Shown here piece by piece: positions 1-64,000 of a stretch of DNA of 64,000 bases (the first letter of the stretch is position 1; each line of letters starts with the position of its first letter). This DNA comes from an uncultured Gemmatimonadales bacterium. GTDB lineage: Bacteria; Gemmatimonadota; Gemmatimonadetes; Gemmatimonadales; GWC2-71-9. Location: the NCBI GenBank assembly GCA_963739455.1, contig CAVUAK010000001.1:1088001-1152000 (forward strand), read 5' to 3'. A program made the position numbers and the translations under genes. Under the pieces are notes generated by a model. That model was not told the origin of the DNA. It worked only from the letters and a program-made list of their open reading frames with translations, and did not search any database.

Positions 1-814
1 CTGGTAGCTCGAGTCGGCGATCTGCATGATCGTGTAGTTCTTGAACGGCTTGTCACCGAACGCCTGGATCATCGGCGGCCACATCTTCTGGATGCGGGTC
101 CAGGTCTCGGCGCGTGGCGTGCCCGACAGGCTCCCCGCAGGGTACGTGGCGAGGCGAACCGTGATGCCCTCGACCTGCACGCTGTCGTAGTCGAACCGGC
201 CCACGAAGAACGGCATGTCTACCAGGTCGTGGTAGTTCCCCTCGCGATAGTTGTCCTTCGCACCGCCGGAGGTCATGCCGGTCGCCACGATCCAGTCGCT
301 CTCGGTGTTGATGTGCACCGTGGCGGGAAAGGCAAGCGGCTGCCCCTCGGGGTACATGAAGACGTTGGTGCCATTGAACAGCAGGAACTCGTCGCGGGCC
401 CATGACATCGCGTTGTCCAGCGTGTCGGCCTTGAAGTCGAATGACACCTTCACCGGGCCTGGCCCTGTCGTGCGAATGCGCCAGGTGTCATAGTCGAGCT
501 TGTCCCACTCGAGTGGCTGCCCGCTCGCGCGTCGGGGTGAAGTTCGACACCCACTTGGCGAAGTCGGTGATCTCGTACGCGCCCGGCGTCCAGGCGGGCA
601 GCGAGAGCAGCACCGGGCTGGTGCCGCTTGCATCGAAGGACATCGTCACCGACATCGTCCGCTGCTTCGCGAGATCGCGGTTGAACGTGACGTCATAGGC
701 CACGTTGGCGATCGGGGCGGACCGGAGCGGAGCCGGCGCTGCCGGCGCCTTCTGGGCTGCGAGGAGACCCGTGCTGGCAATGGAGATCAGGAACAGCGAG
801 GACAGGGTACGCAT
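1..814 (-). CDS. M61 family (glycyl aminopeptidase-like) metallopeptidase, 5' part; one frameshift near 520; runs off left edge
   Basis: Signal peptide followed by the LPAWTPGAY N-terminal motif. After a frame change it continues DKLDYDTWRI...FLLFNGTNVFMYP...NYHDLVDMPFFVG, typical of M61. Confidence 0.8.
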
Positions 815-834
815 GACTCCCTCTGGATGAAACG

Positions 835-864
835 AAAGCGGGGGGATCGGCGCGATCCCCCCGC
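835..864 (-). terminator. Intrinsic terminator-like hairpin after the symporter gene
   Basis: Perfect 12-bp stem GCGGGGGGATCG/CGATCCCCCCGC (838-864), followed on the minus strand by TTTCGTTT. Confidence 0.6.
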
Positions 865-906
865 AGTTACCGGACGCCCCCCGACGGGGGCGCCGGGAGC
901 GAAGTT

Positions 907-2187
907 TCAGGCCGCGATGGCCGCGGCCTGACCAATGGGTGCTCCCTCCGGGATCTGGAGGTCTCCCTCGACGCGGGCCATCACCGCCGAGGCCAGGCAG
1001 TTGCCCAGCAGGTTGACGGAGGTGCGCGCCATGTCCATCAGGGCGTCGACACCGAGGATCACTGCAACGCCCTCGAGCGGCAGCCCGAACGTGGTCAGGG
1101 TGCCCGAGAGGATGACGAGCGACGCGCGCGGCACCGCCGCAACGCCCTTACTGGTGAGCATGAGCGTCAGCATCATGATGAGCTGCTGGCCGATCGTCAG
1201 CTCCACGCCGGCGGCCTGGGCCACGAACACCGACGCCACCGCGAGGTAGAGCGTCGAGCCGTCGAGGTTGAACGAGTAGCCAGTGGGCAGCACGAAGGCG
1301 ATGATGCGACGCGGCACCCCGAACTTCTCCATGTTCTCGAAGGCGAGCGGCAGCGCGGCCTCGGACGACGCGGTGGAGAATGCGATGAGCCACGGTTCCT
1401 TCACCCAGTACCAGAAGCGCCGGAGCGGTATGCGCGCGAGCAGGGCGATTGGAACCAGCACCAGCAGGATGAAGGCGACGAGTGCCACGTAGAGCGTGCC
1501 CACCAGGCTGAACAGGTTCCGGAGTACCCCGATACCGCTGTGTCCCACCGTCACCGCCACGGCGGCACCTATGCCGATCGGCGCGAACAGCATCACCAGG
1601 CCGGTGAACTTGAACATCACGTCGGCGAGTCCCTCGAAGAACCCCAGCACGATCTCCTTGGAGCGGCCAGGCTTCACCTGCGCCAGGGCGATGGCGAAGA
1701 GCACCGCGAACACGACCACCTGGAGCACTTCGTTCCGCGCCGCCGCGTCGAAGAAGCTCGCCGGGAACGTGTGCTCCAGCACGCCGGACAGCGTCGCCTG
1801 GTTGCTGGCGAACTGCTTGCCCTGCTCCGCCGTTGCGGCGGAGAGGTCCACGCCGTCGCCGGGACGGAAGAAATTGACTGCCAGCAGGCCGAAGGCGAGC
1901 GCGAGCGTGGTGACGAGCTCGAAGTAGATGAGCGAGCGGAGCGCAAGGCGCCCCACGCGCTTCAGGTCGTCTCCATGGCCGGCGATACCGATGACCAGGC
2001 TCGAGAACACGAGTGGTACCACGATCGACTTGATGAGGCGCAGGAAGATCGTCGAGAGCGGCTGCAGCTTCGCCGCCACGTCGGTACCGGTCCAGAGCGC
2101 GTTGTCCGCCCACCCGATGAAGATGCCGACCACCATGGCAATGATGATCCACCAGGTGAGCGAGATGCCGCGCAGGAAGCGCCACAT
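907..2187 (-). CDS. Dicarboxylate/amino acid:cation symporter (GltP/DctA family)
   Basis: Multiple TM segments; FSTASSEAALP, PTGYSFNLDGS and DMARTSVN motifs. Confidence 0.93.
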   Translation of the reverse strand: MWRFLRGISLTWWIIIAMVVGIFIGWADNALWTGTDVAAKLQPLSTIFLRLIKSIVVPLVFSSLVIGIAGHGDDLKRVGRLALRSLIYFELVTTLALAFGLLAVNFFRPGDGVDLSAATAEQGKQFASNQATLSGVLEHTFPASFFDAAARNEVLQVVVFAVLFAIALAQVKPGRSKEIVLGFFEGLADVMFKFTGLVMLFAPIGIGAAVAVTVGHSGIGVLRNLFSLVGTLYVALVAFILLVLVPIALLARIPLRRFWYWVKEPWLIAFSTASSEAALPLAFENMEKFGVPRRIIAFVLPTGYSFNLDGSTLYLAVASVFVAQAAGVELTIGQQLIMMLTLMLTSKGVAAVPRASLVILSGTLTTFGLPLEGVAVILGVDALMDMARTSVNLLGNCLASAVMARVEGDLQIPEGAPIGQAAAIAA

Positions 2188-2189
2188 TT

Positions 2190-3335
2190 TCAGTGCGCCG
2201 CCAGCGCGCCGGCCTTGGCCTCGATGCCGGCGAGCAGCGAGCGGTACGACGCGGCGAACTTCGCGACGCCGTCGGCCTCGAGGTCACTCGTGATTGTACC
2301 CAGGTCGATGCCGAGCTCGGCGAGCGCCTGCAGCCGCCGCGGGGCCTGTGCCACGTGGTCGTCGAGGTGGAGGCAGAGCTGGCCATGCTCACGGAATGCC
2401 GCAAAGGTCTCGGGTGGCAGCGTGTTCACGGTGCGCGGCCCGATGAGCGCCTCGACGTAGTACACGTCGGCGAGGCGGGGGTCCTTGGTGCTGGTCGAGG
2501 CCCAGAGCGGCCGCTGCGGATAGGCTCCCCGGGCCGAAAGCTGGTGCCAGCGCGGCAGGTGCAGCGACTGGCGGAAGCGCTCATATGCTGCGGCAGCGTT
2601 GGCAATGGCGATGCTGCCGCGCAGCTGGCCCGCAAAGTGGTGGCCGCTGTTGCAGGCGCGCTCGAGCAGTGGGTCGACCTTGCCATCGAGCCGGCTGACG
2701 AAGAAGCTCGCGACGCTGCACGGCGCGCGCTGCGTGCTCGCCTTGGGCGATTGAAAAAACGCCTCCATTCCGGTCATGAAGGCGTCGATCACTTCGATGT
2801 ATCGGCTGACCGAGAAGAGCAGCGTCACATTGACGTTGATCCCGGCCGCCAGGCACCGGGCGATGGCGGGGAGGCCTTCGCGTGTGCCCGGGATCTTGAT
2901 CATGACGTTGGGCCGGTTCACCGCGGCCCAGAGCCGCTCTGCCTCGCGCACGGTGCCATCGGTGTCATGGGCCAGCGTCGGCGATACCTCGAGCGAGACG
3001 GTGCCATCGCCGTTCGGTTCCTGCTCGAACACCTTGGCAAAGACGTCGCAGGCAGCCTGCACGTCGGCCACGGCCAGCGCCTCGAAGATCTCCGCCGGAC
3101 CCTTGCCCTGGTCGGCGAGCTGCTGGATGTCGCCGTCGTACAGCGTGCTCGTTGCCACCGCCTTCTCGAAGATTGTCGGGTTCGACGTCATCCCCTTGAG
3201 GCCGTCCTCGTGGATCAGTCGCGCCAGCTCACCCGAGCGCACGAGGTCGCGGGTGATGAAGTCGTACCAGGGACTCTGCCCCAGGCGGCTCAGGGCCACG
3301 AGCGGATTCGCGGTCGCGGATGGATTGTCGCTCAT
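2190..3335 (-). CDS. tal: Transaldolase
   Basis: [40 protein letters not shown] and [11 protein letters not shown] motifs; ATGA overlap with tkt. Confidence 0.95.
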
Positions 3336-5374
3336 GCATCGCTCCGGGTGAGGAGGACCTTGACGGCGGCGGCAGCGGCGGCGGGCGTAAGCCCGAATTC
3401 GGTGAAGAGGCGTTCGGCTGGCGCCGACGCGCCGAAGGTGCGCATGGCCAGGATGGTGCCCCGGTCACCCACCCATCGCTCCCAGCCGAACGGGCTGGCG
3501 GCCTCGATCGCGACGCGCGCGCCGATGCCCGGTGGAAGGACCTCATTGCGATACTGCAGTGGCTGCGCGGCGAACAGTTCCCACGATGGCATCGACACGA
3601 CGCGCGTCGGCAGGCCGTCCTGCTCGAGCTGCCCGGCCGCACTCATCGCAACGCCCACCTCGGAGCCGGTGGCCAGCAGGATGGCGCGCGGTGCCGTGGC
3701 CGGCTCGTGCGCCACGTACGCACCCCGTCCCACCTCGGCCGCGGTGGCGAGTCGTGGCAGCACCGGAACCTTCTGGCGTGTCAGCACGATCGCGGTGGGG
3801 CCGTCCTTCCGCTCGAGCGCAATTTTCCAGGACGCCACGGTCTCGTTGGCATCGGCGGGCCGGAGCGTCACCAGGCCAGGTATGGAGCGCAGCATCGGCA
3901 GCTGGTCGATCGGCTGGTGTGTCGGCCCGTCCTCGCCCACGCCGATCGAGTCGTGCGTGCCGATGTAGATGACGGGAAGCCCCATCAACGCCGAAAGGCG
4001 GATGGAAGGCTTCATGTAGTCGAAGAAGACGAGGAAGGTGCTGCCAAAGGGCCGGATGCCGCCATGCGCCGCCAGGCCGTTCATGCAGGCACCCATCGCG
4101 TGCTCGCGCACGCCCCAGTGCACCGCGCGACCTGCGACGCCGGGCCCGAAGGCGCCGCCCACCTTCTGTCCCACCCCAGTACTGCCTGCCAGGTCGGCCG
4201 ACCCGCCGACCAGGTTGCCAACATGGGGCAGGATTGCCTGCAGCGCGGCCGCACTCGCCTTCCGGGTTTCGACTCCACCCTTGTCCGCGGGGAAGGTTGG
4301 CAGGTCCCGGTCCCAGCCTGCGGGCAGGTCCCCCTGCTGTTCCCTGGAATAGTCGGCGGCCAGGTCGGCGTGCGCGCTGCTGAAGCGATCGAACACCGCC
4401 TGCCAGCTGGCCTGCGCGCCCGCGCCATGTACCCGACAGCGTCCCATGTCGGCATATGCGGCGTCGGGGACTTCAAACTTCTTGTCCCCATCCCAGCCAA
4501 GGATCGTCTTGGTGCGCCGCACTTCGTCGGCGCCGAGCGGCGCGCCATGGGCCTCACTGGTATTCCGCTTGGTCGGCGCCGGGTCAGCGATGATCGTGCG
4601 GAGCACGATCAGCGTGGGCCGGTCCTCCTCGCTACGTGCCGCGGCGAGCGCGGTGTCGATGGCCTCGAGGTCGTTGCCATCGGCCACGTGCAGTACGCGC
4701 CAGCCGTAGCCCTCGAAGCGCCGGCTCGCGTCTTCCGAGAAGCTCAGGCCGGTGGTGCCGTCGATGGTGATGCGGTTGTCATCGTAGATCATCGCGAGCT
4801 TGCCCAGCTTGAGGTGCCCGGCAAGGCTCGCCGCTTCGCTGGCGACGCCCTCCATCAGGTCCCCGTCACTGACGAGCGCCCAGGTGCGATGATCCACGAT
4901 CGTCGCATCAGGCTGGTTGAACCGTGCCGCCAGGAACCGCTCTGCCATCGCCATGCCGACCGCGTTGCCGACGCCCTGGCCCAGGGGCCCGGTGGTGACC
5001 TCGACCCCGGGGGTGTGCCCGCGCTCGGGATGCCCCGGCGTCCGGGAGTGCCACTGCCTGAAATTGCGGATTTCGTCCAGGGGGAGGTCGTACCCGCTGA
5101 GATGGAGCAGGCTGTACAACAGCATTGAGGCATGGCCGCAGGACAGGACGAACCGGTCGCGGTCCGCCCATGACGGGTCGGCGGGATTGTGCCGGAGGTG
5201 CCGGGTCCAGAGCAGGTAGGCTGCGGGCGCCAGGGCCATCGGGGTGCCCGGGTGGCCGGAATTGGCCTGCTCGACCGCATCCATGGCCAGTACCCGGATG
5301 CTGTTGATGCTGACCCACGGGTCGGCGGTCAGGCTGGCCGACGCGCGCGGCGCGGCGGGGCGGGTGGCTTCCAC
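3332..5374 (-). CDS. tkt: Transketolase
   Basis: [30 protein letters not shown] and [16 protein letters not shown] motifs. Confidence 0.97.
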
Positions 5375-5503
5375 CGGCAGGGCGTGCTCCTTTCAAGGGG
5401 GCGGTGACGTGGGGCGACGGCGGGTCGCGGCCGAAAAGATAACCGCCGGGGAATCATTTCGGAGGCGCGGCGCCCCTCGCTGCGGTGGTATCCTTAGGGC
5501 CTC

Positions 5504-7062
5504 ATGACTGACGTCGCAATCCCTCCTGCGCCCGCGGGAACCGCTGGTGCCGCCCCCGGCGCTTCGTCCGGATCCGGACGCCCTCGTACCGCCGTGGTGG
5601 TCGGGGCTGGCATCGGGGGTCTCGCCTCCGCGGTGCGCCTGGCGCATGCCGGCTGGGACGTCACCGTACTGGAGCAGCATGACCAGCCGGGCGGCCGGGC
5701 CGGTCGCTGGGAATCGGAAGGCTTCACCTTCGATACCGGTCCGTCCCTGGTCATGATGATCGAGTACTGGCAGAAGCTCTTCAGCGACGTCGGCCGGCGC
5801 CTCGAGGACTACCTCACGCTGGTCCAGATTGACCCCTGCTACCGCATTCACTTTCCCGACGGGACGAGTCACGACCGCAGCAGCGTCCTGAATCGCCTGA
5901 TCGAGGGGTGCGAGGCCATCGAACCGGGCTGTGGGCCCAACCTGCTCGCGTATCTCACGCGTACCAGCAAGATGTACCGCGACGGGCTCGGGTTCATCGG
6001 GCGGAACATGCACCGGCCCACGGCAATGGCCGACCTTTCCAATCTCGGGATCGTCACCAGCGGTGCCCTGGGCGACCTGCAGAAAATGGTCGGCAAGTAC
6101 TTCAAGGATGAGCGGATGCAGCAGTCGCTCAGCTTCCAGACGCTCTATCTCGGCCTCTCGCCCTACGAGTCGCTCGCCATCTACTCGCTGCTGCCCTACG
6201 TGGAGATCGCTGGCGGCATCTTCTATCCGATGGGCGGCATGTTCCAGCTGGCGCTCGCGCTGGAGCGACTGGCGCGGCGAGCTGGGCGTGAAGTTCCGCT
6301 TCGGCGCCCGGGTCCAGCGCTTCGAGACGGCGGGCACCCAGGTGCGCGCGGCGCTCCTGGCCGACGGCTCGCGCGTCACCGCCGACATCGTGGTGGCCAA
6401 TGCCGACCTGCCGTACACGTACGATGAATTGCTGCAGGCGCCGTATCCCGGGATCGAGAAGAAACGCTTCAGCTGCTCAGTGGTACTCCTGTACCTCGGC
6501 ACCGATCGGACGTGGCCCCACCTGCAGCACCACAACTTCGTGGTCGGCCGGGACATGCGGACGGGTTGCGATGACCTCTTCAAGCGCCATCGCATGCCCG
6601 AGGATCCACCGTTCTACGTCGTGGCGACGTCGCGGACCGACCCGAGCCAGGCACCGCCGGGCGGGGAGAGCCTCTTCGTGCTGGTGCTGGCGCCGAGCCA
6701 GCCGGAGGACCGGTCGCAGTGGGTGGACTGGAGTGTGGAGGGGCCGCGGGTCGAGCAGCAGACACTCGACCGGATGGAAACGACGCTGGGCATGACCGGC
6801 CTGCGTGACCACATCGTCACCCGGCGGCTGGTGACTCCGGAGGATTTCCGCGTGAACTACGGGAACAAGCGTGGGGAAGCGTTCGGGCTTTCGCACAATT
6901 TCATGCAGATCGGCTACTTCCGTCCCGCACAACCGGCACGCCACCCTGAAGAACCTCTATTTCGTGGGCCAGAGCACGCACCCCGGGTGTGGCCTGCCAA
7001 TGGTGCTGATCTCCGCCGAGTGCGTGGTTGAGCGAATCCGCGAAGAGGTGACGGGCGCATGA
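5504..7062 (+). CDS. crtI: Phytoene desaturase (CrtI family); frameshifts near 6280 and 6925
   Basis: VVGAGIGGL Rossmann motif, GFTFDTGPSL, YPMGG and C-terminal NLYFVGQSTHPGCGLPMVLISA across three frames; ATGA overlap with crtB. Confidence 0.9.
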
Positions 7063-7958
7063 CCGCGTCGCTGCAGCTGAGCTATCGGCGCGCAGAGCAT
7101 GTCACGGCCGACTGGGCCAAGAGCTTCTATTTCGCGAGCCGGTTCCTGCCGGTGGAAAAGAAGCGCGCCATTTACGCGCTGTACGACTACTGCCGGCACG
7201 CGGACAACCTCGTCGATGCGCGCGGCGACCGGCCGGTCGATGTGGTGCGGCGCGACCTGGCAGCGCTCGCCCGGGAGGTCACGGCAATTCACGGCGGGGC
7301 TGCGCCCAGTTGCGAGCGCTGGATGGCGCTCGCCGATACGCTGGGGCGATATGCAGTGCCGCTCGAACCGTTGCTCGAGTTGCTCGATGGCGTGGCGATG
7401 GATCTCGAGCCGGTCGCCATCCAGGACTTCGCCCAGCTCAACCGGTACTGCTGCTATGTGGCGGGCGGCGTCGGGCTCATGCTGGGTCCCGTGCTCGGCG
7501 CGGCCCCTGACAGCTTCCGCGAGTCGGGCGTGCGACTCGGCATCGCCATGCAACTCACCAACGTGCTGCGCGATGTCGGCGAAGATCTCGACAATGACCG
7601 GGTGTACCTGCCGGCCGATGAGCTGGCCCGCTTCGGGTTGTCGCGCGCCGCGCTCGAGGAGCGCCGGGTCACGCCCGACTTCCGCCGGTTCATGCAGTGG
7701 CAGGTGGCGCGGGTGCGTCGCACCTTCGAGGATGGCGGGCGTGTGGTGCCGCTCTTCCCCAACGACGGAAGCCGGCTCACCGTGCGGCTGCTGCAGCGCA
7801 CGTACGCGGGCATCCTGGATGCCATCGAGCGGATCGACTACGACGTGTTCCGCGCGCGGGCGTACGTGTCGACCCCGCGCAAGCTCATGGTGCTGGGGCG
7901 GGCGATGTGGTCCGAGCGGCCGTGGACGATCTCGCCGGCTTCCGGGCATCCGGTGTGA
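7059..7958 (+). CDS. crtB: Phytoene synthase
   Basis: AKSFYFASRFL, YCRHADNLVD, YCCYVAGGVG and LGIAMQLTNVLRDVGED..RVYLP motifs. Confidence 0.93.
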   Translation: MTASLQLSYRRAEHVTADWAKSFYFASRFLPVEKKRAIYALYDYCRHADNLVDARGDRPVDVVRRDLAALAREVTAIHGGAAPSCERWMALADTLGRYAVPLEPLLELLDGVAMDLEPVAIQDFAQLNRYCCYVAGGVGLMLGPVLGAAPDSFRESGVRLGIAMQLTNVLRDVGEDLDNDRVYLPADELARFGLSRAALEERRVTPDFRRFMQWQVARVRRTFEDGGRVVPLFPNDGSRLTVRLLQRTYAGILDAIERIDYDVFRARAYVSTPRKLMVLGRAMWSERPWTISPASGHPV

Positions 7959-8734
7959 GTCGCGCGGCGCGGGTGCCGGCGACATACCAGGCGCCCAGGC
8001 CCGTTGCGGTCTGGGCGTTTGCGCGATACTTCCGCGGGTTGTTCCGCCGGCACTTCGCGTCGGTGCGATGGGCCGCGATCGACGCTCCGGCGGGGTGGGA
8101 CCGGTCGGTGCCGGTGCTCTTCGTCTCGAATCACACCAACTGGTGGGACGGGTTCTTCTCCTTCGTCCTGACCCAGGAGTTCGGGCTCACCTTCCACATC
8201 CTCATGGAAGCGGTGAACCTCGATCGCTATCCCGCCTTCAGGCGCATCGGCACGCTGCCATTGCGTCGTGACAGCCGGATGGGCGCCTGGGACGACCTGC
8301 ACGCGGCGGGACGCGTGTTGCGTCCTGGCGCCGCGCTCTGGATCTATCCCCAGGGACAGCGTCGCCCGGCGGGCGAGCAACTGACCCGGCTCGAACGGGG
8401 CGCCGCGCATCTCGCAGTGCGCCACGCGGGAGCCCTCCGCATCTGCCCCGTGGCGTTTCGATATCCCTTCATGAGCGAGCAGCTGCCTGAGGCCGTCGCG
8501 CTGGTGGGGCGCTCCTGGCTGCACGAAGGCAGCGATGATCGCAAGGCACTGACGGAACGAATTGGCTCGGCGATAGGAGACACGGTGGCGTCACTCGATA
8601 CCCGGCTGTCGACGGAAGCCCTGGAGGGCTTTCGCGTGCTCGTTCCCGGCAAGCTCTCGGTGAACAAGCGCATGGATCGCGTTCGCCACCGGCTGGGCCT
8701 GCTGCGAGGACCCTTCGAGGCGCGCAATGGATAG
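7955..8734 (+). CDS. Lysophospholipid acyltransferase (PlsC-like) family protein
   Basis: GTG start overlapping the crtB stop; NHTNWWD (HX4D) and IYPQG motifs. Confidence 0.85.
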   Translation: MSRAARVPATYQAPRPVAVWAFARYFRGLFRRHFASVRWAAIDAPAGWDRSVPVLFVSNHTNWWDGFFSFVLTQEFGLTFHILMEAVNLDRYPAFRRIGTLPLRRDSRMGAWDDLHAAGRVLRPGAALWIYPQGQRRPAGEQLTRLERGAAHLAVRHAGALRICPVAFRYPFMSEQLPEAVALVGRSWLHEGSDDRKALTERIGSAIGDTVASLDTRLSTEALEGFRVLVPGKLSVNKRMDRVRHRLGLLRGPFEARNG

Positions 8735-9176
8735 CTACCAGCTCTGGAAGGCACTTCACGTCACGTCGGCGGTGCTGATTGTCGGCAACGTCACGGTCAC
8801 GGGCTTCTGGGCGTACTACCTGTACCGCCAGCGCCGCGAGGTGGGATTCCGCGCAATTGCGCGCGGCATCATGTGGAGCGACATCATCTTCACGCTGGTG
8901 GGTGGGGCGGGCCTGACATTCACCGGCATCATGATGGTGCGCGCCCAGCAGATGTCCATCCTGGATACACCATGGCTGCGTCGCGGCGTCGTCATGCTGG
9001 CGATCAGCACTTTCGTGTGGCTCGTATCACTGCTGCCGGACCAGCTGCGGATGGAGCGGCTAGATCAGTCGGATGATCGCGGCATGCGACGGCTCTTCAC
9101 GCGCTGGAGCATCTTCGGGTGGGCCTCGACCGTCCTCCTGTTCATCGGCTTGTGGTCGATGGTGATGAAGCGGTAA
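8727..9176 (+). CDS. Four-TM membrane protein, DUF2269-like
   Basis: KALHVTSAVLIVGN N-terminus, four hydrophobic segments and MVMK C-terminus. Confidence 0.7.
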   Translation: MDSYQLWKALHVTSAVLIVGNVTVTGFWAYYLYRQRREVGFRAIARGIMWSDIIFTLVGGAGLTFTGIMMVRAQQMSILDTPWLRRGVVMLAISTFVWLVSLLPDQLRMERLDQSDDRGMRRLFTRWSIFGWASTVLLFIGLWSMVMKR

Positions 9177-9691
9177 CCCGCGGACGGGCCGCTTGCGCGG
9201 ATGATCCGCGTGCGGGGATCGTCGTCGTTACTGTCATCCGGGCTGTCCGCCGACGTCGCATTCCAGATATCCACCATCAGGTGCCAGCCGTCATCGCCCA
9301 GCGCAAAGCACATGACGTACTTGCCCGAATCGGCGGCGGTATCGTCCGTCGGTGCCACATGGTACGTCCCCACGACGTAGCCGTCCCGCTCCCGCGCCAC
9401 CACCCGGACGGTGTCCAGCGTCAGGCCGCGCTCGAGGCCATCCTGCCAGAACTCCATGATGGAATCGCGTCCGGCGACGATCCCCCCGTCCGGCGGAAGG
9501 AGGAGCGCTTCCTTGCCGTAGAGGGCGGCGAGCTCGTGCGCGTCGCCCTGGTTCGACGCCTCCTCATAGACCTTCACCAGTTCAGCCAATTCCCGGCGTG
9601 CACTCGCGACGTCGCGACCGCCCCCCGGCTGGGTACAGGCGTTCACGGCAACTATCGCAAGAAGCACCGTGGGGAAGCGTAAGACTGTCAT
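9065..9691 (-). CDS. NTF2/SnoaL-like (DUF4440) putative lipoprotein
   Basis: Signal with VNAC lipobox-like end, LYGKEALLLPP..GRDSI and GKYV...W..D.W pattern. The 3' end is uncertain because it overlaps the convergent gene by about 110 bp. Confidence 0.7.
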   Translation of the reverse strand: MTVLRFPTVLLAIVAVNACTQPGGGRDVASARRELAELVKVYEEASNQGDAHELAALYGKEALLLPPDGGIVAGRDSIMEFWQDGLERGLTLDTVRVVARERDGYVVGTYHVAPTDDTAADSGKYVMCFALGDDGWHLMVDIWNATSADSPDDSNDDDPRTRIIRASGPSAGYRFITIDHKPMNRRTVEAHPKMLQRVKSRRMPRSSD

Positions 9692-9793
9692 TCTGGCTGC
9701 TCTCTGGGTAGCTTCATTGACGTAGGAGTGGCAGGGCCATTGGGGCGCTGCCCGAAAGAAATGCAAGAACAACCAGTAGCATCAAAGGAATCT

Positions 9794-10186
9794 GTGGCTC
9801 GTCGTCCTCGCCGGCGCTCATCTGCCGGAACTGCCCCCGTGTTTCACCGCTCGGCCGGGCGCAGCATGCAATCGCATCGTGAGTGGCTTCTCTCGCAGCA
9901 CGGTTCGGTGTGCGCTTATTGCGGCATCGAAACCCCGCCCGAACTCATCACCCTGGATCACGTGCGCCCACGGCGCGGTCAGACGGCATACGACCGTCCG
10001 GACAATCTGGTCCTCGCCTGCCGCGAGTGCAACGCGGCGAAGGCCGATACGCCATTCATGGCGTTCCTCCTGGCCAAGCGAAGCCGCGGCGTGTTCCTGC
10101 TGCACTATGGTGATCACCTCTCCGAGCCGCTCAAGGATATCGCCCGCCAGGCGTCCGAGCGGCCAATCCTGGAGAAGGAACGGTAG
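9794..10186 (+). CDS. HNH endonuclease (Zn-binding, stand-alone)
   Basis: CAYC...TLDHVRP...NLVLACRECNAAK; AAGGA RBS before the GTG at 9794. Confidence 0.85.
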   Translation: MARRPRRRSSAGTAPVFHRSAGRSMQSHREWLLSQHGSVCAYCGIETPPELITLDHVRPRRGQTAYDRPDNLVLACRECNAAKADTPFMAFLLAKRSRGVFLLHYGDHLSEPLKDIARQASERPILEKER

Positions 10187-10214
10187 GCCAGGCAGGACGC
10201 CAGCCTCCGGAATG

Positions 10215-10245
10215 CAAAGGGCGATCCCGACGGGATCGCCCTTTG
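10215..10245. terminator. Bidirectional terminator-like palindrome between convergent HNH and kgd
   Basis: CAAAGGGCGATCCCG-A-CGGGATCGCCCTTTG perfect inverted repeat. Confidence 0.7.
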
Positions 10246-10265
10246 TCGTGCCGGGCCGGGGTCCG

Positions 10266-13200
10266 CTAAGCCTTCGGCGCGGCGAGAGCCTCGGATGACG
10301 ATCCGGTTCTGCTCCAGCGCATGCGCCGCCGGATACCCCTCGGCCGGGCTCGCCCGGTCGGGGCGCCCGACATAGCTCAGGGTAGCGCCGCCAGGGAGCA
10401 CCTCGCGCAGCTTCGGCTCGAGGTAGGTCCAGGCGCCCATGTTCCTCGGCTCCTCCTGGGCCCACACCAGTTCCTTGATGCCAGGGTACCGCGCCAGCGT
10501 CTCCCGCAGCTCCGACCACGGGAAGGAGTAGAGCTGCTCGAGGCGAACCAGCGCGAGGGGTGTTGCCTGCTGCTTCGCCGCTTCCGCCAGGATGTCGTAG
10601 TAGACCTTGCCGCTGCACAGCACGACGCGCGTCACCTGGCCTCGGCGACCCTCCACCGACGCATCATCGATGACCGGCTGCCAGCGCCCCTCCGCCAGTT
10701 CCGCCAGTGTCGACGTCGCCTGCGGGTGCCGCAGCAGGCTCTTCGGCGTCATGATGACGAGCGGCCGCTGCCGGCTGCGCTTGGCCTGGCGTCGCAACAG
10801 GTGGAAGTACTGTGCCGGGGTCGTCGCGTTGGCGACCCGGATGTTGCCCTCGGCGCACGCCTGCAGGAAGCGCTCGAGCCGCGCGCTCGAGTGCTCGGGG
10901 CCCTGGCCCTCGTACCCGTGCGGAAGCAGGAGCGTGAGCCGGGTGGTGAGCCCCCACTTGGAGAGACCCGACGACAGGAACTGGTCGATCACCACCTGGG
11001 CCCCGTTGATGAAGTCGCCGAATTGCGCCTCCCACAGCACGAGTGCATCGGGGGCGGCGGCGCTATAGCCATACTCGAATCCGAGCGTCGCAAGTTCGGA
11101 GAGCGGGCTGTTGTGCAACTCGAACGGGGCCATCGAGCCCGGCAGCCTCTGCAGCGGACACCAGGTCACGCCGGTATTCACGTCGTGCAGCACGAGCTGT
11201 CGCTGGCTGAAGGTGCCGCGCTCGACGTCCTGCCCGGTGAAGCGCAGCGGTACCCCCTCCGTCAGCAGGCTCGCGAGTGCGAGCGACTCGGCGTGGGCCC
11301 AGTCGATGCCGCCGTCGGGTCCCAACGCAGGGCGCCTCCGCTCGAGCTGCTTGGCGAGCTTCGGGTGCACGCTGAAATCGGCGGGATACGTGAGCAGCTG
11401 GTCGTTGAGCGCCTTGAGCAGTTCCGGGGCGACACGCGTGTCCACTTCCTGTCCAGCCACGACCTGCTTGCGGGTCTCCGGCGTGGTGCTCTTGCCGGTG
11501 CTCGCCTTGAAGGCCTGCTGGATCTCGACGAGGCGCTGATACGCCGTCGCCGCCATCGCGTCCGCCTCGTCGCTCGTCAGGACGCCCTCAGCCACGAGCT
11601 GGCCGGCGTACTTCTCACGCACCGTCGGCAGCGCCTTGATGCGGTTGTACATGAGCGGCTGCGTGTAGGAGGGCTCGTCGCTCTCGTTGTGCCCGTGGCG
11701 CCGATAGCCCAGCAGGTCGATGAGCACGTCGCGCTGGAACCGCTGCCGGTACGCCATCGCCAGCCGGATCGCACTGAGGCAGTTCTCCGGGTCATCGGCG
11801 TTGACGTGGATGATCGGGACGTCGAAGCCCTTTGCCAGGTCGGAGGCATACCGCGTGGAGCGCGCATCGACGCTGTCGGTGGTGAAGCCGATCTGGTTGT
11901 TCGTGATGAGGTGAATGGTGCCGCCGGTGGCGTAGCCCGCAAGCGCACCAAGATTGAGCGTTTCGGCGACCACACCCTGGCCCGCGAAGGCGGCGTCACC
12001 GTGGATGACCACCGGCAATGCCGCCGAAGCGTCATGATGCGCGTCGCGCCCGCGACGCTGGGTCTGCTCGGCGCGCGCCCGTCCATCTACCACCGGTCCC
12101 ACGAACTCGAGGTGGCTCGGGTTCGGCACCAGGTTCACCGTGATGGCCCGTCCACTCGGCGTGAGGTACGCGCCCTCCGCGCCGTGATGGTACTTCACGT
12201 CACCGGTCCCGCCTTCCGGCGTGAGCAGCCCCGCCTCGACATGACGCCCGCCCTCGAACTCGGCGAAGATCGTGTCGTACGGGCGCCCCACGGTGTGCGC
12301 CAGCACGTTCAGCCGGCCCCGGTGCGCCATGCCGATGACTACCTGGCGCGACCCCTGCTCGTCGGCGGCCATCTCGATGATGGCGTCGAGCATCGGCACC
12401 AGCATGTCGACGCCCTCGATCGAGAATCGCTTCTGGCCCAGGTAGGCCTTGTGCAGGAAACGCTCGAGCGCCTCGACCTGGATCAGCCGCTCGAGCAGCC
12501 GCTTGCGGCGTTCCGTCGGGAGCGCGGTATGCACCGCGCCCGACTCGATCTGTTCGCGGAGCCACACGCGCTCCTCGTGACTCGCGATGTGCTCCACCTG
12601 GTATGCCAGCGTGCCGCAGTAGGTCTCCTGCAGGTGCGGATAGGCATCGAGCAGCGTCTCGCCTGGCACCGCGACTCGCAGGACGGCCGCAGGAATCTGC
12701 GCCATCACGTCCGGCGTAAGCCCGAGCGGTACCGGGTCCAGCGCGGGGTCGCCACTCGGCTCGCTGCCAAGTGGATCGAGGTGAGCGGCGAGGTGTCCAT
12801 GAGTGCGGAACGCCTTCACCAGCGCCATCCCGGCGGCCACGTTGAAGAGCGCGGACGTCGCGATCGGTGCCGCACCGGCCACCGGCGCCGCAACTGCCGC
12901 GACGCTGACGTCCCGTTCGGCGCGTAGCGCCGCGGTCGCAACGCCGAGCGCGGCGGAGATCTCCGAGTAGAAGCCGTCCTCACCCTGCAGCAGCGCGTCA
13001 ACGGTGCCGAGAAAGGCGCCCGACTCGGCGCCCTGGATGATGCGGTGGTCATAGGTGCTGCTGACGGTCATCACCTTCGAGATGCCCAGCTCGGCGATGC
13101 GTGACGCGGCCATCGTGGCAAACTCAGGCGGGAAGGCAATTGATCCGACGGCGATGATGCTGCCCTGGCCCACCATCAACCGCGGCACGGACGCTCGCGT

Positions 13201-13932
13201 GCCGAGACCGCCCGGGTTGGTGAGCGACATGGTGGCACCGGCAAAATCGTCGGGCATCAGCTTGTTGACCCGGGCCTTGTCCACCACGCCCTCGTAGGCG
13301 CGGAGGAAGGCAGCGAAGTCCATCGCCTCGGCGCCCTTGATGACGGGTACGACCAGGCCGCGGCTGCCGTCCTTGCGGGTCACGTCCACCGCGAGGCCGA
13401 GATTGATTCCCGCTGGAGTCACCCGTACCGGCTTTCCGTCCTGCTCGGCAAAGGTGTGGCTCATGACGGGATGCTGCTTCGTCGCGCGGACAATCGCCCA
13501 TGCGATCAGGTGCGTAAACGAGATCTTCTCGCTGCGGCCCGCCTGCTTGAGTGCGGCATTGAGCGCCTTCCGGGCATTCTCCAGCTGCGCCACGGGGAGC
13601 TCACGGAAGGTCGTGGCCGTCGGGACGGTGAGGCTCTCGTTCATGTTCTGCACGAGACGCGCGGCCGGACCCTTGATGGGGGTGGCGCTCGTCAGGGCCG
13701 GTGAGGCGGGTAGGGTGGGTGGAGCGGGTGCGGCCTCGCGGGCAACACCGACGTCGACGGCATCAGTCCGCGCCGTGGTGCCGCTGCCGTTCAGCGCCGG
13801 CGCCTCCCCAACGACGCCACTCTCGAACAACTGGCGCCATTCCGTGTCGACCGAAGCCGGATCACGGAGAAATTCCTCGTACATGACTTGCGCGAAGCCG
13901 GCATTGGCCGTCTCGAACACGTTCGGATCCAC
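10266..13932 (-). CDS. sucA: Multifunctional 2-oxoglutarate dehydrogenase E1 with N-terminal E2-like acyltransferase domain (Kgd/OdhA type); late frameshift near 10292
   Basis: N-terminal TNPGGLGT and YDHRIIQGAESG (E2-like), then GMAHRGRLN, HGDAAFAGQG, EAQFGDF and LPHGYEGQGPEHSSAR. The natural end EALAAPKA* is at 10266 after a frame change. Confidence 0.93.
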
Positions 13933-13964
13933 GGACTACTCTCCTGGTGTCATCGGCACCCCGG

Positions 13965-15648
13965 CTAGGACTGCCGGGACGGCAAACTCCTGAAAGTTAG
14001 TGGAAGTTCGGGCACGGCGGTGAGGGGGAGCGTCCGGCCGGTCAGGGCCCGGTAGGCTGCCACCTCGCGCTCCTGCTCCCCAGGGGTCCAGCGCAGCTCC
14101 CGTCCCAGGAGCTCGGCCGTCCTGGCGGCAGCCGAGGCCCCCTGGTCCCTGGCCTCGTAAAACAGGTGTATCCGCCGTACCAGGACGTCGGCGACCGATC
14201 GGGCGAACTCCTTTCGGGCGGCATGAAGCACCTCGGCGGCCACGGCCGGGTGATCGGGCTGCAGACGGTCGGCAAGGCCGGGCTCGCTCCGCATCAGGTT
14301 GAAGATGCCGGCCGCCTCGGTGCCGTAGTGCCGGAGCATGTGCTCGACGGTAGCCACATCCACCCCCGAATCGACCCCGACCGAGCGAATGGCGGCGAGG
14401 CTGGCAGACTCGCCGCCTGGCAGTGGCTCCTGGTCGGTCCCGGCCTCGGACGGCCATGCTCCCCGTGCCTCCGCATTGAGGCGTCTCACCACGTGGTCGA
14501 CCACCTGCGCCGACATCAGCCGGTATGTCGTCAGCTTGCCACCTGCCACCGTTACCATGCCGCCCGGCCCGTCGGTGACGATATGCTCCCGGGACACCGC
14601 CGCAGCGCCGACGGCGCCGTCCTCGATGAGCGGTCGCAGGCCAGCCCAGGTCGCCACCACGTCCTCTTCGCCCAGGTGGGCATTGGGAAAGCGGCTGTTC
14701 GCCGAGCGCAGGAGGTAGCGTACGTCCTCGGACGAGGCCCGCACCTCGTCGGGGGACTCGGCGGTGTCGGTGTCGGTGGTGCCGATGTAGGACCACGCGC
14801 CCCAGGGGAGGATGAACATCAACCTGCCGTCCAGGGGACTCGTGAAGGTGATGGCCTCGTGATTGCCAAGACGCTCGCGCGGTACCACGGCGTGAGTGCC
14901 CTTGGTGAGGCGCAGCAGGCGCGGCGCTCGGGGATCCTCGAGCCGGCGGACCTGGTCCGCCCATGGGCCGGTGGCGTTGACCACCATGGATGCGCGCAGG
15001 GTGGCCTCGCGACCGGTACGGACGTCGACGCAGCTGGGCGCCGGCCACCCGGCCGTGATCCAGAACCAGTCCCGTCACCGTAGTGTATGTGAGGATGGTG
15101 GCGCCATGCTCATGCGCCGAGCGCGCCGTGGCCACCACGAGGCGGGCGTCGTCGCACTGGGCATCGAAGTAGCGCGCCCCTCCGCGCAGCCCCGCGGCGC
15201 GAAGCCCGGGCTCCCGCGAGAGCAGGGCGCGCTTGCCCAGCATCTTGTGTGGGCTCACATTGCGGAACAGTGCGAGCAGGTCGTACACCCACATGCCGGC
15301 AGCAAGCTGCCAGCGGCGGAGCCGGTCGCCGTCGTGCACCGGGAACACGAACGGCAGCGGCCAGACCAGGTGCGGAGCGATGCGCCGCAGGACGGCGCGC
15401 TCGCGCAGCGATTCGAAGACGAGGCGCAGCTCGCCATGCTCGAGGTAGCGGAGCCCGCCGTGTACCAGGCGGCTGGAGCGGCTGCTGGTGCCGAAGGCCA
15501 AGTCGTTCTGCTCGACCAGCACCGTGCGCATGCCCCGCATCGCGGCGTCACGCGCGACACCGGCACCGACAATGCCGCCACCGATGACGAGGAGATCCAC
15601 GGCGCGACTCGCTGTTTCCTTCAGTGATGCCGGCCGGTCCGATTCCAC
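13965..15648 (-). CDS. glpD: FAD-dependent glycerol-3-phosphate dehydrogenase; frameshift near 15020
   Basis: VIGGGIVG, GTSSRSSRLVHGGLRYLE, VVNATGPWAD, GTTDT, WAGLRPL and GGKLTTYR motifs; GAGGAGG RBS before the GTG at 15648. Confidence 0.92.
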
Positions 15649-16197
15649 GTGCCTCCTCACCCTCCTCTCCCGCTTACGCGGCCCAGCACCTGGTTTGCCT
15701 GGCAGGCCGACCGGCTCATGCCGGGAAGCCGCGTACTCGACCTTGCCTGCGGCACCGGTCGGCATGCCATCGCCGCGGCGCAGCGTGGTGCCACGGTGGT
15801 GGCCGTCGATCGCGATGCCGAGAGCCTGGCCACCGCGCGCGAGTTCGCGGCGGCGGCCGGCGTGCGGGTGGACTGGCAGCAGGCCGACCTCGAGGACGCC
15901 TGGCCCGACTGGGGCCTCTTTGATGCCGTCCTGATCTTCAACTACCTCGACCGGCCGCGCTTTCCCCGGGCCCTGGACGCGGTGCGCCCGGGCGGGCTGC
16001 TCATCGCGGAGAGTTTCCTGACCACCCAGCGCGAACAGGGATGGGGTCCCACCGCCGATGCACACCTGCTGCTGCCCGGCGAGCTCGCCCGCCTGGTTGC
16101 GCCGTTCGAGATAATGCATGGGCGCGAGGTCGCCGAGCCCGTCGATACAGAGCGCTGGCGCCACGTGGCCAGCGTGTGTGCGCGCAACTCCGGTTGA
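15649..16197 (+). CDS. Class I SAM-dependent methyltransferase (TehB-like)
   Basis: VLDLACGTGRH motif I, FDAVLIFNYL and RPGGLL; start uncertain. Confidence 0.85.
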   Translation: MPPHPPLPLTRPSTWFAWQADRLMPGSRVLDLACGTGRHAIAAAQRGATVVAVDRDAESLATAREFAAAAGVRVDWQQADLEDAWPDWGLFDAVLIFNYLDRPRFPRALDAVRPGGLLIAESFLTTQREQGWGPTADAHLLLPGELARLVAPFEIMHGREVAEPVDTERWRHVASVCARNSG

Positions 16198-16222
16198 CGA
16201 AGTCTAACGGGGCTCCATCCGC

Positions 16223-17519
16223 ATGTCCTTCCCAGTGACCGACCGTCGCGTCGCGATCGTCGCGGGCCTTCGCACGCCCTTCGCCCGCAGCGGCACCGTC
16301 CTCCGCGACGCGGCGGGCGTGGCCATGGCCCGGCACGCCGCGCGCGAGCTGCTCTATCGGACGGAGCTCGACGGTGCACTCGTCGACGAGGTCATCCTGG
16401 GCCAGGTCGTGCCGTCGGTGCTGACGCCGAACGTGGCGCGCGAGGTCAGCCTGCTGCCGCAGTTCCCGCGCACGATCCCCGCATACACGCTCAACCGGGC
16501 CTGCGCGTCCGCGGCACAGGCCATCACCAACGCCGCAGACCAGATCCGGCTCGGCCACGCCGACGTGATCCTCGCCGGCGGGGTGGAATCACTCTCGGAT
16601 ATTCCGGTCCTGCACTCGCGCCGCTTCAGCCGGCTGCTGGTGGACGCGAGCAAGGCGAAGACACTGGGGCAGCGGCTGGGCATCTTCGCGCAGGTGCGGC
16701 CCCGCGACCTCATTCCGGTGACCCCGGCGATTGCCGAGCCGTCTACCGGCGAATCGATGGGCCAGTCGGCCGAGAAGATGGCGAAGGAGAATGGCATCAG
16801 CCGCGAGGAGCAGGATCGGCTGGCACTGCAGAGCCACGTGCGCGCCGCCGCCGGCACCGCCGATGGCCGGCTCACTGCGGAGATCGCGCCGTGGTTCGGC
16901 GGCAAGGGTGGCGACGAGGTGGTGACCAGCGACAACGGCATCCGCAGCGACTCCTCGCTCGAGCAACTGGCGAAGCTGCGCCCGGTCTTCGATCGCACCT
17001 ACGGCACCGTCACCGCCGGGCAACAGTTCGCCGCTCACCGACGGAGCGGCGATGGTGCTGCTCATGTCCGAGGAGCGCGCCCGCAGCCTGGGATACGAGC
17101 CGCTCGCGTTCCTCCGCAGCTATGCCGTTGCCGCCGTCGATCCGGGATGGCAGCTGCTCATGGGACCCGCGTACGCCGTGCCGAAGGCGCTCGAGCGCGC
17201 CGGCATTCCCTGGGGCGAGCTCGGCCTGGTCGAGATTCACGAGGCGTTTGCGGCGCAGGTGCTCTCGAACGTCCAGGCGTGGGGGTCCGCGCGCTGGGCC
17301 GAGCGCCTGGGGCTGCCCGGCCCCGTCGGGGAGGTGGACTGGGAGCGCACCAATGTCACCGGCGGCTCCATCGCGATCGGTCACCCGTTCGGCGCCACGG
17401 GCGCGCGCATCGTCACCACGCTGGCGAACGAGATGCAGCGGCGCGACGTGCAGTTCGGGCTGATCTCCATCTGCGCGCAGGGCGGCATGGGCAGCGCGCT
17501 GGTCCTCGAGAGGACGTGA
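16223..17519 (+). CDS. fadI: 3-ketoacyl-CoA thiolase; frameshift near 17018
   Basis: LRTPF, NRACAS, MGQSAEKMAK, HEAFAAQ, GGSIAIGHPFGATG and CAQGG motifs. Confidence 0.92.
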
Positions 17520-17521
17520 TC

Positions 17522-19660
17522 GTGCCTGCCCTCACTGTCGAAATCGAGGCGGGCGTCGCGGTGGTGACGCTCGACGTGCCCGGCGCACCGGTCAACACCC
17601 TGTCCACCGCCGTGGCGCAGGAGTTCGACGGACTCCTGACGCGCCTCGAGAACGATCCGGAGGTGAGCGCCATCGTGCTCATCTCCGGCAAGCCCGACAA
17701 CTTCATCGCCGGCGCTGACATCGAGGAGTTCACGCGCCTGCGCACCGCGGAGGAGGCCACGAGCCTCAGTCGGCGCGCGCAGGAGCTGATGAATCGCGTC
17801 GCGGCGAGCCGCAAGCCGGTCGTGGCCGCCATTCACGGCAGCTGCCTCGGCGGCGGGCTCGAACTCGCGCTGGCCTGTCACTGGCGCGTCGCCACCGATC
17901 ACCCGAAGACCCAGCTCGGGCTGCCCGAGGTCCAGCTCGGCATCATTCCCGGTGCCGGTGGCTGCAATCGCCTGCCGCGCCTCATCGGTGTCCGCGCGGC
18001 GCTCGACATCATCCTGGCCGGCAAGTCCGAGCGCGCGGCGAAGGCGCACAAGCTTGGGCTCGCCGATGAGCTGGTCCATCCGGCGATCCTGCGCGACGTG
18101 GCGCAGCGCGCCGCGACACGACTGGCGAAGGACGGTGTGCCGGTGCGGTCACCGAAGCGCGGCCGTGGCGGGCTTGCTGCTCGACGGCACCGCGCCGGGG
18201 CGCGCCCTGGTGTACCGCATGGCGCAGAAACAGGTGCTGTCGAAGACCGGGGGGCACTACCCCGCGCCGCTCGCAGCACTCGACACTGTTCGCGTAAGCC
18301 TGTCGCGCGGCATGGAAGCAGGGCTGGCGTATGAGGCGCTGCGCTTCGGCGAGCTTGCCGTCACCGATGTCTCGCGCAACCTGGTGGCCATCTTCTTCGC
18401 CACCACGGCGCTCAAGAAGGACGACGGCGTTCCGCCCGGCGCGGCGGGCGGCTCGGCCCGGTGGGCCGTATCGGCGTGGTCGGCGCCGGGTTCATGGGCG
18501 CCGGCATTGCGGGCACCGCGGCGCTCAACGCCGAGGTCGAGGTGCGCATGCGCGACGCCGACCTGCCGCGCGTGGGCAAGGGCCTCAAGGCCGCGACCGC
18601 AATCCTGGACCAGCGCCTGAAGCGGAAGCGCCTCAGCCGCCCGGAGTACCAGCGACTCGCGGCACTCATCTCCGGCTCGGCGGACGACAGCGGCTTTCGG
18701 GCGCGCGGACCTCGTCATCGAGGCGGTCTTCGAGGACCTCGAGGTCAAGCGCGAGGTGGTGGGCGCGCTGGAGCAAGTGCTGTCGGCCCCGAGGCGGTCA
18801 TTGCGACGAACACCTCGACCATCCCGATCGCCGACATCGCTGCCGGGGCGGAGCGCCCCGATCGGGTGCTCGGCATGCACTTCTTCTCGCCGGTCGAGAA
18901 AATGCCGCTGCTCGAGGTCATCCCGCACGAGGGCACCTCCGCGCGGTCCATCGCCACCGCGGTGCGCTTCGGCCGGCGCATGGGCAAGACCGTCATCGTC
19001 GTCGGCGACCTGCCGGGGTTCTGGGTCAACCGCATCCTGACGCCCTACCTCAACGAAGCGGGCATCCTGCTGATGGAAGGTGCCCCGATGGATGTCCTCG
19101 ACCGGGTGATGACGCGCTTCGGCTTCCCGGTCGGTCCGGTGACGCTGCTCGACGAGGTGGGGCTCGATGTGGCACAGAAGGCCGCCGGCGTCATGCACGG
19201 CGCCTTCGGCGCGCGGATGGCGCCGTCTGACTTCGTTCGCACGATGACGGCAGACGGGCGCCTGGGACGCAAGAACGGCCGGGGCTTCTATCGCTATGAG
19301 GGCGGGAAGAGGCTCGGCCCGGACGATTCCGTCTATGCGTTGGCCGGGGTGACCAAGCTGCCGAACATCGACGAACCGTGGGTGGAGCGACGGCTGGTGT
19401 ACGCGATGCTCAACGAGGCGGCCCTGGCCGAGGCCGATGGCGTCATCCGCTCGCCGCGCGACGGTGACATCGGGGCGATCTTCGGCATCGGTTTCCCGCC
19501 CTTCAGGGGCGGTCCGCTACGCATGATCGATTCGGTGGGGGCCGCGCAGGTGGTTCGCACGCTGCGCGAATTGGGCGACGCCCATGGCGGGCGGTTTGAT
19601 CCAGCGCCCAGCCTGGTGGAGATGGCTGGGCGCGGAGGGCGGTACTACCCGGACGCCTGA
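17522..19660 (+). CDS. fadJ: Fatty acid oxidation complex alpha subunit (enoyl-CoA hydratase/3-hydroxyacyl-CoA dehydrogenase); several frameshifts
   Basis: FIAGADI, CLGGGLE, LPEVQLGIIPGAGG, VVGAGFMGAG, GMHFFSPVEKMPLLEVI and GIGFPPFRGGP across frames. Confidence 0.92.
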
Positions 19661-19667
19661 CCTGGGA

Positions 19668-20198
19668 TCAGGAAAGCTCGTCGCCGTCGGGCGGTGGCGG
19701 TGGCTCGGTCGTCGGACGCGACGCGGCCCACGTTTCCCAGGTGAGGTGGCAGCGGTCCTGGAAATACTCTGGCGGATGTCCCGCCCTGTTCAGCAGGGCA
19801 TGCAGCATTTCATGGCGCACGACCATCTCGTGCTCCACATAGTTGCCGGCGATCACGATGCGGATGTCGTTGCCCGTCTTGATCCGGATGCCGACCTTTT
19901 CCCCCTCAGCGGTGGGGAAGGTGGACACGCCCGGGACGACGTACCACTTGATGCGACCGATGTTGCCCTGGATGGCAGAGCAGCCTTCGGTGCTGACCCA
20001 CCAAGCCTGATACTCGGCCGGCGGCACGAAAGCCTGTGCACCGTCGGGCAATGTGCTCGTTGGTTCCGTGGTGCATCCCAGCAATGGGATGAGCAACGCG
20101 GGAAGGAAGGCTCGGCTGAACGGCCGACGCCGGACGGGCAGTTCCGGTTCCTGAGAGAACCGGTTTCGAACTGGCGTGGAACGCATTGCGTCTCCCAC
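19668..20198 (-). CDS. Hypothetical lipoprotein with HEXXH motif
   Basis: LLGC lipobox; VRHEMLHALL...GHP zincin-like motif; start uncertain. Confidence 0.6.
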   Translation of the reverse strand: MGDAMRSTPVRNRFSQEPELPVRRRPFSRAFLPALLIPLLGCTTEPTSTLPDGAQAFVPPAEYQAWWVSTEGCSAIQGNIGRIKWYVVPGVSTFPTAEGEKVGIRIKTGNDIRIVIAGNYVEHEMVVRHEMLHALLNRAGHPPEYFQDRCHLTWETWAASRPTTEPPPPPDGDELS

Positions 20199-20312
20199 GC
20201 CCGATAATTTCCACCTTCGGCACCGAGCTATCTCTTGCGCAGGGGGCGCTCGAGACCTCTAGTTTTGCGGCCCCGGATCACTCCGGGTGTGCTCTTATCG
20301 GGCGGTCAGTGG

Positions 20313-20394
20313 GTTGACCCTATCACCGTCAAGTTTGACGGCACCTCGAACCTACGGGCTGCGGGATATGGGGTCAACGACGGCAAAATTGACG
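20313..20394. promoter_or_regulatory. Palindromic GTCAA/TTGAC-type operator-like sites in a lower-GC intergenic region
   Basis: CCGTCAA-GT-TTGACGG (20326-20341), a degenerate copy CGGCAAAATTGACG (20381-20394), and flanking GTTGACCC...GGGTCAAC. Confidence 0.4.
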
Positions 20395-20555
20395 ATCATA
20401 AATATCTTGTTGGGAAACTACTTAGACATGTTTACTGCCCAGAATATTGACACCGCTTTTGGCGCCTAGCAGTATTACATGTCGAAGCAGCGCAACAGAA
20501 TTCCCAAATTTCTGCTCTCATTGGTGGACACCACAGCCGCTTTTGGAGTTATCCT

Positions 20556-22126
20556 GTGACTCGTTTCTTCACTCTGGCTGCTCGCAATCACCTCGCTTTC
20601 TGCCGTCCAGCTTCACGCCCAGACGCTTCCCGGTCGAGGATCCGGTGCTTCGGCGACTCTGGTCGCTCGGCATCGACAGCAGCAAGACCTACGAACTGGC
20701 GCAGCCGCTCCTCGACTCGATCGGGCCGCGTCTGACCGGGTCACCGGCCATCCGGTCCGGGAACGACTGGCTCGTCGCGCGCTACCAGGAGTGGGGCATC
20801 ACCGCGAGGAACGAGCAGTACGGCACCTGGCGCGAGCTGGCGGCGCGGGATCACGCACTTCGACCTGCTCTCGCCGCGCGTGCGCTACACTCGAGGCGAT
20901 GACGCTGGCCTGGAGCACGCCGACGAAGGGCAAGGTCGAGGGCAAGGTCATCATCCTTCCCGATCTCGCGGACAGCGCGGCCTTCAAGGCGTGGCTGCCC
21001 GACGGCGAAGGGCAACTTCATCCTCGCGTCATTTCCGCAGCCGACCTGCCGGCCCGATTCCAGCTTCAAGCAGAACGCGCTGCCCGCGACCTGGGATAGC
21101 CTCCTGGCGACTCGGAAGCGCGGGCGGGACGACTGGACAGCGCGCGTGCAGCGCACCGGCCTGCAGGGTGATGCGCTCGTCGTGGCCCTCGCCGATGCCG
21201 GTGCCGCCGGCGTCGTCACGTCGCTCTGGTCGCAGGGATGGGGCGTCGACAAGATCTTCGGTACGCGGGCCACGAAGGCGCCGGTGGTCGACGTGAGCTG
21301 CGAGGACTACGGCCTCCTCTTCCGGCTCGCCGAGCGGAACCAGTCGCCGGTCGTGCGCCTCGAAGCCCAGTCGGAGGCGCTTGGCGAGCAGCCGGTCTTC
21401 AACACGATCGCGGAGATTCGTGGCGTCGAGAAGCCCGACGAGTACGTCATGCTCTCGGCCCACTTCGACAGCTGGGACGGCGCGTCCGGTGCGACGGACA
21501 ACGGCACCGGCACCATCACGATGCTCGAGGCGGCGCGGCTGCTGAGCATCGCCTACCCGAGGCCGAAGCGCACGATCATCATCGGGCACTGGAGCGGTGA
21601 GGAGCAGGGGCTGAACGGGTCGCGCGCCTGGGCCGCCGATCACCCGGAAGTCGTGCAGCACCTGCAGGCGCTGTTCAACCAGGACAACGGCACCGGACGG
21701 ATCCAGACCATCTCGACGCAGGGGCTCACCGGGGCCGGTGCGTTCTTCGCCAACTGGTTTGCCCGGCTTCCCACCGAGCTCACGGCCGACATCAAGCTGC
21801 AGATTCCCGGTACCCCGGGCAGCGGCGGCACCGACAACGCCAGCTTCGTCTGCTACGGCGCGCCGGCCTTCGGGCTCGGCTCGCTGCCCTGGGAGTACTT
21901 CACCTACACCTGGCACACGAACCGCGACACCTTCGACAAGATCGTGTTCGACGAGTTGAAGCAGAACGCGACGCTGGCCGCGATGCTGGTGTACCTGGCC
22001 TCGGAGGATCCGCAGTCAATGCCGCGGGATCGACGCGTCATGCCGGTGGATCCCGCCACCGGGAAGGCGCGACCATGGCCGGAGTGCACGAAGCCGGCGC
22101 GCACCAGCGCGGAGAGCCAACGGTAG
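20556..22126 (+). CDS. Exported M28 family metallopeptidase (carboxypeptidase Q-like); several frameshifts in the 5' half
   Basis: GGAG RBS and GTG at 20556; DSIGPRLTGS, SAHFDSW, GATDNGTG, WSGEEQGL, DNGTG, GGTD and WHTNRDTFD motifs. Confidence 0.88.
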
Positions 22127-22216
22127 CCGCGCGCAAGACGCCGAGGATAGGCAACCTGACGACCGCCCCTTAGCTTGGGGGCGGTCGCCGGAACCCCCAG
22201 CAAGGATGCTGATCGC

Positions 22217-23149
22217 ATGATGCGCAACGCGCTGCTCTGGCTGTCGGAACAGCAGCAGATCTTCAACTTCGTGCGCCGCAATGGTCTCGCGAAGCAGTTC
22301 GCGTCACGCTTCGTGGCCGGCGAGACGATCCCCGAGGCGGTGGCGGCGGCCAGCGCGCTCGAGGCGAAGGGCATCACCGCGTCACTCGACCTGCTGGGTG
22401 AAAGCGTCACCCAGGCCTCGGAGGCCGAGACGGCCTGCGCGCAGTACGTGCAGATGGTTGACGAGATGGCGGCTGCCCACGACCAGGTGAACGTGTCGGT
22501 GAAGCTGACGCAGATGGGCCTCGACATCGACGAGGACCTCTGCGTTCGCAACATGACAAGGATCCTCGAGCGCGCCGAACAACACGACGGTTTCGTCCGG
22601 CTCGACATGGAGAGTTCCGCGTACACCCAGCGGACGCTCGACTTCTTCAGCAACCGCCTCTTCCCGCGATTCGGCAAGCACTGCGGGGTGGTCATCCAGT
22701 CATGCCTGAGGCGCTCGGATGCAGACATCCAGCGCCTCATCGACATGAAGGCGCGCGTGCGGCTCTGCAAGGGCGCGTACCTCGAGCCGGCCGACGTGGC
22801 CTACCCCGCCAAGTCGGACGTGGACAAGGCCTACGTGCGGCTGGTGGAGAAGCTCCTGGAGTACGGCAACTATCCCGGTGTTGCCACGCACGACGAGGCG
22901 ATACTCGGCCACGTACGGAAGTTCGCCCAGCGGAACGGCATCGCAGCGGAGCGCTTCGAGTTCCAGATGCTCTACGGCGTGCGGCGTGACCTGCAGGAAC
23001 AGCTGGTGCAGAGCGGGTGCCGCATGCGGGTGTACATCCCGTTTGGCACGCAGTGGTATCCCTACCTGATGCGTCGGCTGGCCGAGCGGCCTGCCAACAT
23101 CGCATTCATCCTTGGCAACATCGTGAAGGAATCCGTTCCCGGACTGTGA
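22217..23149 (+). CDS. Monofunctional proline dehydrogenase
   Basis: RFVAGE, SVKLTQMG, RLDME, RLCKGAYLE, ATHD, FQMLYG and YLMRRLAERP motifs. Confidence 0.95.
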   Translation: MMRNALLWLSEQQQIFNFVRRNGLAKQFASRFVAGETIPEAVAAASALEAKGITASLDLLGESVTQASEAETACAQYVQMVDEMAAAHDQVNVSVKLTQMGLDIDEDLCVRNMTRILERAEQHDGFVRLDMESSAYTQRTLDFFSNRLFPRFGKHCGVVIQSCLRRSDADIQRLIDMKARVRLCKGAYLEPADVAYPAKSDVDKAYVRLVEKLLEYGNYPGVATHDEAILGHVRKFAQRNGIAAERFEFQMLYGVRRDLQEQLVQSGCRMRVYIPFGTQWYPYLMRRLAERPANIAFILGNIVKESVPGL

Positions 23150-23460
23150 GCGAGTTCACGCTGGGTGGCTACATGGCGAAGCACGAGCGGGCCGCGGCAT
23201 TCGAGGGCGCCGACGGACAGCCGTACTCGGTGGCCATCTACGTGGATGATGAGCCGGACGACAAGGGCCGGTACGGCGCGGCGCTGCTGTTCGTGCGCTG
23301 GGCGCCCTCCGGCGACCGGCCGGTGGGTCACGTCGAGACGCCCGTCCTCACCACCGGTGCGACGCCCGGCGAGGCCAACGACCGGCTCGAGGCCTGGTCG
23401 CTCTTCGACGTGAAGGTCGCGCTCGACGAGGCGATCGCTGCGGCGCCCAAGGCCTGGTGA
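23146..23460 (+). CDS. Hypothetical protein
   Basis: GTGA overlaps with both neighbours; GC3-rich codons; globular-looking sequence. Confidence 0.75.
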   Translation: MSEFTLGGYMAKHERAAAFEGADGQPYSVAIYVDDEPDDKGRYGAALLFVRWAPSGDRPVGHVETPVLTTGATPGEANDRLEAWSLFDVKVALDEAIAAAPKAW

Positions 23461-24362
23461 GCAGCCGCAGCGGCACGGTACTCGGGCGTGACGGCGCGGC
23501 GATCCGGGTGCTGGCAGGGAGCGACGAGCTGCGCGCCGTCCTACGTGGGCGCATGAAGCAGCAGGGACTCAAGGTGGTGGCCGGCGACGTCGTGACGCTC
23601 GAGCCCGAGGCGGGTGGCGAGCTGTGGGGCATCATCGAGGTCGCGCCGCGCCGGTCGGTGCTGGAGCGACGCATTCCGGGTGGACGCGGCACCCGCGCCA
23701 TCGCGGCGAACATCGACCGGATCTTCGTGGTCACCGCGACGCGTGAGCCGGCGCCGGTCCCCTCGGTGATCGATCGCCTGCTTGTGCTCGCGGAAGCCAA
23801 CGACGTGACGCCAGCGGTGGTGGTGAACAAGATCGACCTCGACCCCGGCACCGATCTCGTCACGCGGTATCGCGCGGCGGGCTACGACGTGTTTCCCATC
23901 AGCACGAGACTGGGCCTCGGACTCGAGGCGATCCGGGGCTGGCTGCCGGATCATGCGTCCGTTTTCACGGGGCCGAGCGGCGCGGGAAAATCGAGCCTCC
24001 TGAATGCGCTCGAGCCGGGTGTCGCCCTGCGCACGGCGGCCGTGAGCGAGAAGATCGGGCGCGGCATGCACACCACGGTGAGCGCGCTCATGGTACCGCT
24101 GTCCGGTGGAGGATGGCTCGTGGATACCCCGGGCTTCAGCGAGGTGGGCCTCTGGGGACTCGAGGCGCGCGGGCTTGCCGAGTGCTTCCCCGAAATGCGC
24201 CCGCTCATCGGCAACTGCAAGTTCCAGGATTGCCGGCACGTCAGCGAACCGGGATGCGCCGTGCGCTCAGCAGTAACGGTGGGCGCGATTCATCCTGACC
24301 GATACGCCAGCTACCTGCTGCTGCTGCAGGAAACAGAGGAAGAGCCCCGCGAGTGGGAGTAG
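23457..24362 (+). CDS. rsgA: Ribosome small subunit-dependent GTPase A
   Basis: Circularly permuted NKID, GPSGAGKSS, HTT and DTPG, plus C-terminal CKFQDCRHVSEPGC Zn finger. Confidence 0.95.
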   Translation: MSSRSGTVLGRDGAAIRVLAGSDELRAVLRGRMKQQGLKVVAGDVVTLEPEAGGELWGIIEVAPRRSVLERRIPGGRGTRAIAANIDRIFVVTATREPAPVPSVIDRLLVLAEANDVTPAVVVNKIDLDPGTDLVTRYRAAGYDVFPISTRLGLGLEAIRGWLPDHASVFTGPSGAGKSSLLNALEPGVALRTAAVSEKIGRGMHTTVSALMVPLSGGGWLVDTPGFSEVGLWGLEARGLAECFPEMRPLIGNCKFQDCRHVSEPGCAVRSAVTVGAIHPDRYASYLLLLQETEEEPREWE

Positions 24363-25486
24363 TGCCGCGCGCGCTGCTCCTGGTGGAGCAGCGCCACTGG
24401 CACGCCGCCGCGAGCTTGCTGCCACTCCTCCGCGACGCCGGGCTCCGGGTGGACGTCATCTGCCGGGCAGGATGCCTCGTTTCGAAGTCCCGGTATGTCG
24501 ATGAGCTCCTGATCGTCGACGGCCCTGAAGCAGAATTCTTCTCCGCAGTGCAACAGTTCCTCGCGAGTCGACGCGACCGCTACACCTGGGTCCTCCCGGT
24601 CACCGACACGGACGTTCGCGGGCTCGCCCGCCGGGTCGACGAGCCCTGGGTGCAGGAGATTTTTCCTGCCCGCCGCACGACTGACGTCGTCGAGGCAATC
24701 CTCGACAAGCCGGCGATGGATCGACTCCTCCGTCGGGTGGGGGTGAGGCTGCCGGAGTCGATGCCGGTTGGCAATGACCTCGAGCTCGTCGCATTCGGCG
24801 TGAGGCATGGATGGCCGGTCATGCTCAAGCCGATCGATGGCGTTGGAGGTGGCGGGGTGGTGCGAGTATCGGCGGCGGAACAGGCGATCGCTGCCATGGC
24901 ACAGCTGGGCTCGTCATACCCCCGGCTCATGGCGCAGGCATTCGTGCCGGGACCAGTCGCTTCGTGCCAGGTGGTGTTCGACCATGGCCGCCCACTGGCC
25001 TGGGCGACCTCGTACAAGGTGCGCACCTGGCCGGGCCCGTACGGGCCATCGTCGGCGATCACCTTCGCACCGATTCCCGGGGTGGAGGAAATGCTGCCGC
25101 CGATCGGAGAGGCGCTGGGATTCCACGGAGCGCTCACGGTCGACTTGATCGTGGATGAACGCTCAGGCGTCCCAGTGGTCATCGAGGTGAACGCGCGTCC
25201 GGCGGGCATCATGAGCCGGGGGCGGCGAGCCGGTGTCGATTTCGCGGCGGGGTTGCGGCAGATGCTCTTCGGAATCGAGGGGCGAAGTCACATGAAGGGC
25301 ACCCGCCGATCGGTCACTGCGGGACTGTATCCGCAGGACCTGGTACGCTGCTTCGAGGAGGGGAAATTCGCGCCGCTACGCGACTGGCTTGGCATCGCCA
25401 CCCTGGCCGACGTGCCGTGGACCGACCCGGGCGTCTTTTTGTCCAGCACCCGCTTCCTGCTTTCGCGCCTGGTGCGTCGGGGCTAG
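24362..25486 (+). CDS. ATP-grasp domain protein of unknown function
   Basis: DK, PVMLKPIDGVGGGGV, QAFVPG and IEVNAR motifs. Confidence 0.75.
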   Translation: MPRALLLVEQRHWHAAASLLPLLRDAGLRVDVICRAGCLVSKSRYVDELLIVDGPEAEFFSAVQQFLASRRDRYTWVLPVTDTDVRGLARRVDEPWVQEIFPARRTTDVVEAILDKPAMDRLLRRVGVRLPESMPVGNDLELVAFGVRHGWPVMLKPIDGVGGGGVVRVSAAEQAIAAMAQLGSSYPRLMAQAFVPGPVASCQVVFDHGRPLAWATSYKVRTWPGPYGPSSAITFAPIPGVEEMLPPIGEALGFHGALTVDLIVDERSGVPVVIEVNARPAGIMSRGRRAGVDFAAGLRQMLFGIEGRSHMKGTRRSVTAGLYPQDLVRCFEEGKFAPLRDWLGIATLADVPWTDPGVFLSSTRFLLSRLVRRG

Positions 25487-25800
25487 CCCTTCCTGGTCCA
25501 GCGGGTCGCGTCCCGGGTCTCCACCTTGGTCATCATGCGATCAAAGGCAACCTGAAGGTCGATGCCTTCCCGGTTGGCCATGCAGATCAGCACGAACATG
25601 ATGTCGGCCATCTCCATCGCCATGTCGCCCTCTCCCTCGTCCCGCTTCTTTGTCTTCTGGCCGAACCGGTGGTTGACCTCGCGTGCCAGCTCGCCAACCT
25701 CCTCGGAGAGGCGTGTCATGTTCGTGAGGGGATCGAAGTAGCCTTCCTCGAACTGCGCGATCCACGCATCAACCCGCGCCTGCGCCTCGCTGAATGACAC
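25483..25800 (-). CDS. MazG-like nucleotide pyrophosphohydrolase (YpjD-like)
   Basis: GYFDPLTNMTRLSEEVGELAREVNH...EMAD motif. Confidence 0.9.
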   Translation of the reverse strand: MSFSEAQARVDAWIAQFEEGYFDPLTNMTRLSEEVGELAREVNHRFGQKTKKRDEGEGDMAMEMADIMFVLICMANREGIDLQVAFDRMMTKVETRDATRWTRKG

Positions 25801-25803
25801 GCC

Positions 25804-26910
25804 CTAGTTCTCCGGCCAGCTGTCGGTCCATGCATTCGCGATGAGCCTCAGGTGGCCAAAGCGGGCCAGCGCGGAGGTCACCTTGCAGGAATCGTATCGC
25901 AAGTCGATCTGCCCGGGGGGGGGATTCCCGGCATCGCCGCCGCCGCGGCTGTCGTTGACCGTCGCGCCCAGCTTCACGTTGAGTCCCGACACAATGGCAC
26001 CGCGCACCACCGGCCCGTTGCCGCTCACGGTAAGCACGTCACCCACCAGGATGACCCCATCCCAGGTGAAGCCGGCCATGATCGTAAGGTTGCCAGTCAC
26101 GACGATGAGTCCCTGGCCCGATTCTCCGCCGTCCAGCGTGGCATCGCCATCGACCCGGATCACCGGCCATTCCGACGGACTGAACATGGGCCAGCCGATC
26201 TCGCTCGTCAGGCTGTCATCGGGCTGGAGAACGGTTCCGGTAACGATCGAGTTCCAGTCGATGCGTACTGAATCCTTCGCGTTCACCGGCAGCGCGCCGA
26301 GCCACCTGATGCCGGGAGACGGGGCTGGCGGGGGGCTGAAGCCACTCTGCCCGCTTTGCGCGGTGACTGGAACAGCGACGCCGGCAACGGTGGGCGCCGA
26401 CGCTATGCAGGCATCGTTTCCGTTCAGGAGACCGCCGCCACCCTCGCTGCGAAGGCCCGCGATCGCTGTCCAGGCGCTCTTCACGTCCATCGATACCGCG
26501 CCCCACGTCGCGTACTGTGCCACGGTGCGCTGGGCTGGCGGCGTGTTCACACTGAACCGGGGGGCACCGTGACTGACGCCGCGCGAGCGAATGACGTAGA
26601 GGCCGGACGTGGTGCCATTGTCCGGCCGGATCTCGATCAGGACGACGTGGGCCGTATCGCGGGCCCCGATCGGGATTGCCACGCTGTCGTTTGGCACCGG
26701 CTGGGTGTCCATCAGCGCCACGTATCGCTCGAGACCGGACTGTGCCACGGCGAGCGCATCGAGCTGCGCTTGCTGGTCGCCCACGATCCGTCGCTCCTCC
26801 GACACCCGCCCGAAGCCGGCGGTGACGGCCAGCGCCAGCAGGGCCATCATGAGGATCACGAGCGGGAGCGACACGCCGCGCCGGTCGCGCACCAGGGCGT
26901 GACTAATCAC
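25804..26910 (-). CDS. PilX/GspK-like minor pilin
   Basis: RRG|VSLPLVIL prepilin site lacking Glu5, hydrophobic helix, AQSGL motif; last of four pilin-like genes. Confidence 0.7.
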   Translation of the reverse strand: MISHALVRDRRGVSLPLVILMMALLALAVTAGFGRVSEERRIVGDQQAQLDALAVAQSGLERYVALMDTQPVPNDSVAIPIGARDTAHVVLIEIRPDNGTTSGLYVIRSRGVSHGAPRFSVNTPPAQRTVAQYATWGAVSMDVKSAWTAIAGLRSEGGGGLLNGNDACIASAPTVAGVAVPVTAQSGQSGFSPPPAPSPGIRWLGALPVNAKDSVRIDWNSIVTGTVLQPDDSLTSEIGWPMFSPSEWPVIRVDGDATLDGGESGQGLIVVTGNLTIMAGFTWDGVILVGDVLTVSGNGPVVRGAIVSGLNVKLGATVNDSRGGGDAGNPPPGQIDLRYDSCKVTSALARFGHLRLIANAWTDSWPEN

Positions 26911-27808
26911 GGCGGTTCTTGAAGAAGATCGATGTCGTGAGGCGCATGCGCTTCTCTGTGGTGCTGCCCTGCGGCACCGTTTCGCTCATTCCGTCGAGGT
27001 GCAGCTCGATGCCGCGCGTCATGGTGATCGGTGACGGCACGGCGTCCTGGGGAATGTCGGATCCGGTGACATAGAACCGGAAACGGGCGGTGCTGTCGAA
27101 GGGAGCAGCCAGTTCCTCGCTGCTGCCGCCAATAACGTCCCTCCACAGCGCCATGGCTCCCGGATTGGTTGCCGCGAGCGCCGAGGAAGGCCAGAAGCGA
27201 TACCGTACGCGCTGCATCAGGATGACGTTCATGCCGACGCTCGGCACCAATCCCGAGTAGCCGCCCGATGTTCCCATGGTGCCCGGCGACGTCAGCTGGA
27301 TCACGCGGCCCGCCGTGCCGCCGCCCTCTGCGGCGGTCAGCGTCCGGATGGAGGCAGCCGTGCACACACCGGGGGCGCCTGCACCCAGGCCAGTGGCGGT
27401 CATGCGATAGCGGTATTTCCCTGTCGCTTCGTCGCGCCACGCCCACCCGGCAAACCGCGCAGCAGCCCATGCGCTGTTGTCGACGGGAAGGATCGACACC
27501 ACCAGAGGCATACTGGCGTTGCACGCAACGCCGAAGGCATAGGGCACCCGAAACGTGATGCTCGTCGACGTGGCTCCGGCCTCCAGGGCACTGTCTGAGT
27601 TGATCACCTCGAGGTCGGCGAGCAGCCGGTTGAGCGACCCACGGGACACCGATCGCGCCGTGCGCCATGCCTCGTTGTTACCTGACGAGCGATTCTGCGC
27701 CAGGATGACCTGGATCAGCGCCGCGCCCACAATGGCCGTCACCGTCATGGCCACCAGCAGCTCGACCAGCGTGAGGCCTGCGCGGCTGGACCGGCATGCC
27801 CGCATCAT
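26903..27808 (-). CDS. PilW-like minor pilin
   Basis: RAG|LTLVELLVAM class III signal. Confidence 0.75.
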   Translation of the reverse strand: MMRACRSSRAGLTLVELLVAMTVTAIVGAALIQVILAQNRSSGNNEAWRTARSVSRGSLNRLLADLEVINSDSALEAGATSTSITFRVPYAFGVACNASMPLVVSILPVDNSAWAAARFAGWAWRDEATGKYRYRMTATGLGAGAPGVCTAASIRTLTAAEGGGTAGRVIQLTSPGTMGTSGGYSGLVPSVGMNVILMQRVRYRFWPSSALAATNPGAMALWRDVIGGSSEELAAPFDSTARFRFYVTGSDIPQDAVPSPITMTRGIELHLDGMSETVPQGSTTEKRMRLTTSIFFKNRRD

Positions 27809-28215
27809 GGGGTATTGAACGGATTGGTAAACTGTTCGTTGACCCGGTATAGCGTCACGGTGTCGGGTCCCGACAGGAGGCTGTCTGTCGGCATCACGAT
27901 GATGCGCACGCGGCGCAGTCCCGGCAGGGTATCCACCACGGCAGTACAGAGTGAGTGCTGGTATGAAGGCGTGGCGTCGGAGGTGCAGCCGGCCAGCACC
28001 TCATCGGGCGGAACCGCCATGGCGCGAGATGCCGCGCCCACAAGGGTCGCGGTGCGGTACTGGGTCGCCGTGACGCCAGTGGACTGGCGGGAGACGCGGA
28101 CCAGCATCGGCCCAAGTACCACCACGATGAAGCAGAGCAGGGCCAATGTGGCGAGTGTCTCGACCAGCGTGAAGCCGTCACGCGCGACAGGAGGAAGTGG
28201 CTTCGTCACCTTCAT
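27805..28215 (-). CDS. PilV-like minor pilin
   Basis: RDG|FTLVETLATLALL class III signal; ATGA overlaps with neighbours. Confidence 0.75.
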   Translation of the reverse strand: MKVTKPLPPVARDGFTLVETLATLALLCFIVVVLGPMLVRVSRQSTGVTATQYRTATLVGAASRAMAVPPDEVLAGCTSDATPSYQHSLCTAVVDTLPGLRRVRIIVMPTDSLLSGPDTVTLYRVNEQFTNPFNTP

Positions 28216-28658
28216 CGCACCACCCGCACCTGGCCGGCGCTCGACATGGTAACCTGGCGATTGGCAGCACCTGCGGCGATCGTGACCGTCAGCGGAAGCG
28301 TCGCCACACCAGTTGGAGACACGGTAACGCTGGCCTCCGAAAGCATGAGGGAGTCGATCTGGTACTCGGTGTCCGGTCCGAACGCCCGGCGCTGGTACAG
28401 CACATCCGTGGCAAGATCGCGGATCTCGATGGCCTGGTTCGCACAGTCGCACGAGACAGTTACCGGACGGCGCTGACGGCTCGCCAGCGTGAAGCTGCGC
28501 TCGAGGGTCAGGGCGACCAGGCCGGCAGCGCGATCCACCCGCGAACTGCGAAATGCCTGGCCGATCCGCGGGATGGAGGCGAGCATGAGGATGCTCAGGA
28601 TGACCAGTACGACGAACACTTCCACCATGGTCATGCCGCGGGTGTTCCGCACCGTCAT
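28212..28658 (-). CDS. FimT/FimU/GspH-like minor pilin
   Basis: RG|MTMVEVFVVLVIL...P signal; C-terminal VTMSSAGQVR typical of the family. Confidence 0.75.
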   Translation of the reverse strand: MTVRNTRGMTMVEVFVVLVILSILMLASIPRIGQAFRSSRVDRAAGLVALTLERSFTLASRQRRPVTVSCDCANQAIEIRDLATDVLYQRRAFGPDTEYQIDSLMLSEASVTVSPTGVATLPLTVTIAAGAANRQVTMSSAGQVRVVR

Positions 28659-28725
28659 CAAGCCCTCCTCGCAGGCCCGTCCAACCCCGAACCAAACTAA
28701 CCCCAAACCGGTGTCGCCGCCCGTA

Positions 28726-28746
28726 GGTCAAATGGCCTATTTGACC
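28726..28746. promoter_or_regulatory. Inverted repeat, candidate operator between divergent genes
   Basis: GGTCAAAT-GGCCT-ATTTGACC with perfect 8-bp arms. Confidence 0.4.
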
Positions 28747-28801
28747 GAGTGGCGTCAAAGGCCTTAACCTCATCTCCACTAACACTCTCCACTGGAAACC
28801 C

Positions 28802-29044
28802 ATGCGCACCCGCGACCGGATTCTCGAGAATCTGGAATCGATCTACCGCGAATCGTACGAGCGGTCCAAGGCCGAGGGCCTGGCTTCACGAATGGTTGAG
28901 CTGGACAACGCCTATATGCGTGACCAGCTGATGCTCGAGATACTGCTCGACATTCGCGACCTGTTCTCGGTCGCTCCGGCCGCGAAGGGCGGCAGTAGCG
29001 CACTCGAAACGCTGGAACGCCTGCGCCGACTTGGCGGACGCTAG
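28802..29044 (+). CDS. Small helical hypothetical protein
   Basis: 80-aa ORF with protein-like composition (EILLDIRDL). Confidence 0.7.
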
Positions 29045-29193
29045 AGGTCGGGCCAGGCCCGGCGGCGGATCTGGTAGCTAAGGCAATACATAGCAACATG
29101 TTAGAGATTGTGTTTCGCGGACCCCTGACTCGGGCTATCTTCACGGGTCCCCGGCCTGTACGTGGGCCTGCGTCCGCTCTTCCAAAGATCACG

Positions 29194-31327
29194 ATGGCCA
29201 CTCGCACTCCCAGTCGCTCCAAGGGCCTCGCGTCCGCCAAGCTCGACAAGGCGGACCTCGTCGAGTTCTACCGGATCATGTTGCTGTCCCGGCGAATTGA
29301 CGACCGCGAGATCCAGCTGAAGCGGCAGAACAAGATCTTCTTCCAGATTTCGGGTGCGGGTCACGAAGCGGTGCTGGTGGCTGCGGCCAAGGTGCTTCGT
29401 CCGACTTACGACTGGTTCTATACCTACTATCGCGACCGCGCCCTCTGCCTCGGGCTCGGCATGACCCCCACCGAACAGTTCCTTTCCGCTGTCGGCGCGG
29501 CTGACGATCCCAACTCTGGCGGACGCCAGATGCCGTCGCATTGGGGGCACAAGGACCTCAACATCGTCAGTGCCTCCAGCCCCACCGGCACCCAGTTTCT
29601 CCAGGCCGTCGGGTGTGCCGAGGCCTGGCTGCGCCTCAGCCAGATGCCGGAGGCGACTCGTCCCGACGTGACCTTCCACGGCGATGAGGTCGTGCTCGTC
29701 ACCACGGGCGATGGCACCACCAGCGAGGGCGAGTTCTGGGAGGCGCTGAGCAGCGCGTGCAACCTCAAGCTCCCGGTGATCTTCCTCGTGGAGGACAACG
29801 GCTACGCCATCTCCGTCCCGGTCGAGGTCAACACGCCCGGTGGCTCGATTTCGAAGCTGGTGACCGGGTTCCCCGGCTTGTACATCCAGGAAGTGGATGG
29901 CTGCGACCCAATTGCCTCGTACGACACAATGGCGCGGGCCGCCGAGTACTGCCGTTCGCGGAAGGGTCCGGCGATGGTGCATGCGAAGGTCATCCGGCCC
30001 TACTCGCACTCGCTGTCAGACGATGAAGTCCAGTACCGCAGCGCAACCGAGCGCGATGCCGATGCAGCGCGCGACCCGCTCGTCACCTATCCGCGCTGGT
30101 TGCTGGACCAGGGTATCGCGACCGAATCGGAACTCGAGTTGATCCGGCAGCAGGTGGAGGAGGAGGTGCAGGTCTCCGCCGAGGTGGCGCTGGCCTCGCC
30201 GCAGCCGGCTACCGACACCATCTACGACTACGTCTACTCGCCCGACGTGGACCCCACGTCGGAGCAGTTCGACACGGAAGACGACCCCCGCTTCTCCGGC
30301 GAGCCGACCACCATGGTGGACCTGCTCAACGGCTGCATGCGAGATGAAATGACGCGCGACTCGCGCATCCTGCTGTTCGGCGAGGATGTGGCCGACGCGA
30401 CACGCGACGACTGCCTGACGCAGGTGAAGGGCAAGGGCGGCGTCTTCAAGGTGACGTGGGGACTGCAGCGGCAGTTCGGTGGCAACCGCGTCTACAACTC
30501 GCCGCTGGCCGAGGCCAACATCGTTGGTCGGGCCATCGGCCTGGCCACGCGCGGGCTCAAGCCGGTGGTCGAGATCCAGTTCTTCGACTACATCTGGCCG
30601 GCGTTCATGCAGCTGCGCAATGAGCTCGCGCTGATGCGCTGGCGCTCGAACAACTTCTTCAGTTCGCCCGTGGTCGTGCGCGTCACCTATGGCGGCTACC
30701 TCAAGGGCGGGGCCGTCTATCACTCACAGACCGGCGCGTCCCTCTTCACGTCGATTCCCGGGTTGCGGGTGGTATGCCCCTCCACCGCGCTCGACGCCAA
30801 CGGCCTCCTGCGCACGGCGATCCGCTGCGAGGACCCGGTCATCTTCCTCGAGCACAAGCACCTGTACCGCCAGACCTACAACAAGGCGCCGAATCCGGGC
30901 CCGAACTTCATGATTCCGTTCGGCAAGGCGCGGGTTGCGCGCGAGGGCACCGACCTCACCGTCATTACCTACGGCGCAGTGGTCCAGCGGGCACTGCGTG
31001 GCGGCGAAGGAAGTGGAGGAGCGTCACGGCGTCAGCGTCGAGGTGATCGACCTGCGCACGCTGGCCCCGGTGGACTGGGATACCGTGTTCGCGTCGGTGC
31101 GGAAGACGAGCCGTGTGCTCGTGGCGTACGAAGATTCGCTGTCGTGGGGCTATGGAGCGGAGATCTCGGCGCGCATTGCCAGCGACTGCTTCCACTGGCT
31201 CGACGCGCCGGTTGCGCGGATCGCGGCGACCGACACATTCGTGGCGTATGCGCCGGAACTCGAGGACGTCATCCTGCCGCAGGTCGATTCCATCGGGCGG
31301 GCGATGGAGGAAGTGCTGGGCGCCTAG
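29194..31327 (+). CDS. 2-oxoacid dehydrogenase E1 alpha/beta fusion (branched-chain/pyruvate type); frameshift near 30997
   Basis: [20 protein letters not shown] (ThDP motif), SHSLSDD, GEDV, SPLAEA, EIQFFDY, FLEHK and IDLRTL. Confidence 0.92.
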
Positions 31328-33262
31328 CGCTCCATCGCTTCCTTGACCTCGCCCGCCGCGGCGATGGCGTTGTCCACGTTCCTCGACAGCGCACGGGCCG
31401 CCTGGGTGGCCATGGTGATGTCCCCCATCACCTCGGACACGTTGGATGACTTGAGCTTGAGCAGGTCCAGCCGCAGGTTCTGCATTGCCAGCACGCATCG
31501 AATCGAGGTGCCGCGCCACCTGTCCCTTGCGCGACTCCAGCTGGGCGACCGTGCTCTTCTGCCGCTCGAGCAGGGAGATATGCCGGTCGCGTTCCTCATC
31601 CGCCGGCTGCGCCTTGAGGGTGGCGATCCGCTCATCGATGCGCGTCGTCCCACCGGCCGCCATCTCGCCATCCATCATGTGCAACGTGCGGCCGAGGTCG
31701 ATCGCGCGGTTGTAGAGGCCATCGACAGTCTCGTTGATGTCCTTGAGCACCTCACGCTCCGAGGGCGGCAGGCGCTCGACCAGCTTGAGGATTGCCGCTC
31801 GATCGCCATGTACCTGGCGGATCTGCGGGTACTGGTCGCCGAACTCGCGCTCGGGCGGTGCCGGGACCACCTTGGCCAGCAGGCCCTTGTTGGAGTCGCG
31901 GCTCGACTCGATTGAATCGGGTGCCGCCGGCCGCCGCAGCACATCGCGCCAGCTGTATCCCGCCTGCCAGAGCTTGGAGTAGTTGCTGAGCAGGCCGATG
32001 CCCATGCCGGCGGCCGGGAAGAGGAACCACGGCGGATCCAGCTGCGTGGTGGCCACGTTCATGAGGAACAGGCCGCCGTTGACGGCGAGCCACGCGGCGA
32101 ACTGCGCCCGGACCTTCTGGACGATCTTGGGCTCGCCGGTGTCCGGGATGACCATCTCCCCGCTCTTCTCGTTGCGCTCCTGCCATGCCGGGCGACGATC
32201 GTAGCGGCGGTCGGGCGCGCGAGGAGCCCGGGGCGCAGGCAGGTTGCCGAGGCCGGGAATCGGCTCGTTGGCGCCGCCACCGATCGGGCTTCGGGGGTTC
32301 GCGGTGAGCGGACGACGGCCAGCGGCGGTCGGCGGTCGCTGGTTCCCGGTGCCGCGCGACGTCCCCGCGCGCCAGGATGTTCCGGTGGGCCGGTACCCGG
32401 TCACCGTGCGACTCTCGAGGGCGCGCCGCAGCGCGTCGGCCGTGGGCCAGCGGTTCTCCGGGTCCTTCTCGAGGCAGCGGGCCACCGCCAGTGCCAGGTC
32501 CTCGGGCACATCGGGGCGTGCGCGACGAATATCGGGTGCCGGCTCCGTGATCTGCTTCATCAGGATGCCGGCGACCGTCGGGGCATTGAAGGGCAACTCA
32601 CCCGCCAGCATCTGGTACGTGACGATGCCGAGACTGTAGAGGTCGGAGCGGCCGTCGATCTCCTTCTCGCCCGCGGCCTGCTCCGGGCTCATGAACGCCG
32701 GGGTTCCGATCGCCACGCCGGCACCGGTCAGCGTTGCCCCGGATCCCTGGGAGAGCGCCTTCGCGATGCCGAAGTCGGTGACCATGACGCGGCCACGCGT
32801 GCCCTCGAGCAGGATGTTGTCGGGCTTGATGTCCCGGTGTACCACCGAGACTGCATGGGCGGCGCTGAGCGCGTCGGCGCTCTCCTTCATGATGCGGCGC
32901 GCTTCCTCGGGCGGGAGCGGCCCCTTCCGCTTCACCCGTCCCGCGACGGACTCGCCGTCGACATAGCCCATGACGAAGAAGACGATGCCCTTGGCCTCGC
33001 CAACCGAGTAGATCGGCACAATGTGAGGATGGAGCAGCTGGCCGGCCGTCTGGGCCTCGCGCTTGAACCGCTCGCGGATGTCCTGCTGGAACGCCAGTTC
33101 GGGCGGCAGCACCTTGATGGCGACCCGGCGCTTCAGCTGCTCGTCGCGCGCGCGATAGACCACGCCCATGCCGCCCCGCCCAATTTCACCCTCAAGGGTA
33201 TAGGCGGTGCCCAGCGCCTCAGCGACGCGAGCGGCAAGCGGCTTGTCGTACGTATCTGACAT
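31324..33262 (-). CDS. Hanks-type Ser/Thr kinase with Pro/Arg linker, 2-TM segment and C-terminal helical domain; frameshift near 31497
   Basis: [33 protein letters not shown] and DLYSLG; later [16 protein letters not shown]...[10 protein letters not shown]. Confidence 0.9.
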
Positions 33263-33586
33263 CCGCGCGACGGACTCCGATCGGACAGGTGATTGACGCA
33301 GCTCGGCGGTTTTGCGCCACCGGAGCGCCAAAGTCCGGTAGCCCATGAATTTGACTGTTCGTCATGAACAGGGCAACGCCTTGTCGGAAAGGGTGCCCTT
33401 ACGCGACCGATATGACAAAGATTCAACCTGCACCGTACTTCTGGTTGCCCAGCAGCCAAAACGGCAGCGCGGGCCCATTCGGGGCCGCCGTTTCCGCTCA
33501 CCATGGCCATGCTGGGGGTTACCGGTCGAGAGTTCCTCGGCACCGAAGTGGTTCAGGCATAACGCCGAAGCGTGCGGCGCCAGGCA

Positions 33587-33602
33587 TGGCACATGGGGTG
33601 CA
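33587..33602 (+). promoter_or_regulatory. Sigma54-like -24/-12 promoter upstream of lon
   Basis: TGGCAC-ATGGG-GTGCA with correct GG/GC spacing, about 78 nt before the lon ATG. Confidence 0.45.
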
Positions 33603-33679
33603 CCTGTACACCCAAACTTTCTCGCGGGCGAGGTCGCCTGCGCCGCAAAGGCAGGATTCCAATGGAAGGATCGCACACA

Positions 33680-36200
33680 ATGAATGAACGCCTGACACTT
33701 CCGGTGCTTCCGCTCCGGGAGGTCGTGCTGTTTCCCGGTGTCGCCGCGCCCATCGGGGCGGGTCGTCCCGGTACGCTCAAGGCCATCGAGGCAGCGCTCA
33801 CCACACCCGAGAAGCTCGTCTTCGCGGTGTCGCAACGAGAGAACGTGGAGAACGTGAACGCGGACGTCCTCTACACCATCGGCACCGTGGCTCGGATCGG
33901 CCAGATGCAGCGTGGCCTCGCCGGTGTGCAGTTGCTCCTGCAGGGTGAGTATCGCGGCATCGCGATGCATTACTTCGAGAAGGACGGTTATCTCGCCGCC
34001 GTGGTCCGCACCGCGGAAGAGATGGCGGCGCTCAATCCGGAGGACCCGGCGTTCGTGGCGTTGCACCGCGAAGCGCGTGCACGAGCCGCCGAGCTGGGCC
34101 AGAAGTCCGGCCTTCCGGAGGAGGTCGTCCAGCAGGTATTGGGCGGGGTCAACGACCCAGGAAAGTTTGCCGACCTGGTGGCCGGCTATATCGATATCGC
34201 CCCGGCGCAGCGGCAGGGCTTGCTCGAGAGCCTCTCGGTCGAGGAGCGGTTGCGGCGCGTGCTCGTGCACCTGCAGCGACAGATCGGCGTGCTCGACGCC
34301 CAGGAGGACATCAAGTCCCGGGTGCAGGAGGAGCTGGGCGACCGGCAGCGGGAGATGTTCCTGCGTGAGCAGCTCAAGACCATCCGCAAGGAGCTGGGCG
34401 AGGACGACGACGGTTCGGACCTGGAGGAACTGCGCGAGAAGCTCGACGCGCTCGACCTGCCCGAGGATGCCCGCCGTGAAGTCGACCGCGAGTTCGGCCG
34501 TCTCGACCGCATCGGTCGTGAGTCGATGGAGTCCCAGGTGATCCGCACATACCTGGAAACCGTTGCCGAACTGCCGTGGAACACCCGCACCGAGGAACAC
34601 CTCGACCTCGCAAAGGCGTCGAAGATCCTCGATGAGGATCACTACGCGCTTGGCGACGTGAAGGACCGGGTACTGGAGTTCCTCGCGGTGCGCCAGCTCA
34701 GGCAAGAGGTAAACAGTCGGCAGTCGGCAGTCAGCAGTGAGTCGGGAACCGATGCACAGGCGGAGGAGACGCCAGCGCCGGTCGCCTCAGGATCGACTGA
34801 CGACTCACGACTGACGACTCACGACTCGACTGAGAAGCAGGCCAAGGGACCGATCCTGCTCTTTGCCGGTCCCCCGGGCGTGGGCAAGACCTCAGTGGCG
34901 AAGTCGATCGCTCGCGCGATGGGGCGGAAGTACGTGCGCATTTCGCTTGGTGGCGCGCGGGACGAGGCCGATATCCGCGGCCATCGCCGCACCTATGTCG
35001 GTGCCATGGCGGGGCGGATCATCCAGGGCATGAAGCAGGCGGGGAGCCGCAACCCGGTGTTCCTGCTCGATGAAGTCGACAAGCTCGGCGTCTCCTTCCA
35101 GGGCGATCCGGCGGCGGCGCTGCTCGAGGTGCTCGACCCGGCACAGAACGACACCTTCGTCGATCACTACCTGGGCGTTCCGTTCGACCTGAGCGAGGTG
35201 CTCTTCATCGCGACGGCGAACTTCATCCAGAACATTCCCGGACCGCTGCTCGACCGGATGGAAGTGGCGGAGTTCGTCGGGCTACACCGAAGGCGAGAAG
35301 CGCGAGATTGCCCGGAAGTACCTCATTCCGCGCCAGCTCACGGAGAACGGCCTCGATGCAGCACAGATCGAGATCACCGACCCGGCGCTCAGCCACGTGA
35401 TCACGGCGTACACGCGGGAATCCGGTGTGCGGCAGCTCGAGCGCGAGCTCGGCAAGCTCGCGCGGAAGGTGGCGCGCAAGATCGCGGCGAAGGAAGTGGA
35501 GCGTGTCTCGGTCGACGCCGACCTCGTCACCGCCCTGCTCGGTCGGCCACGCGTGCATCCCGAGAAGGCGATGCGCACCGACCAGGTGGGTGTTGCCACC
35601 GGCATGTACTACACGCCGGCCGGCGGCGACATCATGTTCGTCGAGGCATCCACCATGCGCGGCAAGGGCGAGCTGGTGCTCACCGGCCAGCTGGGTGACG
35701 TGATGAAGGAGTCAGCGCGCGCGGCATGGACCTATGCACGGTCGCACTCGGCCGGGCTGCGCATCCCCGACGACATGTTCGACCGGGACGTGCACATCCA
35801 CGTGCCGGCCGGTGCCATCCCCAAGGATGGTCCGTCGGCGGGCGTCACCATGGCGTCCGCACTTATCTCGGCGCTCTCGGGCCGGCCGGTGCGGCATGAC
35901 ATCGCGATGACGGGTGAGATCACGCTTCGCGGGCACGTCCTGCCGATCGGTGGCGTAAAGGAAAAGGTGCTCGGCGCGCTCCGCGCCGGCATCACGGAAG
36001 TGATCCTGCCCAAGGAGAACGAGGCCGATCTCGAGGACCTTCCCGAGGAGGCACGCAAGCGGATCAAGGTGTATCTCGTGGAGGAACTGGGCGAAGTGCT
36101 CGCGCTGACGTTGCGTGGCGCGAGCTTCCGCGAGGGACGGCTGCTGTTCGGGGAGGAAAAGCCGGGTGACGTCGCCCCGCTGGCGGCGTATCACCACTAG
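33680..36200 (+). CDS. lon: ATP-dependent Lon protease; frameshift near 35280
   Basis: LPLREVVLFP, GPPGVGKTS, LLDEVDK, YTRESGVR, PKDGPSAG and GGVKEK motifs. Confidence 0.96.
34714..34833. repeat. Inverted heptamer tandem arrays inside lon
   Basis: CAGTCGG-type units at 34714-34744 and complementary CGACT(G/C)A units at 34794-34833. Confidence 0.65.
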
Positions 36201-36294
36201 GACTTGAGGACTTGAAGGCGTGAGGGCTTGAGGTAGTTCACCTCAAGCCCTCATTCCTTTCCGCCACTTCAAGTCCTCACGCCCTCAAGTCCTA
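36198..36294. repeat. Inverted octamer-repeat hairpin element between convergent lon and DGC
   Basis: TAGGACTTGAGG...CCTCAAGTCCTA termini; internal GGACTTGA/GGGCTTGA units and inner stem TGAGGGCTTGAGGT/ACCTCAAGCCCTCA. Confidence 0.75.
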
Positions 36295-37917
36295 CGCATG
36301 TCCCGTCTGCGGTATCTCGGCGAACACGACCCGGTCCCGGCCCTCGGTCTTCGCGAGGTGCAGCGCCTTGTCGGCGGCGTGGCCGATCTCGAACGCCGTC
36401 TCGCCGTGGTGCAGGTACACGGCACCACCGACACTCACCGTCACCGGGATGACGCTGCCATCGCGCGTCTCGGCGGGCTGTGCCGCGATGATCTCCTGGA
36501 TCTTGTGCGCCACGTGGGCCGCGCCCTCGGGGGTACAGCCGCGCAGGATGAGGCCGAATTCCTCGCCACCGTAGCGACCGACGAGGTCGCTGGCCCGCAC
36601 GTGTGAGCGCATCAGGCTGCCGATGTGCACCAGTACCTGGTCGCCCACGAGGTGGCCGTAACGGTCATTGACCCGCCGGAAATGATCGACATCCACGATC
36701 AGCAGCGCGAACCCGCTGCCCGTCCGCCGGGAGAACTCCACGGCGATCTCCAGTTCGGCGAGCAGCGTGGCGTGATTGAGCAGCCCGGTGAGGCCGTCGC
36801 GGTGCACCAGCTCGCGCAACTGGCGCCCTCGCTCGGCGCGGGACACCACGAGCTGCAGCAGCAATGACTCATCCACCGGATGCGCCAGGAAGTCGTCGGC
36901 GCCAGCGCGAAGCGCCGCGATCTTGTCGGCGATGCCACCCGCCGGTCCCACCAGCACAAGCGGCACCAGGTGGAAGCGCGGGTCCTGGCGAAGCAGCTTG
37001 GCGAAGGTGACGCCATCGGCATCGGGCAGCGCCTCGGCGAGAAGCACGAGGTCGGGCACTTCGGCATCGAAGAGGTCCTGCGCCTCGGACGCGTCGCGCG
37101 CCTGTACCACCCGGACACCGGCCTGCATCAGGTATGCGGCATAGGCATCGGCAACGGGATCAGCGTCGACGATCACCACGCGCGCCGGCGGTGCTCCCAC
37201 GCGCGCCATCAGGCGCGCGAAGCGGGGGAGCTCGGAGTCCACCTGTTCGGCGATGTAGATCTGGTCGGCGCCGGAAGCCACGGCGCGCATGCGATCGACA
37301 GGAGATGCCGCCTCGATGAGGACAACGGCGCGAGGGCGCGCGAGCCGGCTGGATGTCCACGCTGCGATGGTGGCGTAGGGATCCTGCACCGCGTCCTCCG
37401 CCGAGATGACCACGAGGTCGGGGCGGGTAGAGGGCGAGGTGGTTTCCGGTTCGCCCGGATCACCGAGATGCACGTCGAAGCCGGCCGACCAGAGGGCGCG
37501 GATGGTACGCTCCCGCAGCAGCCCCGACTCGACCACCACCAGCGCGCGCCAGCCGAATTCTGCCTGACGCGGTGTCTCCCGGACGCCCACGGGCTGGAGC
37601 GACTGTCCCGCCGCATCGACGGCGCGGCTCAGCAGCGCGAGGCTTCCCTGGAGATGGTCGGCGCTTTCGGCCGACTGTGCCGGTGTTTCGGCGAGCCAGT
37701 TCTCGATCTCGCGCGCCAGCGCCGAGATTTCCGGCAGGCCATGCGCCGCCGCCGCACCGGCGAGCTTATGGATACGGGAGCGGAGCCACTCCGCCGCCTG
37801 GCTCTCGCCGGCGCGGAACGCCTCTGCTTCCTTGCGAAGCTCGGCGAGTCGCGCCGGTGCTTCCGTGAGGTAGCTCTGCCGGAGGGCCCGGTAGACGCGC
37901 TCGGTTTCCGCGTTCAT
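36292..37917 (-). CDS. Diguanylate cyclase with Hpt, two receiver-like domains and GGEEF
   Basis: IHKLAGAA (Hpt), two REC-like units, DGLTGLLN, NDRYGHLVGD, RASD I-site and RYGGEEF. Confidence 0.9.
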   Translation of the reverse strand: MNAETERVYRALRQSYLTEAPARLAELRKEAEAFRAGESQAAEWLRSRIHKLAGAAAAHGLPEISALAREIENWLAETPAQSAESADHLQGSLALLSRAVDAAGQSLQPVGVRETPRQAEFGWRALVVVESGLLRERTIRALWSAGFDVHLGDPGEPETTSPSTRPDLVVISAEDAVQDPYATIAAWTSSRLARPRAVVLIEAASPVDRMRAVASGADQIYIAEQVDSELPRFARLMARVGAPPARVVIVDADPVADAYAAYLMQAGVRVVQARDASEAQDLFDAEVPDLVLLAEALPDADGVTFAKLLRQDPRFHLVPLVLVGPAGGIADKIAALRAGADDFLAHPVDESLLLQLVVSRAERGRQLRELVHRDGLTGLLNHATLLAELEIAVEFSRRTGSGFALLIVDVDHFRRVNDRYGHLVGDQVLVHIGSLMRSHVRASDLVGRYGGEEFGLILRGCTPEGAAHVAHKIQEIIAAQPAETRDGSVIPVTVSVGGAVYLHHGETAFEIGHAADKALHLAKTEGRDRVVFAEIPQTGHA

Positions 37918-38597
37918 GCCGACCTCCCCAGCACGTCGATCGCCAGCCGCGCAGACGCCACGAACGCAGGCGCGGTGCCCCAGTGCCCGGTCACGTCAGC
38001 GCCCTGTCGCGTCGCGAGCAATGCGGCGCGGCCATCGACCACGCAAATGAGCGGAACTCCGGGCCATGCCTCGGGCGCCCGCAGTTCGACGACCGTTGCG
38101 AAGGAAAGCTCAACCGGACCCACCGAGTGAAGGCGGACATCGAGTCCCGCCAGCACCGGGCGACGAAGGGCAGGACCGAGGAGTGGAAATGCCTCTGCGG
38201 GGGCGAGGAGGTCGACCGATGCCGCCGCGCGAGCTACGTCGTGCTGGATCAGTTGAAGGGCTCCGCGACTCGATGTGATCTCGACCAGCGTGGGCGTTGG
38301 AGGGGCGGCAAGCGCCTCGAGTTCCGTGGTGAGTCGACTGAGTGCCTGGCCGTGGTCACTCGCAATCCTGGCCAGAAGGGCGGCGGGAGGTTCGGGTCGG
38401 TAGCGCTTGGGACGGCCCGACTCGACGCGAGCCGCTCCCTTCCCAGCAAGTCCCTCGAGCGCGCTGTAGGCGTTGGCCCGCGCAAGACCGGCAGCACGGG
38501 CAATTGCGTAGCCGGTGCCGGGGCCGTCCCTCAGCAGGACCTTGTAGACCACACCTTCGGTGGGCGTGAAGCCGAAGGGCGTGAGATCGAGTGGCAT
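37914..38597 (-). CDS. TrmB family transcriptional regulator
   Basis: FGFTPTEGVVY..LL..GPGTGYAIAR..GLARANAYSAL..L..KG wHTH. Confidence 0.85.
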   Translation of the reverse strand: MPLDLTPFGFTPTEGVVYKVLLRDGPGTGYAIARAAGLARANAYSALEGLAGKGAARVESGRPKRYRPEPPAALLARIASDHGQALSRLTTELEALAAPPTPTLVEITSSRGALQLIQHDVARAAASVDLLAPAEAFPLLGPALRRPVLAGLDVRLHSVGPVELSFATVVELRAPEAWPGVPLICVVDGRAALLATRQGADVTGHWGTAPAFVASARLAIDVLGRSA

Positions 38598-38655
38598 GGA
38601 GCGTAGTATGCCATGCTACCCCTAAAGCCGCAATGTCGCGTGCCACGCGGGACCG

Positions 38656-39763
38656 CTAAGCGTACGTGATTTCCCAGCCCAGCAGCTTGGCGATGACTGC
38701 CACCCGGAAGGTGACGTCGACCGCGCGGCTCTCGGCCGACTTTTCGTCGGTCTGGAGCGGGTACCAGTGGTACGTGATCTTGTTCAGCGCCTTGGGCATG
38801 CTGCGGAGGCCCTTCGGCGACCAGACACCCTGCTCGTCGAAGTCCTTCATGAGGCGCGCGAGCACCTTGGTGGCGACGGGCGCCCACTGCAGGGCTCCCA
38901 TGCGCGCCAGCATCTCGATGTAGTGCAAGGCAAGCGGCAGGTCCTTGGCGACGCCCTTCGAGTCGGCCTCGATCGGGTCGCCCAGCAGCAAGTGCTGCGG
39001 CTTGAGCGACTTCTTGCCGAGGACGACGACGAAATCCTTCTTCGGGGCTGGCTGCGCCAGGTAGTGCCCGAGCCGCTCCGTGAAGCCGGCCCGCTCCCGC
39101 TGGAGGCTGGGCATCTGCGCGATCATGGCGACGGAATACCAGGTCGGTGGATGCGCCTCAGGATTCAGTGCCGTGTGCTTTGCCGTCTTCACGAAGGGCT
39201 TCTCGGCGAGCGGACTGCGCAGGAACGCCGAGACCGCGTTGGCGATCTTGTGCGCTGCCCCGCGGAGTCGCGGGTCCTCGTGATGACCGGCCTCGGCCAG
39301 CGCGGCGGCGGCTGCCTCACGGAAGGCCTCGCGGATGAACGGCACCACCGCCGGTTCCGTCGACGATGCCTTGGCAAACTCGAACAGCAGCGCCGGATCC
39401 TCGTCGCGCGACAGCAGCCGGAAGAGCACCCGGTCGGAGAGCTTGAAGGGTCGCGATCCATGCGGCCAGCCGATCTGCAGCAGCCGCCGGTACTGGGGGA
39501 TGGTGCCGACTTCCTTGATTCCGTCCTTCACCGACGGCGCCAGCCCGAGAAGGTTGCCGCCCCAGATGCCGGTGTCCTTCTGCTTCTTGATCAGCGCGGC
39601 AGCCGGATTTTGATTCCACCACCGCTTGCTGGGCCGCTGCGATGGCCTCAGGCGTGGCGGAACCGGCCGGGGAGAGCTCGGTGAGGGTGCGGTAGCGGAT
39701 CGCCTCACTGCCGTGCTCCAGGAGCCAGGCAAGAGGTATCCGGTGTGTGCTGGGAAGTTCCAA
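38656..39763 (-). CDS. Hypothetical alpha-helical protein (terpene cyclase/prenyltransferase-like repeats possible); frameshift near 39610
   Basis: GGAG RBS and TTG at 39763; WLLEHG..IRYR, QKDTGIWGG and FDEQGVW (QW-like) motifs. Confidence 0.65.
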
Positions 39764-39910
39764 GTCGGCTCCTGGCCGAAATTGACGCAGGGAGTGCGAA
39801 GCGGGCGCGAATATAAGGGCGGCGCACGCCGGTGACAATCGCGGGCTGACCGGCGCCCGCCGTCCACATTCATAAGCCTCTGAGTCATAATGGCTTACGC
39901 AAAAACACAA

Positions 39911-39936
39911 AACGGGAGCCCTATCGGGCTCCCGTT
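39911..39936 (-). terminator. Intrinsic terminator after cytochrome c
   Basis: AACGGGAGCCC-TATC-GGGCTCCCGTT, with T-runs following on the minus strand. Confidence 0.75.
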
Positions 39937-39957
39937 CAGGTACATGCAGACCCTGGC

Positions 39958-40350
39958 TCAGGTCGGGTGGCTAAGCGACCAAACGTAGGCGGCGACAGCC
40001 TTCACGTCGTCTTCGCTGATCTGGGAGCCGCCCTTGGCCGGCATGGCGCCCTTGCCGAGCTTGGTCTCGGCGACCGGAATGCCAGTGGTGACGATCTGGA
40101 CGATCTCGGGATAGGTCCCCTTGCCATGAAGCCAGGTCGTGTCGGTCAGGTTCGGACCCACCATGCCCTTGGCGTCGGCGCCGTGGCAGGCGAAGCAGAG
40201 TCCGGTGCTGGTGAAAATCGTCTTGCCCTTGGCGATCATGGCGGGCGTGACGCCAGCGGGAAGGGCAGCGGCGGCCTGAGCCGTCGCGGGCGCTGCGGCC
40301 ATACAGCTCGCCGCAACTACAAGCAATCCAAGTCGGGTACGCATCTCCAT
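39958..40350 (-). CDS. Monoheme cytochrome c, exported
   Basis: Signal peptide, CFACH, GPNLTD..WLHG, MPAKGG and VAAYVWSLS; AGGAG RBS. Confidence 0.9.
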   Translation of the reverse strand: MEMRTRLGLLVVAASCMAAAPATAQAAAALPAGVTPAMIAKGKTIFTSTGLCFACHGADAKGMVGPNLTDTTWLHGKGTYPEIVQIVTTGIPVAETKLGKGAMPAKGGSQISEDDVKAVAAYVWSLSHPT

Positions 40351-40453
40351 TTTACTGCTCCTGAGTAAGCGTCTTGTCGCTGCTGGCTGCCGGTGCCACA
40401 TGAGCTCCTCGGGAATAGTACGGACCCCATCGTCCCGCCGCCACCGGAGCAGC

Positions 40454-41675
40454 TCAGCGGGTCGCATCCACCGTGCCGTCGGATAACCCCGCCATGGCAA
40501 TGGGTACCGGCCGGCGTTCGGGGGTGATCTGTCCGCGCTCATAGACGCTACGGGGGTTCCAGAGCACCCAACTGGTGACACCGAGCTCCTCGGCCGCCCT
40601 GATCTGTGCCCGGACGTGTTCAGGGCCATAGCGGGGCGCGCCCAGCGTGAAGGCCTGCAGGTAGGGCCGGATCTCGGCGGTAGTGCCGCCGAGCTTCTGG
40701 GAGCGGCGGATGCCGTCCTGAAGGGCGCGACGAATGACGCCGTACGGTTCAGCATTCGGCTGGGCAAATCCGTATTCACCCCGGTTGTAGTGACTGGGGT
40801 AGACCATCGGGAGGACGGCGTCGGCCTTGGAGACGAGGTCTTCCCATACCTGGCCGATGCCCATGTCGCCGGTGGCGCTGGTGGTGAGGCCGAACACATC
40901 GATCGTGAACGGCACACCGAGCGCGCGCGTGCGCTGCTGCAGGATGGCGAGACCGTCGGCCACGCCCTGCCGCGTCGATTCCTGCGGGCGCCGCGCGGCA
41001 AACAAGGCGGTGGCCCGTCGTGACGGCGGCTCATCGGGAAAGCGCACGTAGTCGTACTGGATCTCGGCGAAGCCGAGCGACACCGCTTCCGCTGCGAGCT
41101 GGGCGGCGTAGATCCACACCGAGTCCTGGAAGGCGTCGACCCAGGCGAAGCCCTTCCGGTCGTGCCACAGGCCGCCTGCCGGTGTGCCGGATGGCCCACT
41201 CCGGCTTGCGCGCGGCGAGCAGCGGATCCTTCGCCACCACGATGCGCGCGATGGGGTGGATGCCGCGGGCCTGGAGGCGAGCCAGCCGGACGCGAACATC
41301 GCGCGCGCGCAGCTGGGTGTTGGCGCCGATGGCCCGCGCGGTGGGGACTTCCGACCGGTAGGTCAGGTATCCGGTGTCGTCCTTGACGTCGATGACGAAG
41401 CTGTTGACCTCGGTGCCGGCCGCCAGGTCGAGCAGTTGCTCGAGGCGCATGCCGCCGAAGGCCCATGCGTTCACGTAGAGCGCCCGCACCGGATGTGGCG
41501 GGGGCGACAGCGGCGATGCCGGCCACCGGACGGTGTCGGGATCGAACATGGGCAGCGTCAGCGGATGCGTTGGCGAAGCCAGTTCATCCCGCCAGTGTGC
41601 AGGAAGCTGCGCTGCAGCGGGAGGTGCAAGGAGCAGCGTGAGCAGGATCGAGGCGGCGGCGTGTCGGCGTAGCAT
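40454..41675 (-). CDS. Putative glycoside hydrolase (DUF4015-like), exported; frameshift near 41180
   Basis: VRALYVNAW, VIDVKDDTG, ARIVVAKD, EIQYDYVRFPD, PMVYPSHY, RPYLQAF and LWNP motifs. Confidence 0.85.
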
Positions 41676-41848
41676 CGGCGAATCTCCCGGGCTGTGGCAG
41701 CTTCCAAGGCTCGATGAGCCGGTGAAGCGCTGCTTCCGGGAACAAGGGCAATCAGGAGACCGTCCGTGCTGGTGGCGGGTGTCATGATTGCTTACGATTC
41801 GCGGCGTCCGCCCAGTTTGATGGCACCTGCCTTCCAGAGTGAGGATTC

Positions 41849-42076
41849 ATGCGCGCCACGATCCACTACTGCGTCGTTTGAAACTATGAACCACGAGCCA
41901 CCGGTCTGGTGGCTGAGCTGCAGGAGGCATTTCCCGGCATCGAGACGAAGCTGATTCCCAGCAGTGGCGGCATCTTCGACGTGACGGTGGACGGGACGCT
42001 CATCTTCTCGAAGCGGGCCCTTGGCCGGCACGCGAAGCCAGGGGAAATCGTGAACCTGCTCAGGGGAGTTACCTAG
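41849..42076 (+). CDS. Rdx family (SelW/SelT/SelH-like) selenoprotein; UGA at 41879-41881 read as Sec
   Basis: GAGG RBS; manual translation MRATIHYCVV-U-NYEPRATGLVAELQEAFPGIETKLIPSSGGIFDVTVDGTLIFSKRALGRHAKPGEIVNLLRGVT* (75 aa) shows CxxU and the G.FDV.VDG..IFSK motif. Confidence 0.9.
41882..41914 (+). promoter_or_regulatory. Bacterial SECIS-like hairpin
   Basis: AGCCACC-GGTCT-GGTGGCT stem-loop (41896-41914) starting 14 nt after the UGA, with G at the start of the loop. Confidence 0.7.
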
Positions 42077-42098
42077 GAGAGGAGCCGGACCGGCACGA

Positions 42099-43178
42099 AT
42101 GCGCATCGCCGTCAATACCGGTGGCGGCGACGCCCCCGGACTCAACGCCGTCATCCGCGCGGTCGTGCTCGCCGCACATCACCGCGGCTGGCAGGTGTAC
42201 GGAATCCAGCGCGGCTACGAGGGGCTGCTCACGTTCAACGGGGTGGTGCGCCTCGCGCCCGAGAACGTCCGCGGCATCGTCCATCTCGGTGGCACCATCC
42301 TCGGCACCACCAACCAGGGCAATCCATTCCGCTACGTGGTGACCGACCCCGACGGAACCCGCCGGGAGGTCGACCGCTCGGACGAGCTCATCGCCGCGTT
42401 CCGGGCGAGCGGGCTCGACGCGCTCATCGCGATCGGCGGTGACGGCAGCATGCAGATCGCCTGGGACCTGGCCCGCAAGGGACTGCCGGTGGTGTGCGTG
42501 CCCAAGACGATCGACAACGATGTCGAGTGCACCCAGCAGACCTTCGGCTTCGACACCGCCGTGAGCACGGCGACCGAGGCCATCGACAAGCTGCACTCCA
42601 CGGCCGAGAGTCACCAGCGCGTCATGGTGGTCGAGCTGATGGGTCGAAACGCGGGCTGGATCGCGCTGCACAGCGGGATCTCCGGCACCGCGGACGTCAT
42701 CCTGATTCCCGAGATCCCGTTCGACATCGAGAAGGTGTGCGAGGCGATCCGCGCGCGCGATGCGGCGGGAAAGCACTTCAGCATCGTGGTGGTGGCGGAG
42801 GGTGCGCGCCCGGTCGGCGGCGAGATATCGCTGCTCGAGCGCCGGGGCGCCGGAACGGTGGACCGGATCGGTGGCGTCGGCAGCCGGGTGGCCCAGATGA
42901 TCACCGAGCGAATGGACAAGGAGGTTCGCTCCATCGTGCTCGGGCACCTGCAGCGCGGCGGCTCGCCCACCACCTTCGACCGGTTGCTCGGACTGCGCTT
43001 CGGTGGTGCGGCGGTGCGGGCGGTGGCCGATGGCGCCTTCGGCACGATGCTGGGCCTGGCCGGGACGTCGATCGTCAGGGTACCGCTGGCCGATGCGGTG
43101 GGGCGGCAGAAGGTGGTGCCGCTCGACTCGGACATCGTCGTGACGGCCCGCGAGCAGGGCATCAGCCTTGGGGACTAG
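42099..43178 (+). CDS. pfkA: 6-phosphofructokinase
   Basis: TGGGDAPGLN, GGTILGT, IGGDGS, PKTIDND, ELMGRNAG and LGHLQRGG motifs. Confidence 0.95.
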   Translation: MRIAVNTGGGDAPGLNAVIRAVVLAAHHRGWQVYGIQRGYEGLLTFNGVVRLAPENVRGIVHLGGTILGTTNQGNPFRYVVTDPDGTRREVDRSDELIAAFRASGLDALIAIGGDGSMQIAWDLARKGLPVVCVPKTIDNDVECTQQTFGFDTAVSTATEAIDKLHSTAESHQRVMVVELMGRNAGWIALHSGISGTADVILIPEIPFDIEKVCEAIRARDAAGKHFSIVVVAEGARPVGGEISLLERRGAGTVDRIGGVGSRVAQMITERMDKEVRSIVLGHLQRGGSPTTFDRLLGLRFGGAAVRAVADGAFGTMLGLAGTSIVRVPLADAVGRQKVVPLDSDIVVTAREQGISLGD

Positions 43179-45205
43179 GCGCGAGCCGGTGGTCGAGGTC
43201 CTCCACGGCGTCGAGGTCGTCGATCCGTATCGCTGGCTCGAGGATGGCGACGCGGATGAGGTGCGCGCGTGGACCGCGGAACAGAACGCGCAGACCGACG
43301 CGTGGCTCGCTGCGGTCCCGGCACGCGCCGCGATCCATCGCCGCCTGCAGCAGCTGCTGGGCATCGGCGTGCTCGGCACGCCCACGCCGGCTCGCGGGCG
43401 GTACCTCTACCAGCGGCGGGAGGGCAGCACCAACCAGCCGGTGCTCTACGTGCGTGACGGCCTCGAGGGCACCGACCGCGTCGCAATCGACCCGAATGCG
43501 CTGTCACGCGAGGGTACCACCGCACTCGACTGGTATCACGTGAGCCCGGATGGCCGGCGACTGGCATACGGCCTCTCCGCCGATGGCAGCGAGCAGAGCG
43601 TGCTGCAGGTGCTCGACCTCGATACCCTCGCACCACTCGCCGATCGCATTCCCCATACGCGCAGTTGCGACCTCGCCTGGCTCCCGGACGGGACGGGCTT
43701 CTACTACACGCGCTATCCGGCACCGGGCTCGGTGCCGGCTGGTGAGGAGCAGTACCATCGCGCCATCTGGTTCCACCGGCTGGGTGACGATCCTGCCGTG
43801 GACCGGCTCGTCTTCACGCCGGCGGAAAAGGAACACTGGCCGGGTGTGGCGCTCTCCGACGACGGGCGCTGGCTGGTGATCGGTGTGGCTCGCACCTTCG
43901 ACGAGACCGATCTCTACCTGCAGGACCTCGCGCCCGGCGGGCAACTCGTGCCGGTCGCGATTGGACAGGCGGCGACGTTCGATTGCCAGGTAGCGCACGG
44001 CGTCATGTACATCCGCACCAACCGGGATGCGCCGACCTTTCGCCTGTACGCCGCCGATCCAACGAGCGCCGACGCGCGACTGGCGCGAGCTCGTCCCTGC
44101 ACGACCCGATGCGGTGCTCTCGAGCGTGGGCGTGACTGCGACCCACCTTGTGCTGGACTATCTCGAGCGTGCAACCGCGCGAGTTCGCCTCGCCGGACTC
44201 GATGGTGGCAGCGTGCGCGAGGTGGCCCTGCCGACGCTTGGAAGCCTCTTCGGCCTGGCGATGGAGCCCGACGGCACCGAAGTGCTGTTCGGGTTCTCGT
44301 CGTTCACCGTGCCGCCAAGCGTGTACCGCCTTGACCCGGCCACGGGTACAACGGCCCTCTGGCGACGAGTCGAGGCCGGCATCGATCCGGAGCGCTTCCG
44401 TGTGAGCCAGGTAGAGTATCCGTCAGCCGACGGCACCAGGATCACGATGTTCCTGGTCCATCGACGCGACATCGACCCCAATGGCTGCCGGCCGACGTTC
44501 CTCACCGGGTATGGCGGCTTCAACATCTCCATGACCCCGGCGTTCTCGCGGTCCATGCTGCTGTGGCTCGAGTCTGGCGGCGTGGTGGCGATACCGAACC
44601 TTCGCGGTGGCGGGGAGTACGGCGAGTCCTGGCACCAGGATGGCATGCTGGGACGGAAGCAGAACACCTTCGACGATTTCATCGCCGCGGCAGAGTGGCT
44701 CATCGCCTCGGGGTGGACCAGTGCGGCACAACTCGCCGCCCAGGGCGGGTCGAACGGCGGCCTGCTCATGGGCGCCGTCCTGACCCAGCGGCCGGACCTG
44801 TTCCGGGCCGTCGTCGTTCAGGTTCCCCTGCTCGACATGCTGCGCTATCATCGATTCCTGATCGCGCGGCTGTGGATCCCGGAATACGGCTCGGCCGATG
44901 ATCCGGAGCAGTTCCGCTGGCTGGCCGCATACTCGCCGTACCACCGTGTGCAGGACGGCGTCTCATACCCGGCGATCATGATTGCCACGGCGGAAAGTGA
45001 CACGCGCGTTGATCCGTTGCATGCGCGCAAGATGACGGCCAGGCTGCAGGAGGCGACGTCGTCCGGGCTTCCGGTCCTGCTGCGGCTGGAGTCGCGAGCA
45101 GGACACGGGGCGGGGAAGCCACTGGCGAAGGTGCTCGACGAGTTGACCGACACGTGGACATTCATCTGGCGCGAGCTCGGGCTCGCCGCCCCGGAGGATC
45201 GATGA
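43168..45205 (+). CDS. Prolyl oligopeptidase (S9A); frameshift near 44070
   Basis: DPYRWLED, GYGGFN, GGSNGGL, DTRV and AGHG motifs. Confidence 0.93.
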
Positions 45206-45735
45206 CCGACGCGGTCGCAGGCACCAATCGTGGCGTGGCGGGGCAGGGCCTGGCGGTGATTCGCGTCCTGGTGGGCTTCTGGTTCGCGAAGGCCCTGTAC
45301 ACCAAGCTTGCCCTGCTGGGAGGAGTTGTTCCGCTGCCGTTCGCATCCGATCGCTGGATCGAGATGATGCCGAAGATCGTCGCAAAGCAGATGGCCGAGA
45401 ATCCGAACCTGTCCTACAAGGCATTCGTGGAAGGAACGGTGCTGACGAACGTACCACTCTTCGCCAACCTGACGGCGATCGGTGAGGCAGTGGCGGGAAC
45501 GCTGCTGGTGCTGGGGCTGTTCAACGGTGTCGGCGCCGTCACGGCGCTCCTGCTCACGCTCAACTACGGCACGGCCACCTGGCACATCTCACCAGCCAAC
45601 CAGGGATTTCACTGGACGCTGGGTGCCGCACTCCTCGGCATCCTGTGGGGCCGGGCCGGGATGACGTGGGGCCTGGATGGGTGGCTCGCCAGCCGGAAGG
45701 CAGGATGGTGGGGCAGCAAGCGTCCCTGGAGCTGA
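45202..45735 (+). CDS. DoxX/DoxD-like membrane protein
   Basis: RVLVGFWF..K, GEAVAG..LVLGLF and AG..WGLD motifs; ATGA overlap with the peptidase. Confidence 0.75.
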   Translation: MTDAVAGTNRGVAGQGLAVIRVLVGFWFAKALYTKLALLGGVVPLPFASDRWIEMMPKIVAKQMAENPNLSYKAFVEGTVLTNVPLFANLTAIGEAVAGTLLVLGLFNGVGAVTALLLTLNYGTATWHISPANQGFHWTLGAALLGILWGRAGMTWGLDGWLASRKAGWWGSKRPWS

Positions 45736-45739
45736 AGCT

Positions 45740-46303
45740 TCAGTACGGTCCGCGGCTCATGTGGCTCGCGCCGGCCGAACCCATGACCTCGCAGAAGGCG
45801 TCGGTTTCCGAATAAAGGACGCAGAACATGCCGTCCACCTGCCAGCGTTGCCACCACAGGAACATGATGCCGCGGTCGGCCCCGGAAAAATTCGGGTAGG
45901 GGTGCTCGCCATCGTATCGCGCGATGTGCGTGTGTACGGTGCCCATCCAGTTCGGTGGTCCGCAGGCATCGATCGAGCCCTGCGCCGAGACCCCGAGTGA
46001 ATCGGCATTCCCGCCCTCCAGCAGCATGACCCGCGTCACCCGCACGCTGTCCTCGCGGACCTCGCCAGCAATGCATGCAACATGTTCCCGCTTCTCCGCC
46101 GCGCTCTCGCTCCACAGGCGCCGGAGCAGGCCGCTGGCGTCGGCGCCGAAGCTGAAGCGTGCCGGGAGCTTCTGGAAGTCGGACTTGGGAACCGGGGGCA
46201 TCTGGTTCCCGCGCGGCTGCTGGTAGCCGGGCGCCGAGTCCTGGCCAGCGACGGCGGACACGGTGCCGAAGACCAGGAGGAGCAGGATGCCTGAACGACG
46301 CAG
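45740..46303 (-). CDS. Hypothetical exported protein with JAB/MPN (JAMM)-like motif; start uncertain
   Basis: In-frame signal-like RRSGILLLLVFGTVSAVAG upstream of the track ORF; REHVAC...GTVHTH...FSGAD. Confidence 0.6.
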   Translation of the reverse strand: MRRSGILLLLVFGTVSAVAGQDSAPGYQQPRGNQMPPVPKSDFQKLPARFSFGADASGLLRRLWSESAAEKREHVACIAGEVREDSVRVTRVMLLEGGNADSLGVSAQGSIDACGPPNWMGTVHTHIARYDGEHPYPNFSGADRGIMFLWWQRWQVDGMFCVLYSETDAFCEVMGSAGASHMSRGPY

Positions 46304-46365
46304 GGTAACCTCGCAGGAGCAGACTCCTGAAGGTTACCCTGTTTTCGTCCGGGTGGCCCGGCGCG

Positions 46366-47443
46366 TCAGGGGGCGGCGCCGATCGCGACGCCCCACGGCA
46401 CGCTTCCGACCGGGATGGTCTTTACGACCGTGAACGTCGCGAGGTCGATGACACTGACGTCGTTGGACGGACCGTTGGCGCTGTAGAGCTTGTTCCCGTC
46501 CTTCGAAAGCGCAATGCCCCACGGCCGCTTGCCCACGGCAACGGACTGCGAGACCTGGTTGGTCGCCACGTCAATGGCGCTCACCGTGCCACCCCGCCCG
46601 TTGCTCACGTAGAGGCGCTTCCCATCGGGTGCCGCCAGGATGGTCATCGGCTTGGAGCCCTCGGGCATCGTGATGGTTCCCGTCACCTTCTTCGTTGCGA
46701 CGTCGATCACCGAGACGGTGCCCGCACCCTCGTTCGCCGAGTAGGCCTTCGAGCCATCGGGCAGGAACGCAACGGTGCGGGGCCGCAAGCCTACGACCAC
46801 CCGACCGAGCAGCTTCCCCGATTCGGCGTCGAGGATCGTGATGTCATGATCGGTCTCGCCGCTTACCCAGACCGACTTGCCGTCGGGCGTGAGCGTGACG
46901 CCCTCGGGTTCCTTTCCAGTCGGCACCGTCGCGAGGATCTTCCCGGTGGCGATGTCGACGATGGATGCCACGCCCGCGTCTTCGTTCGAGACGTAGAGTC
47001 TTCGAGTCGTCGGCGGACAGGGTGAACGTCTCCGGGTCGGATCCACCCGGGAGCACGCGGCTCACCGTCCGGCTTGCGGCATCGACCACCGCCACCCCGT
47101 CCTTCGTCTTGTCGGAGCCGAGCTTTTCGCAGTCCTCGTCGGACATCGCCGGCGGGCACTTGGGCGAGCCGGTGAGTGCGACGAACACCTGCTTGCCGTC
47201 GCGGCTTGTCTTCACTCCACGGGGTCGGGTCCCAACGGGAATGGTGCCGATGACCGAGTCGTTGTCGACGTTGATGATGGTGAGGTCGTGCGAGTCCTCG
47301 TTGGTGACGTAGGCATACGCCGAGGGTGGCGGCGGCGGTGGCGGCGTTGCGGGGGTCGGTTGCGGCTTCTCGCCACACCCGAGGCCAAGGATGGTGCTGG
47401 CGGCGACAATGGCGCGGTAGCGCGCCGGGCGAGAATTCCTCAT
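46366..47443 (-). CDS. YVTN-type beta-propeller lipoprotein (PQQ-catabolism-associated type); frameshift near 47000
   Basis: LGLGC lipobox; repeats AYVTNEDS, LYVSNED, LYVSNG and LYSANG with VG.RP.G spacers. Confidence 0.85.
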
Positions 47444-47485
47444 GCTCTCCTTACGTCCCTGACGTCGGTTGTCACGATGCCGGTG

Positions 47486-48283
47486 CTACGGTGCGCTGAA
47501 TGTGGCCTTGTCGACGTTCCGGGCCTCGTCGAGGCCCTTCATCTGGTCGCGCCCCGTGATGCCGACGAAGATGGCCCCATCGACGTTGGACTTGTTGAAC
47601 TCCGCCCCGGTGACATCGGCGCCGGTGAAATCGGTGCTGGCCAGGTCGGCGTTCTGGAGGTTCGCGTTGACGAGCTTCGCCTTCCGCAGGGAAGCGAAGG
47701 AGAAATCGGCCTTGAAGAGGTTGGCGCCGGTGAAGTCGGCGCCTGTCAGGTCAGCGCTGACGAACTGCGCCCGCATGACGCCCATCGACTGGTTGCCGGG
47801 ATCGGCGCCGATGTTGGCATTGGCGAGGTTGGCGTCAACGAGAGTGGCGCCGCGCAGGTAGCCGATGATCCGCGTATCGCGCAGGTCGGCGCCATTGAGG
47901 TTGGCTTTCTCGATGATCGTGGCGAAGAGGCTCGCGCCGCGCAGGTCGGCCTTCGAGAGGTTGGCACGCCTGAGCGTGGTGCCGTCGAGGTTGGCCTTCT
48001 TCAGGTCGGCGCCCTCGAGCACGGCGTCGGTGAGGTCACAACTGAAGAAGTCGGAGCCCGCGAGCTTCGCCCCGGAGAAATTCGTGCCGGTGAGGATGGC
48101 GCGCTTGAAGTCGACGCCCTCGAGCACGATACCACTGAGGTCGGCGCCGGCGAGGTTGGCCGGCGCAGCATCAGTGGACTGCGCGAGACGCTCGGTGACC
48201 TGTGCGTTGGTGAGGCGCGGGGCCTGGGCAGTGGCCGCACTGGTGAGGGCCAGGAACGCGGCAGCCGCCACGGCGCCCCGCAT
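47486..48283 (-). CDS. Exported pentapeptide repeat protein
   Basis: Signal peptide ending ATA-Q followed by many A(D/N)LxG/xANL repeats. Confidence 0.9.
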   Translation of the reverse strand: MRGAVAAAAFLALTSAATAQAPRLTNAQVTERLAQSTDAAPANLAGADLSGIVLEGVDFKRAILTGTNFSGAKLAGSDFFSCDLTDAVLEGADLKKANLDGTTLRRANLSKADLRGASLFATIIEKANLNGADLRDTRIIGYLRGATLVDANLANANIGADPGNQSMGVMRAQFVSADLTGADFTGANLFKADFSFASLRKAKLVNANLQNADLASTDFTGADVTGAEFNKSNVDGAIFVGITGRDQMKGLDEARNVDKATFSAP

Positions 48284-48291
48284 GATGTGGC

Positions 48292-48765
48292 TCAGCCGTC
48301 GGCCTTGGCGGCCGGCCTGCCCGCCGCGACCTTGCCATCGGCGCGAAGCTTCAGGTAGACGTAGATGTTCTGGATCTTGTCCATTTCGAGGCCGAGCTGG
48401 CACCACGAGGGCATGCCCTTGTCGGGGCGCCCCTGGCACACGACCGTGATGAACGCCGCCTGGTCGGGAATGGTGCCACCGTCCTTGAGCGACACGATCA
48501 GCGCCGGCGCGAAGGAGGTGCCGACACCGTACTCGCCATGGCATCGGGAGCAGTTGAGCTCGAACTGCTTCCATCCCTGATAGGCGTTCTGGGGAATCGT
48601 GTCCCGGTGGCCCGCCTCGGTCGACTTGATGTAGGCGTTCCAGTTGACACTGTCCTGCGCCTCTGCGCGGACGGTGCCGATGATCGTGAGGGCCGCGATC
48701 ACGGCGATGGCGCGGGCGGCAAGGCGAATCGGCGAGCTGGTCATGCGGCTGACAGATCCTTTCAT
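48292..48765 (-). CDS. xoxG: Cytochrome c, probable XoxG-type electron acceptor
   Basis: Signal peptide, CSRCH, AP.L, GMP (Met ligand) and two extra Cys; directly follows xoxJ. Confidence 0.75.
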   Translation of the reverse strand: MKGSVSRMTSSPIRLAARAIAVIAALTIIGTVRAEAQDSVNWNAYIKSTEAGHRDTIPQNAYQGWKQFELNCSRCHGEYGVGTSFAPALIVSLKDGGTIPDQAAFITVVCQGRPDKGMPSWCQLGLEMDKIQNIYVYLKLRADGKVAAGRPAAKADG

Positions 48766-48769
48766 GGGT

Positions 48770-49630
48770 TCAATTGCCCTTTGCCGCGGGCGGCCCCGCG
48801 ACCTCCAGGGGCAGCAGCGGCACATTGTAGCTTTGCAAGATCTTCACCATGTCTCCACCGCGCGTGTCGATCACGGCCTGGAGACTGTCGCGGAACTTGG
48901 TGTCCCGCCGGCGGACACCCATTCCCATGCTGTAGACGAAGGGAATCCCCTGCACGGTGTCCTCGGCGACCCGCTGCATGACGAGTGGCACCTTGCTCTG
49001 CTGGACGAAGTACCCCGCGATCGGGCCCCACACAATCGCGACGTCGATGCTGTCCCCGAGGGCCTTGAAGATGTCGTCGGGGCGGTAGATGTCACTGTAG
49101 TTGGTCGGGAAGCCGACCAGGTTGCCCACCACACCGAACGAGCTCATGGCCATGGCCGGTGGGGTATTCTCGGCGTCCGAGTTGAGAATGTGCACCCCGA
49201 TGCGCAGGTGGCGGAAGGTGGTGTCCGCCAGCGACGAGAGATTGAGCCCGCTGTCCTTGCGGTACACGATGAAGTAGCCGGACCGGAAGTAGGGGCCGGT
49301 GACGCCGGCGATGTCGAGGCCGCTCGGTGCAGTGATGGCGACGTCGCAGTAACGGCCATTGAGCGCCCGGCTGAAGAACCCGCGCCGCACCGGCCACCAG
49401 GCGTACTCCACGCGCCATCCCCAGGTCTGCGCGATCAATTCTGCGATCTTGATCTCGTACCCCTCACCGGCCTGGTTGGAGGCAGGAAGGTTGTCGGGGT
49501 CGGCACACACGCGAAGCACTCCGGCTTCCCGGCCGGCCTTGAGCTGTGTGCTGTGCAGGGAGTCTTCCTGCGCGGCGGCGCTGCTGGCCGTGATGGCTAT
49601 GGCGACTAGGGTGACGATGCCGGTGCGCAT
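48770..49630 (-). CDS. xoxJ: MxaJ/XoxJ-type periplasmic binding protein
   Basis: LRVCADPDNLP, GYEIKIAELIA, GFF...L..CD, DVAIVWGPIAGYF and MGVRR motifs. Confidence 0.9.
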   Translation of the reverse strand: MRTGIVTLVAIAITASSAAAQEDSLHSTQLKAGREAGVLRVCADPDNLPASNQAGEGYEIKIAELIAQTWGWRVEYAWWPVRRGFFSRALNGRYCDVAITAPSGLDIAGVTGPYFRSGYFIVYRKDSGLNLSSLADTTFRHLRIGVHILNSDAENTPPAMAMSSFGVVGNLVGFPTNYSDIYRPDDIFKALGDSIDVAIVWGPIAGYFVQQSKVPLVMQRVAEDTVQGIPFVYSMGMGVRRRDTKFRDSLQAVIDTRGGDMVKILQSYNVPLLPLEVAGPPAAKGN

Positions 49631-49687
49631 GGAGCCCGACTCCTTGAGCGGCCAGGCGGAAGGTGCCCGGCGCGAGTAGGCAATAAT

Positions 49688-49794
49688 AACGAAGGCGCGG
49701 ACTGTTGGGGCAATGATACCCCGCAGCCGGCGCCTTCGTTTTGAAGCCTGTCAGACTGCACCGTGGGAGCCCGGCCGAAGCCGGACTCTCACGG
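49688..49794 (-). terminator. Two tandem hairpins between xoxF and xoxJ
   Basis: A 15-bp stem with C(UUCG)G loop (49761-49794), then AACGAAGGCGC...GCGCCTTCGTT (49688-49740) followed by ATTATT on the minus strand. Confidence 0.6.
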
Positions 49795-49803
49795 ATGGAG
49801 CAT

Positions 49804-51648
49804 TTAGAGCGAGAACACGGTCAGCACGCCGCCCTGCGTCGAGAACTGCGCGGCGTCGCCGAAGGCGCCGAGCGCGCCGAGACCGGCGGTCGGATCTTCA
49901 GCGCCGATGCCCGCGGCCACGCCGATGCCAGCCCAGCCACCGATGCCCGAGAGCACGGCGACATACTGCTTGCCATCAGGCGCAACGTAGGTCATCGGGT
50001 TGCCGATGATGCCCGACGGGGTCTTGAACTGCCAGAGGACCTTGCCGGACTTCTGATCGACAGCCTTGAGCCAGCCTTCCATGGTGCCGTAGAAGGCGAT
50101 GCCGCCGGCGGTGGTCAGTGCGCCACCGTAGGCTGCGAGCGGCTCCTTGATCTCCCACACCGTGGACGCCGCGCGGTCCTTACCGGCCGTCGGATCCCAA
50201 GCGAGGAACCGGCCACGGAACCCGCCCGGGCCAGGGAACATGCGGACGATCGCGCCAACGTACGGCTGACCGGCCGTGTACTTCACCTCTACGCCCTCGT
50301 AGTCCATGCAGATGTGGTTCGTGGGGACGTAGAACAGGCCGGTGATCGGCGAGTACGCAGCAGGCTGCTGGTCCTTGAAGCCGATTGCGGCCGGGCAGAT
50401 GCCCTCGGTGTTCTTCTTCGCGGTGGTACCAAACCGCGGATCCTTCTGCGGGATACCAGTCGCCAGGTCGACCTTGGTCGCCCAGTTGACCGGGCCGTAG
50501 GGCTCGGCCTTCGTGAGCTTGCCGTTGGTGCGGTCGATCGTGTAGGCGAAGCCGTTACGGTCGAAGTGCTGGAGCAGCTTCTGACCGCCCTTGTCGAACA
50601 GGATGTTCTCGTTGACGCCGTCGTAATCCCACTCGTCGTGCGGCGTCATCTGGTAGGCCCAGGCCACCGTACCATCAGCCGGGTGGCGCGCGAAAATGGT
50701 CATGGACCACTTGTTGTCGCCAGGCCGCTGGTCGGGGTTCCACGAGCCCGGGTTACCCACGCTGTAGTAGAAGAGGTCGAGCTCTGGGTCGTAGGAGTAC
50801 CAGCCCCAGGTCGTGCCGCCGCCGATCTTCCACTCGTTGCCCGTCCACGTGGTAACGCCGAGGTCCTTGCCCTTGTGCGAGGCATAGTTGGCGTTGCCGA
50901 CACCGTTCACGATGCCGACTTCGTCATCCGGACCGGTGCTGTACTTGGTCCAAATGTTCTTGCCGGTGTTCACGTCGAACGCGGTCACGCGACCACGGAC
51001 GCCGAACTCACCGCCAGAGATGCCGGCCATGACCATGTCCTTGATCACGATCGGGGCGTTCGTCATCGTGGCGCCCTGCTTGTAGCCGTTCGCCTCGACG
51101 CCGGCGTTGGACTTATCCGGGTGCTTCGACTTCCAGAGTTCCTTGCCCGTCTTCGCATCAAGAGCCAGCAGCTCGCCCTGCAGCAGCTGAATGAAGATCT
51201 TGCCGCTCTTGTGGTAGGCGGTGCCACGGTTCACCAGGTCGCAGCACGCGATAGGAATCGCGTCCGGGGACTGGTTCGGCGTGTACTGCCAGATGATCGG
51301 CGCGCCCGGCTTGGAAAGATCAAGCGCGTAGACCTTGTTCGGGAACGAGGTGTGCACGTACATCACGTTCCCGATGACGAGCGGGTTGCCCTCGTGACCG
51401 CGAAGGGTGCCGGTGGAGAAGCTCCAGGCCGCCTTCAGGTTTGCCACGTTGGCAGTCGTGATCTGCTTGAGCGGGCTGAACCGCGACAAGCCGTAATCAC
51501 GGCCCGTCATGACCCACTCGCCCTCAGCGGCGCCATAGGTCCACGCCCCTGTGCGGGCCGCCGCCTGGGCGTTGGCGGACGCGACGGCGAAAACGAGCAT
51601 GCTCGCCGCAATACCGCCAGATATCACCTTCTGGCTTCTACGGTTCAT
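49804..51648 (-). CDS. xoxF: Lanthanide-dependent PQQ methanol dehydrogenase
   Basis: Signal peptide, STGTLRGHEG, ACCDLVNRG, ISGGEFGVRG, GNPG, RPGDNKWSMT, HDEWDYDGVNE (extra Ln-binding Asp) and GIGGWAG; GAAGAGG RBS; no mxaI present. Confidence 0.93.
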   Translation of the reverse strand: MNRRSQKVISGGIAASMLVFAVASANAQAAARTGAWTYGAAEGEWVMTGRDYGLSRFSPLKQITTANVANLKAAWSFSTGTLRGHEGNPLVIGNVMYVHTSFPNKVYALDLSKPGAPIIWQYTPNQSPDAIPIACCDLVNRGTAYHKSGKIFIQLLQGELLALDAKTGKELWKSKHPDKSNAGVEANGYKQGATMTNAPIVIKDMVMAGISGGEFGVRGRVTAFDVNTGKNIWTKYSTGPDDEVGIVNGVGNANYASHKGKDLGVTTWTGNEWKIGGGTTWGWYSYDPELDLFYYSVGNPGSWNPDQRPGDNKWSMTIFARHPADGTVAWAYQMTPHDEWDYDGVNENILFDKGGQKLLQHFDRNGFAYTIDRTNGKLTKAEPYGPVNWATKVDLATGIPQKDPRFGTTAKKNTEGICPAAIGFKDQQPAAYSPITGLFYVPTNHICMDYEGVEVKYTAGQPYVGAIVRMFPGPGGFRGRFLAWDPTAGKDRAASTVWEIKEPLAAYGGALTTAGGIAFYGTMEGWLKAVDQKSGKVLWQFKTPSGIIGNPMTYVAPDGKQYVAVLSGIGGWAGIGVAAGIGAEDPTAGLGALGAFGDAAQFSTQGGVLTVFSL

Positions 51649-52002
51649 ACTGACCTCTTCATAAAGGGTGACTTCCACTGCACCACCGCACTGCGGGACC
51701 GACACCGCGCATCCGGACGGACGCGCGGTGAGACTGTAACCGCGCGCGACGAAGCCGCGCGGTGCATGTGACGGGAACTGGCGTTCAGCGTATGAAGGAC
51801 ATCGCTCGCGCTGGAGTGGGTCGGCGAGCCGGGCAACTGGGGGGCGGAACAATCGAGAAGGGTATTCGTATTGGGATCGGCGCACCGCCAGCGCATGGAG
51901 CGCCATGACGAGATCCCGCGCCAAGCAGGACGCCGGCGATTCAGGGACCGAATATTTGATGGATTCGTCATGAGAGTGCCTGGTTGTGCCATGATCCTCT
52001 AC

Positions 52003-52030
52003 AGGATACGCCCCCACCAGCCGATGTCAA
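52003..52030 (-). promoter_or_regulatory. Sigma70-like promoter for the xox operon
   Basis: TTGACA-16 nt-TATCCT on the minus strand, about 350 nt upstream of xoxF. Confidence 0.55.
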
Positions 52031-52180
52031 CAACCGGTGCGGATTGCCCCTAAGTCGGGCGCTGCCAAATGCCTAACGCTTCGATTCCCGTAACGTGAGC
52101 GTGGAGGCCGACCGTACGCCCTGAGATGTTTCGGAGGTTGCATCCTGAGGCGCCTAGAATACGGCGTGAACCCGGTGCTG

Positions 52181-53158
52181 TCAATCTGTTGAGGCGCCGC
52201 GTGTCAGGAGTTGTACCACCGCGCCCCGGTTTGCGAAAGCTCCAGACACCACCAAACCACCCGTTCCCACCTGCTCCCTTGCCACCGCCGCCAGGCGGTC
52301 GGCGTCTCCATCACTGCCTGCCAAGCCGTAAACTGCCGGTCCCCAGGAGCTCTGGCCCACCCCCGCCGCCCCGCTTTCACGGAAGCGTGCAATGAGCTGC
52401 GCGGTGGGGCCGGGGGCGAAAGGACCCCCTTGGCTGGCCGCGAACCACTGACCGGTGACGTGCTGCACTTCGGCCAGTGCCGTCCCGAAGTCGGGCAGGT
52501 CTTCCTCGACGAGCGCAGGCAACAGTTGCATCAGAACGAGGTGGGCGATGTGTTCCACCTCACGTTCGGGTGGTGCCGGGAGGGTACGAAACGCCTCCGC
52601 CTCGGCATCACCACTCAATCCGGGGCTGCTGGCCGGTACCGCCAGCACGCAGCGCCATGACTCCGGCATCGGGAGCCGGGTGAGCAGCGGGGCCAGCCCG
52701 GCGCCTTCCCGCCGCCCGCCCTCAAGCACGAAGCCGCCCCGTTCAAAGAGCCACGTGCCGACGCCCGATCGTGCACCGCGACTGACCTGCCGGGCCAGCG
52801 TGGCCGCGTCGTGAGGCTGGCCGTACAGCTCTGCCAGGGCGCGCGCCACACTGAGGGCCAGCTGGGTGCCGGAGCCCAGGCCACTGTGGGCGGGCATCGC
52901 CTGTGTAATCCGGATGCGCGCCCCCCCAGGTAACCCTGACGCGTCGCCGTATCTCCGGGCGAAGCCAAGCGCGCGTTCGGCGTCCGGCCCGGTGGCGAAG
53001 TAGCCATCGGCCCGCTCGGCCTCGAGCTCGAGCGCCGGCGACGGCACGGCGGCACCCATTCCGCCAAAGCGCCGGCCAAGCATGCCGCGAAGGTCAAGCA
53101 CGCCGAAATGGAGGCGCGCTGGCGCGCGCACCCGGACCCGCTCCACCGGCACGCTCAT
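52181..53158 (-). CDS. mptG: Beta-ribofuranosylaminobenzene 5'-phosphate (RFAP) synthase
   Basis: APARLHFG.LD, H.GLGSGTQL, RG.RSG.G, GGF..EGG and GQSSWGP GHMP-like motifs. Confidence 0.92.
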   Translation of the reverse strand: MSVPVERVRVRAPARLHFGVLDLRGMLGRRFGGMGAAVPSPALELEAERADGYFATGPDAERALGFARRYGDASGLPGGARIRITQAMPAHSGLGSGTQLALSVARALAELYGQPHDAATLARQVSRGARSGVGTWLFERGGFVLEGGRREGAGLAPLLTRLPMPESWRCVLAVPASSPGLSGDAEAEAFRTLPAPPEREVEHIAHLVLMQLLPALVEEDLPDFGTALAEVQHVTGQWFAASQGGPFAPGPTAQLIARFRESGAAGVGQSSWGPAVYGLAGSDGDADRLAAVAREQVGTGGLVVSGAFANRGAVVQLLTRGASTD

Positions 53159-53732
53159 CCGGGTACGGCCTGCGTTGCGGGGTGTGCCGCCACGTACTCG
53201 TTGAGCAGGGCCCACGCCTCCTGCTCCCTGGTCCCGGCGGTCTTGTCGATCAGGACCTGGAGTCGAGTCGAGTTCCTCGCGCACCTGCGCGGGCGGGAGC
53301 AGGTGCAGCCGGGTCGACAGGATGGCGGCCTCAAGTACCGCATGCTTCGCGCGGTTGAAGCCGATGAACTCGCGCCCCCGCCCCCGATGCAGCACGCGGG
53401 CGTCGATGCGCGAGCGAGGCGGGGTGTCGTCGATTGTCTCTACCTCGAGTTCGTGCCAGGAGCAGGCTGCCTCCAGGACGGCCCCGCGGACATGCTCGGC
53501 CGGACGCCAGGGGAACTGCGGACTGCCGATGGCGGCCTGGGCGAATAGCAGGACATCGTCGATGAGGTTGAACACCGCGTGCCCATGCGCAGAGAGATTG
53601 CGGAACGTCGTCGTCTGGAGGAACGGCTTCAGCACCAGGCGTTCGCTCGCCCCACTCCACGCCCATCGGCGCAAAGTTGACCTGCCCCGCGCCGTCCTGC
53701 GTGGTGACGATGCCCTCCACGATCATCGGCAA
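53155..53732 (-). CDS. DUF447 family protein (H4MPT cluster orf19-like); two frameshifts
   Basis: IVEGIVTT...NFAPMG, LKPF..TTTFRNL, FNRAKHAVLEAAIL.TRL and IDKTAG..E.EAW motifs. Confidence 0.85.
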
Positions 53733-55591
53733 CTACTGGCCGGCTCCCAGCACCGGCAGGTCGATGTACGACGGATACCGGCCGTTTCGGTAGACGCGAT
53801 GCGTCGCCGCGCGGAAGTCACCAGGCGCGGCCTCGAAGATGTTGGGCACGAAGGTCTGCGGATTCCGGTCGTAGGCGGGGAACCAGGTACTCTGCACCTG
53901 CACCATGATCCGGTGCCCCTTCCGGAAGGTGTAGCTCTGCTGGCGCAGGTCGACCACGTACTCGTTGATGGCGTTGGGCACGATCGGCCGCGCGCGCTCG
54001 AAACCCTGGCGGTAGCGCCCGCGAAGGATCTCGCTCGCAACCATGAACTGGTAGCCGCCCAGGACCGGTCCATTGATGATGCTGTCGGGGAAGACGTCGA
54101 TCAGCTTCGTCGACCCAGTCGGCGTCGCTGCCGGTGGTCGAGGCAAAGAGGTGTGCGGCGATGTCGCCGCCGATGGTGACATCCTCGGTGAGCGGTTCAG
54201 TGCGCCAGACGAGGATATCGGGGCGACCGTCGACGAATCGCTGGTCCTCGTAGAGCCAGGGTCGCCAGTGTGAACCCCGGGGGTCGTAGGTCAGCTCGAT
54301 GGGCCGCTTGCGGTAGGGAATCGGGTGCGCCGGATCGGAGACATAGCTGTCGTACATCGACGCCTTCGCCTCTCGCGAGGTGGGCGGATCGAACGACAGC
54401 TGGCCCCCGGCGCGGAAGTAGAGCTTCCGCGACGTGCCCTCCTTCGCCGGCCAGCTGTCGAAGCGACGCCACCGGTTGCTGCCGCTCTCGAACAGCGTCG
54501 CCTCGGCGAGGTCGAGCTTCCCCTTTCCCTTGAGCCAGAACGCGAACCAGGGCGCCTGGATCTCCTCCCGGAAGTACTTCCCCGTGGCGCTGCCGAAATC
54601 GATGTCCCCGACCTTCTGGCCGTCGCCCCGCGACCAGCTGCCGTGGTACCACGGACCCATGACCAGGAAGTTCCGGTTGTTCCGGTCGAGGCGCTCCAGT
54701 GCGGCGTAGGTGGTGATAGCGCCGAAGAAGTCCTCCTGGTCCCACCAGCCGCCGACCACGAGGGTCGGAACGGCGACTTCCGTGAGCCAGGTCGTGAGCG
54801 CCCGGCTCTTCCAGAAATCGTCGTACGCCGGGTGCTGGCTGAAGTTGGTCCAGCTCGGGGAGCGCCCCGCGAGCAGCTTCGTCAGGTTGGCGAGCGATCC
54901 CTGGGCGAGGTACCAGCTGTAGGTGTCGTAGAAGCTGACCGGCGGCGGCACGGACTGGTCATTGGAGAGTTCGAGGTCGGTGGCGTACTCGAAGCCGTAG
55001 CTGAGGCGGAATGCGCCGTTGTGGAAGAAGTCGTCGCCCTTCCAGGTGTCCGTCATCGGCGCCTGCGGGGAGATCGCCTTGAGCGCTGGATGCGGGTGGA
55101 TGCCGGCCATCGCGGCGAGCCAGCCGGGATACGAAATGCCCAGCACGCCCACCGCGCCGTTGTTCGATGGCACGTTGGCGAGGAGCCACGCGATCGTGTC
55201 GTAGGTGTCGGTGCTCTCGTCGACGCCCTGGGGATCCTTCGGGTCGTGCAGCGGCCGGTTCATGACGAACTTCCCCTCTGACCCGAACCGACCGCGAATG
55301 TCCTGGTAGACGAAGATGTACTGCTCTCGCGCGAGCTCCGCGTACGATCCCTTCGCCTCCAGGCCACCACCCGATCCCTCGATACCATAGGGCGTGCGCG
55401 TCAGCAGGAACGGCAGTGCCGTGGTCCCTGTCGCCGGTGTGTAGATGCGCGTGTTGAGCCTGACGCCGTCGCGCATCGGGATCATGACCTGCTGCTCGCG
55501 GTACGCGGGGAGAGAGTCTCCCTGTGCAGCGAGTCCCGTCGGCGTGCCGAGGGCGAGGACGACAAGCGACAGCGATCAGGTACGCGCGCAT
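53733..55591 (-). CDS. Exported CocE/NonD family serine hydrolase (alpha-amino acid ester hydrolase-like); frameshifts near 55560 and 54112
   Basis: Signal peptide; [45 protein letters not shown] and [13 protein letters not shown] motifs. Confidence 0.9.
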
Positions 55592-55609
55592 TGGTTCTCC
55601 AGGGTGTCG

Positions 55610-56267
55610 TCAACCGTGATACCATGTCGGGGCCGGCTCCTCCGCCGGCACCGCATCGGCACTGCCGCCGTCGGCTGACGCGGGCAGCGCACTCACCGGC
55701 CGGTCGGGGCCGAAGAGGAAGCGCGCCAGCATGCGATATCCGTGGCGCGTGAGCACCGACTCGGGGTGGAACTGGACGCCATGCACCGGGTGCTCGAGCA
55801 TGCCGGACCCCCATGATCTCGCCGTCATCCGACACCGCGTTCACCACAAGCCCGGCGGGCACCGACTCGGGCGCGATGACCAGCGAGTGATAGCGGGTCG
55901 CCACCAGCGGCGACGGAAGGCCGGCGAACACGCCGGTGCCGTCGTGCGCGATCCGGGAGGTCTTCCCGTGCATCGGTCGCGTGGCGCGGACGATCTGGCC
56001 GCCGTAGGCGGCGCCGATGGCCTGGTGACCGAGGCACACGCCGAGGATGGGGATCTGCGGCCCCGAAGCGCCGGATCAGGTCCACGGAAATCCCTGCCTC
56101 GGCAGGCGAGCACGGCCCGGGTGAGATGATGATGTGTGATGGACGGAGCCTCGCCACCTCGTCGAGCGTGACGGCATCGTTCCGGCGTACAACCGGCTCC
56201 TCACCCAGCTCGGCCACATACCGCGCCAGGTTGTAGACGAACGAGTCGTAGTTGTCGATGAGGAGGA

Positions 56268-56271
<4 letters not shown>
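55610..56271 (-). CDS. pabA: Aminodeoxychorismate synthase component II (glutamine amidotransferase); two frameshifts
   Basis: [30 protein letters not shown] and GVQFHPES motifs. Confidence 0.88.
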
Positions 56272-57744
<1,473 letters not shown>

Positions 57745-57748
<4 letters not shown>

Positions 57749-59162
57749 TGCCGCGTCCTCCCGGCGGGCGGAGCGCTGGGTCAGCTTCACGTGCTCCGAG
57801 CGCACGTCATCGGGCGGCGTGAGGTAGCCCCACTGCAGCGAACCCTCCTGCCGGTACGTCTTGCCCAAGCGTGATGGCGAGCTTCGCCTTCATCAGTTCC
57901 TTGCCCAGGTAGAAGGCGTGGGTTGCCTCGTCGACGCCGAGCTGGCTGAAGATCTCCTGGATATCGGTGCCGCGGACGAAGCGCTCCCGGTTGAACACGG
58001 TGATGGTGTCCCGGTCGGTGAAGATCCGGAAATTGGGATCGGTGACCTGGCCCTGCAGTTCGCGCAGCTCGGCCTCGGTGTACTCGAGGATGCGGGGATC
58101 CTTCACCGTGACGAGCCGGTCGTCCACCCGCTTGGGGACCGTCTTCTGGCTCACGGCGTAGTGCATGAGGCGGCGGGCGACGTCGATCTCCCGGACGGAA
58201 CCGCGAGCCCAGGGAATGACCTCCGTGGTCAGCACGGCGCGGACGCCCACCTCCTCGCAGATCGCGATGAGCAGCGCGTTCATGCCGGTCGTGTCCGCGG
58301 CGGTGAGCTCGGTGATGTTCCCGATGCCCATCATCTGCGGCACGGTCGGGCCAGCGACGATGCGCCTCGGCGTAGCGCTCGAGCGACGCCATGAAGCCGA
58401 ACCCGATCGGCTCGACGATCGGGTCGATGAGGTACTTCACGCGCCACCGCTCGAGTTGCTCGAGGCTGCGCTCCAGCTCGGCGAACTGCTCGCCGGCGTC
58501 GGGAATGATGACGAAGCGCTTGTCGCTGCCGGCATATCGTTCCGCGACCTCGATGTTGCTGCTGTTCACGCTCAGCACCATCTCGGCCCCGGCGTCGAGC
58601 GCGGTGCTGATCTCCCCGGCATCGAAGGAGTCGATGCTCACGCGGAAGCCGGCGTCCGCGAGCTCGCGCACGACACTCGCCGAGCTCGGGGAACGGGCGC
58701 CCCGGCGTACAGCCGACGTCGATGACGTCGGCACCGCTCGCGCGGTAGTACTCCGCGAGGGCGCGCAGCGCCGGCCGCTCCATCTTCGGCGCGTTGTTGA
58801 TCTCGGCCAGGATCTCGATCTGCCAGGCGCCGTAGTCGGCGCCCCGCGCGGCGCGGCCGAAATACTGGGGAATCTCGCGCAGGTCCTTCGGCCCCTTCTC
58901 AACGGGAAGGCCGAGTCGAGTCGCCAGGATCGCGGCGTCGCCCTCGCACAAGCCCGGGGATCATGACGAGGTCGGTGCCATCAGGCGGGCACGAGTCACC
59001 TGCCGCGCGATCCACGTCGGTGGTCATCAGCGCCGCCACCGTGATTCGCATGACCGCGACATCCCACGCGAACGGCAGCTCCTGCTGCGCCAGGACGCGA
59101 CGCAGCGACGGCTCGGCGAGCTTGCCGGTGACGAACAGGACCCTGGTGGGAGCGGCCTGCAC
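57745..59162 (-). CDS. Dihydropteroate synthase-like protein of H4MPT biosynthesis (orf20-like); several frameshifts, 3' end uncertain
   Basis: LFVTGKLAEPSL, VAALMT, GPKDLREIP.YFG, EINNAP, GADVIDVG, VSIDS, DPIVEPIGFG, MMGIGNITELT, LTTEV and HAFYLGKEL.KA motifs. Confidence 0.85.
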
Positions 59163-59164
59163 CT

Positions 59165-59530
59165 CTACTTCGGGTCCCCGCTGCGGACCCACTTGTTCGG
59201 CGTTCCCTCGAGGCCGGGGAAGCCGGTGGCCGGTCGCCACAGCACCACCTCCTCGATTTTCTTCGCGAGCTCGAAGTCCTTGTCGGTGATGCCGCCGGCG
59301 CTGTGCGTCTGCAGCTTCACCGTGAGCCGTGCCCACGTCACCGTGAGGTCAGGGTGGTGGTACGCCGCTTCGGCGACGTAGCCAACGGTATTGACCAGCA
59401 TGAGCGTCGCCTGCCAGCCATCGGTCTTGTAGACGCGACGGATCCAGCCGTTCTCATAGTACCAGCCCGGCATCGTCGCCAGCTTCTCGGCAATTTGCTG
59501 CTCAGTGTAGATCGGTTCCTTCGTCGCCAT
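59165..59530 (-). CDS. Pterin-4a-carbinolamine dehydratase
   Basis: AEAAYHHPDL, THSAGGITDKDFELA and the C1-cluster-type tail VLWRP...LEGTP. Confidence 0.92.
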   Translation of the reverse strand: MATKEPIYTEQQIAEKLATMPGWYYENGWIRRVYKTDGWQATLMLVNTVGYVAEAAYHHPDLTVTWARLTVKLQTHSAGGITDKDFELAKKIEEVVLWRPATGFPGLEGTPNKWVRSGDPK

Positions 59531-59557
59531 GTCGCCTCCTGGGTTGCCTCGACGTCC

Positions 59558-60334
59558 TCACGTCACCACCCCACCGTTGACCAGCAGCGCCTGCCCGGTC
59601 ACGAACGCGGCCGCGTCGGATGCGAGGTACACCGCAGCCTGTGCCACGTCCTCCGGGGTACCCCAGCGGCCGAGCGGGGTGACCCGCTCGACATGCGCCC
59701 GCCACTCCGCGCTGGCCTGGTCACCGAACGCGGTGTCAATGAAACCAGGTGCGATCACGTTGACGCGGATCGACGGAGCAACCTCCAGCGCGAGCGACCG
59801 GCTGAAGGCGTGGATGCCGCCCTTCGCGGCAGCATAGATGACCGGGTTCTCGCCCGCCATTCCGGTCAGTACGTGATCCCACGACATGTTGATGATGACT
59901 CCGGCACGACGACGGGCGCGGAAGAAATCCACCGCCGCCCACGAGGCCAGCACGGTGCCGCGCAGGTCCACGTTCAGCACGGCATCGAGCTTCTGCTCGC
60001 GCGTCATCGACTTCCCCTCGCCGGTGAGGATGTCGGCTCCGGCGTTGTTCACCCACGCGTCGAGTCCGTCGATGCGCTCGGCGAGTTCGTTGACCAGCTT
60101 CTTCAGGGAGTCAGGCTGGGCCAGATCGAGCGGAAAGACCTGGACCGTTCCGCCCGCGTCGCTGATGGAGCGCGCGGTTGCCTCGGCCCCTTCCCGATTA
60201 CGCCTGTAAGTTATTGCCAGCAAAGCACCTGCGCGCGCGGCTGCGACTGCGATTGCGCGCCCGATGCCGCTCGAGGCACCGGTAACGAGCATCGTCTTGT
60301 TGCGAAGCGCGGGGGACGGACTGGTTGTCGTCAC
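59558..60334 (-). CDS. Short-chain dehydrogenase/reductase, probably NADP(H)-dependent
   Basis: TGASSGIG, YRRN, NNAG, YAAAK, RVNVIAPG and VTGQ..VNGG motifs. Confidence 0.9.
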   Translation of the reverse strand: MTTTSPSPALRNKTMLVTGASSGIGRAIAVAAARAGALLAITYRRNREGAEATARSISDAGGTVQVFPLDLAQPDSLKKLVNELAERIDGLDAWVNNAGADILTGEGKSMTREQKLDAVLNVDLRGTVLASWAAVDFFRARRRAGVIINMSWDHVLTGMAGENPVIYAAAKGGIHAFSRSLALEVAPSIRVNVIAPGFIDTAFGDQASAEWRAHVERVTPLGRWGTPEDVAQAAVYLASDAAAFVTGQALLVNGGVVT

Positions 60335-60383
60335 GTAGGTGCTTGAACCCTGGTCGGCGGTGAGGCAGGGAAAACATACCCGC

Positions 60384-60398
60384 TAGAATTGGTGCATG
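60384..60398 (+). promoter_or_regulatory. Possible -10 box for a leaderless mfnB transcript
   Basis: TAGAAT 6 nt before the ATG at 60396; no SD sequence. Confidence 0.35.
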
Positions 60399-61135
60399 CG
60401 ACTGCTGGTAAGCGTGCGCGACGCCGACGAAGCCCGGGCAGCCCTCGCGGGCGGCGCAGACATCATTGATGCGAAGGAGCCGGCACTCGGGCCCCTGGCA
60501 CCGGTCGCGGGCCCCGACCTCAGGGCCATCTGTGCCGCCGTGCCGCTCACGATCCCGCTGAGTGTGGCGCTTGGGGACGCGCAACCGGGTGACCTGGGTG
60601 ACATCGTCTCGGTCGGTGGGCCCGCTGCAGCGCAGGTCGAGCCTGTTCTTCAAGGCGGCGATCATGTCGGACTCGCCCGAGGATGCAGCGCGAGGGATCA
60701 GCGCCGCCTGCCGCCTGCTCGAACAGCGGGCAGATCGTCCCGTGCTCGTGGTGGCGCGATATGTCGACGCCCCGTCGGGTGCGGATGACCTTCACCGCTG
60801 GGTGGAAGTGTGTGCTGCGGCGGGGGCCGGTGGATTGCTGCTCGATACCAGCTGGAAGGATGGGACCTGGCCTCTTCGGGTTCGTTGACGTGCAGGCACT
60901 GGCCTCACTGCGCCGGCAGGCCACGCGTCATGGGACATGGCTCGCCGTTGCGGGTGGCGTTGCCGACAGGAACTTGCAGCAGCTCGCGCAGGTTCGGCCG
61001 CACATCGTTGGTGTTCGAGGTGCGGTCTGTGAGGGTGGCCGGGCGGGGAAGCTTTCGTGTGAGCGCGTGCGACTGCTGCACAGCGCCCTCGCAGACCTCA
61101 CCCGGCGTACACGGCCTCGAGCGCAGCCGGTGTAG
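60396..61135 (+). CDS. mfnB: (5-formylfuran-3-yl)methyl phosphate synthase (orf22/DUF556-like); two frameshifts
   Basis: LLVSVRD..EA..AL.GGADIIDAKEP..GPL, SVALGD, LLDT..K, AGG and GVRGAVC...R motifs. Confidence 0.88.
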
Positions 61136-61659
61136 CGACGGAGACCTTGAGCCCCGCCGAACAGGCGGCGGCGAAACCCGGGTCGACCAGTCCCGTCCAA
61201 TGGTCCGTCGCCTGCTTGACCAGGATCAGTTCACTGGCGCCGATCTCGCTCGCAATGAACGCGGCAATGCTGTCGCTCGTGATGTCCCAGGAGTGCGGCA
61301 GGGCGTCAGTGGCACGCATCCAGGCATAGGGGGCGAGCACCGGGATCTTCCCGGCATCGTGTGCCGTCGCCACGTCATCCTGGTGATGAATGAGCCTCGC
61401 ACCCTCGAGCTCCTCCACGATCAGGTGCGCGACCTGGTCCATCGCGAGGATCGCCATCCAGTGGGCAACATCGTCGGAGAATCCCTGCGCGCGCTGCGCC
61501 AGCCGGACCTGGTCGGCGAAGGCGCCGCCCCCGGGGACGACGAGGATCGAGCGGCGCTTCGCCAGATCGACCGATGGCCTGAAGCGCCTGGCGCCGGGTG
61601 TCGGCATCACGGCAGGCTGCCCCACCGAGCTTGACGACGGTGATCGGCACCTCAGTCAT
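61098..61659 (-). CDS. mfnE: Amino acid kinase family protein of methanofuran biosynthesis (orf21-like); frameshifted near the 5' end
   Basis: VVKLGG, VPGGGAFADQVR, AHWMAILAMDQ, LPHSWDITSDSIAA and LVDPGF motifs. Confidence 0.85.
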
Positions 61660-62662
61660 CCTGCGCCTCAAGGAGCCGAGCCACCGCGACCGCTGGCGCT
61701 GCGCGACTGGTGACGGCATTCCAGGCACCGTCCATCGCGACGAGGGTGAGGCCGGCTTCGCGGGCGGCAGCGGCCGCGATTGGCGCACCAAGGCCCAGCA
61801 CGGCTGCGCCGGTCGAGCCGCTGGGTGACGCGAACGGACCTGCCGGATGGCGGCGGCGATGCCGCTCACCTGTGCCGCTCGCCACGTGAGACGCCAGCGC
61901 AGTGATGCCGGCGTCGTCCATCATTGACCGATCGGCGCACACGACGCGCGCCAGTCGTTCGCCGGCGCGGTCCCGGTTGGCCGGATGCCCGCTCGCACCG
62001 TCGCTGGATGCCTCCTGCGGCAGCGTGCCGAGCCAGCAATGCACGTCCGCGGTGTGGGCGAAGTTGTCGGCGGACACGAGTGCCGTGTCGCCGCGCCACG
62101 GGACTCGGCGCACGAGCGCCTCGACCGGGGTCCGGAGCGCGCCACTGTAGACGAGCTCGCCGCTGGCGAGTCGGTCGGGATCGGTTCGACCGAGCGCCAG
62201 TACCCGACCGGCCGAGATGGGAATGATGTCGGTGGTCGTCGTGCCCATGTCGAGCAGGATGACGTCACGATGCTCGGTGGCCACGACCATGGCGGTGGCC
62301 ATCCAGTTCGAGGCAGCGACCTCGATCGGCGTGGATCGCGCTTCGGCGGGTGACCGGAAGTGACCTTCGGTATCGAGCACGTGGAGGCGCGCGCCGGGGA
62401 AGGCGCGCTCGAGGGCGTCGAGCACGAAGGTGACGCCCTCCGCCTTGGACCGAAAGCGCTGGGAAAGTTCCGCGGTCATGGTGACGGCGTGATTCCCGGC
62501 GCCAGCGCCAATGTCCCGGCCGATGCGCTCGAGCACCGAGTGGAGCTGGTCGGCATCGTGCTCGATCGAGAACGGCACCGTCATCGCCTGGACGGCTCCA
62601 CCAGCGGCAATGCGCGCCACCTTCACGTTGACGCCACCGATATCCCAGCCAATGGAACTCAT
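61652..62662 (-). CDS. mfnF: Hydantoinase/oxoprolinase-like methanofuran biosynthesis protein (orf9-like); local frameshifts near 61800-61870
   Basis: GWDIGGVNVK, AVTMTAELS..F..K.EGV, AASNW, DMGTTTTDIIP, GELVYSG.LRT, RLARVVCAD and APAVAVA motifs. Confidence 0.88.
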   Translation of the reverse strand: MSSIGWDIGGVNVKVARIAAGGAVQAMTVPFSIEHDADQLHSVLERIGRDIGAGAGNHAVTMTAELSQRFRSKAEGVTFVLDALERAFPGARLHVLDTEGHFRSPAEARSTPIEVAASNWMATAMVVATEHRDVILLDMGTTTTDIIPISAGRVLALGRTDPDRLASGELVYSGALRTPVEALVRRVPWRGDTALVSADNFAHTADVHCWLGTLPQEASSDGASGHPANRDRAGERLARVVCADRSMMDDAGITALASHVASGTGERHRRRHPAGPFASPSGSTGAAVLGLGAPIAAAAAREAGLTLVAMDGAWNAVTSRAAPAVAVARLLEAQDD

Positions 62663-63413
62663 ACCGGTCCTCGATCTCGCGCGTGGTGTCGCGGTGCATG
62701 CCATCGGCGGGGATCGCTCACGCTACGAGCCGGTCCAGTCGGTGCTCGCACCGGGTCGTGATGGTGATGCGCTGGCGCTGGCGCGGGCGTATCGCTCACT
62801 GCCAGCGGTGAAGCGTTGCTATGTCGCCGACCTCGATGCCATCGGTGGCGCACCGGCGCAGCTCGAGCTCCTGCTCAAGCTTCAGTCGGCCGAGGGCTTC
62901 GGGGGTGTGTTGCTGCTCGATGCCGGGATCGGTTCGCTCGACGAGCTCGAGCGCCTCGGCGGGGCGTTCGAGCACGTTGTCGTCGGGCTCGAGACGCTCT
63001 CCTCGTTTACCGGCCTGACGAGGCTGGCCGCGCAGGTTGACGTGACGTTCAGCCTGGACCTGAGGAACGGCGTTCCGCTCGCGCGACCGGAGCTGCAGGC
63101 GGAAGCGGGGTCGGTCGACGCGATCTCCCTGGCGCGTGCTGCGGTCGAGGCCGGGGCCCGGTCGCTCATCCTGCTTGATGTCGGCCGAGTGGGGCGAGGC
63201 GTCGGCGTGAACCTTGAGTTGCTCGCGTCGCTCCGCCGGGCGCTGCCGCAGGTGGTGCTACTGGCCGGTGGCGGGGTGAGGGGCGACGCGGACATCGATG
63301 CGCTGGCCGGGGGTGGATGCGACGGCGTGCTCGTGGCGACCGCACTGCACCGGGGCACGCTGACTGGACCGGCCGGCCCGCCCGGTCAGTCGGGCGCGAG
63401 CGAGGTGCGATAG
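62652..63413 (+). CDS. HisA/HisF-related TIM barrel protein (H4MPT/MFR cluster orf17-like)
   Basis: IPVLDL..G.AVHA..GDR..Y.P, YVADLDAI, DAG, GLET, SLDL, LLDV.RVG...G, GGGVR and VATALH.G motifs. Confidence 0.88.
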   Translation: MELIPVLDLARGVAVHAIGGDRSRYEPVQSVLAPGRDGDALALARAYRSLPAVKRCYVADLDAIGGAPAQLELLLKLQSAEGFGGVLLLDAGIGSLDELERLGGAFEHVVVGLETLSSFTGLTRLAAQVDVTFSLDLRNGVPLARPELQAEAGSVDAISLARAAVEAGARSLILLDVGRVGRGVGVNLELLASLRRALPQVVLLAGGGVRGDADIDALAGGGCDGVLVATALHRGTLTGPAGPPGQSGASEVR

Positions 63414-63889
63414 GTGGCCGACTGGCCGAAGTTCTCCTCCACCTCGAGTTCGAGCAGCGTGAGGTGGGTATAGCCTTCCTTCTCCAGCTCTGCGCGGAGC
63501 CGCAGCGCAAGGAACTGCGCCAGCATCTCGGCGGTGGAGTTCTGGATCGGGAGCAGCGCGCAGTCGGACACCGGGAACACGTAGGTCGGCTTGCCGAAGT
63601 AGTCGACGTGGAGCATGTCGCCCACGGTACGGTACGCCAGCTTCGGGTTCTGCGTGGGCAGGAGCACCTTGTGGTCGATCTCGTCGGCCAGTGAGCGCGC
63701 AATCCGCTTGAGCACGCTGAAATCGAGCACGAAGAGGCACTCCTCATCGATGCCCCCCTCGACCATGACCCCGACGCGGTAGTTGTGCCCGTGAAGTGAC
63801 TCGCACTGATGACCGCGGAAGGTGATGAAATGTGCCGAGGCAAACACCAGGTAGTCCTTGCTCACCTTCACGCTGAAGCTGCTCTGCAC
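63386..63889 (-). CDS. 6-pyruvoyl-tetrahydropterin synthase (COG0720/QueD) family protein
   Basis: FASAHFI, CESLHGHNY, LDF..LK, DHK, NSTAE and VEE motifs; AAGGAG RBS before the GTG at 63889. Confidence 0.9.
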   Translation of the reverse strand: MQSSFSVKVSKDYLVFASAHFITFRGHQCESLHGHNYRVGVMVEGGIDEECLFVLDFSVLKRIARSLADEIDHKVLLPTQNPKLAYRTVGDMLHVDYFGKPTYVFPVSDCALLPIQNSTAEMLAQFLALRLRAELEKEGYTHLTLLELEVEENFGQSATYRTSLAPD

Positions 63890-63914
63890 GCCCTCTCCTT
63901 GGCTCACTGCATCC

Positions 63915-64000
63915 TCAACCGACACGAATTCCCCGCTCAATAATAACGACGAACAGGGCCGCGGCGGTGAGGTCGGCGGTTGTTCCGGGATTGCGCCGAT
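63915..64000 (-). CDS. C-terminus of a CitG-like (triphosphoribosyl-dephospho-CoA synthase family, orf7-like) protein, partial
   Basis: Manual translation RRNPGTTADLTAAALFVVIIERGIRVG* contains the NPGTTADL motif. Confidence 0.75.
   Translation of the reverse strand, partial: RRNPGTTADLTAAALFVVIIERGIRVG

Follow-up and report, generated by a model that had tools for sequence, protein, structure and literature searches.

The window analysed here is a 64,000-nt stretch of contig CAVUAK010000001.1 from an uncultured bacterium of the Gemmatimonadales, a little-studied order. From position 45740 to its edge it carries part of a C1 gene cluster of about 30 kb, which profile searches and ORF reading trace past the window edge to contig position 1163722. 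The features within the window are as follows.

45740-46261, minus strand: JAB-like ORF, small Gemmatimonadota protein (no Pfam or NCBIfam match)
46301-46341, minus strand: inverted repeat 3' of the YVTN gene (read in the sequence)
46366-47443, minus strand: YVTN/PQQ-catabolism-associated beta-propeller (TIGR02276 over cut-off; TIGR03866 matches in two pieces; +1 frameshift at 46998)
47486-48283, minus strand: pentapeptide-repeat accessory protein (PF00805, E 1e-44)
48292-48744, minus strand: xoxG-like c-type cytochrome with CSRCH (PF13442; TIGR03874 below cut-off)
48770-49630, minus strand: xoxJ (TIGR03871, 231.5 bits, cut-off 212.15)
49804-51648, minus strand: xoxF, intact, 614 aa (TIGR03075, 637 bits, cut-off 480)
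52184-52156 and 52030-52003, minus strand: two sigma-70-like sites 5' of xoxF (10/12 consensus matches each)
52181-53158, minus strand: mptG, beta-RFA-P synthase (TIGR00144, 166.5 bits, cut-off 113.5)
53155-53726, minus strand: orf19, DUF447 (PF04289 and PF20766; two frameshifts, three frames)
53733-55566, minus strand: CocE/NonD hydrolase, alpha-amino-acid ester hydrolase type, secreted (TIGR00976; one frameshift)
55610-56271, minus strand: pabA (GATase in two ORFs; two frameshifts)
56268-57748, minus strand: pabB (PF04715 and PF00425; many single-base insertions)
57755-59141, minus strand: orf20, dihydropteroate-synthase-like (TIGR00284 pieces and DUF6513; four frameshifts, five frames)
59165-59530, minus strand: pterin-4a-carbinolamine dehydratase, pcbD (PF01329, E 1e-27; NF002017 over cut-off)
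59558-60334, minus strand: cluster-specific SDR with a SWD...[YF]xxxK site, candidate pterin reductase
60396-61135, plus strand: mfnB (orf22) (NF002573-5 pieces; two frameshifts, three frames relative to G003)
61098-61659, minus strand: mfnE (orf21)-like kinase (PF00696; NF040622, E 1e-20, below cut-off; one frameshift near the start)
61652-62662, minus strand: mfnF-type protein, Orf9 in the naming of PMC8141765 (TIGR03123, 266.6 bits, cut-off 244.1)
62652-63413, plus strand: orf17, HisA/HisF-like (PF00977; TIGR00734, E 1e-33, below cut-off)
63386-63889, minus strand: PTPS, a COG0720 protein with a CESLHGH motif, PTPS-I/III hybrid type (PF01242)
63924-64000, minus strand: 3' end of orf7 (CitG-like), frameshifted; the gene crosses the window edge

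Beyond the window lie orf5, an EthD-like gene, mch, fhcC, fhcD, fhcA, fhcB, an ATP-grasp gene, a DUF1464 gene, mtd and fae. A first-pass annotation of the sequence had correctly foreseen this continuation. It had also placed xoxF (with its D-Y-D motif), xoxJ, the cytochrome c and accessory genes downstream of mptG and the pterin and furan genes in the order found, and had put pqq, mch and fhc outside the window, where the single pqqC match and all mch and fhcA matches lie. Its gene list stands for the genes it named, but it missed the frameshifts and did not name the CocE/NonD hydrolase that separates pabA from orf19. One such frameshift gives rise to an apparent 497-aa DUF447-MptG fusion ORF; mptG is 80% identical to its counterpart in a related genome (G006) over 320 aa in a single frame, and orf20 is an intact ORF of 462 aa in that genome.

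The CocE-type hydrolase is an optional member, occurring in 15 of the 40 stretches in which pabA and orf19 are both visible (some stretches may be one genome counted twice), and its G006 orthologue scores 550 and 543 bits to 4pf1 and 1mpx versus 212 for cocaine esterase. The pentapeptide-repeat protein was rejected as a Qnr resistance gene, Qnr models being far below cut-off. Patchily present in relatives, the JAB-like ORF has hypothetical proteins of Gemmatimonadota as its protein-atlas neighbours (Prok-JAB in 76% of one set), and it probably lies outside the xox transcript. This transcript could possibly end at the inverted repeat, which the terminator scan did not list.

Aligned to 4mae, XoxF carries the motifs CC at 135, GGEFG at 212, GNPG at 298 and WDYDG at 340-344, and it has the vicinal cysteines Cys135-Cys136, Glu214, Asn299 and, with the extra lanthanide-binding Asp of the D-x-D, Asp341-Tyr-Asp343. 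The nearest solved structures are the XoxF chains 4mae, 6oc5 and 6dam (697-653 bits), whereas MxaF chains reach at most 597 bits; 7o6z, which we take to be a further XoxF-type chain, gives 561 bits. By these comparisons the protein belongs to the PQQ methanol/ethanol dehydrogenase family, nearer XoxF than MxaF, and it is predicted to be a lanthanide-dependent methanol oxidizer. XoxF enzymes can also oxidize other alcohols and formaldehyde. The likeness to the XoxF of 4mae, 6oc5 and 6dam with their XoxJ and XoxG extends to the neighborhood, as xoxJ and a xoxG-like cytochrome c gene adjoin xoxF, and pqq genes are present elsewhere in the genome. The gene order is F-J-G, in contrast to F-G-J in most proteobacterial loci that we saw. 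In a tree built without XoxF1-5 clade-labelled references, the protein, which scores similarly against 4mae and 6oc5, falls in a clade of its own of 33 rows, 30 of them titled Gemmatimonadota, and all of the 39 Pseudomonadota rows lie outside it (support 99). The XoxF of Gemmatimonadetes was called a new clade by Butterfield et al. 2016 (PMC5103831).

The tree and the XoxF relatives place the genome in Gemmatimonadota, as the first-pass annotation had proposed, and the contig is not proteobacterial. That annotation's term "island" is not supported in the sense of horizontal transfer: mch occurs in 64 of 301 genomes of the phylum and the composition is ordinary (GC 0.677; tetranucleotide distance ranking at the 60th percentile among 115 windows of the genome), so the cluster is lineage-typical. 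A recently acquired genomic island was rejected, there being neither atypical composition nor strain-specific presence. The same gene order occurs in same-genus and same-family genomes, the flanks are syntenic within the genus, and genome contamination is 0.44%. Sub-modules do move, as the FhcA of G003, G004 and G023 is of proteobacterial type. Nevertheless, a recent import of the cluster from Proteobacteria, or a chimeric contig, is extremely improbable and already contradicted by synteny and by the trees, in which, for same-genus genomes, XoxF as well as the cluster-type FhcA falls into Gemmatimonadota clades separate from the proteobacterial rows.

Nor is the gene layout new, as it was published for Gemmatimonadetes in 2016 (PMC5103831, Fig. 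S3), together with proteome detection in soil Gemmatimonadetes. The labels, read from the text layer of that figure, run fae, mtdB, two hypotheticals, fhcB, A, D, C, mch, alpha/beta barrel, two ATP/phosphorylation proteins, PTPS, hisA/F, THMPT biosynthesis protein, kinase, hypothetical, SDR, pterin dehydratase, hypothetical, pabB, amidotransferase, hypothetical, RFAP synthase, methanol dehydrogenase, methanol oxidation protein, pentapeptide and YVTN. Our cluster matches this order, with the THMPT genes immediately upstream of xoxF. The same order is seen in the sequence of locus L053, from a genome listed in Fig. S4 of that study, whose XoxF is ~70% identical to the one described here. What this genus adds is a JAB-like gene and, inserted between pabA and orf19, the CocE/NonD hydrolase; isocitrate lyase, which has a column in the published table, was not found here.

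The H4MPT and methylofuran genes are largely those of the cluster in Methylorubrum extorquens and other Proteobacteria (PMC8141765, PMC6193120, PMC5020050). Shared are fae, mtd, mch, fhcABCD, mptG, orf5/MyfB, orf7, orf17, orf19, orf20 and homologues of MfnB, MfnE and MfnF, whereas PTPS-I/III, the SDR, DUF1464 and the EthD-like protein are additions here. The local pABA and pterin supply proposed earlier is borne out by pabA, pabB and the pterin genes, with folE and folK located outside the cluster. The ATP-grasp_3 gene of the cluster matches the MfnD model weakly (E 6e-7), compared with E 7e-18 for a separate gene in G003; it may be a MfnD or MyfA glutamate ligase.

Two steps of carrier synthesis appear to differ. 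The PTPS motif CE[S/A/T/P]LHGH is present in 18 of 18 orthologues covering it (two truncated rows were dropped), and the best solved relatives, 1y13, 3lze and 2a0s (E about 1e-21, versus 1e-9 or weaker for the QueD type), carry ETLHGH. None of 16 mch-positive relatives had FolB, compared with 15 of 25 that are mch-negative (kin that are not independent), and it was also missing from all of 5 further genomes. With its CExxHGH motif, as in PTPS-III and PTPS-I/III (COG0720; PMC5041015), the protein looks like a FolB-bypassing PTPS-III. PTPS-III had been linked to H4MPT only in some Archaea (PMC5041015), whereas here it sits in a bacterial methanopterin cluster. In contrast to the proteobacterial cluster, no known dihydromethanopterin reductase (DmrA/DHFR or AfpA/DmrB) was found in the genomes searched with the models TIGR02699 and PF00186, although RibD_C-type paralogues exist. 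No genome passed the TIGR02699 cut-off in sets of 41 and 5, and PF00186 matched in 0 of 5 and then 1 of 5, the latter a marginal 25.1-bit match. Because the SDR accompanies mch (62 of 64 genomes) where these reductases were not found, it may represent a third dihydromethanopterin reductase family that finishes the one-carbon carrier. Its top matches by both profile and fold are FabG and glucose dehydrogenases, and pteridine reductases of the SDR fold (PTR1/FolM) are not its closest relatives, the pteridine reductase model NF006598 scoring 142 bits versus 187 for FabG.

Many of these genes are broken in this assembly. Nine are affected in 45740-64000 (YVTN, orf19, CocE, pabA, pabB, orf20, mfnB, mfnE and orf7), and at face value mtd, mch, fhcA/B/C, orf20, pabAB, mcl and ftfL are all interrupted, with fae and fhcD unsplit. 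It is unlikely that the shifts are genuine and that the strain is losing its H4MPT/methylofuran branch and retaining only xoxFJG. Such a loss would fit the intact xoxF, xoxJ and xoxG beside 14 shifted genes of 24 compared in the cluster, the deletion of parts of the cluster in G001, G003 and G004, and a shift density of 0.74 per kb against 0.32 per kb in the background (about 2.3 times; higher in only 2 of 20 background loci). However, background genes are also shifted (60 of 261), shifts genome-wide include ftfL, mcl and queC, and the cluster events are biased (31 of +1 type versus 4 of -1 type), with one in-frame stop across 14.2 kb. Moreover, dN/dS is not raised (0.108 for cluster genes with shifts and 0.089 for intact ones; 0.126 and 0.102, respectively, in the background). 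The extra base at 46998, 53645, 55797, 56863 and 56980 is absent from short-read contigs of relatives, although not of this strain, and mch is also split in G007 (60% complete). As the shifts are genome-wide, dN/dS is about 0.11 and relatives are intact (fae, mtd, mch and fhcABCD in both G006 and G010), they are most likely sequencing or assembly errors.

Of 32 informative loci whose XoxF shares 65% identity or more, 28 have mptG immediately upstream of xoxF, compared with 0 of 42 more distant ones. Between the two genes we found 2 promoter-like sites, versus 1.0 +/- 1.1 in shuffles; among 12 genomes including this one, 7 have both, 1 has one and 4 have none. In another reading, XoxF would be an accessory alcohol/aldehyde oxidase and the cluster would chiefly detoxify formaldehyde, for example after demethylation of plant compounds. 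The promoter-like sites that the xox genes have to themselves, several other PQQ enzymes in the genome, and the occurrence of H4MPT genes in numerous taxa that are not known to be methylotrophic (PMC5020050) speak for this reading. It is nonetheless unlikely given the tight mptG-xoxF linkage across the clade, the serine-cycle Mcl that tracks mch (15 of 16 mch-positive relatives have a Mcl-like gene, against 4 of 25 that are mch-negative), and the low dS of xoxF and fae (0.32 and 0.25, the lowest in the cluster), which would be expected of highly expressed genes.

We favor, with good confidence, an inherited Gemmatimonadales C1 cluster with predicted methanol oxidation by XoxF and adjacent genes that likely make the carriers and take formaldehyde to formate. 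The oxidation module proposed earlier is supported, with the XoxF match and fae, mtd, mch and fhc genes present; both the C1 enzymes in the flank and a PQQ source were found. "Self-contained" overstated it, as folE, folK and the genes for PQQ synthesis, formate dehydrogenase and assimilation are in other parts of the genome. By analogy with solved XoxF relatives, XoxF would use PQQ and a lanthanide to oxidize methanol to formaldehyde, passing electrons to XoxG with XoxJ as helper. PQQ would come from genes about 530 kb away (pqqB, pqqC and pqqD over cut-off, a partial pqqE and a pqqA-like EVTAY peptide). Fae, Mtd, Mch and FhcABCD would carry formaldehyde to formate, and a FdsGBAD-type dehydrogenase, encoded outside the cluster, would yield CO2. 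PabAB and MptG would produce the aminobenzene arm of the carrier; FolE, the cluster PTPS-III and FolK would likely yield pterin pyrophosphate without FolB; Orf20 would join the two, and the SDR may perform the last reduction, the weakest step. The SDR and the FolB-bypassing PTPS are the two remaining leads, and of these only the SDR is fresh.

Assimilation genes also occur in the genome: FtfL, FolD and GlyA together with a gck-sga-mcl-mtkAB-hpr-ppc cluster (sga, hpr and gck named by family and context, below curated cut-offs) could fix C1 into acetyl-CoA. True serine-cycle growth on methanol alone, through an unrecognized glyoxylate/glycine supply such as reversed glycine cleavage, is a possibility that we consider the less probable one. 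The serine-cycle cluster is complete (MtkA over cut-off; Mcl 401 bits to 5ugr), GcvP is present, and Butterfield et al. 2016 (PMC5103831) inferred methylotrophy in Gemmatimonadetes. Against it, neither isocitrate lyase (ICL) nor the ethylmalonyl-CoA pathway was found for glyoxylate regeneration: none of 41 genomes had a Ccr match over cut-off, and ICL was found in 0 of 12 genus genomes (this one and 11 others) and 1 of 16 mch-positive relatives, a genus-wide pattern on which the absence rests since this genome is only 83.7% complete. POR_N and RuBisCO-family matches each occur in 1 of 5 genus genomes, not in this one. As no ICL or Ccr was found, methanol is more likely to be a supplementary energy or co-carbon source for these bacteria, used beside organic substrates, than their sole carbon source.

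The xox genes and the genes for H4MPT and methanofuran biosynthesis named in the first-pass annotation were all recovered in place by an open reading frame listing and family scans, together with a CocE/NonD hydrolase gene that it had left unnamed. The features concerned are:

45740..64000, both strands: cluster of xox genes with H4MPT and methanofuran biosynthesis genes
53733..55566, minus strand: CocE/NonD hydrolase
59558..60334, minus strand: SDR, a tentative dihydromethanopterin reductase (Dmr)
63386..63889, minus strand: PTPS

XoxF is intact (614 aa), scores 637 bits against TIGR03075 (cut-off 480) in the family scan, and retains Cys135-Cys136, Glu214, Asn299 and Asp341-Tyr-Asp343. Its top solved relatives are the lanthanide enzymes 4mae (697 bits), 6oc5 (684 bits) and 6dam (653 bits), with MxaF chains at 597 bits or less. 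The gene is followed by xoxJ, a CSRCH cytochrome, a pentapeptide protein and a YVTN propeller. Upstream lie mptG, orf19, the CocE/NonD hydrolase, pabA, pabB, orf20, the pterin-4a-carbinolamine dehydratase gene pcbD, the SDR, mfnB, mfnE, mfnF, orf17, PTPS and orf7, with mfnB and orf17 on the plus strand. The gap between mptG and xoxF holds two sigma-70-like sites, both retained in 7 of the 12 genomes examined, so the xox genes are likely to have their own transcript.

An apparent DUF447-MptG fusion is an artefact of a +1 shift, and we rejected the pentapeptide protein as a Qnr or effector because every such model scores far under its cut-off. The CocE orthologue is nearest to alpha-amino-acid ester hydrolases and optional, occurring in 15 of 40 stretches; these traits give no support, beyond its position, to a role as a dedicated methanol-releasing esterase. 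No Rfam match was found in the studied range, and a scan for motifs of rbcL, hps, mxaI, lanM, PFOR and malate synthase, a weak test, returned none. Elsewhere in the window, a c-di-GMP-I riboswitch match (20216-20303, minus strand; 47.5 bits, gathering threshold 35) lies upstream of a 119-aa open reading frame. Four sequencing runs, three of them RNA libraries, contain near-identical xoxF pieces at contig level, which cannot reveal transcription, habitat or the strain's true sequence, and we do not take them as a sign of expression; no run searched contained half of the sampled words (highest share 0.20).

The studied genome (G000; 3.6 Mb in four contigs) is 83.7% complete with 0.44% contamination, and the window corresponds to G000:C1:1088001-1152000. 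The 12 kb past the window encode orf5, an EthD-like protein, mch, fhcC, fhcD, fhcA, fhcB, an ATP-grasp gene, DUF1464, mtd and fae (orf5 and orf9 are called MyfB and MfnF after PMC8141765). Genes for a pqqA-like peptide, pqqB, C, D and E, and an FdsGBAD-type formate dehydrogenase occur elsewhere in the genome, as do ftfL, folD, glyA, gcvP, folE, folK and folP. The first-pass annotation would have been contradicted by a proteobacterial or chimeric contig, or by a genome without C1 transfer enzymes and any PQQ source; instead mch, mtd, fae, fhc and pqqB-E are present, and the contig is not proteobacterial.

Several neighbouring genes deserve description. The EthD-like protein directly after mch has two domains and, by eye, a lipoprotein-like N-terminus (L001:3662-4430 in the cluster continuation; L019:15559-16326 in another locus). 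The DUF1464 gene, flanked by mtd and the ATP-grasp gene (L001:11176-12225), is retained even where genomes have lost fhc. A conserved gene of about 260 aa upstream of fae in the genus (L001:14219-15007) matches no known family and is a possible regulator. A second XoxF-like gene (G000:C3:119289-121378; L169) carries D-F-D, is 52% identical to the window XoxF and adjoins a cytochrome c; no H4MPT genes were seen nearby.

Judging from the families present, XoxF with PQQ and a lanthanide would oxidize methanol with XoxG as acceptor, and formaldehyde would pass to formate through Fae, Mtd, Mch and Fhc. Formate would then be oxidized to CO2 or enter the serine cycle as methylene-H4F via FtfL and FolD. 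A serine-cycle cluster, gck-sga-mcl-mtkA-mtkB-hpr-ppc, is found at G000:C2:199282-208295 (L147); MtkA exceeds its model cut-off, and the intact Mcl of the related genome G006 matches malyl-CoA lyase 5ugr at 401 bits. Ccr exceeded its cut-off in none of 41 genomes, and isocitrate lyase was found in none of 12 genus genomes and in 1 of 16 mch-positive relatives. POR_N and RuBisCO-family matches each occur in one of five genus genomes, neither in G000. Unless glyoxylate is regenerated, a serine cycle gives acetyl-CoA and no net C3 or C4 compounds, and since neither isocitrate lyase nor Ccr was found, mixotrophic methanol use is the reading that we favour; glycine cleavage run in reverse could be an alternative.

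The first-pass annotation called the cluster an island; recent acquisition is not borne out. Composition is ordinary (GC 0.677; tetranucleotide distance at the 60th percentile among 115 windows), the flanking genes are syntenic within the genus, and mch is present in 64 of 301 phylum genomes and in 16 of 41 relatives, including 10 of 11 from the same genus. Among named genomes, those with the nearest XoxF loci bear Gemmatimonadales or Gemmatimonadota in their titles. In a FastTree phylogeny of 74 proteins, the window XoxF belongs to a 33-row clade (30 Gemmatimonadota, one Acidobacteriota, one 'delta proteobacterium' and itself) that is separate from all 39 Pseudomonadota rows. Where XoxF is at least 65% identical, 28 of 32 informative loci (36 found, four too short to inform) place mptG immediately upstream of xoxF, versus 0 of 42 informative more distant loci (44 found). 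The cluster is a lineage trait rather than a recent island.

The feature is real and was correctly read, yet it is already known. The text layer of Fig. S3 in Butterfield 2016 (PMC5103831), its labels partly garbled, gives an identical gene set and order; as far as the labels can be followed, it shares PTPS, SDR, pterin dehydratase, pabAB, pentapeptide and YVTN genes with the window. A genome named in Fig. S4 (L053) has the same gene order in its sequence. Later papers describe XoxF as frequent in Gemmatimonadetes (PMC6784897, PMC10875860), and PMC9874027 cites Butterfield.

Many cluster genes are frameshifted. Compared at gene level with G006 (same genus, 97% complete), 12 of 31 genes in the cluster region are shifted (0.74 shifts per kb), as are 60 of 261 in the background (0.32 per kb); these rates come from the gene-level comparison since the DNA-level background count is inflated at three loci, probably by non-orthologous matches. 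Cluster shift density is above background, with 2 of 20 background loci exceeding it, as recent decay might produce. Against decay, shifts are genome-wide, with ftfL, mcl and queC likewise split, and DNA-level events in the cluster are biased to +1 (31, versus four of -1 type), with one in-frame stop. Moreover, dN/dS shows no rise (cluster: 0.108 across 14 shifted genes, 0.089 across 10 intact ones; background: 0.126 and 0.102), and several extra bases are absent from relatives' short-read contigs. The shifts fit assembly consensus errors; we leave recent decay a slim chance because the cluster density is higher and the reads compared come from relatives. Across G000 about one-quarter of compared genes are frameshifted, mainly by +1, and split-gene findings from this assembly need caution.

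The best solved relatives of the cluster PTPS are 1y13, 3lze and 2a0s (E about 1e-21), which we take to be Plasmodium PTPS-III; QueD-type chains reach 1e-9 or weaker. Its CE[S/A/T/P]LHGH motif occurs in all 18 orthologues that cover the site and is of the kind described in PMC5041015 as a PTPS-I/III hybrid motif. FolB was detected in none of 16 mch-positive versus 15 of 25 mch-negative relatives, a contrast confounded by kinship, and in none of five further mch-positive genomes. The cluster PTPS may serve three pathways (methanopterin, folate and queuosine), given that queC and queE are present and neither of its two PTPS paralogues has the QueD motif. At G000:C1:1844793-1846433 (L168), a PTPS-II-motif gene, folE and another SDR are consecutive, resembling a biopterin-type pathway.

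The cluster SDR belongs to a distinct subfamily carried by 62 of 64 mch-positive versus 3 of 237 mch-negative phylum genomes (65 of 301 in total). In a metagenome survey that retained 80 of 586 loci, an H4MPT or furan gene lies near it in 71 of the 80, and pcbD adjoins it in 63 of the 64 loci that extend far enough downstream. A few loci have a reordered cluster, fae-SDR-pcbD-orf20-mtd-DUF1464, with an MptA-type GTP cyclohydrolase (L235:353-8449; also L231, L239 and L249). The SWD...[YF]xxxK site is unusual: Trp138, Asp139 and Lys157 never vary, and 9 of 15 rows have Phe in place of the catalytic Tyr. Known Dmr enzymes are DmrA and AfpA/DmrB, according to PMC6193120; family models, which included no DmrA-specific one, found neither and gave one marginal DHFR match. 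The mch co-occurrence, pcbD adjacency, fae and orf20 company, unusual site and lack of a known Dmr together suggest, tentatively, a Dmr role for the SDR. Counted against it, FabG ranks first in profile and fold searches (fold model pLDDT 86.6), ahead of pteridine reductases, and linked genes co-occur regardless. A PTR1/FolM-type pteridine reductase is unsupported by either search. Atlas neighbours are generic SDR clusters only, and a plasmid search gave no close relative at E 1e-40. A literature search pairing 'dihydromethanopterin reductase' with 'short-chain dehydrogenase' found nothing; most subscription papers were outside its scope, so prior publication is possible. It is a doubtful proposal that the SDR represents a third, NAD(P)H-dependent Dmr family, neither DmrA nor DmrB, forming with the PTPS-I/III hybrid a distinct Gemmatimonadota route to methanopterin, perhaps also to folate and queuosine.

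The Fhc half of the cluster varies among relatives. Losses from the G003 and G004 clusters comprise the ATP-grasp gene, fhcBADC, orf5 and mfnF; both genomes carry two Fhc sets elsewhere, one whose FhcA groups with proteobacterial sequences and one that includes an FwdD-like gene, and fhcA elsewhere rules out that they run H4MPT without Fhc. The FhcD tree was made in its quick version. G023 has a proteobacterial-type fhc set in place. The G001 cluster has lost fhc, and fhcA was not found in that 90% complete assembly.

Loci of the Fhc exchange
G003: L025-L026, L162, L163
G004: L159, L164, L165
G023: L150-L151

The cluster points to lanthanide-dependent methanol use as likely in about one-fifth of sampled Gemmatimonadota (64 of 301), an idea from 2016. 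The additions made here are small: the genus has a serine cycle lacking a known glyoxylate regeneration route, the methylofuran/Fhc half is replaceable among close relatives, and candidates are proposed for two gaps in the way bacteria make methanopterin, namely the step that bypasses FolB and the final reduction. Planctomycetes lack a recognized Afp according to the accessible part of PMC5020050, in which Gemmatimonadetes are not mentioned. If the SDR were to complement a dmrA mutant, it would suggest a search target for lineages without a recognized Afp or DmrA.
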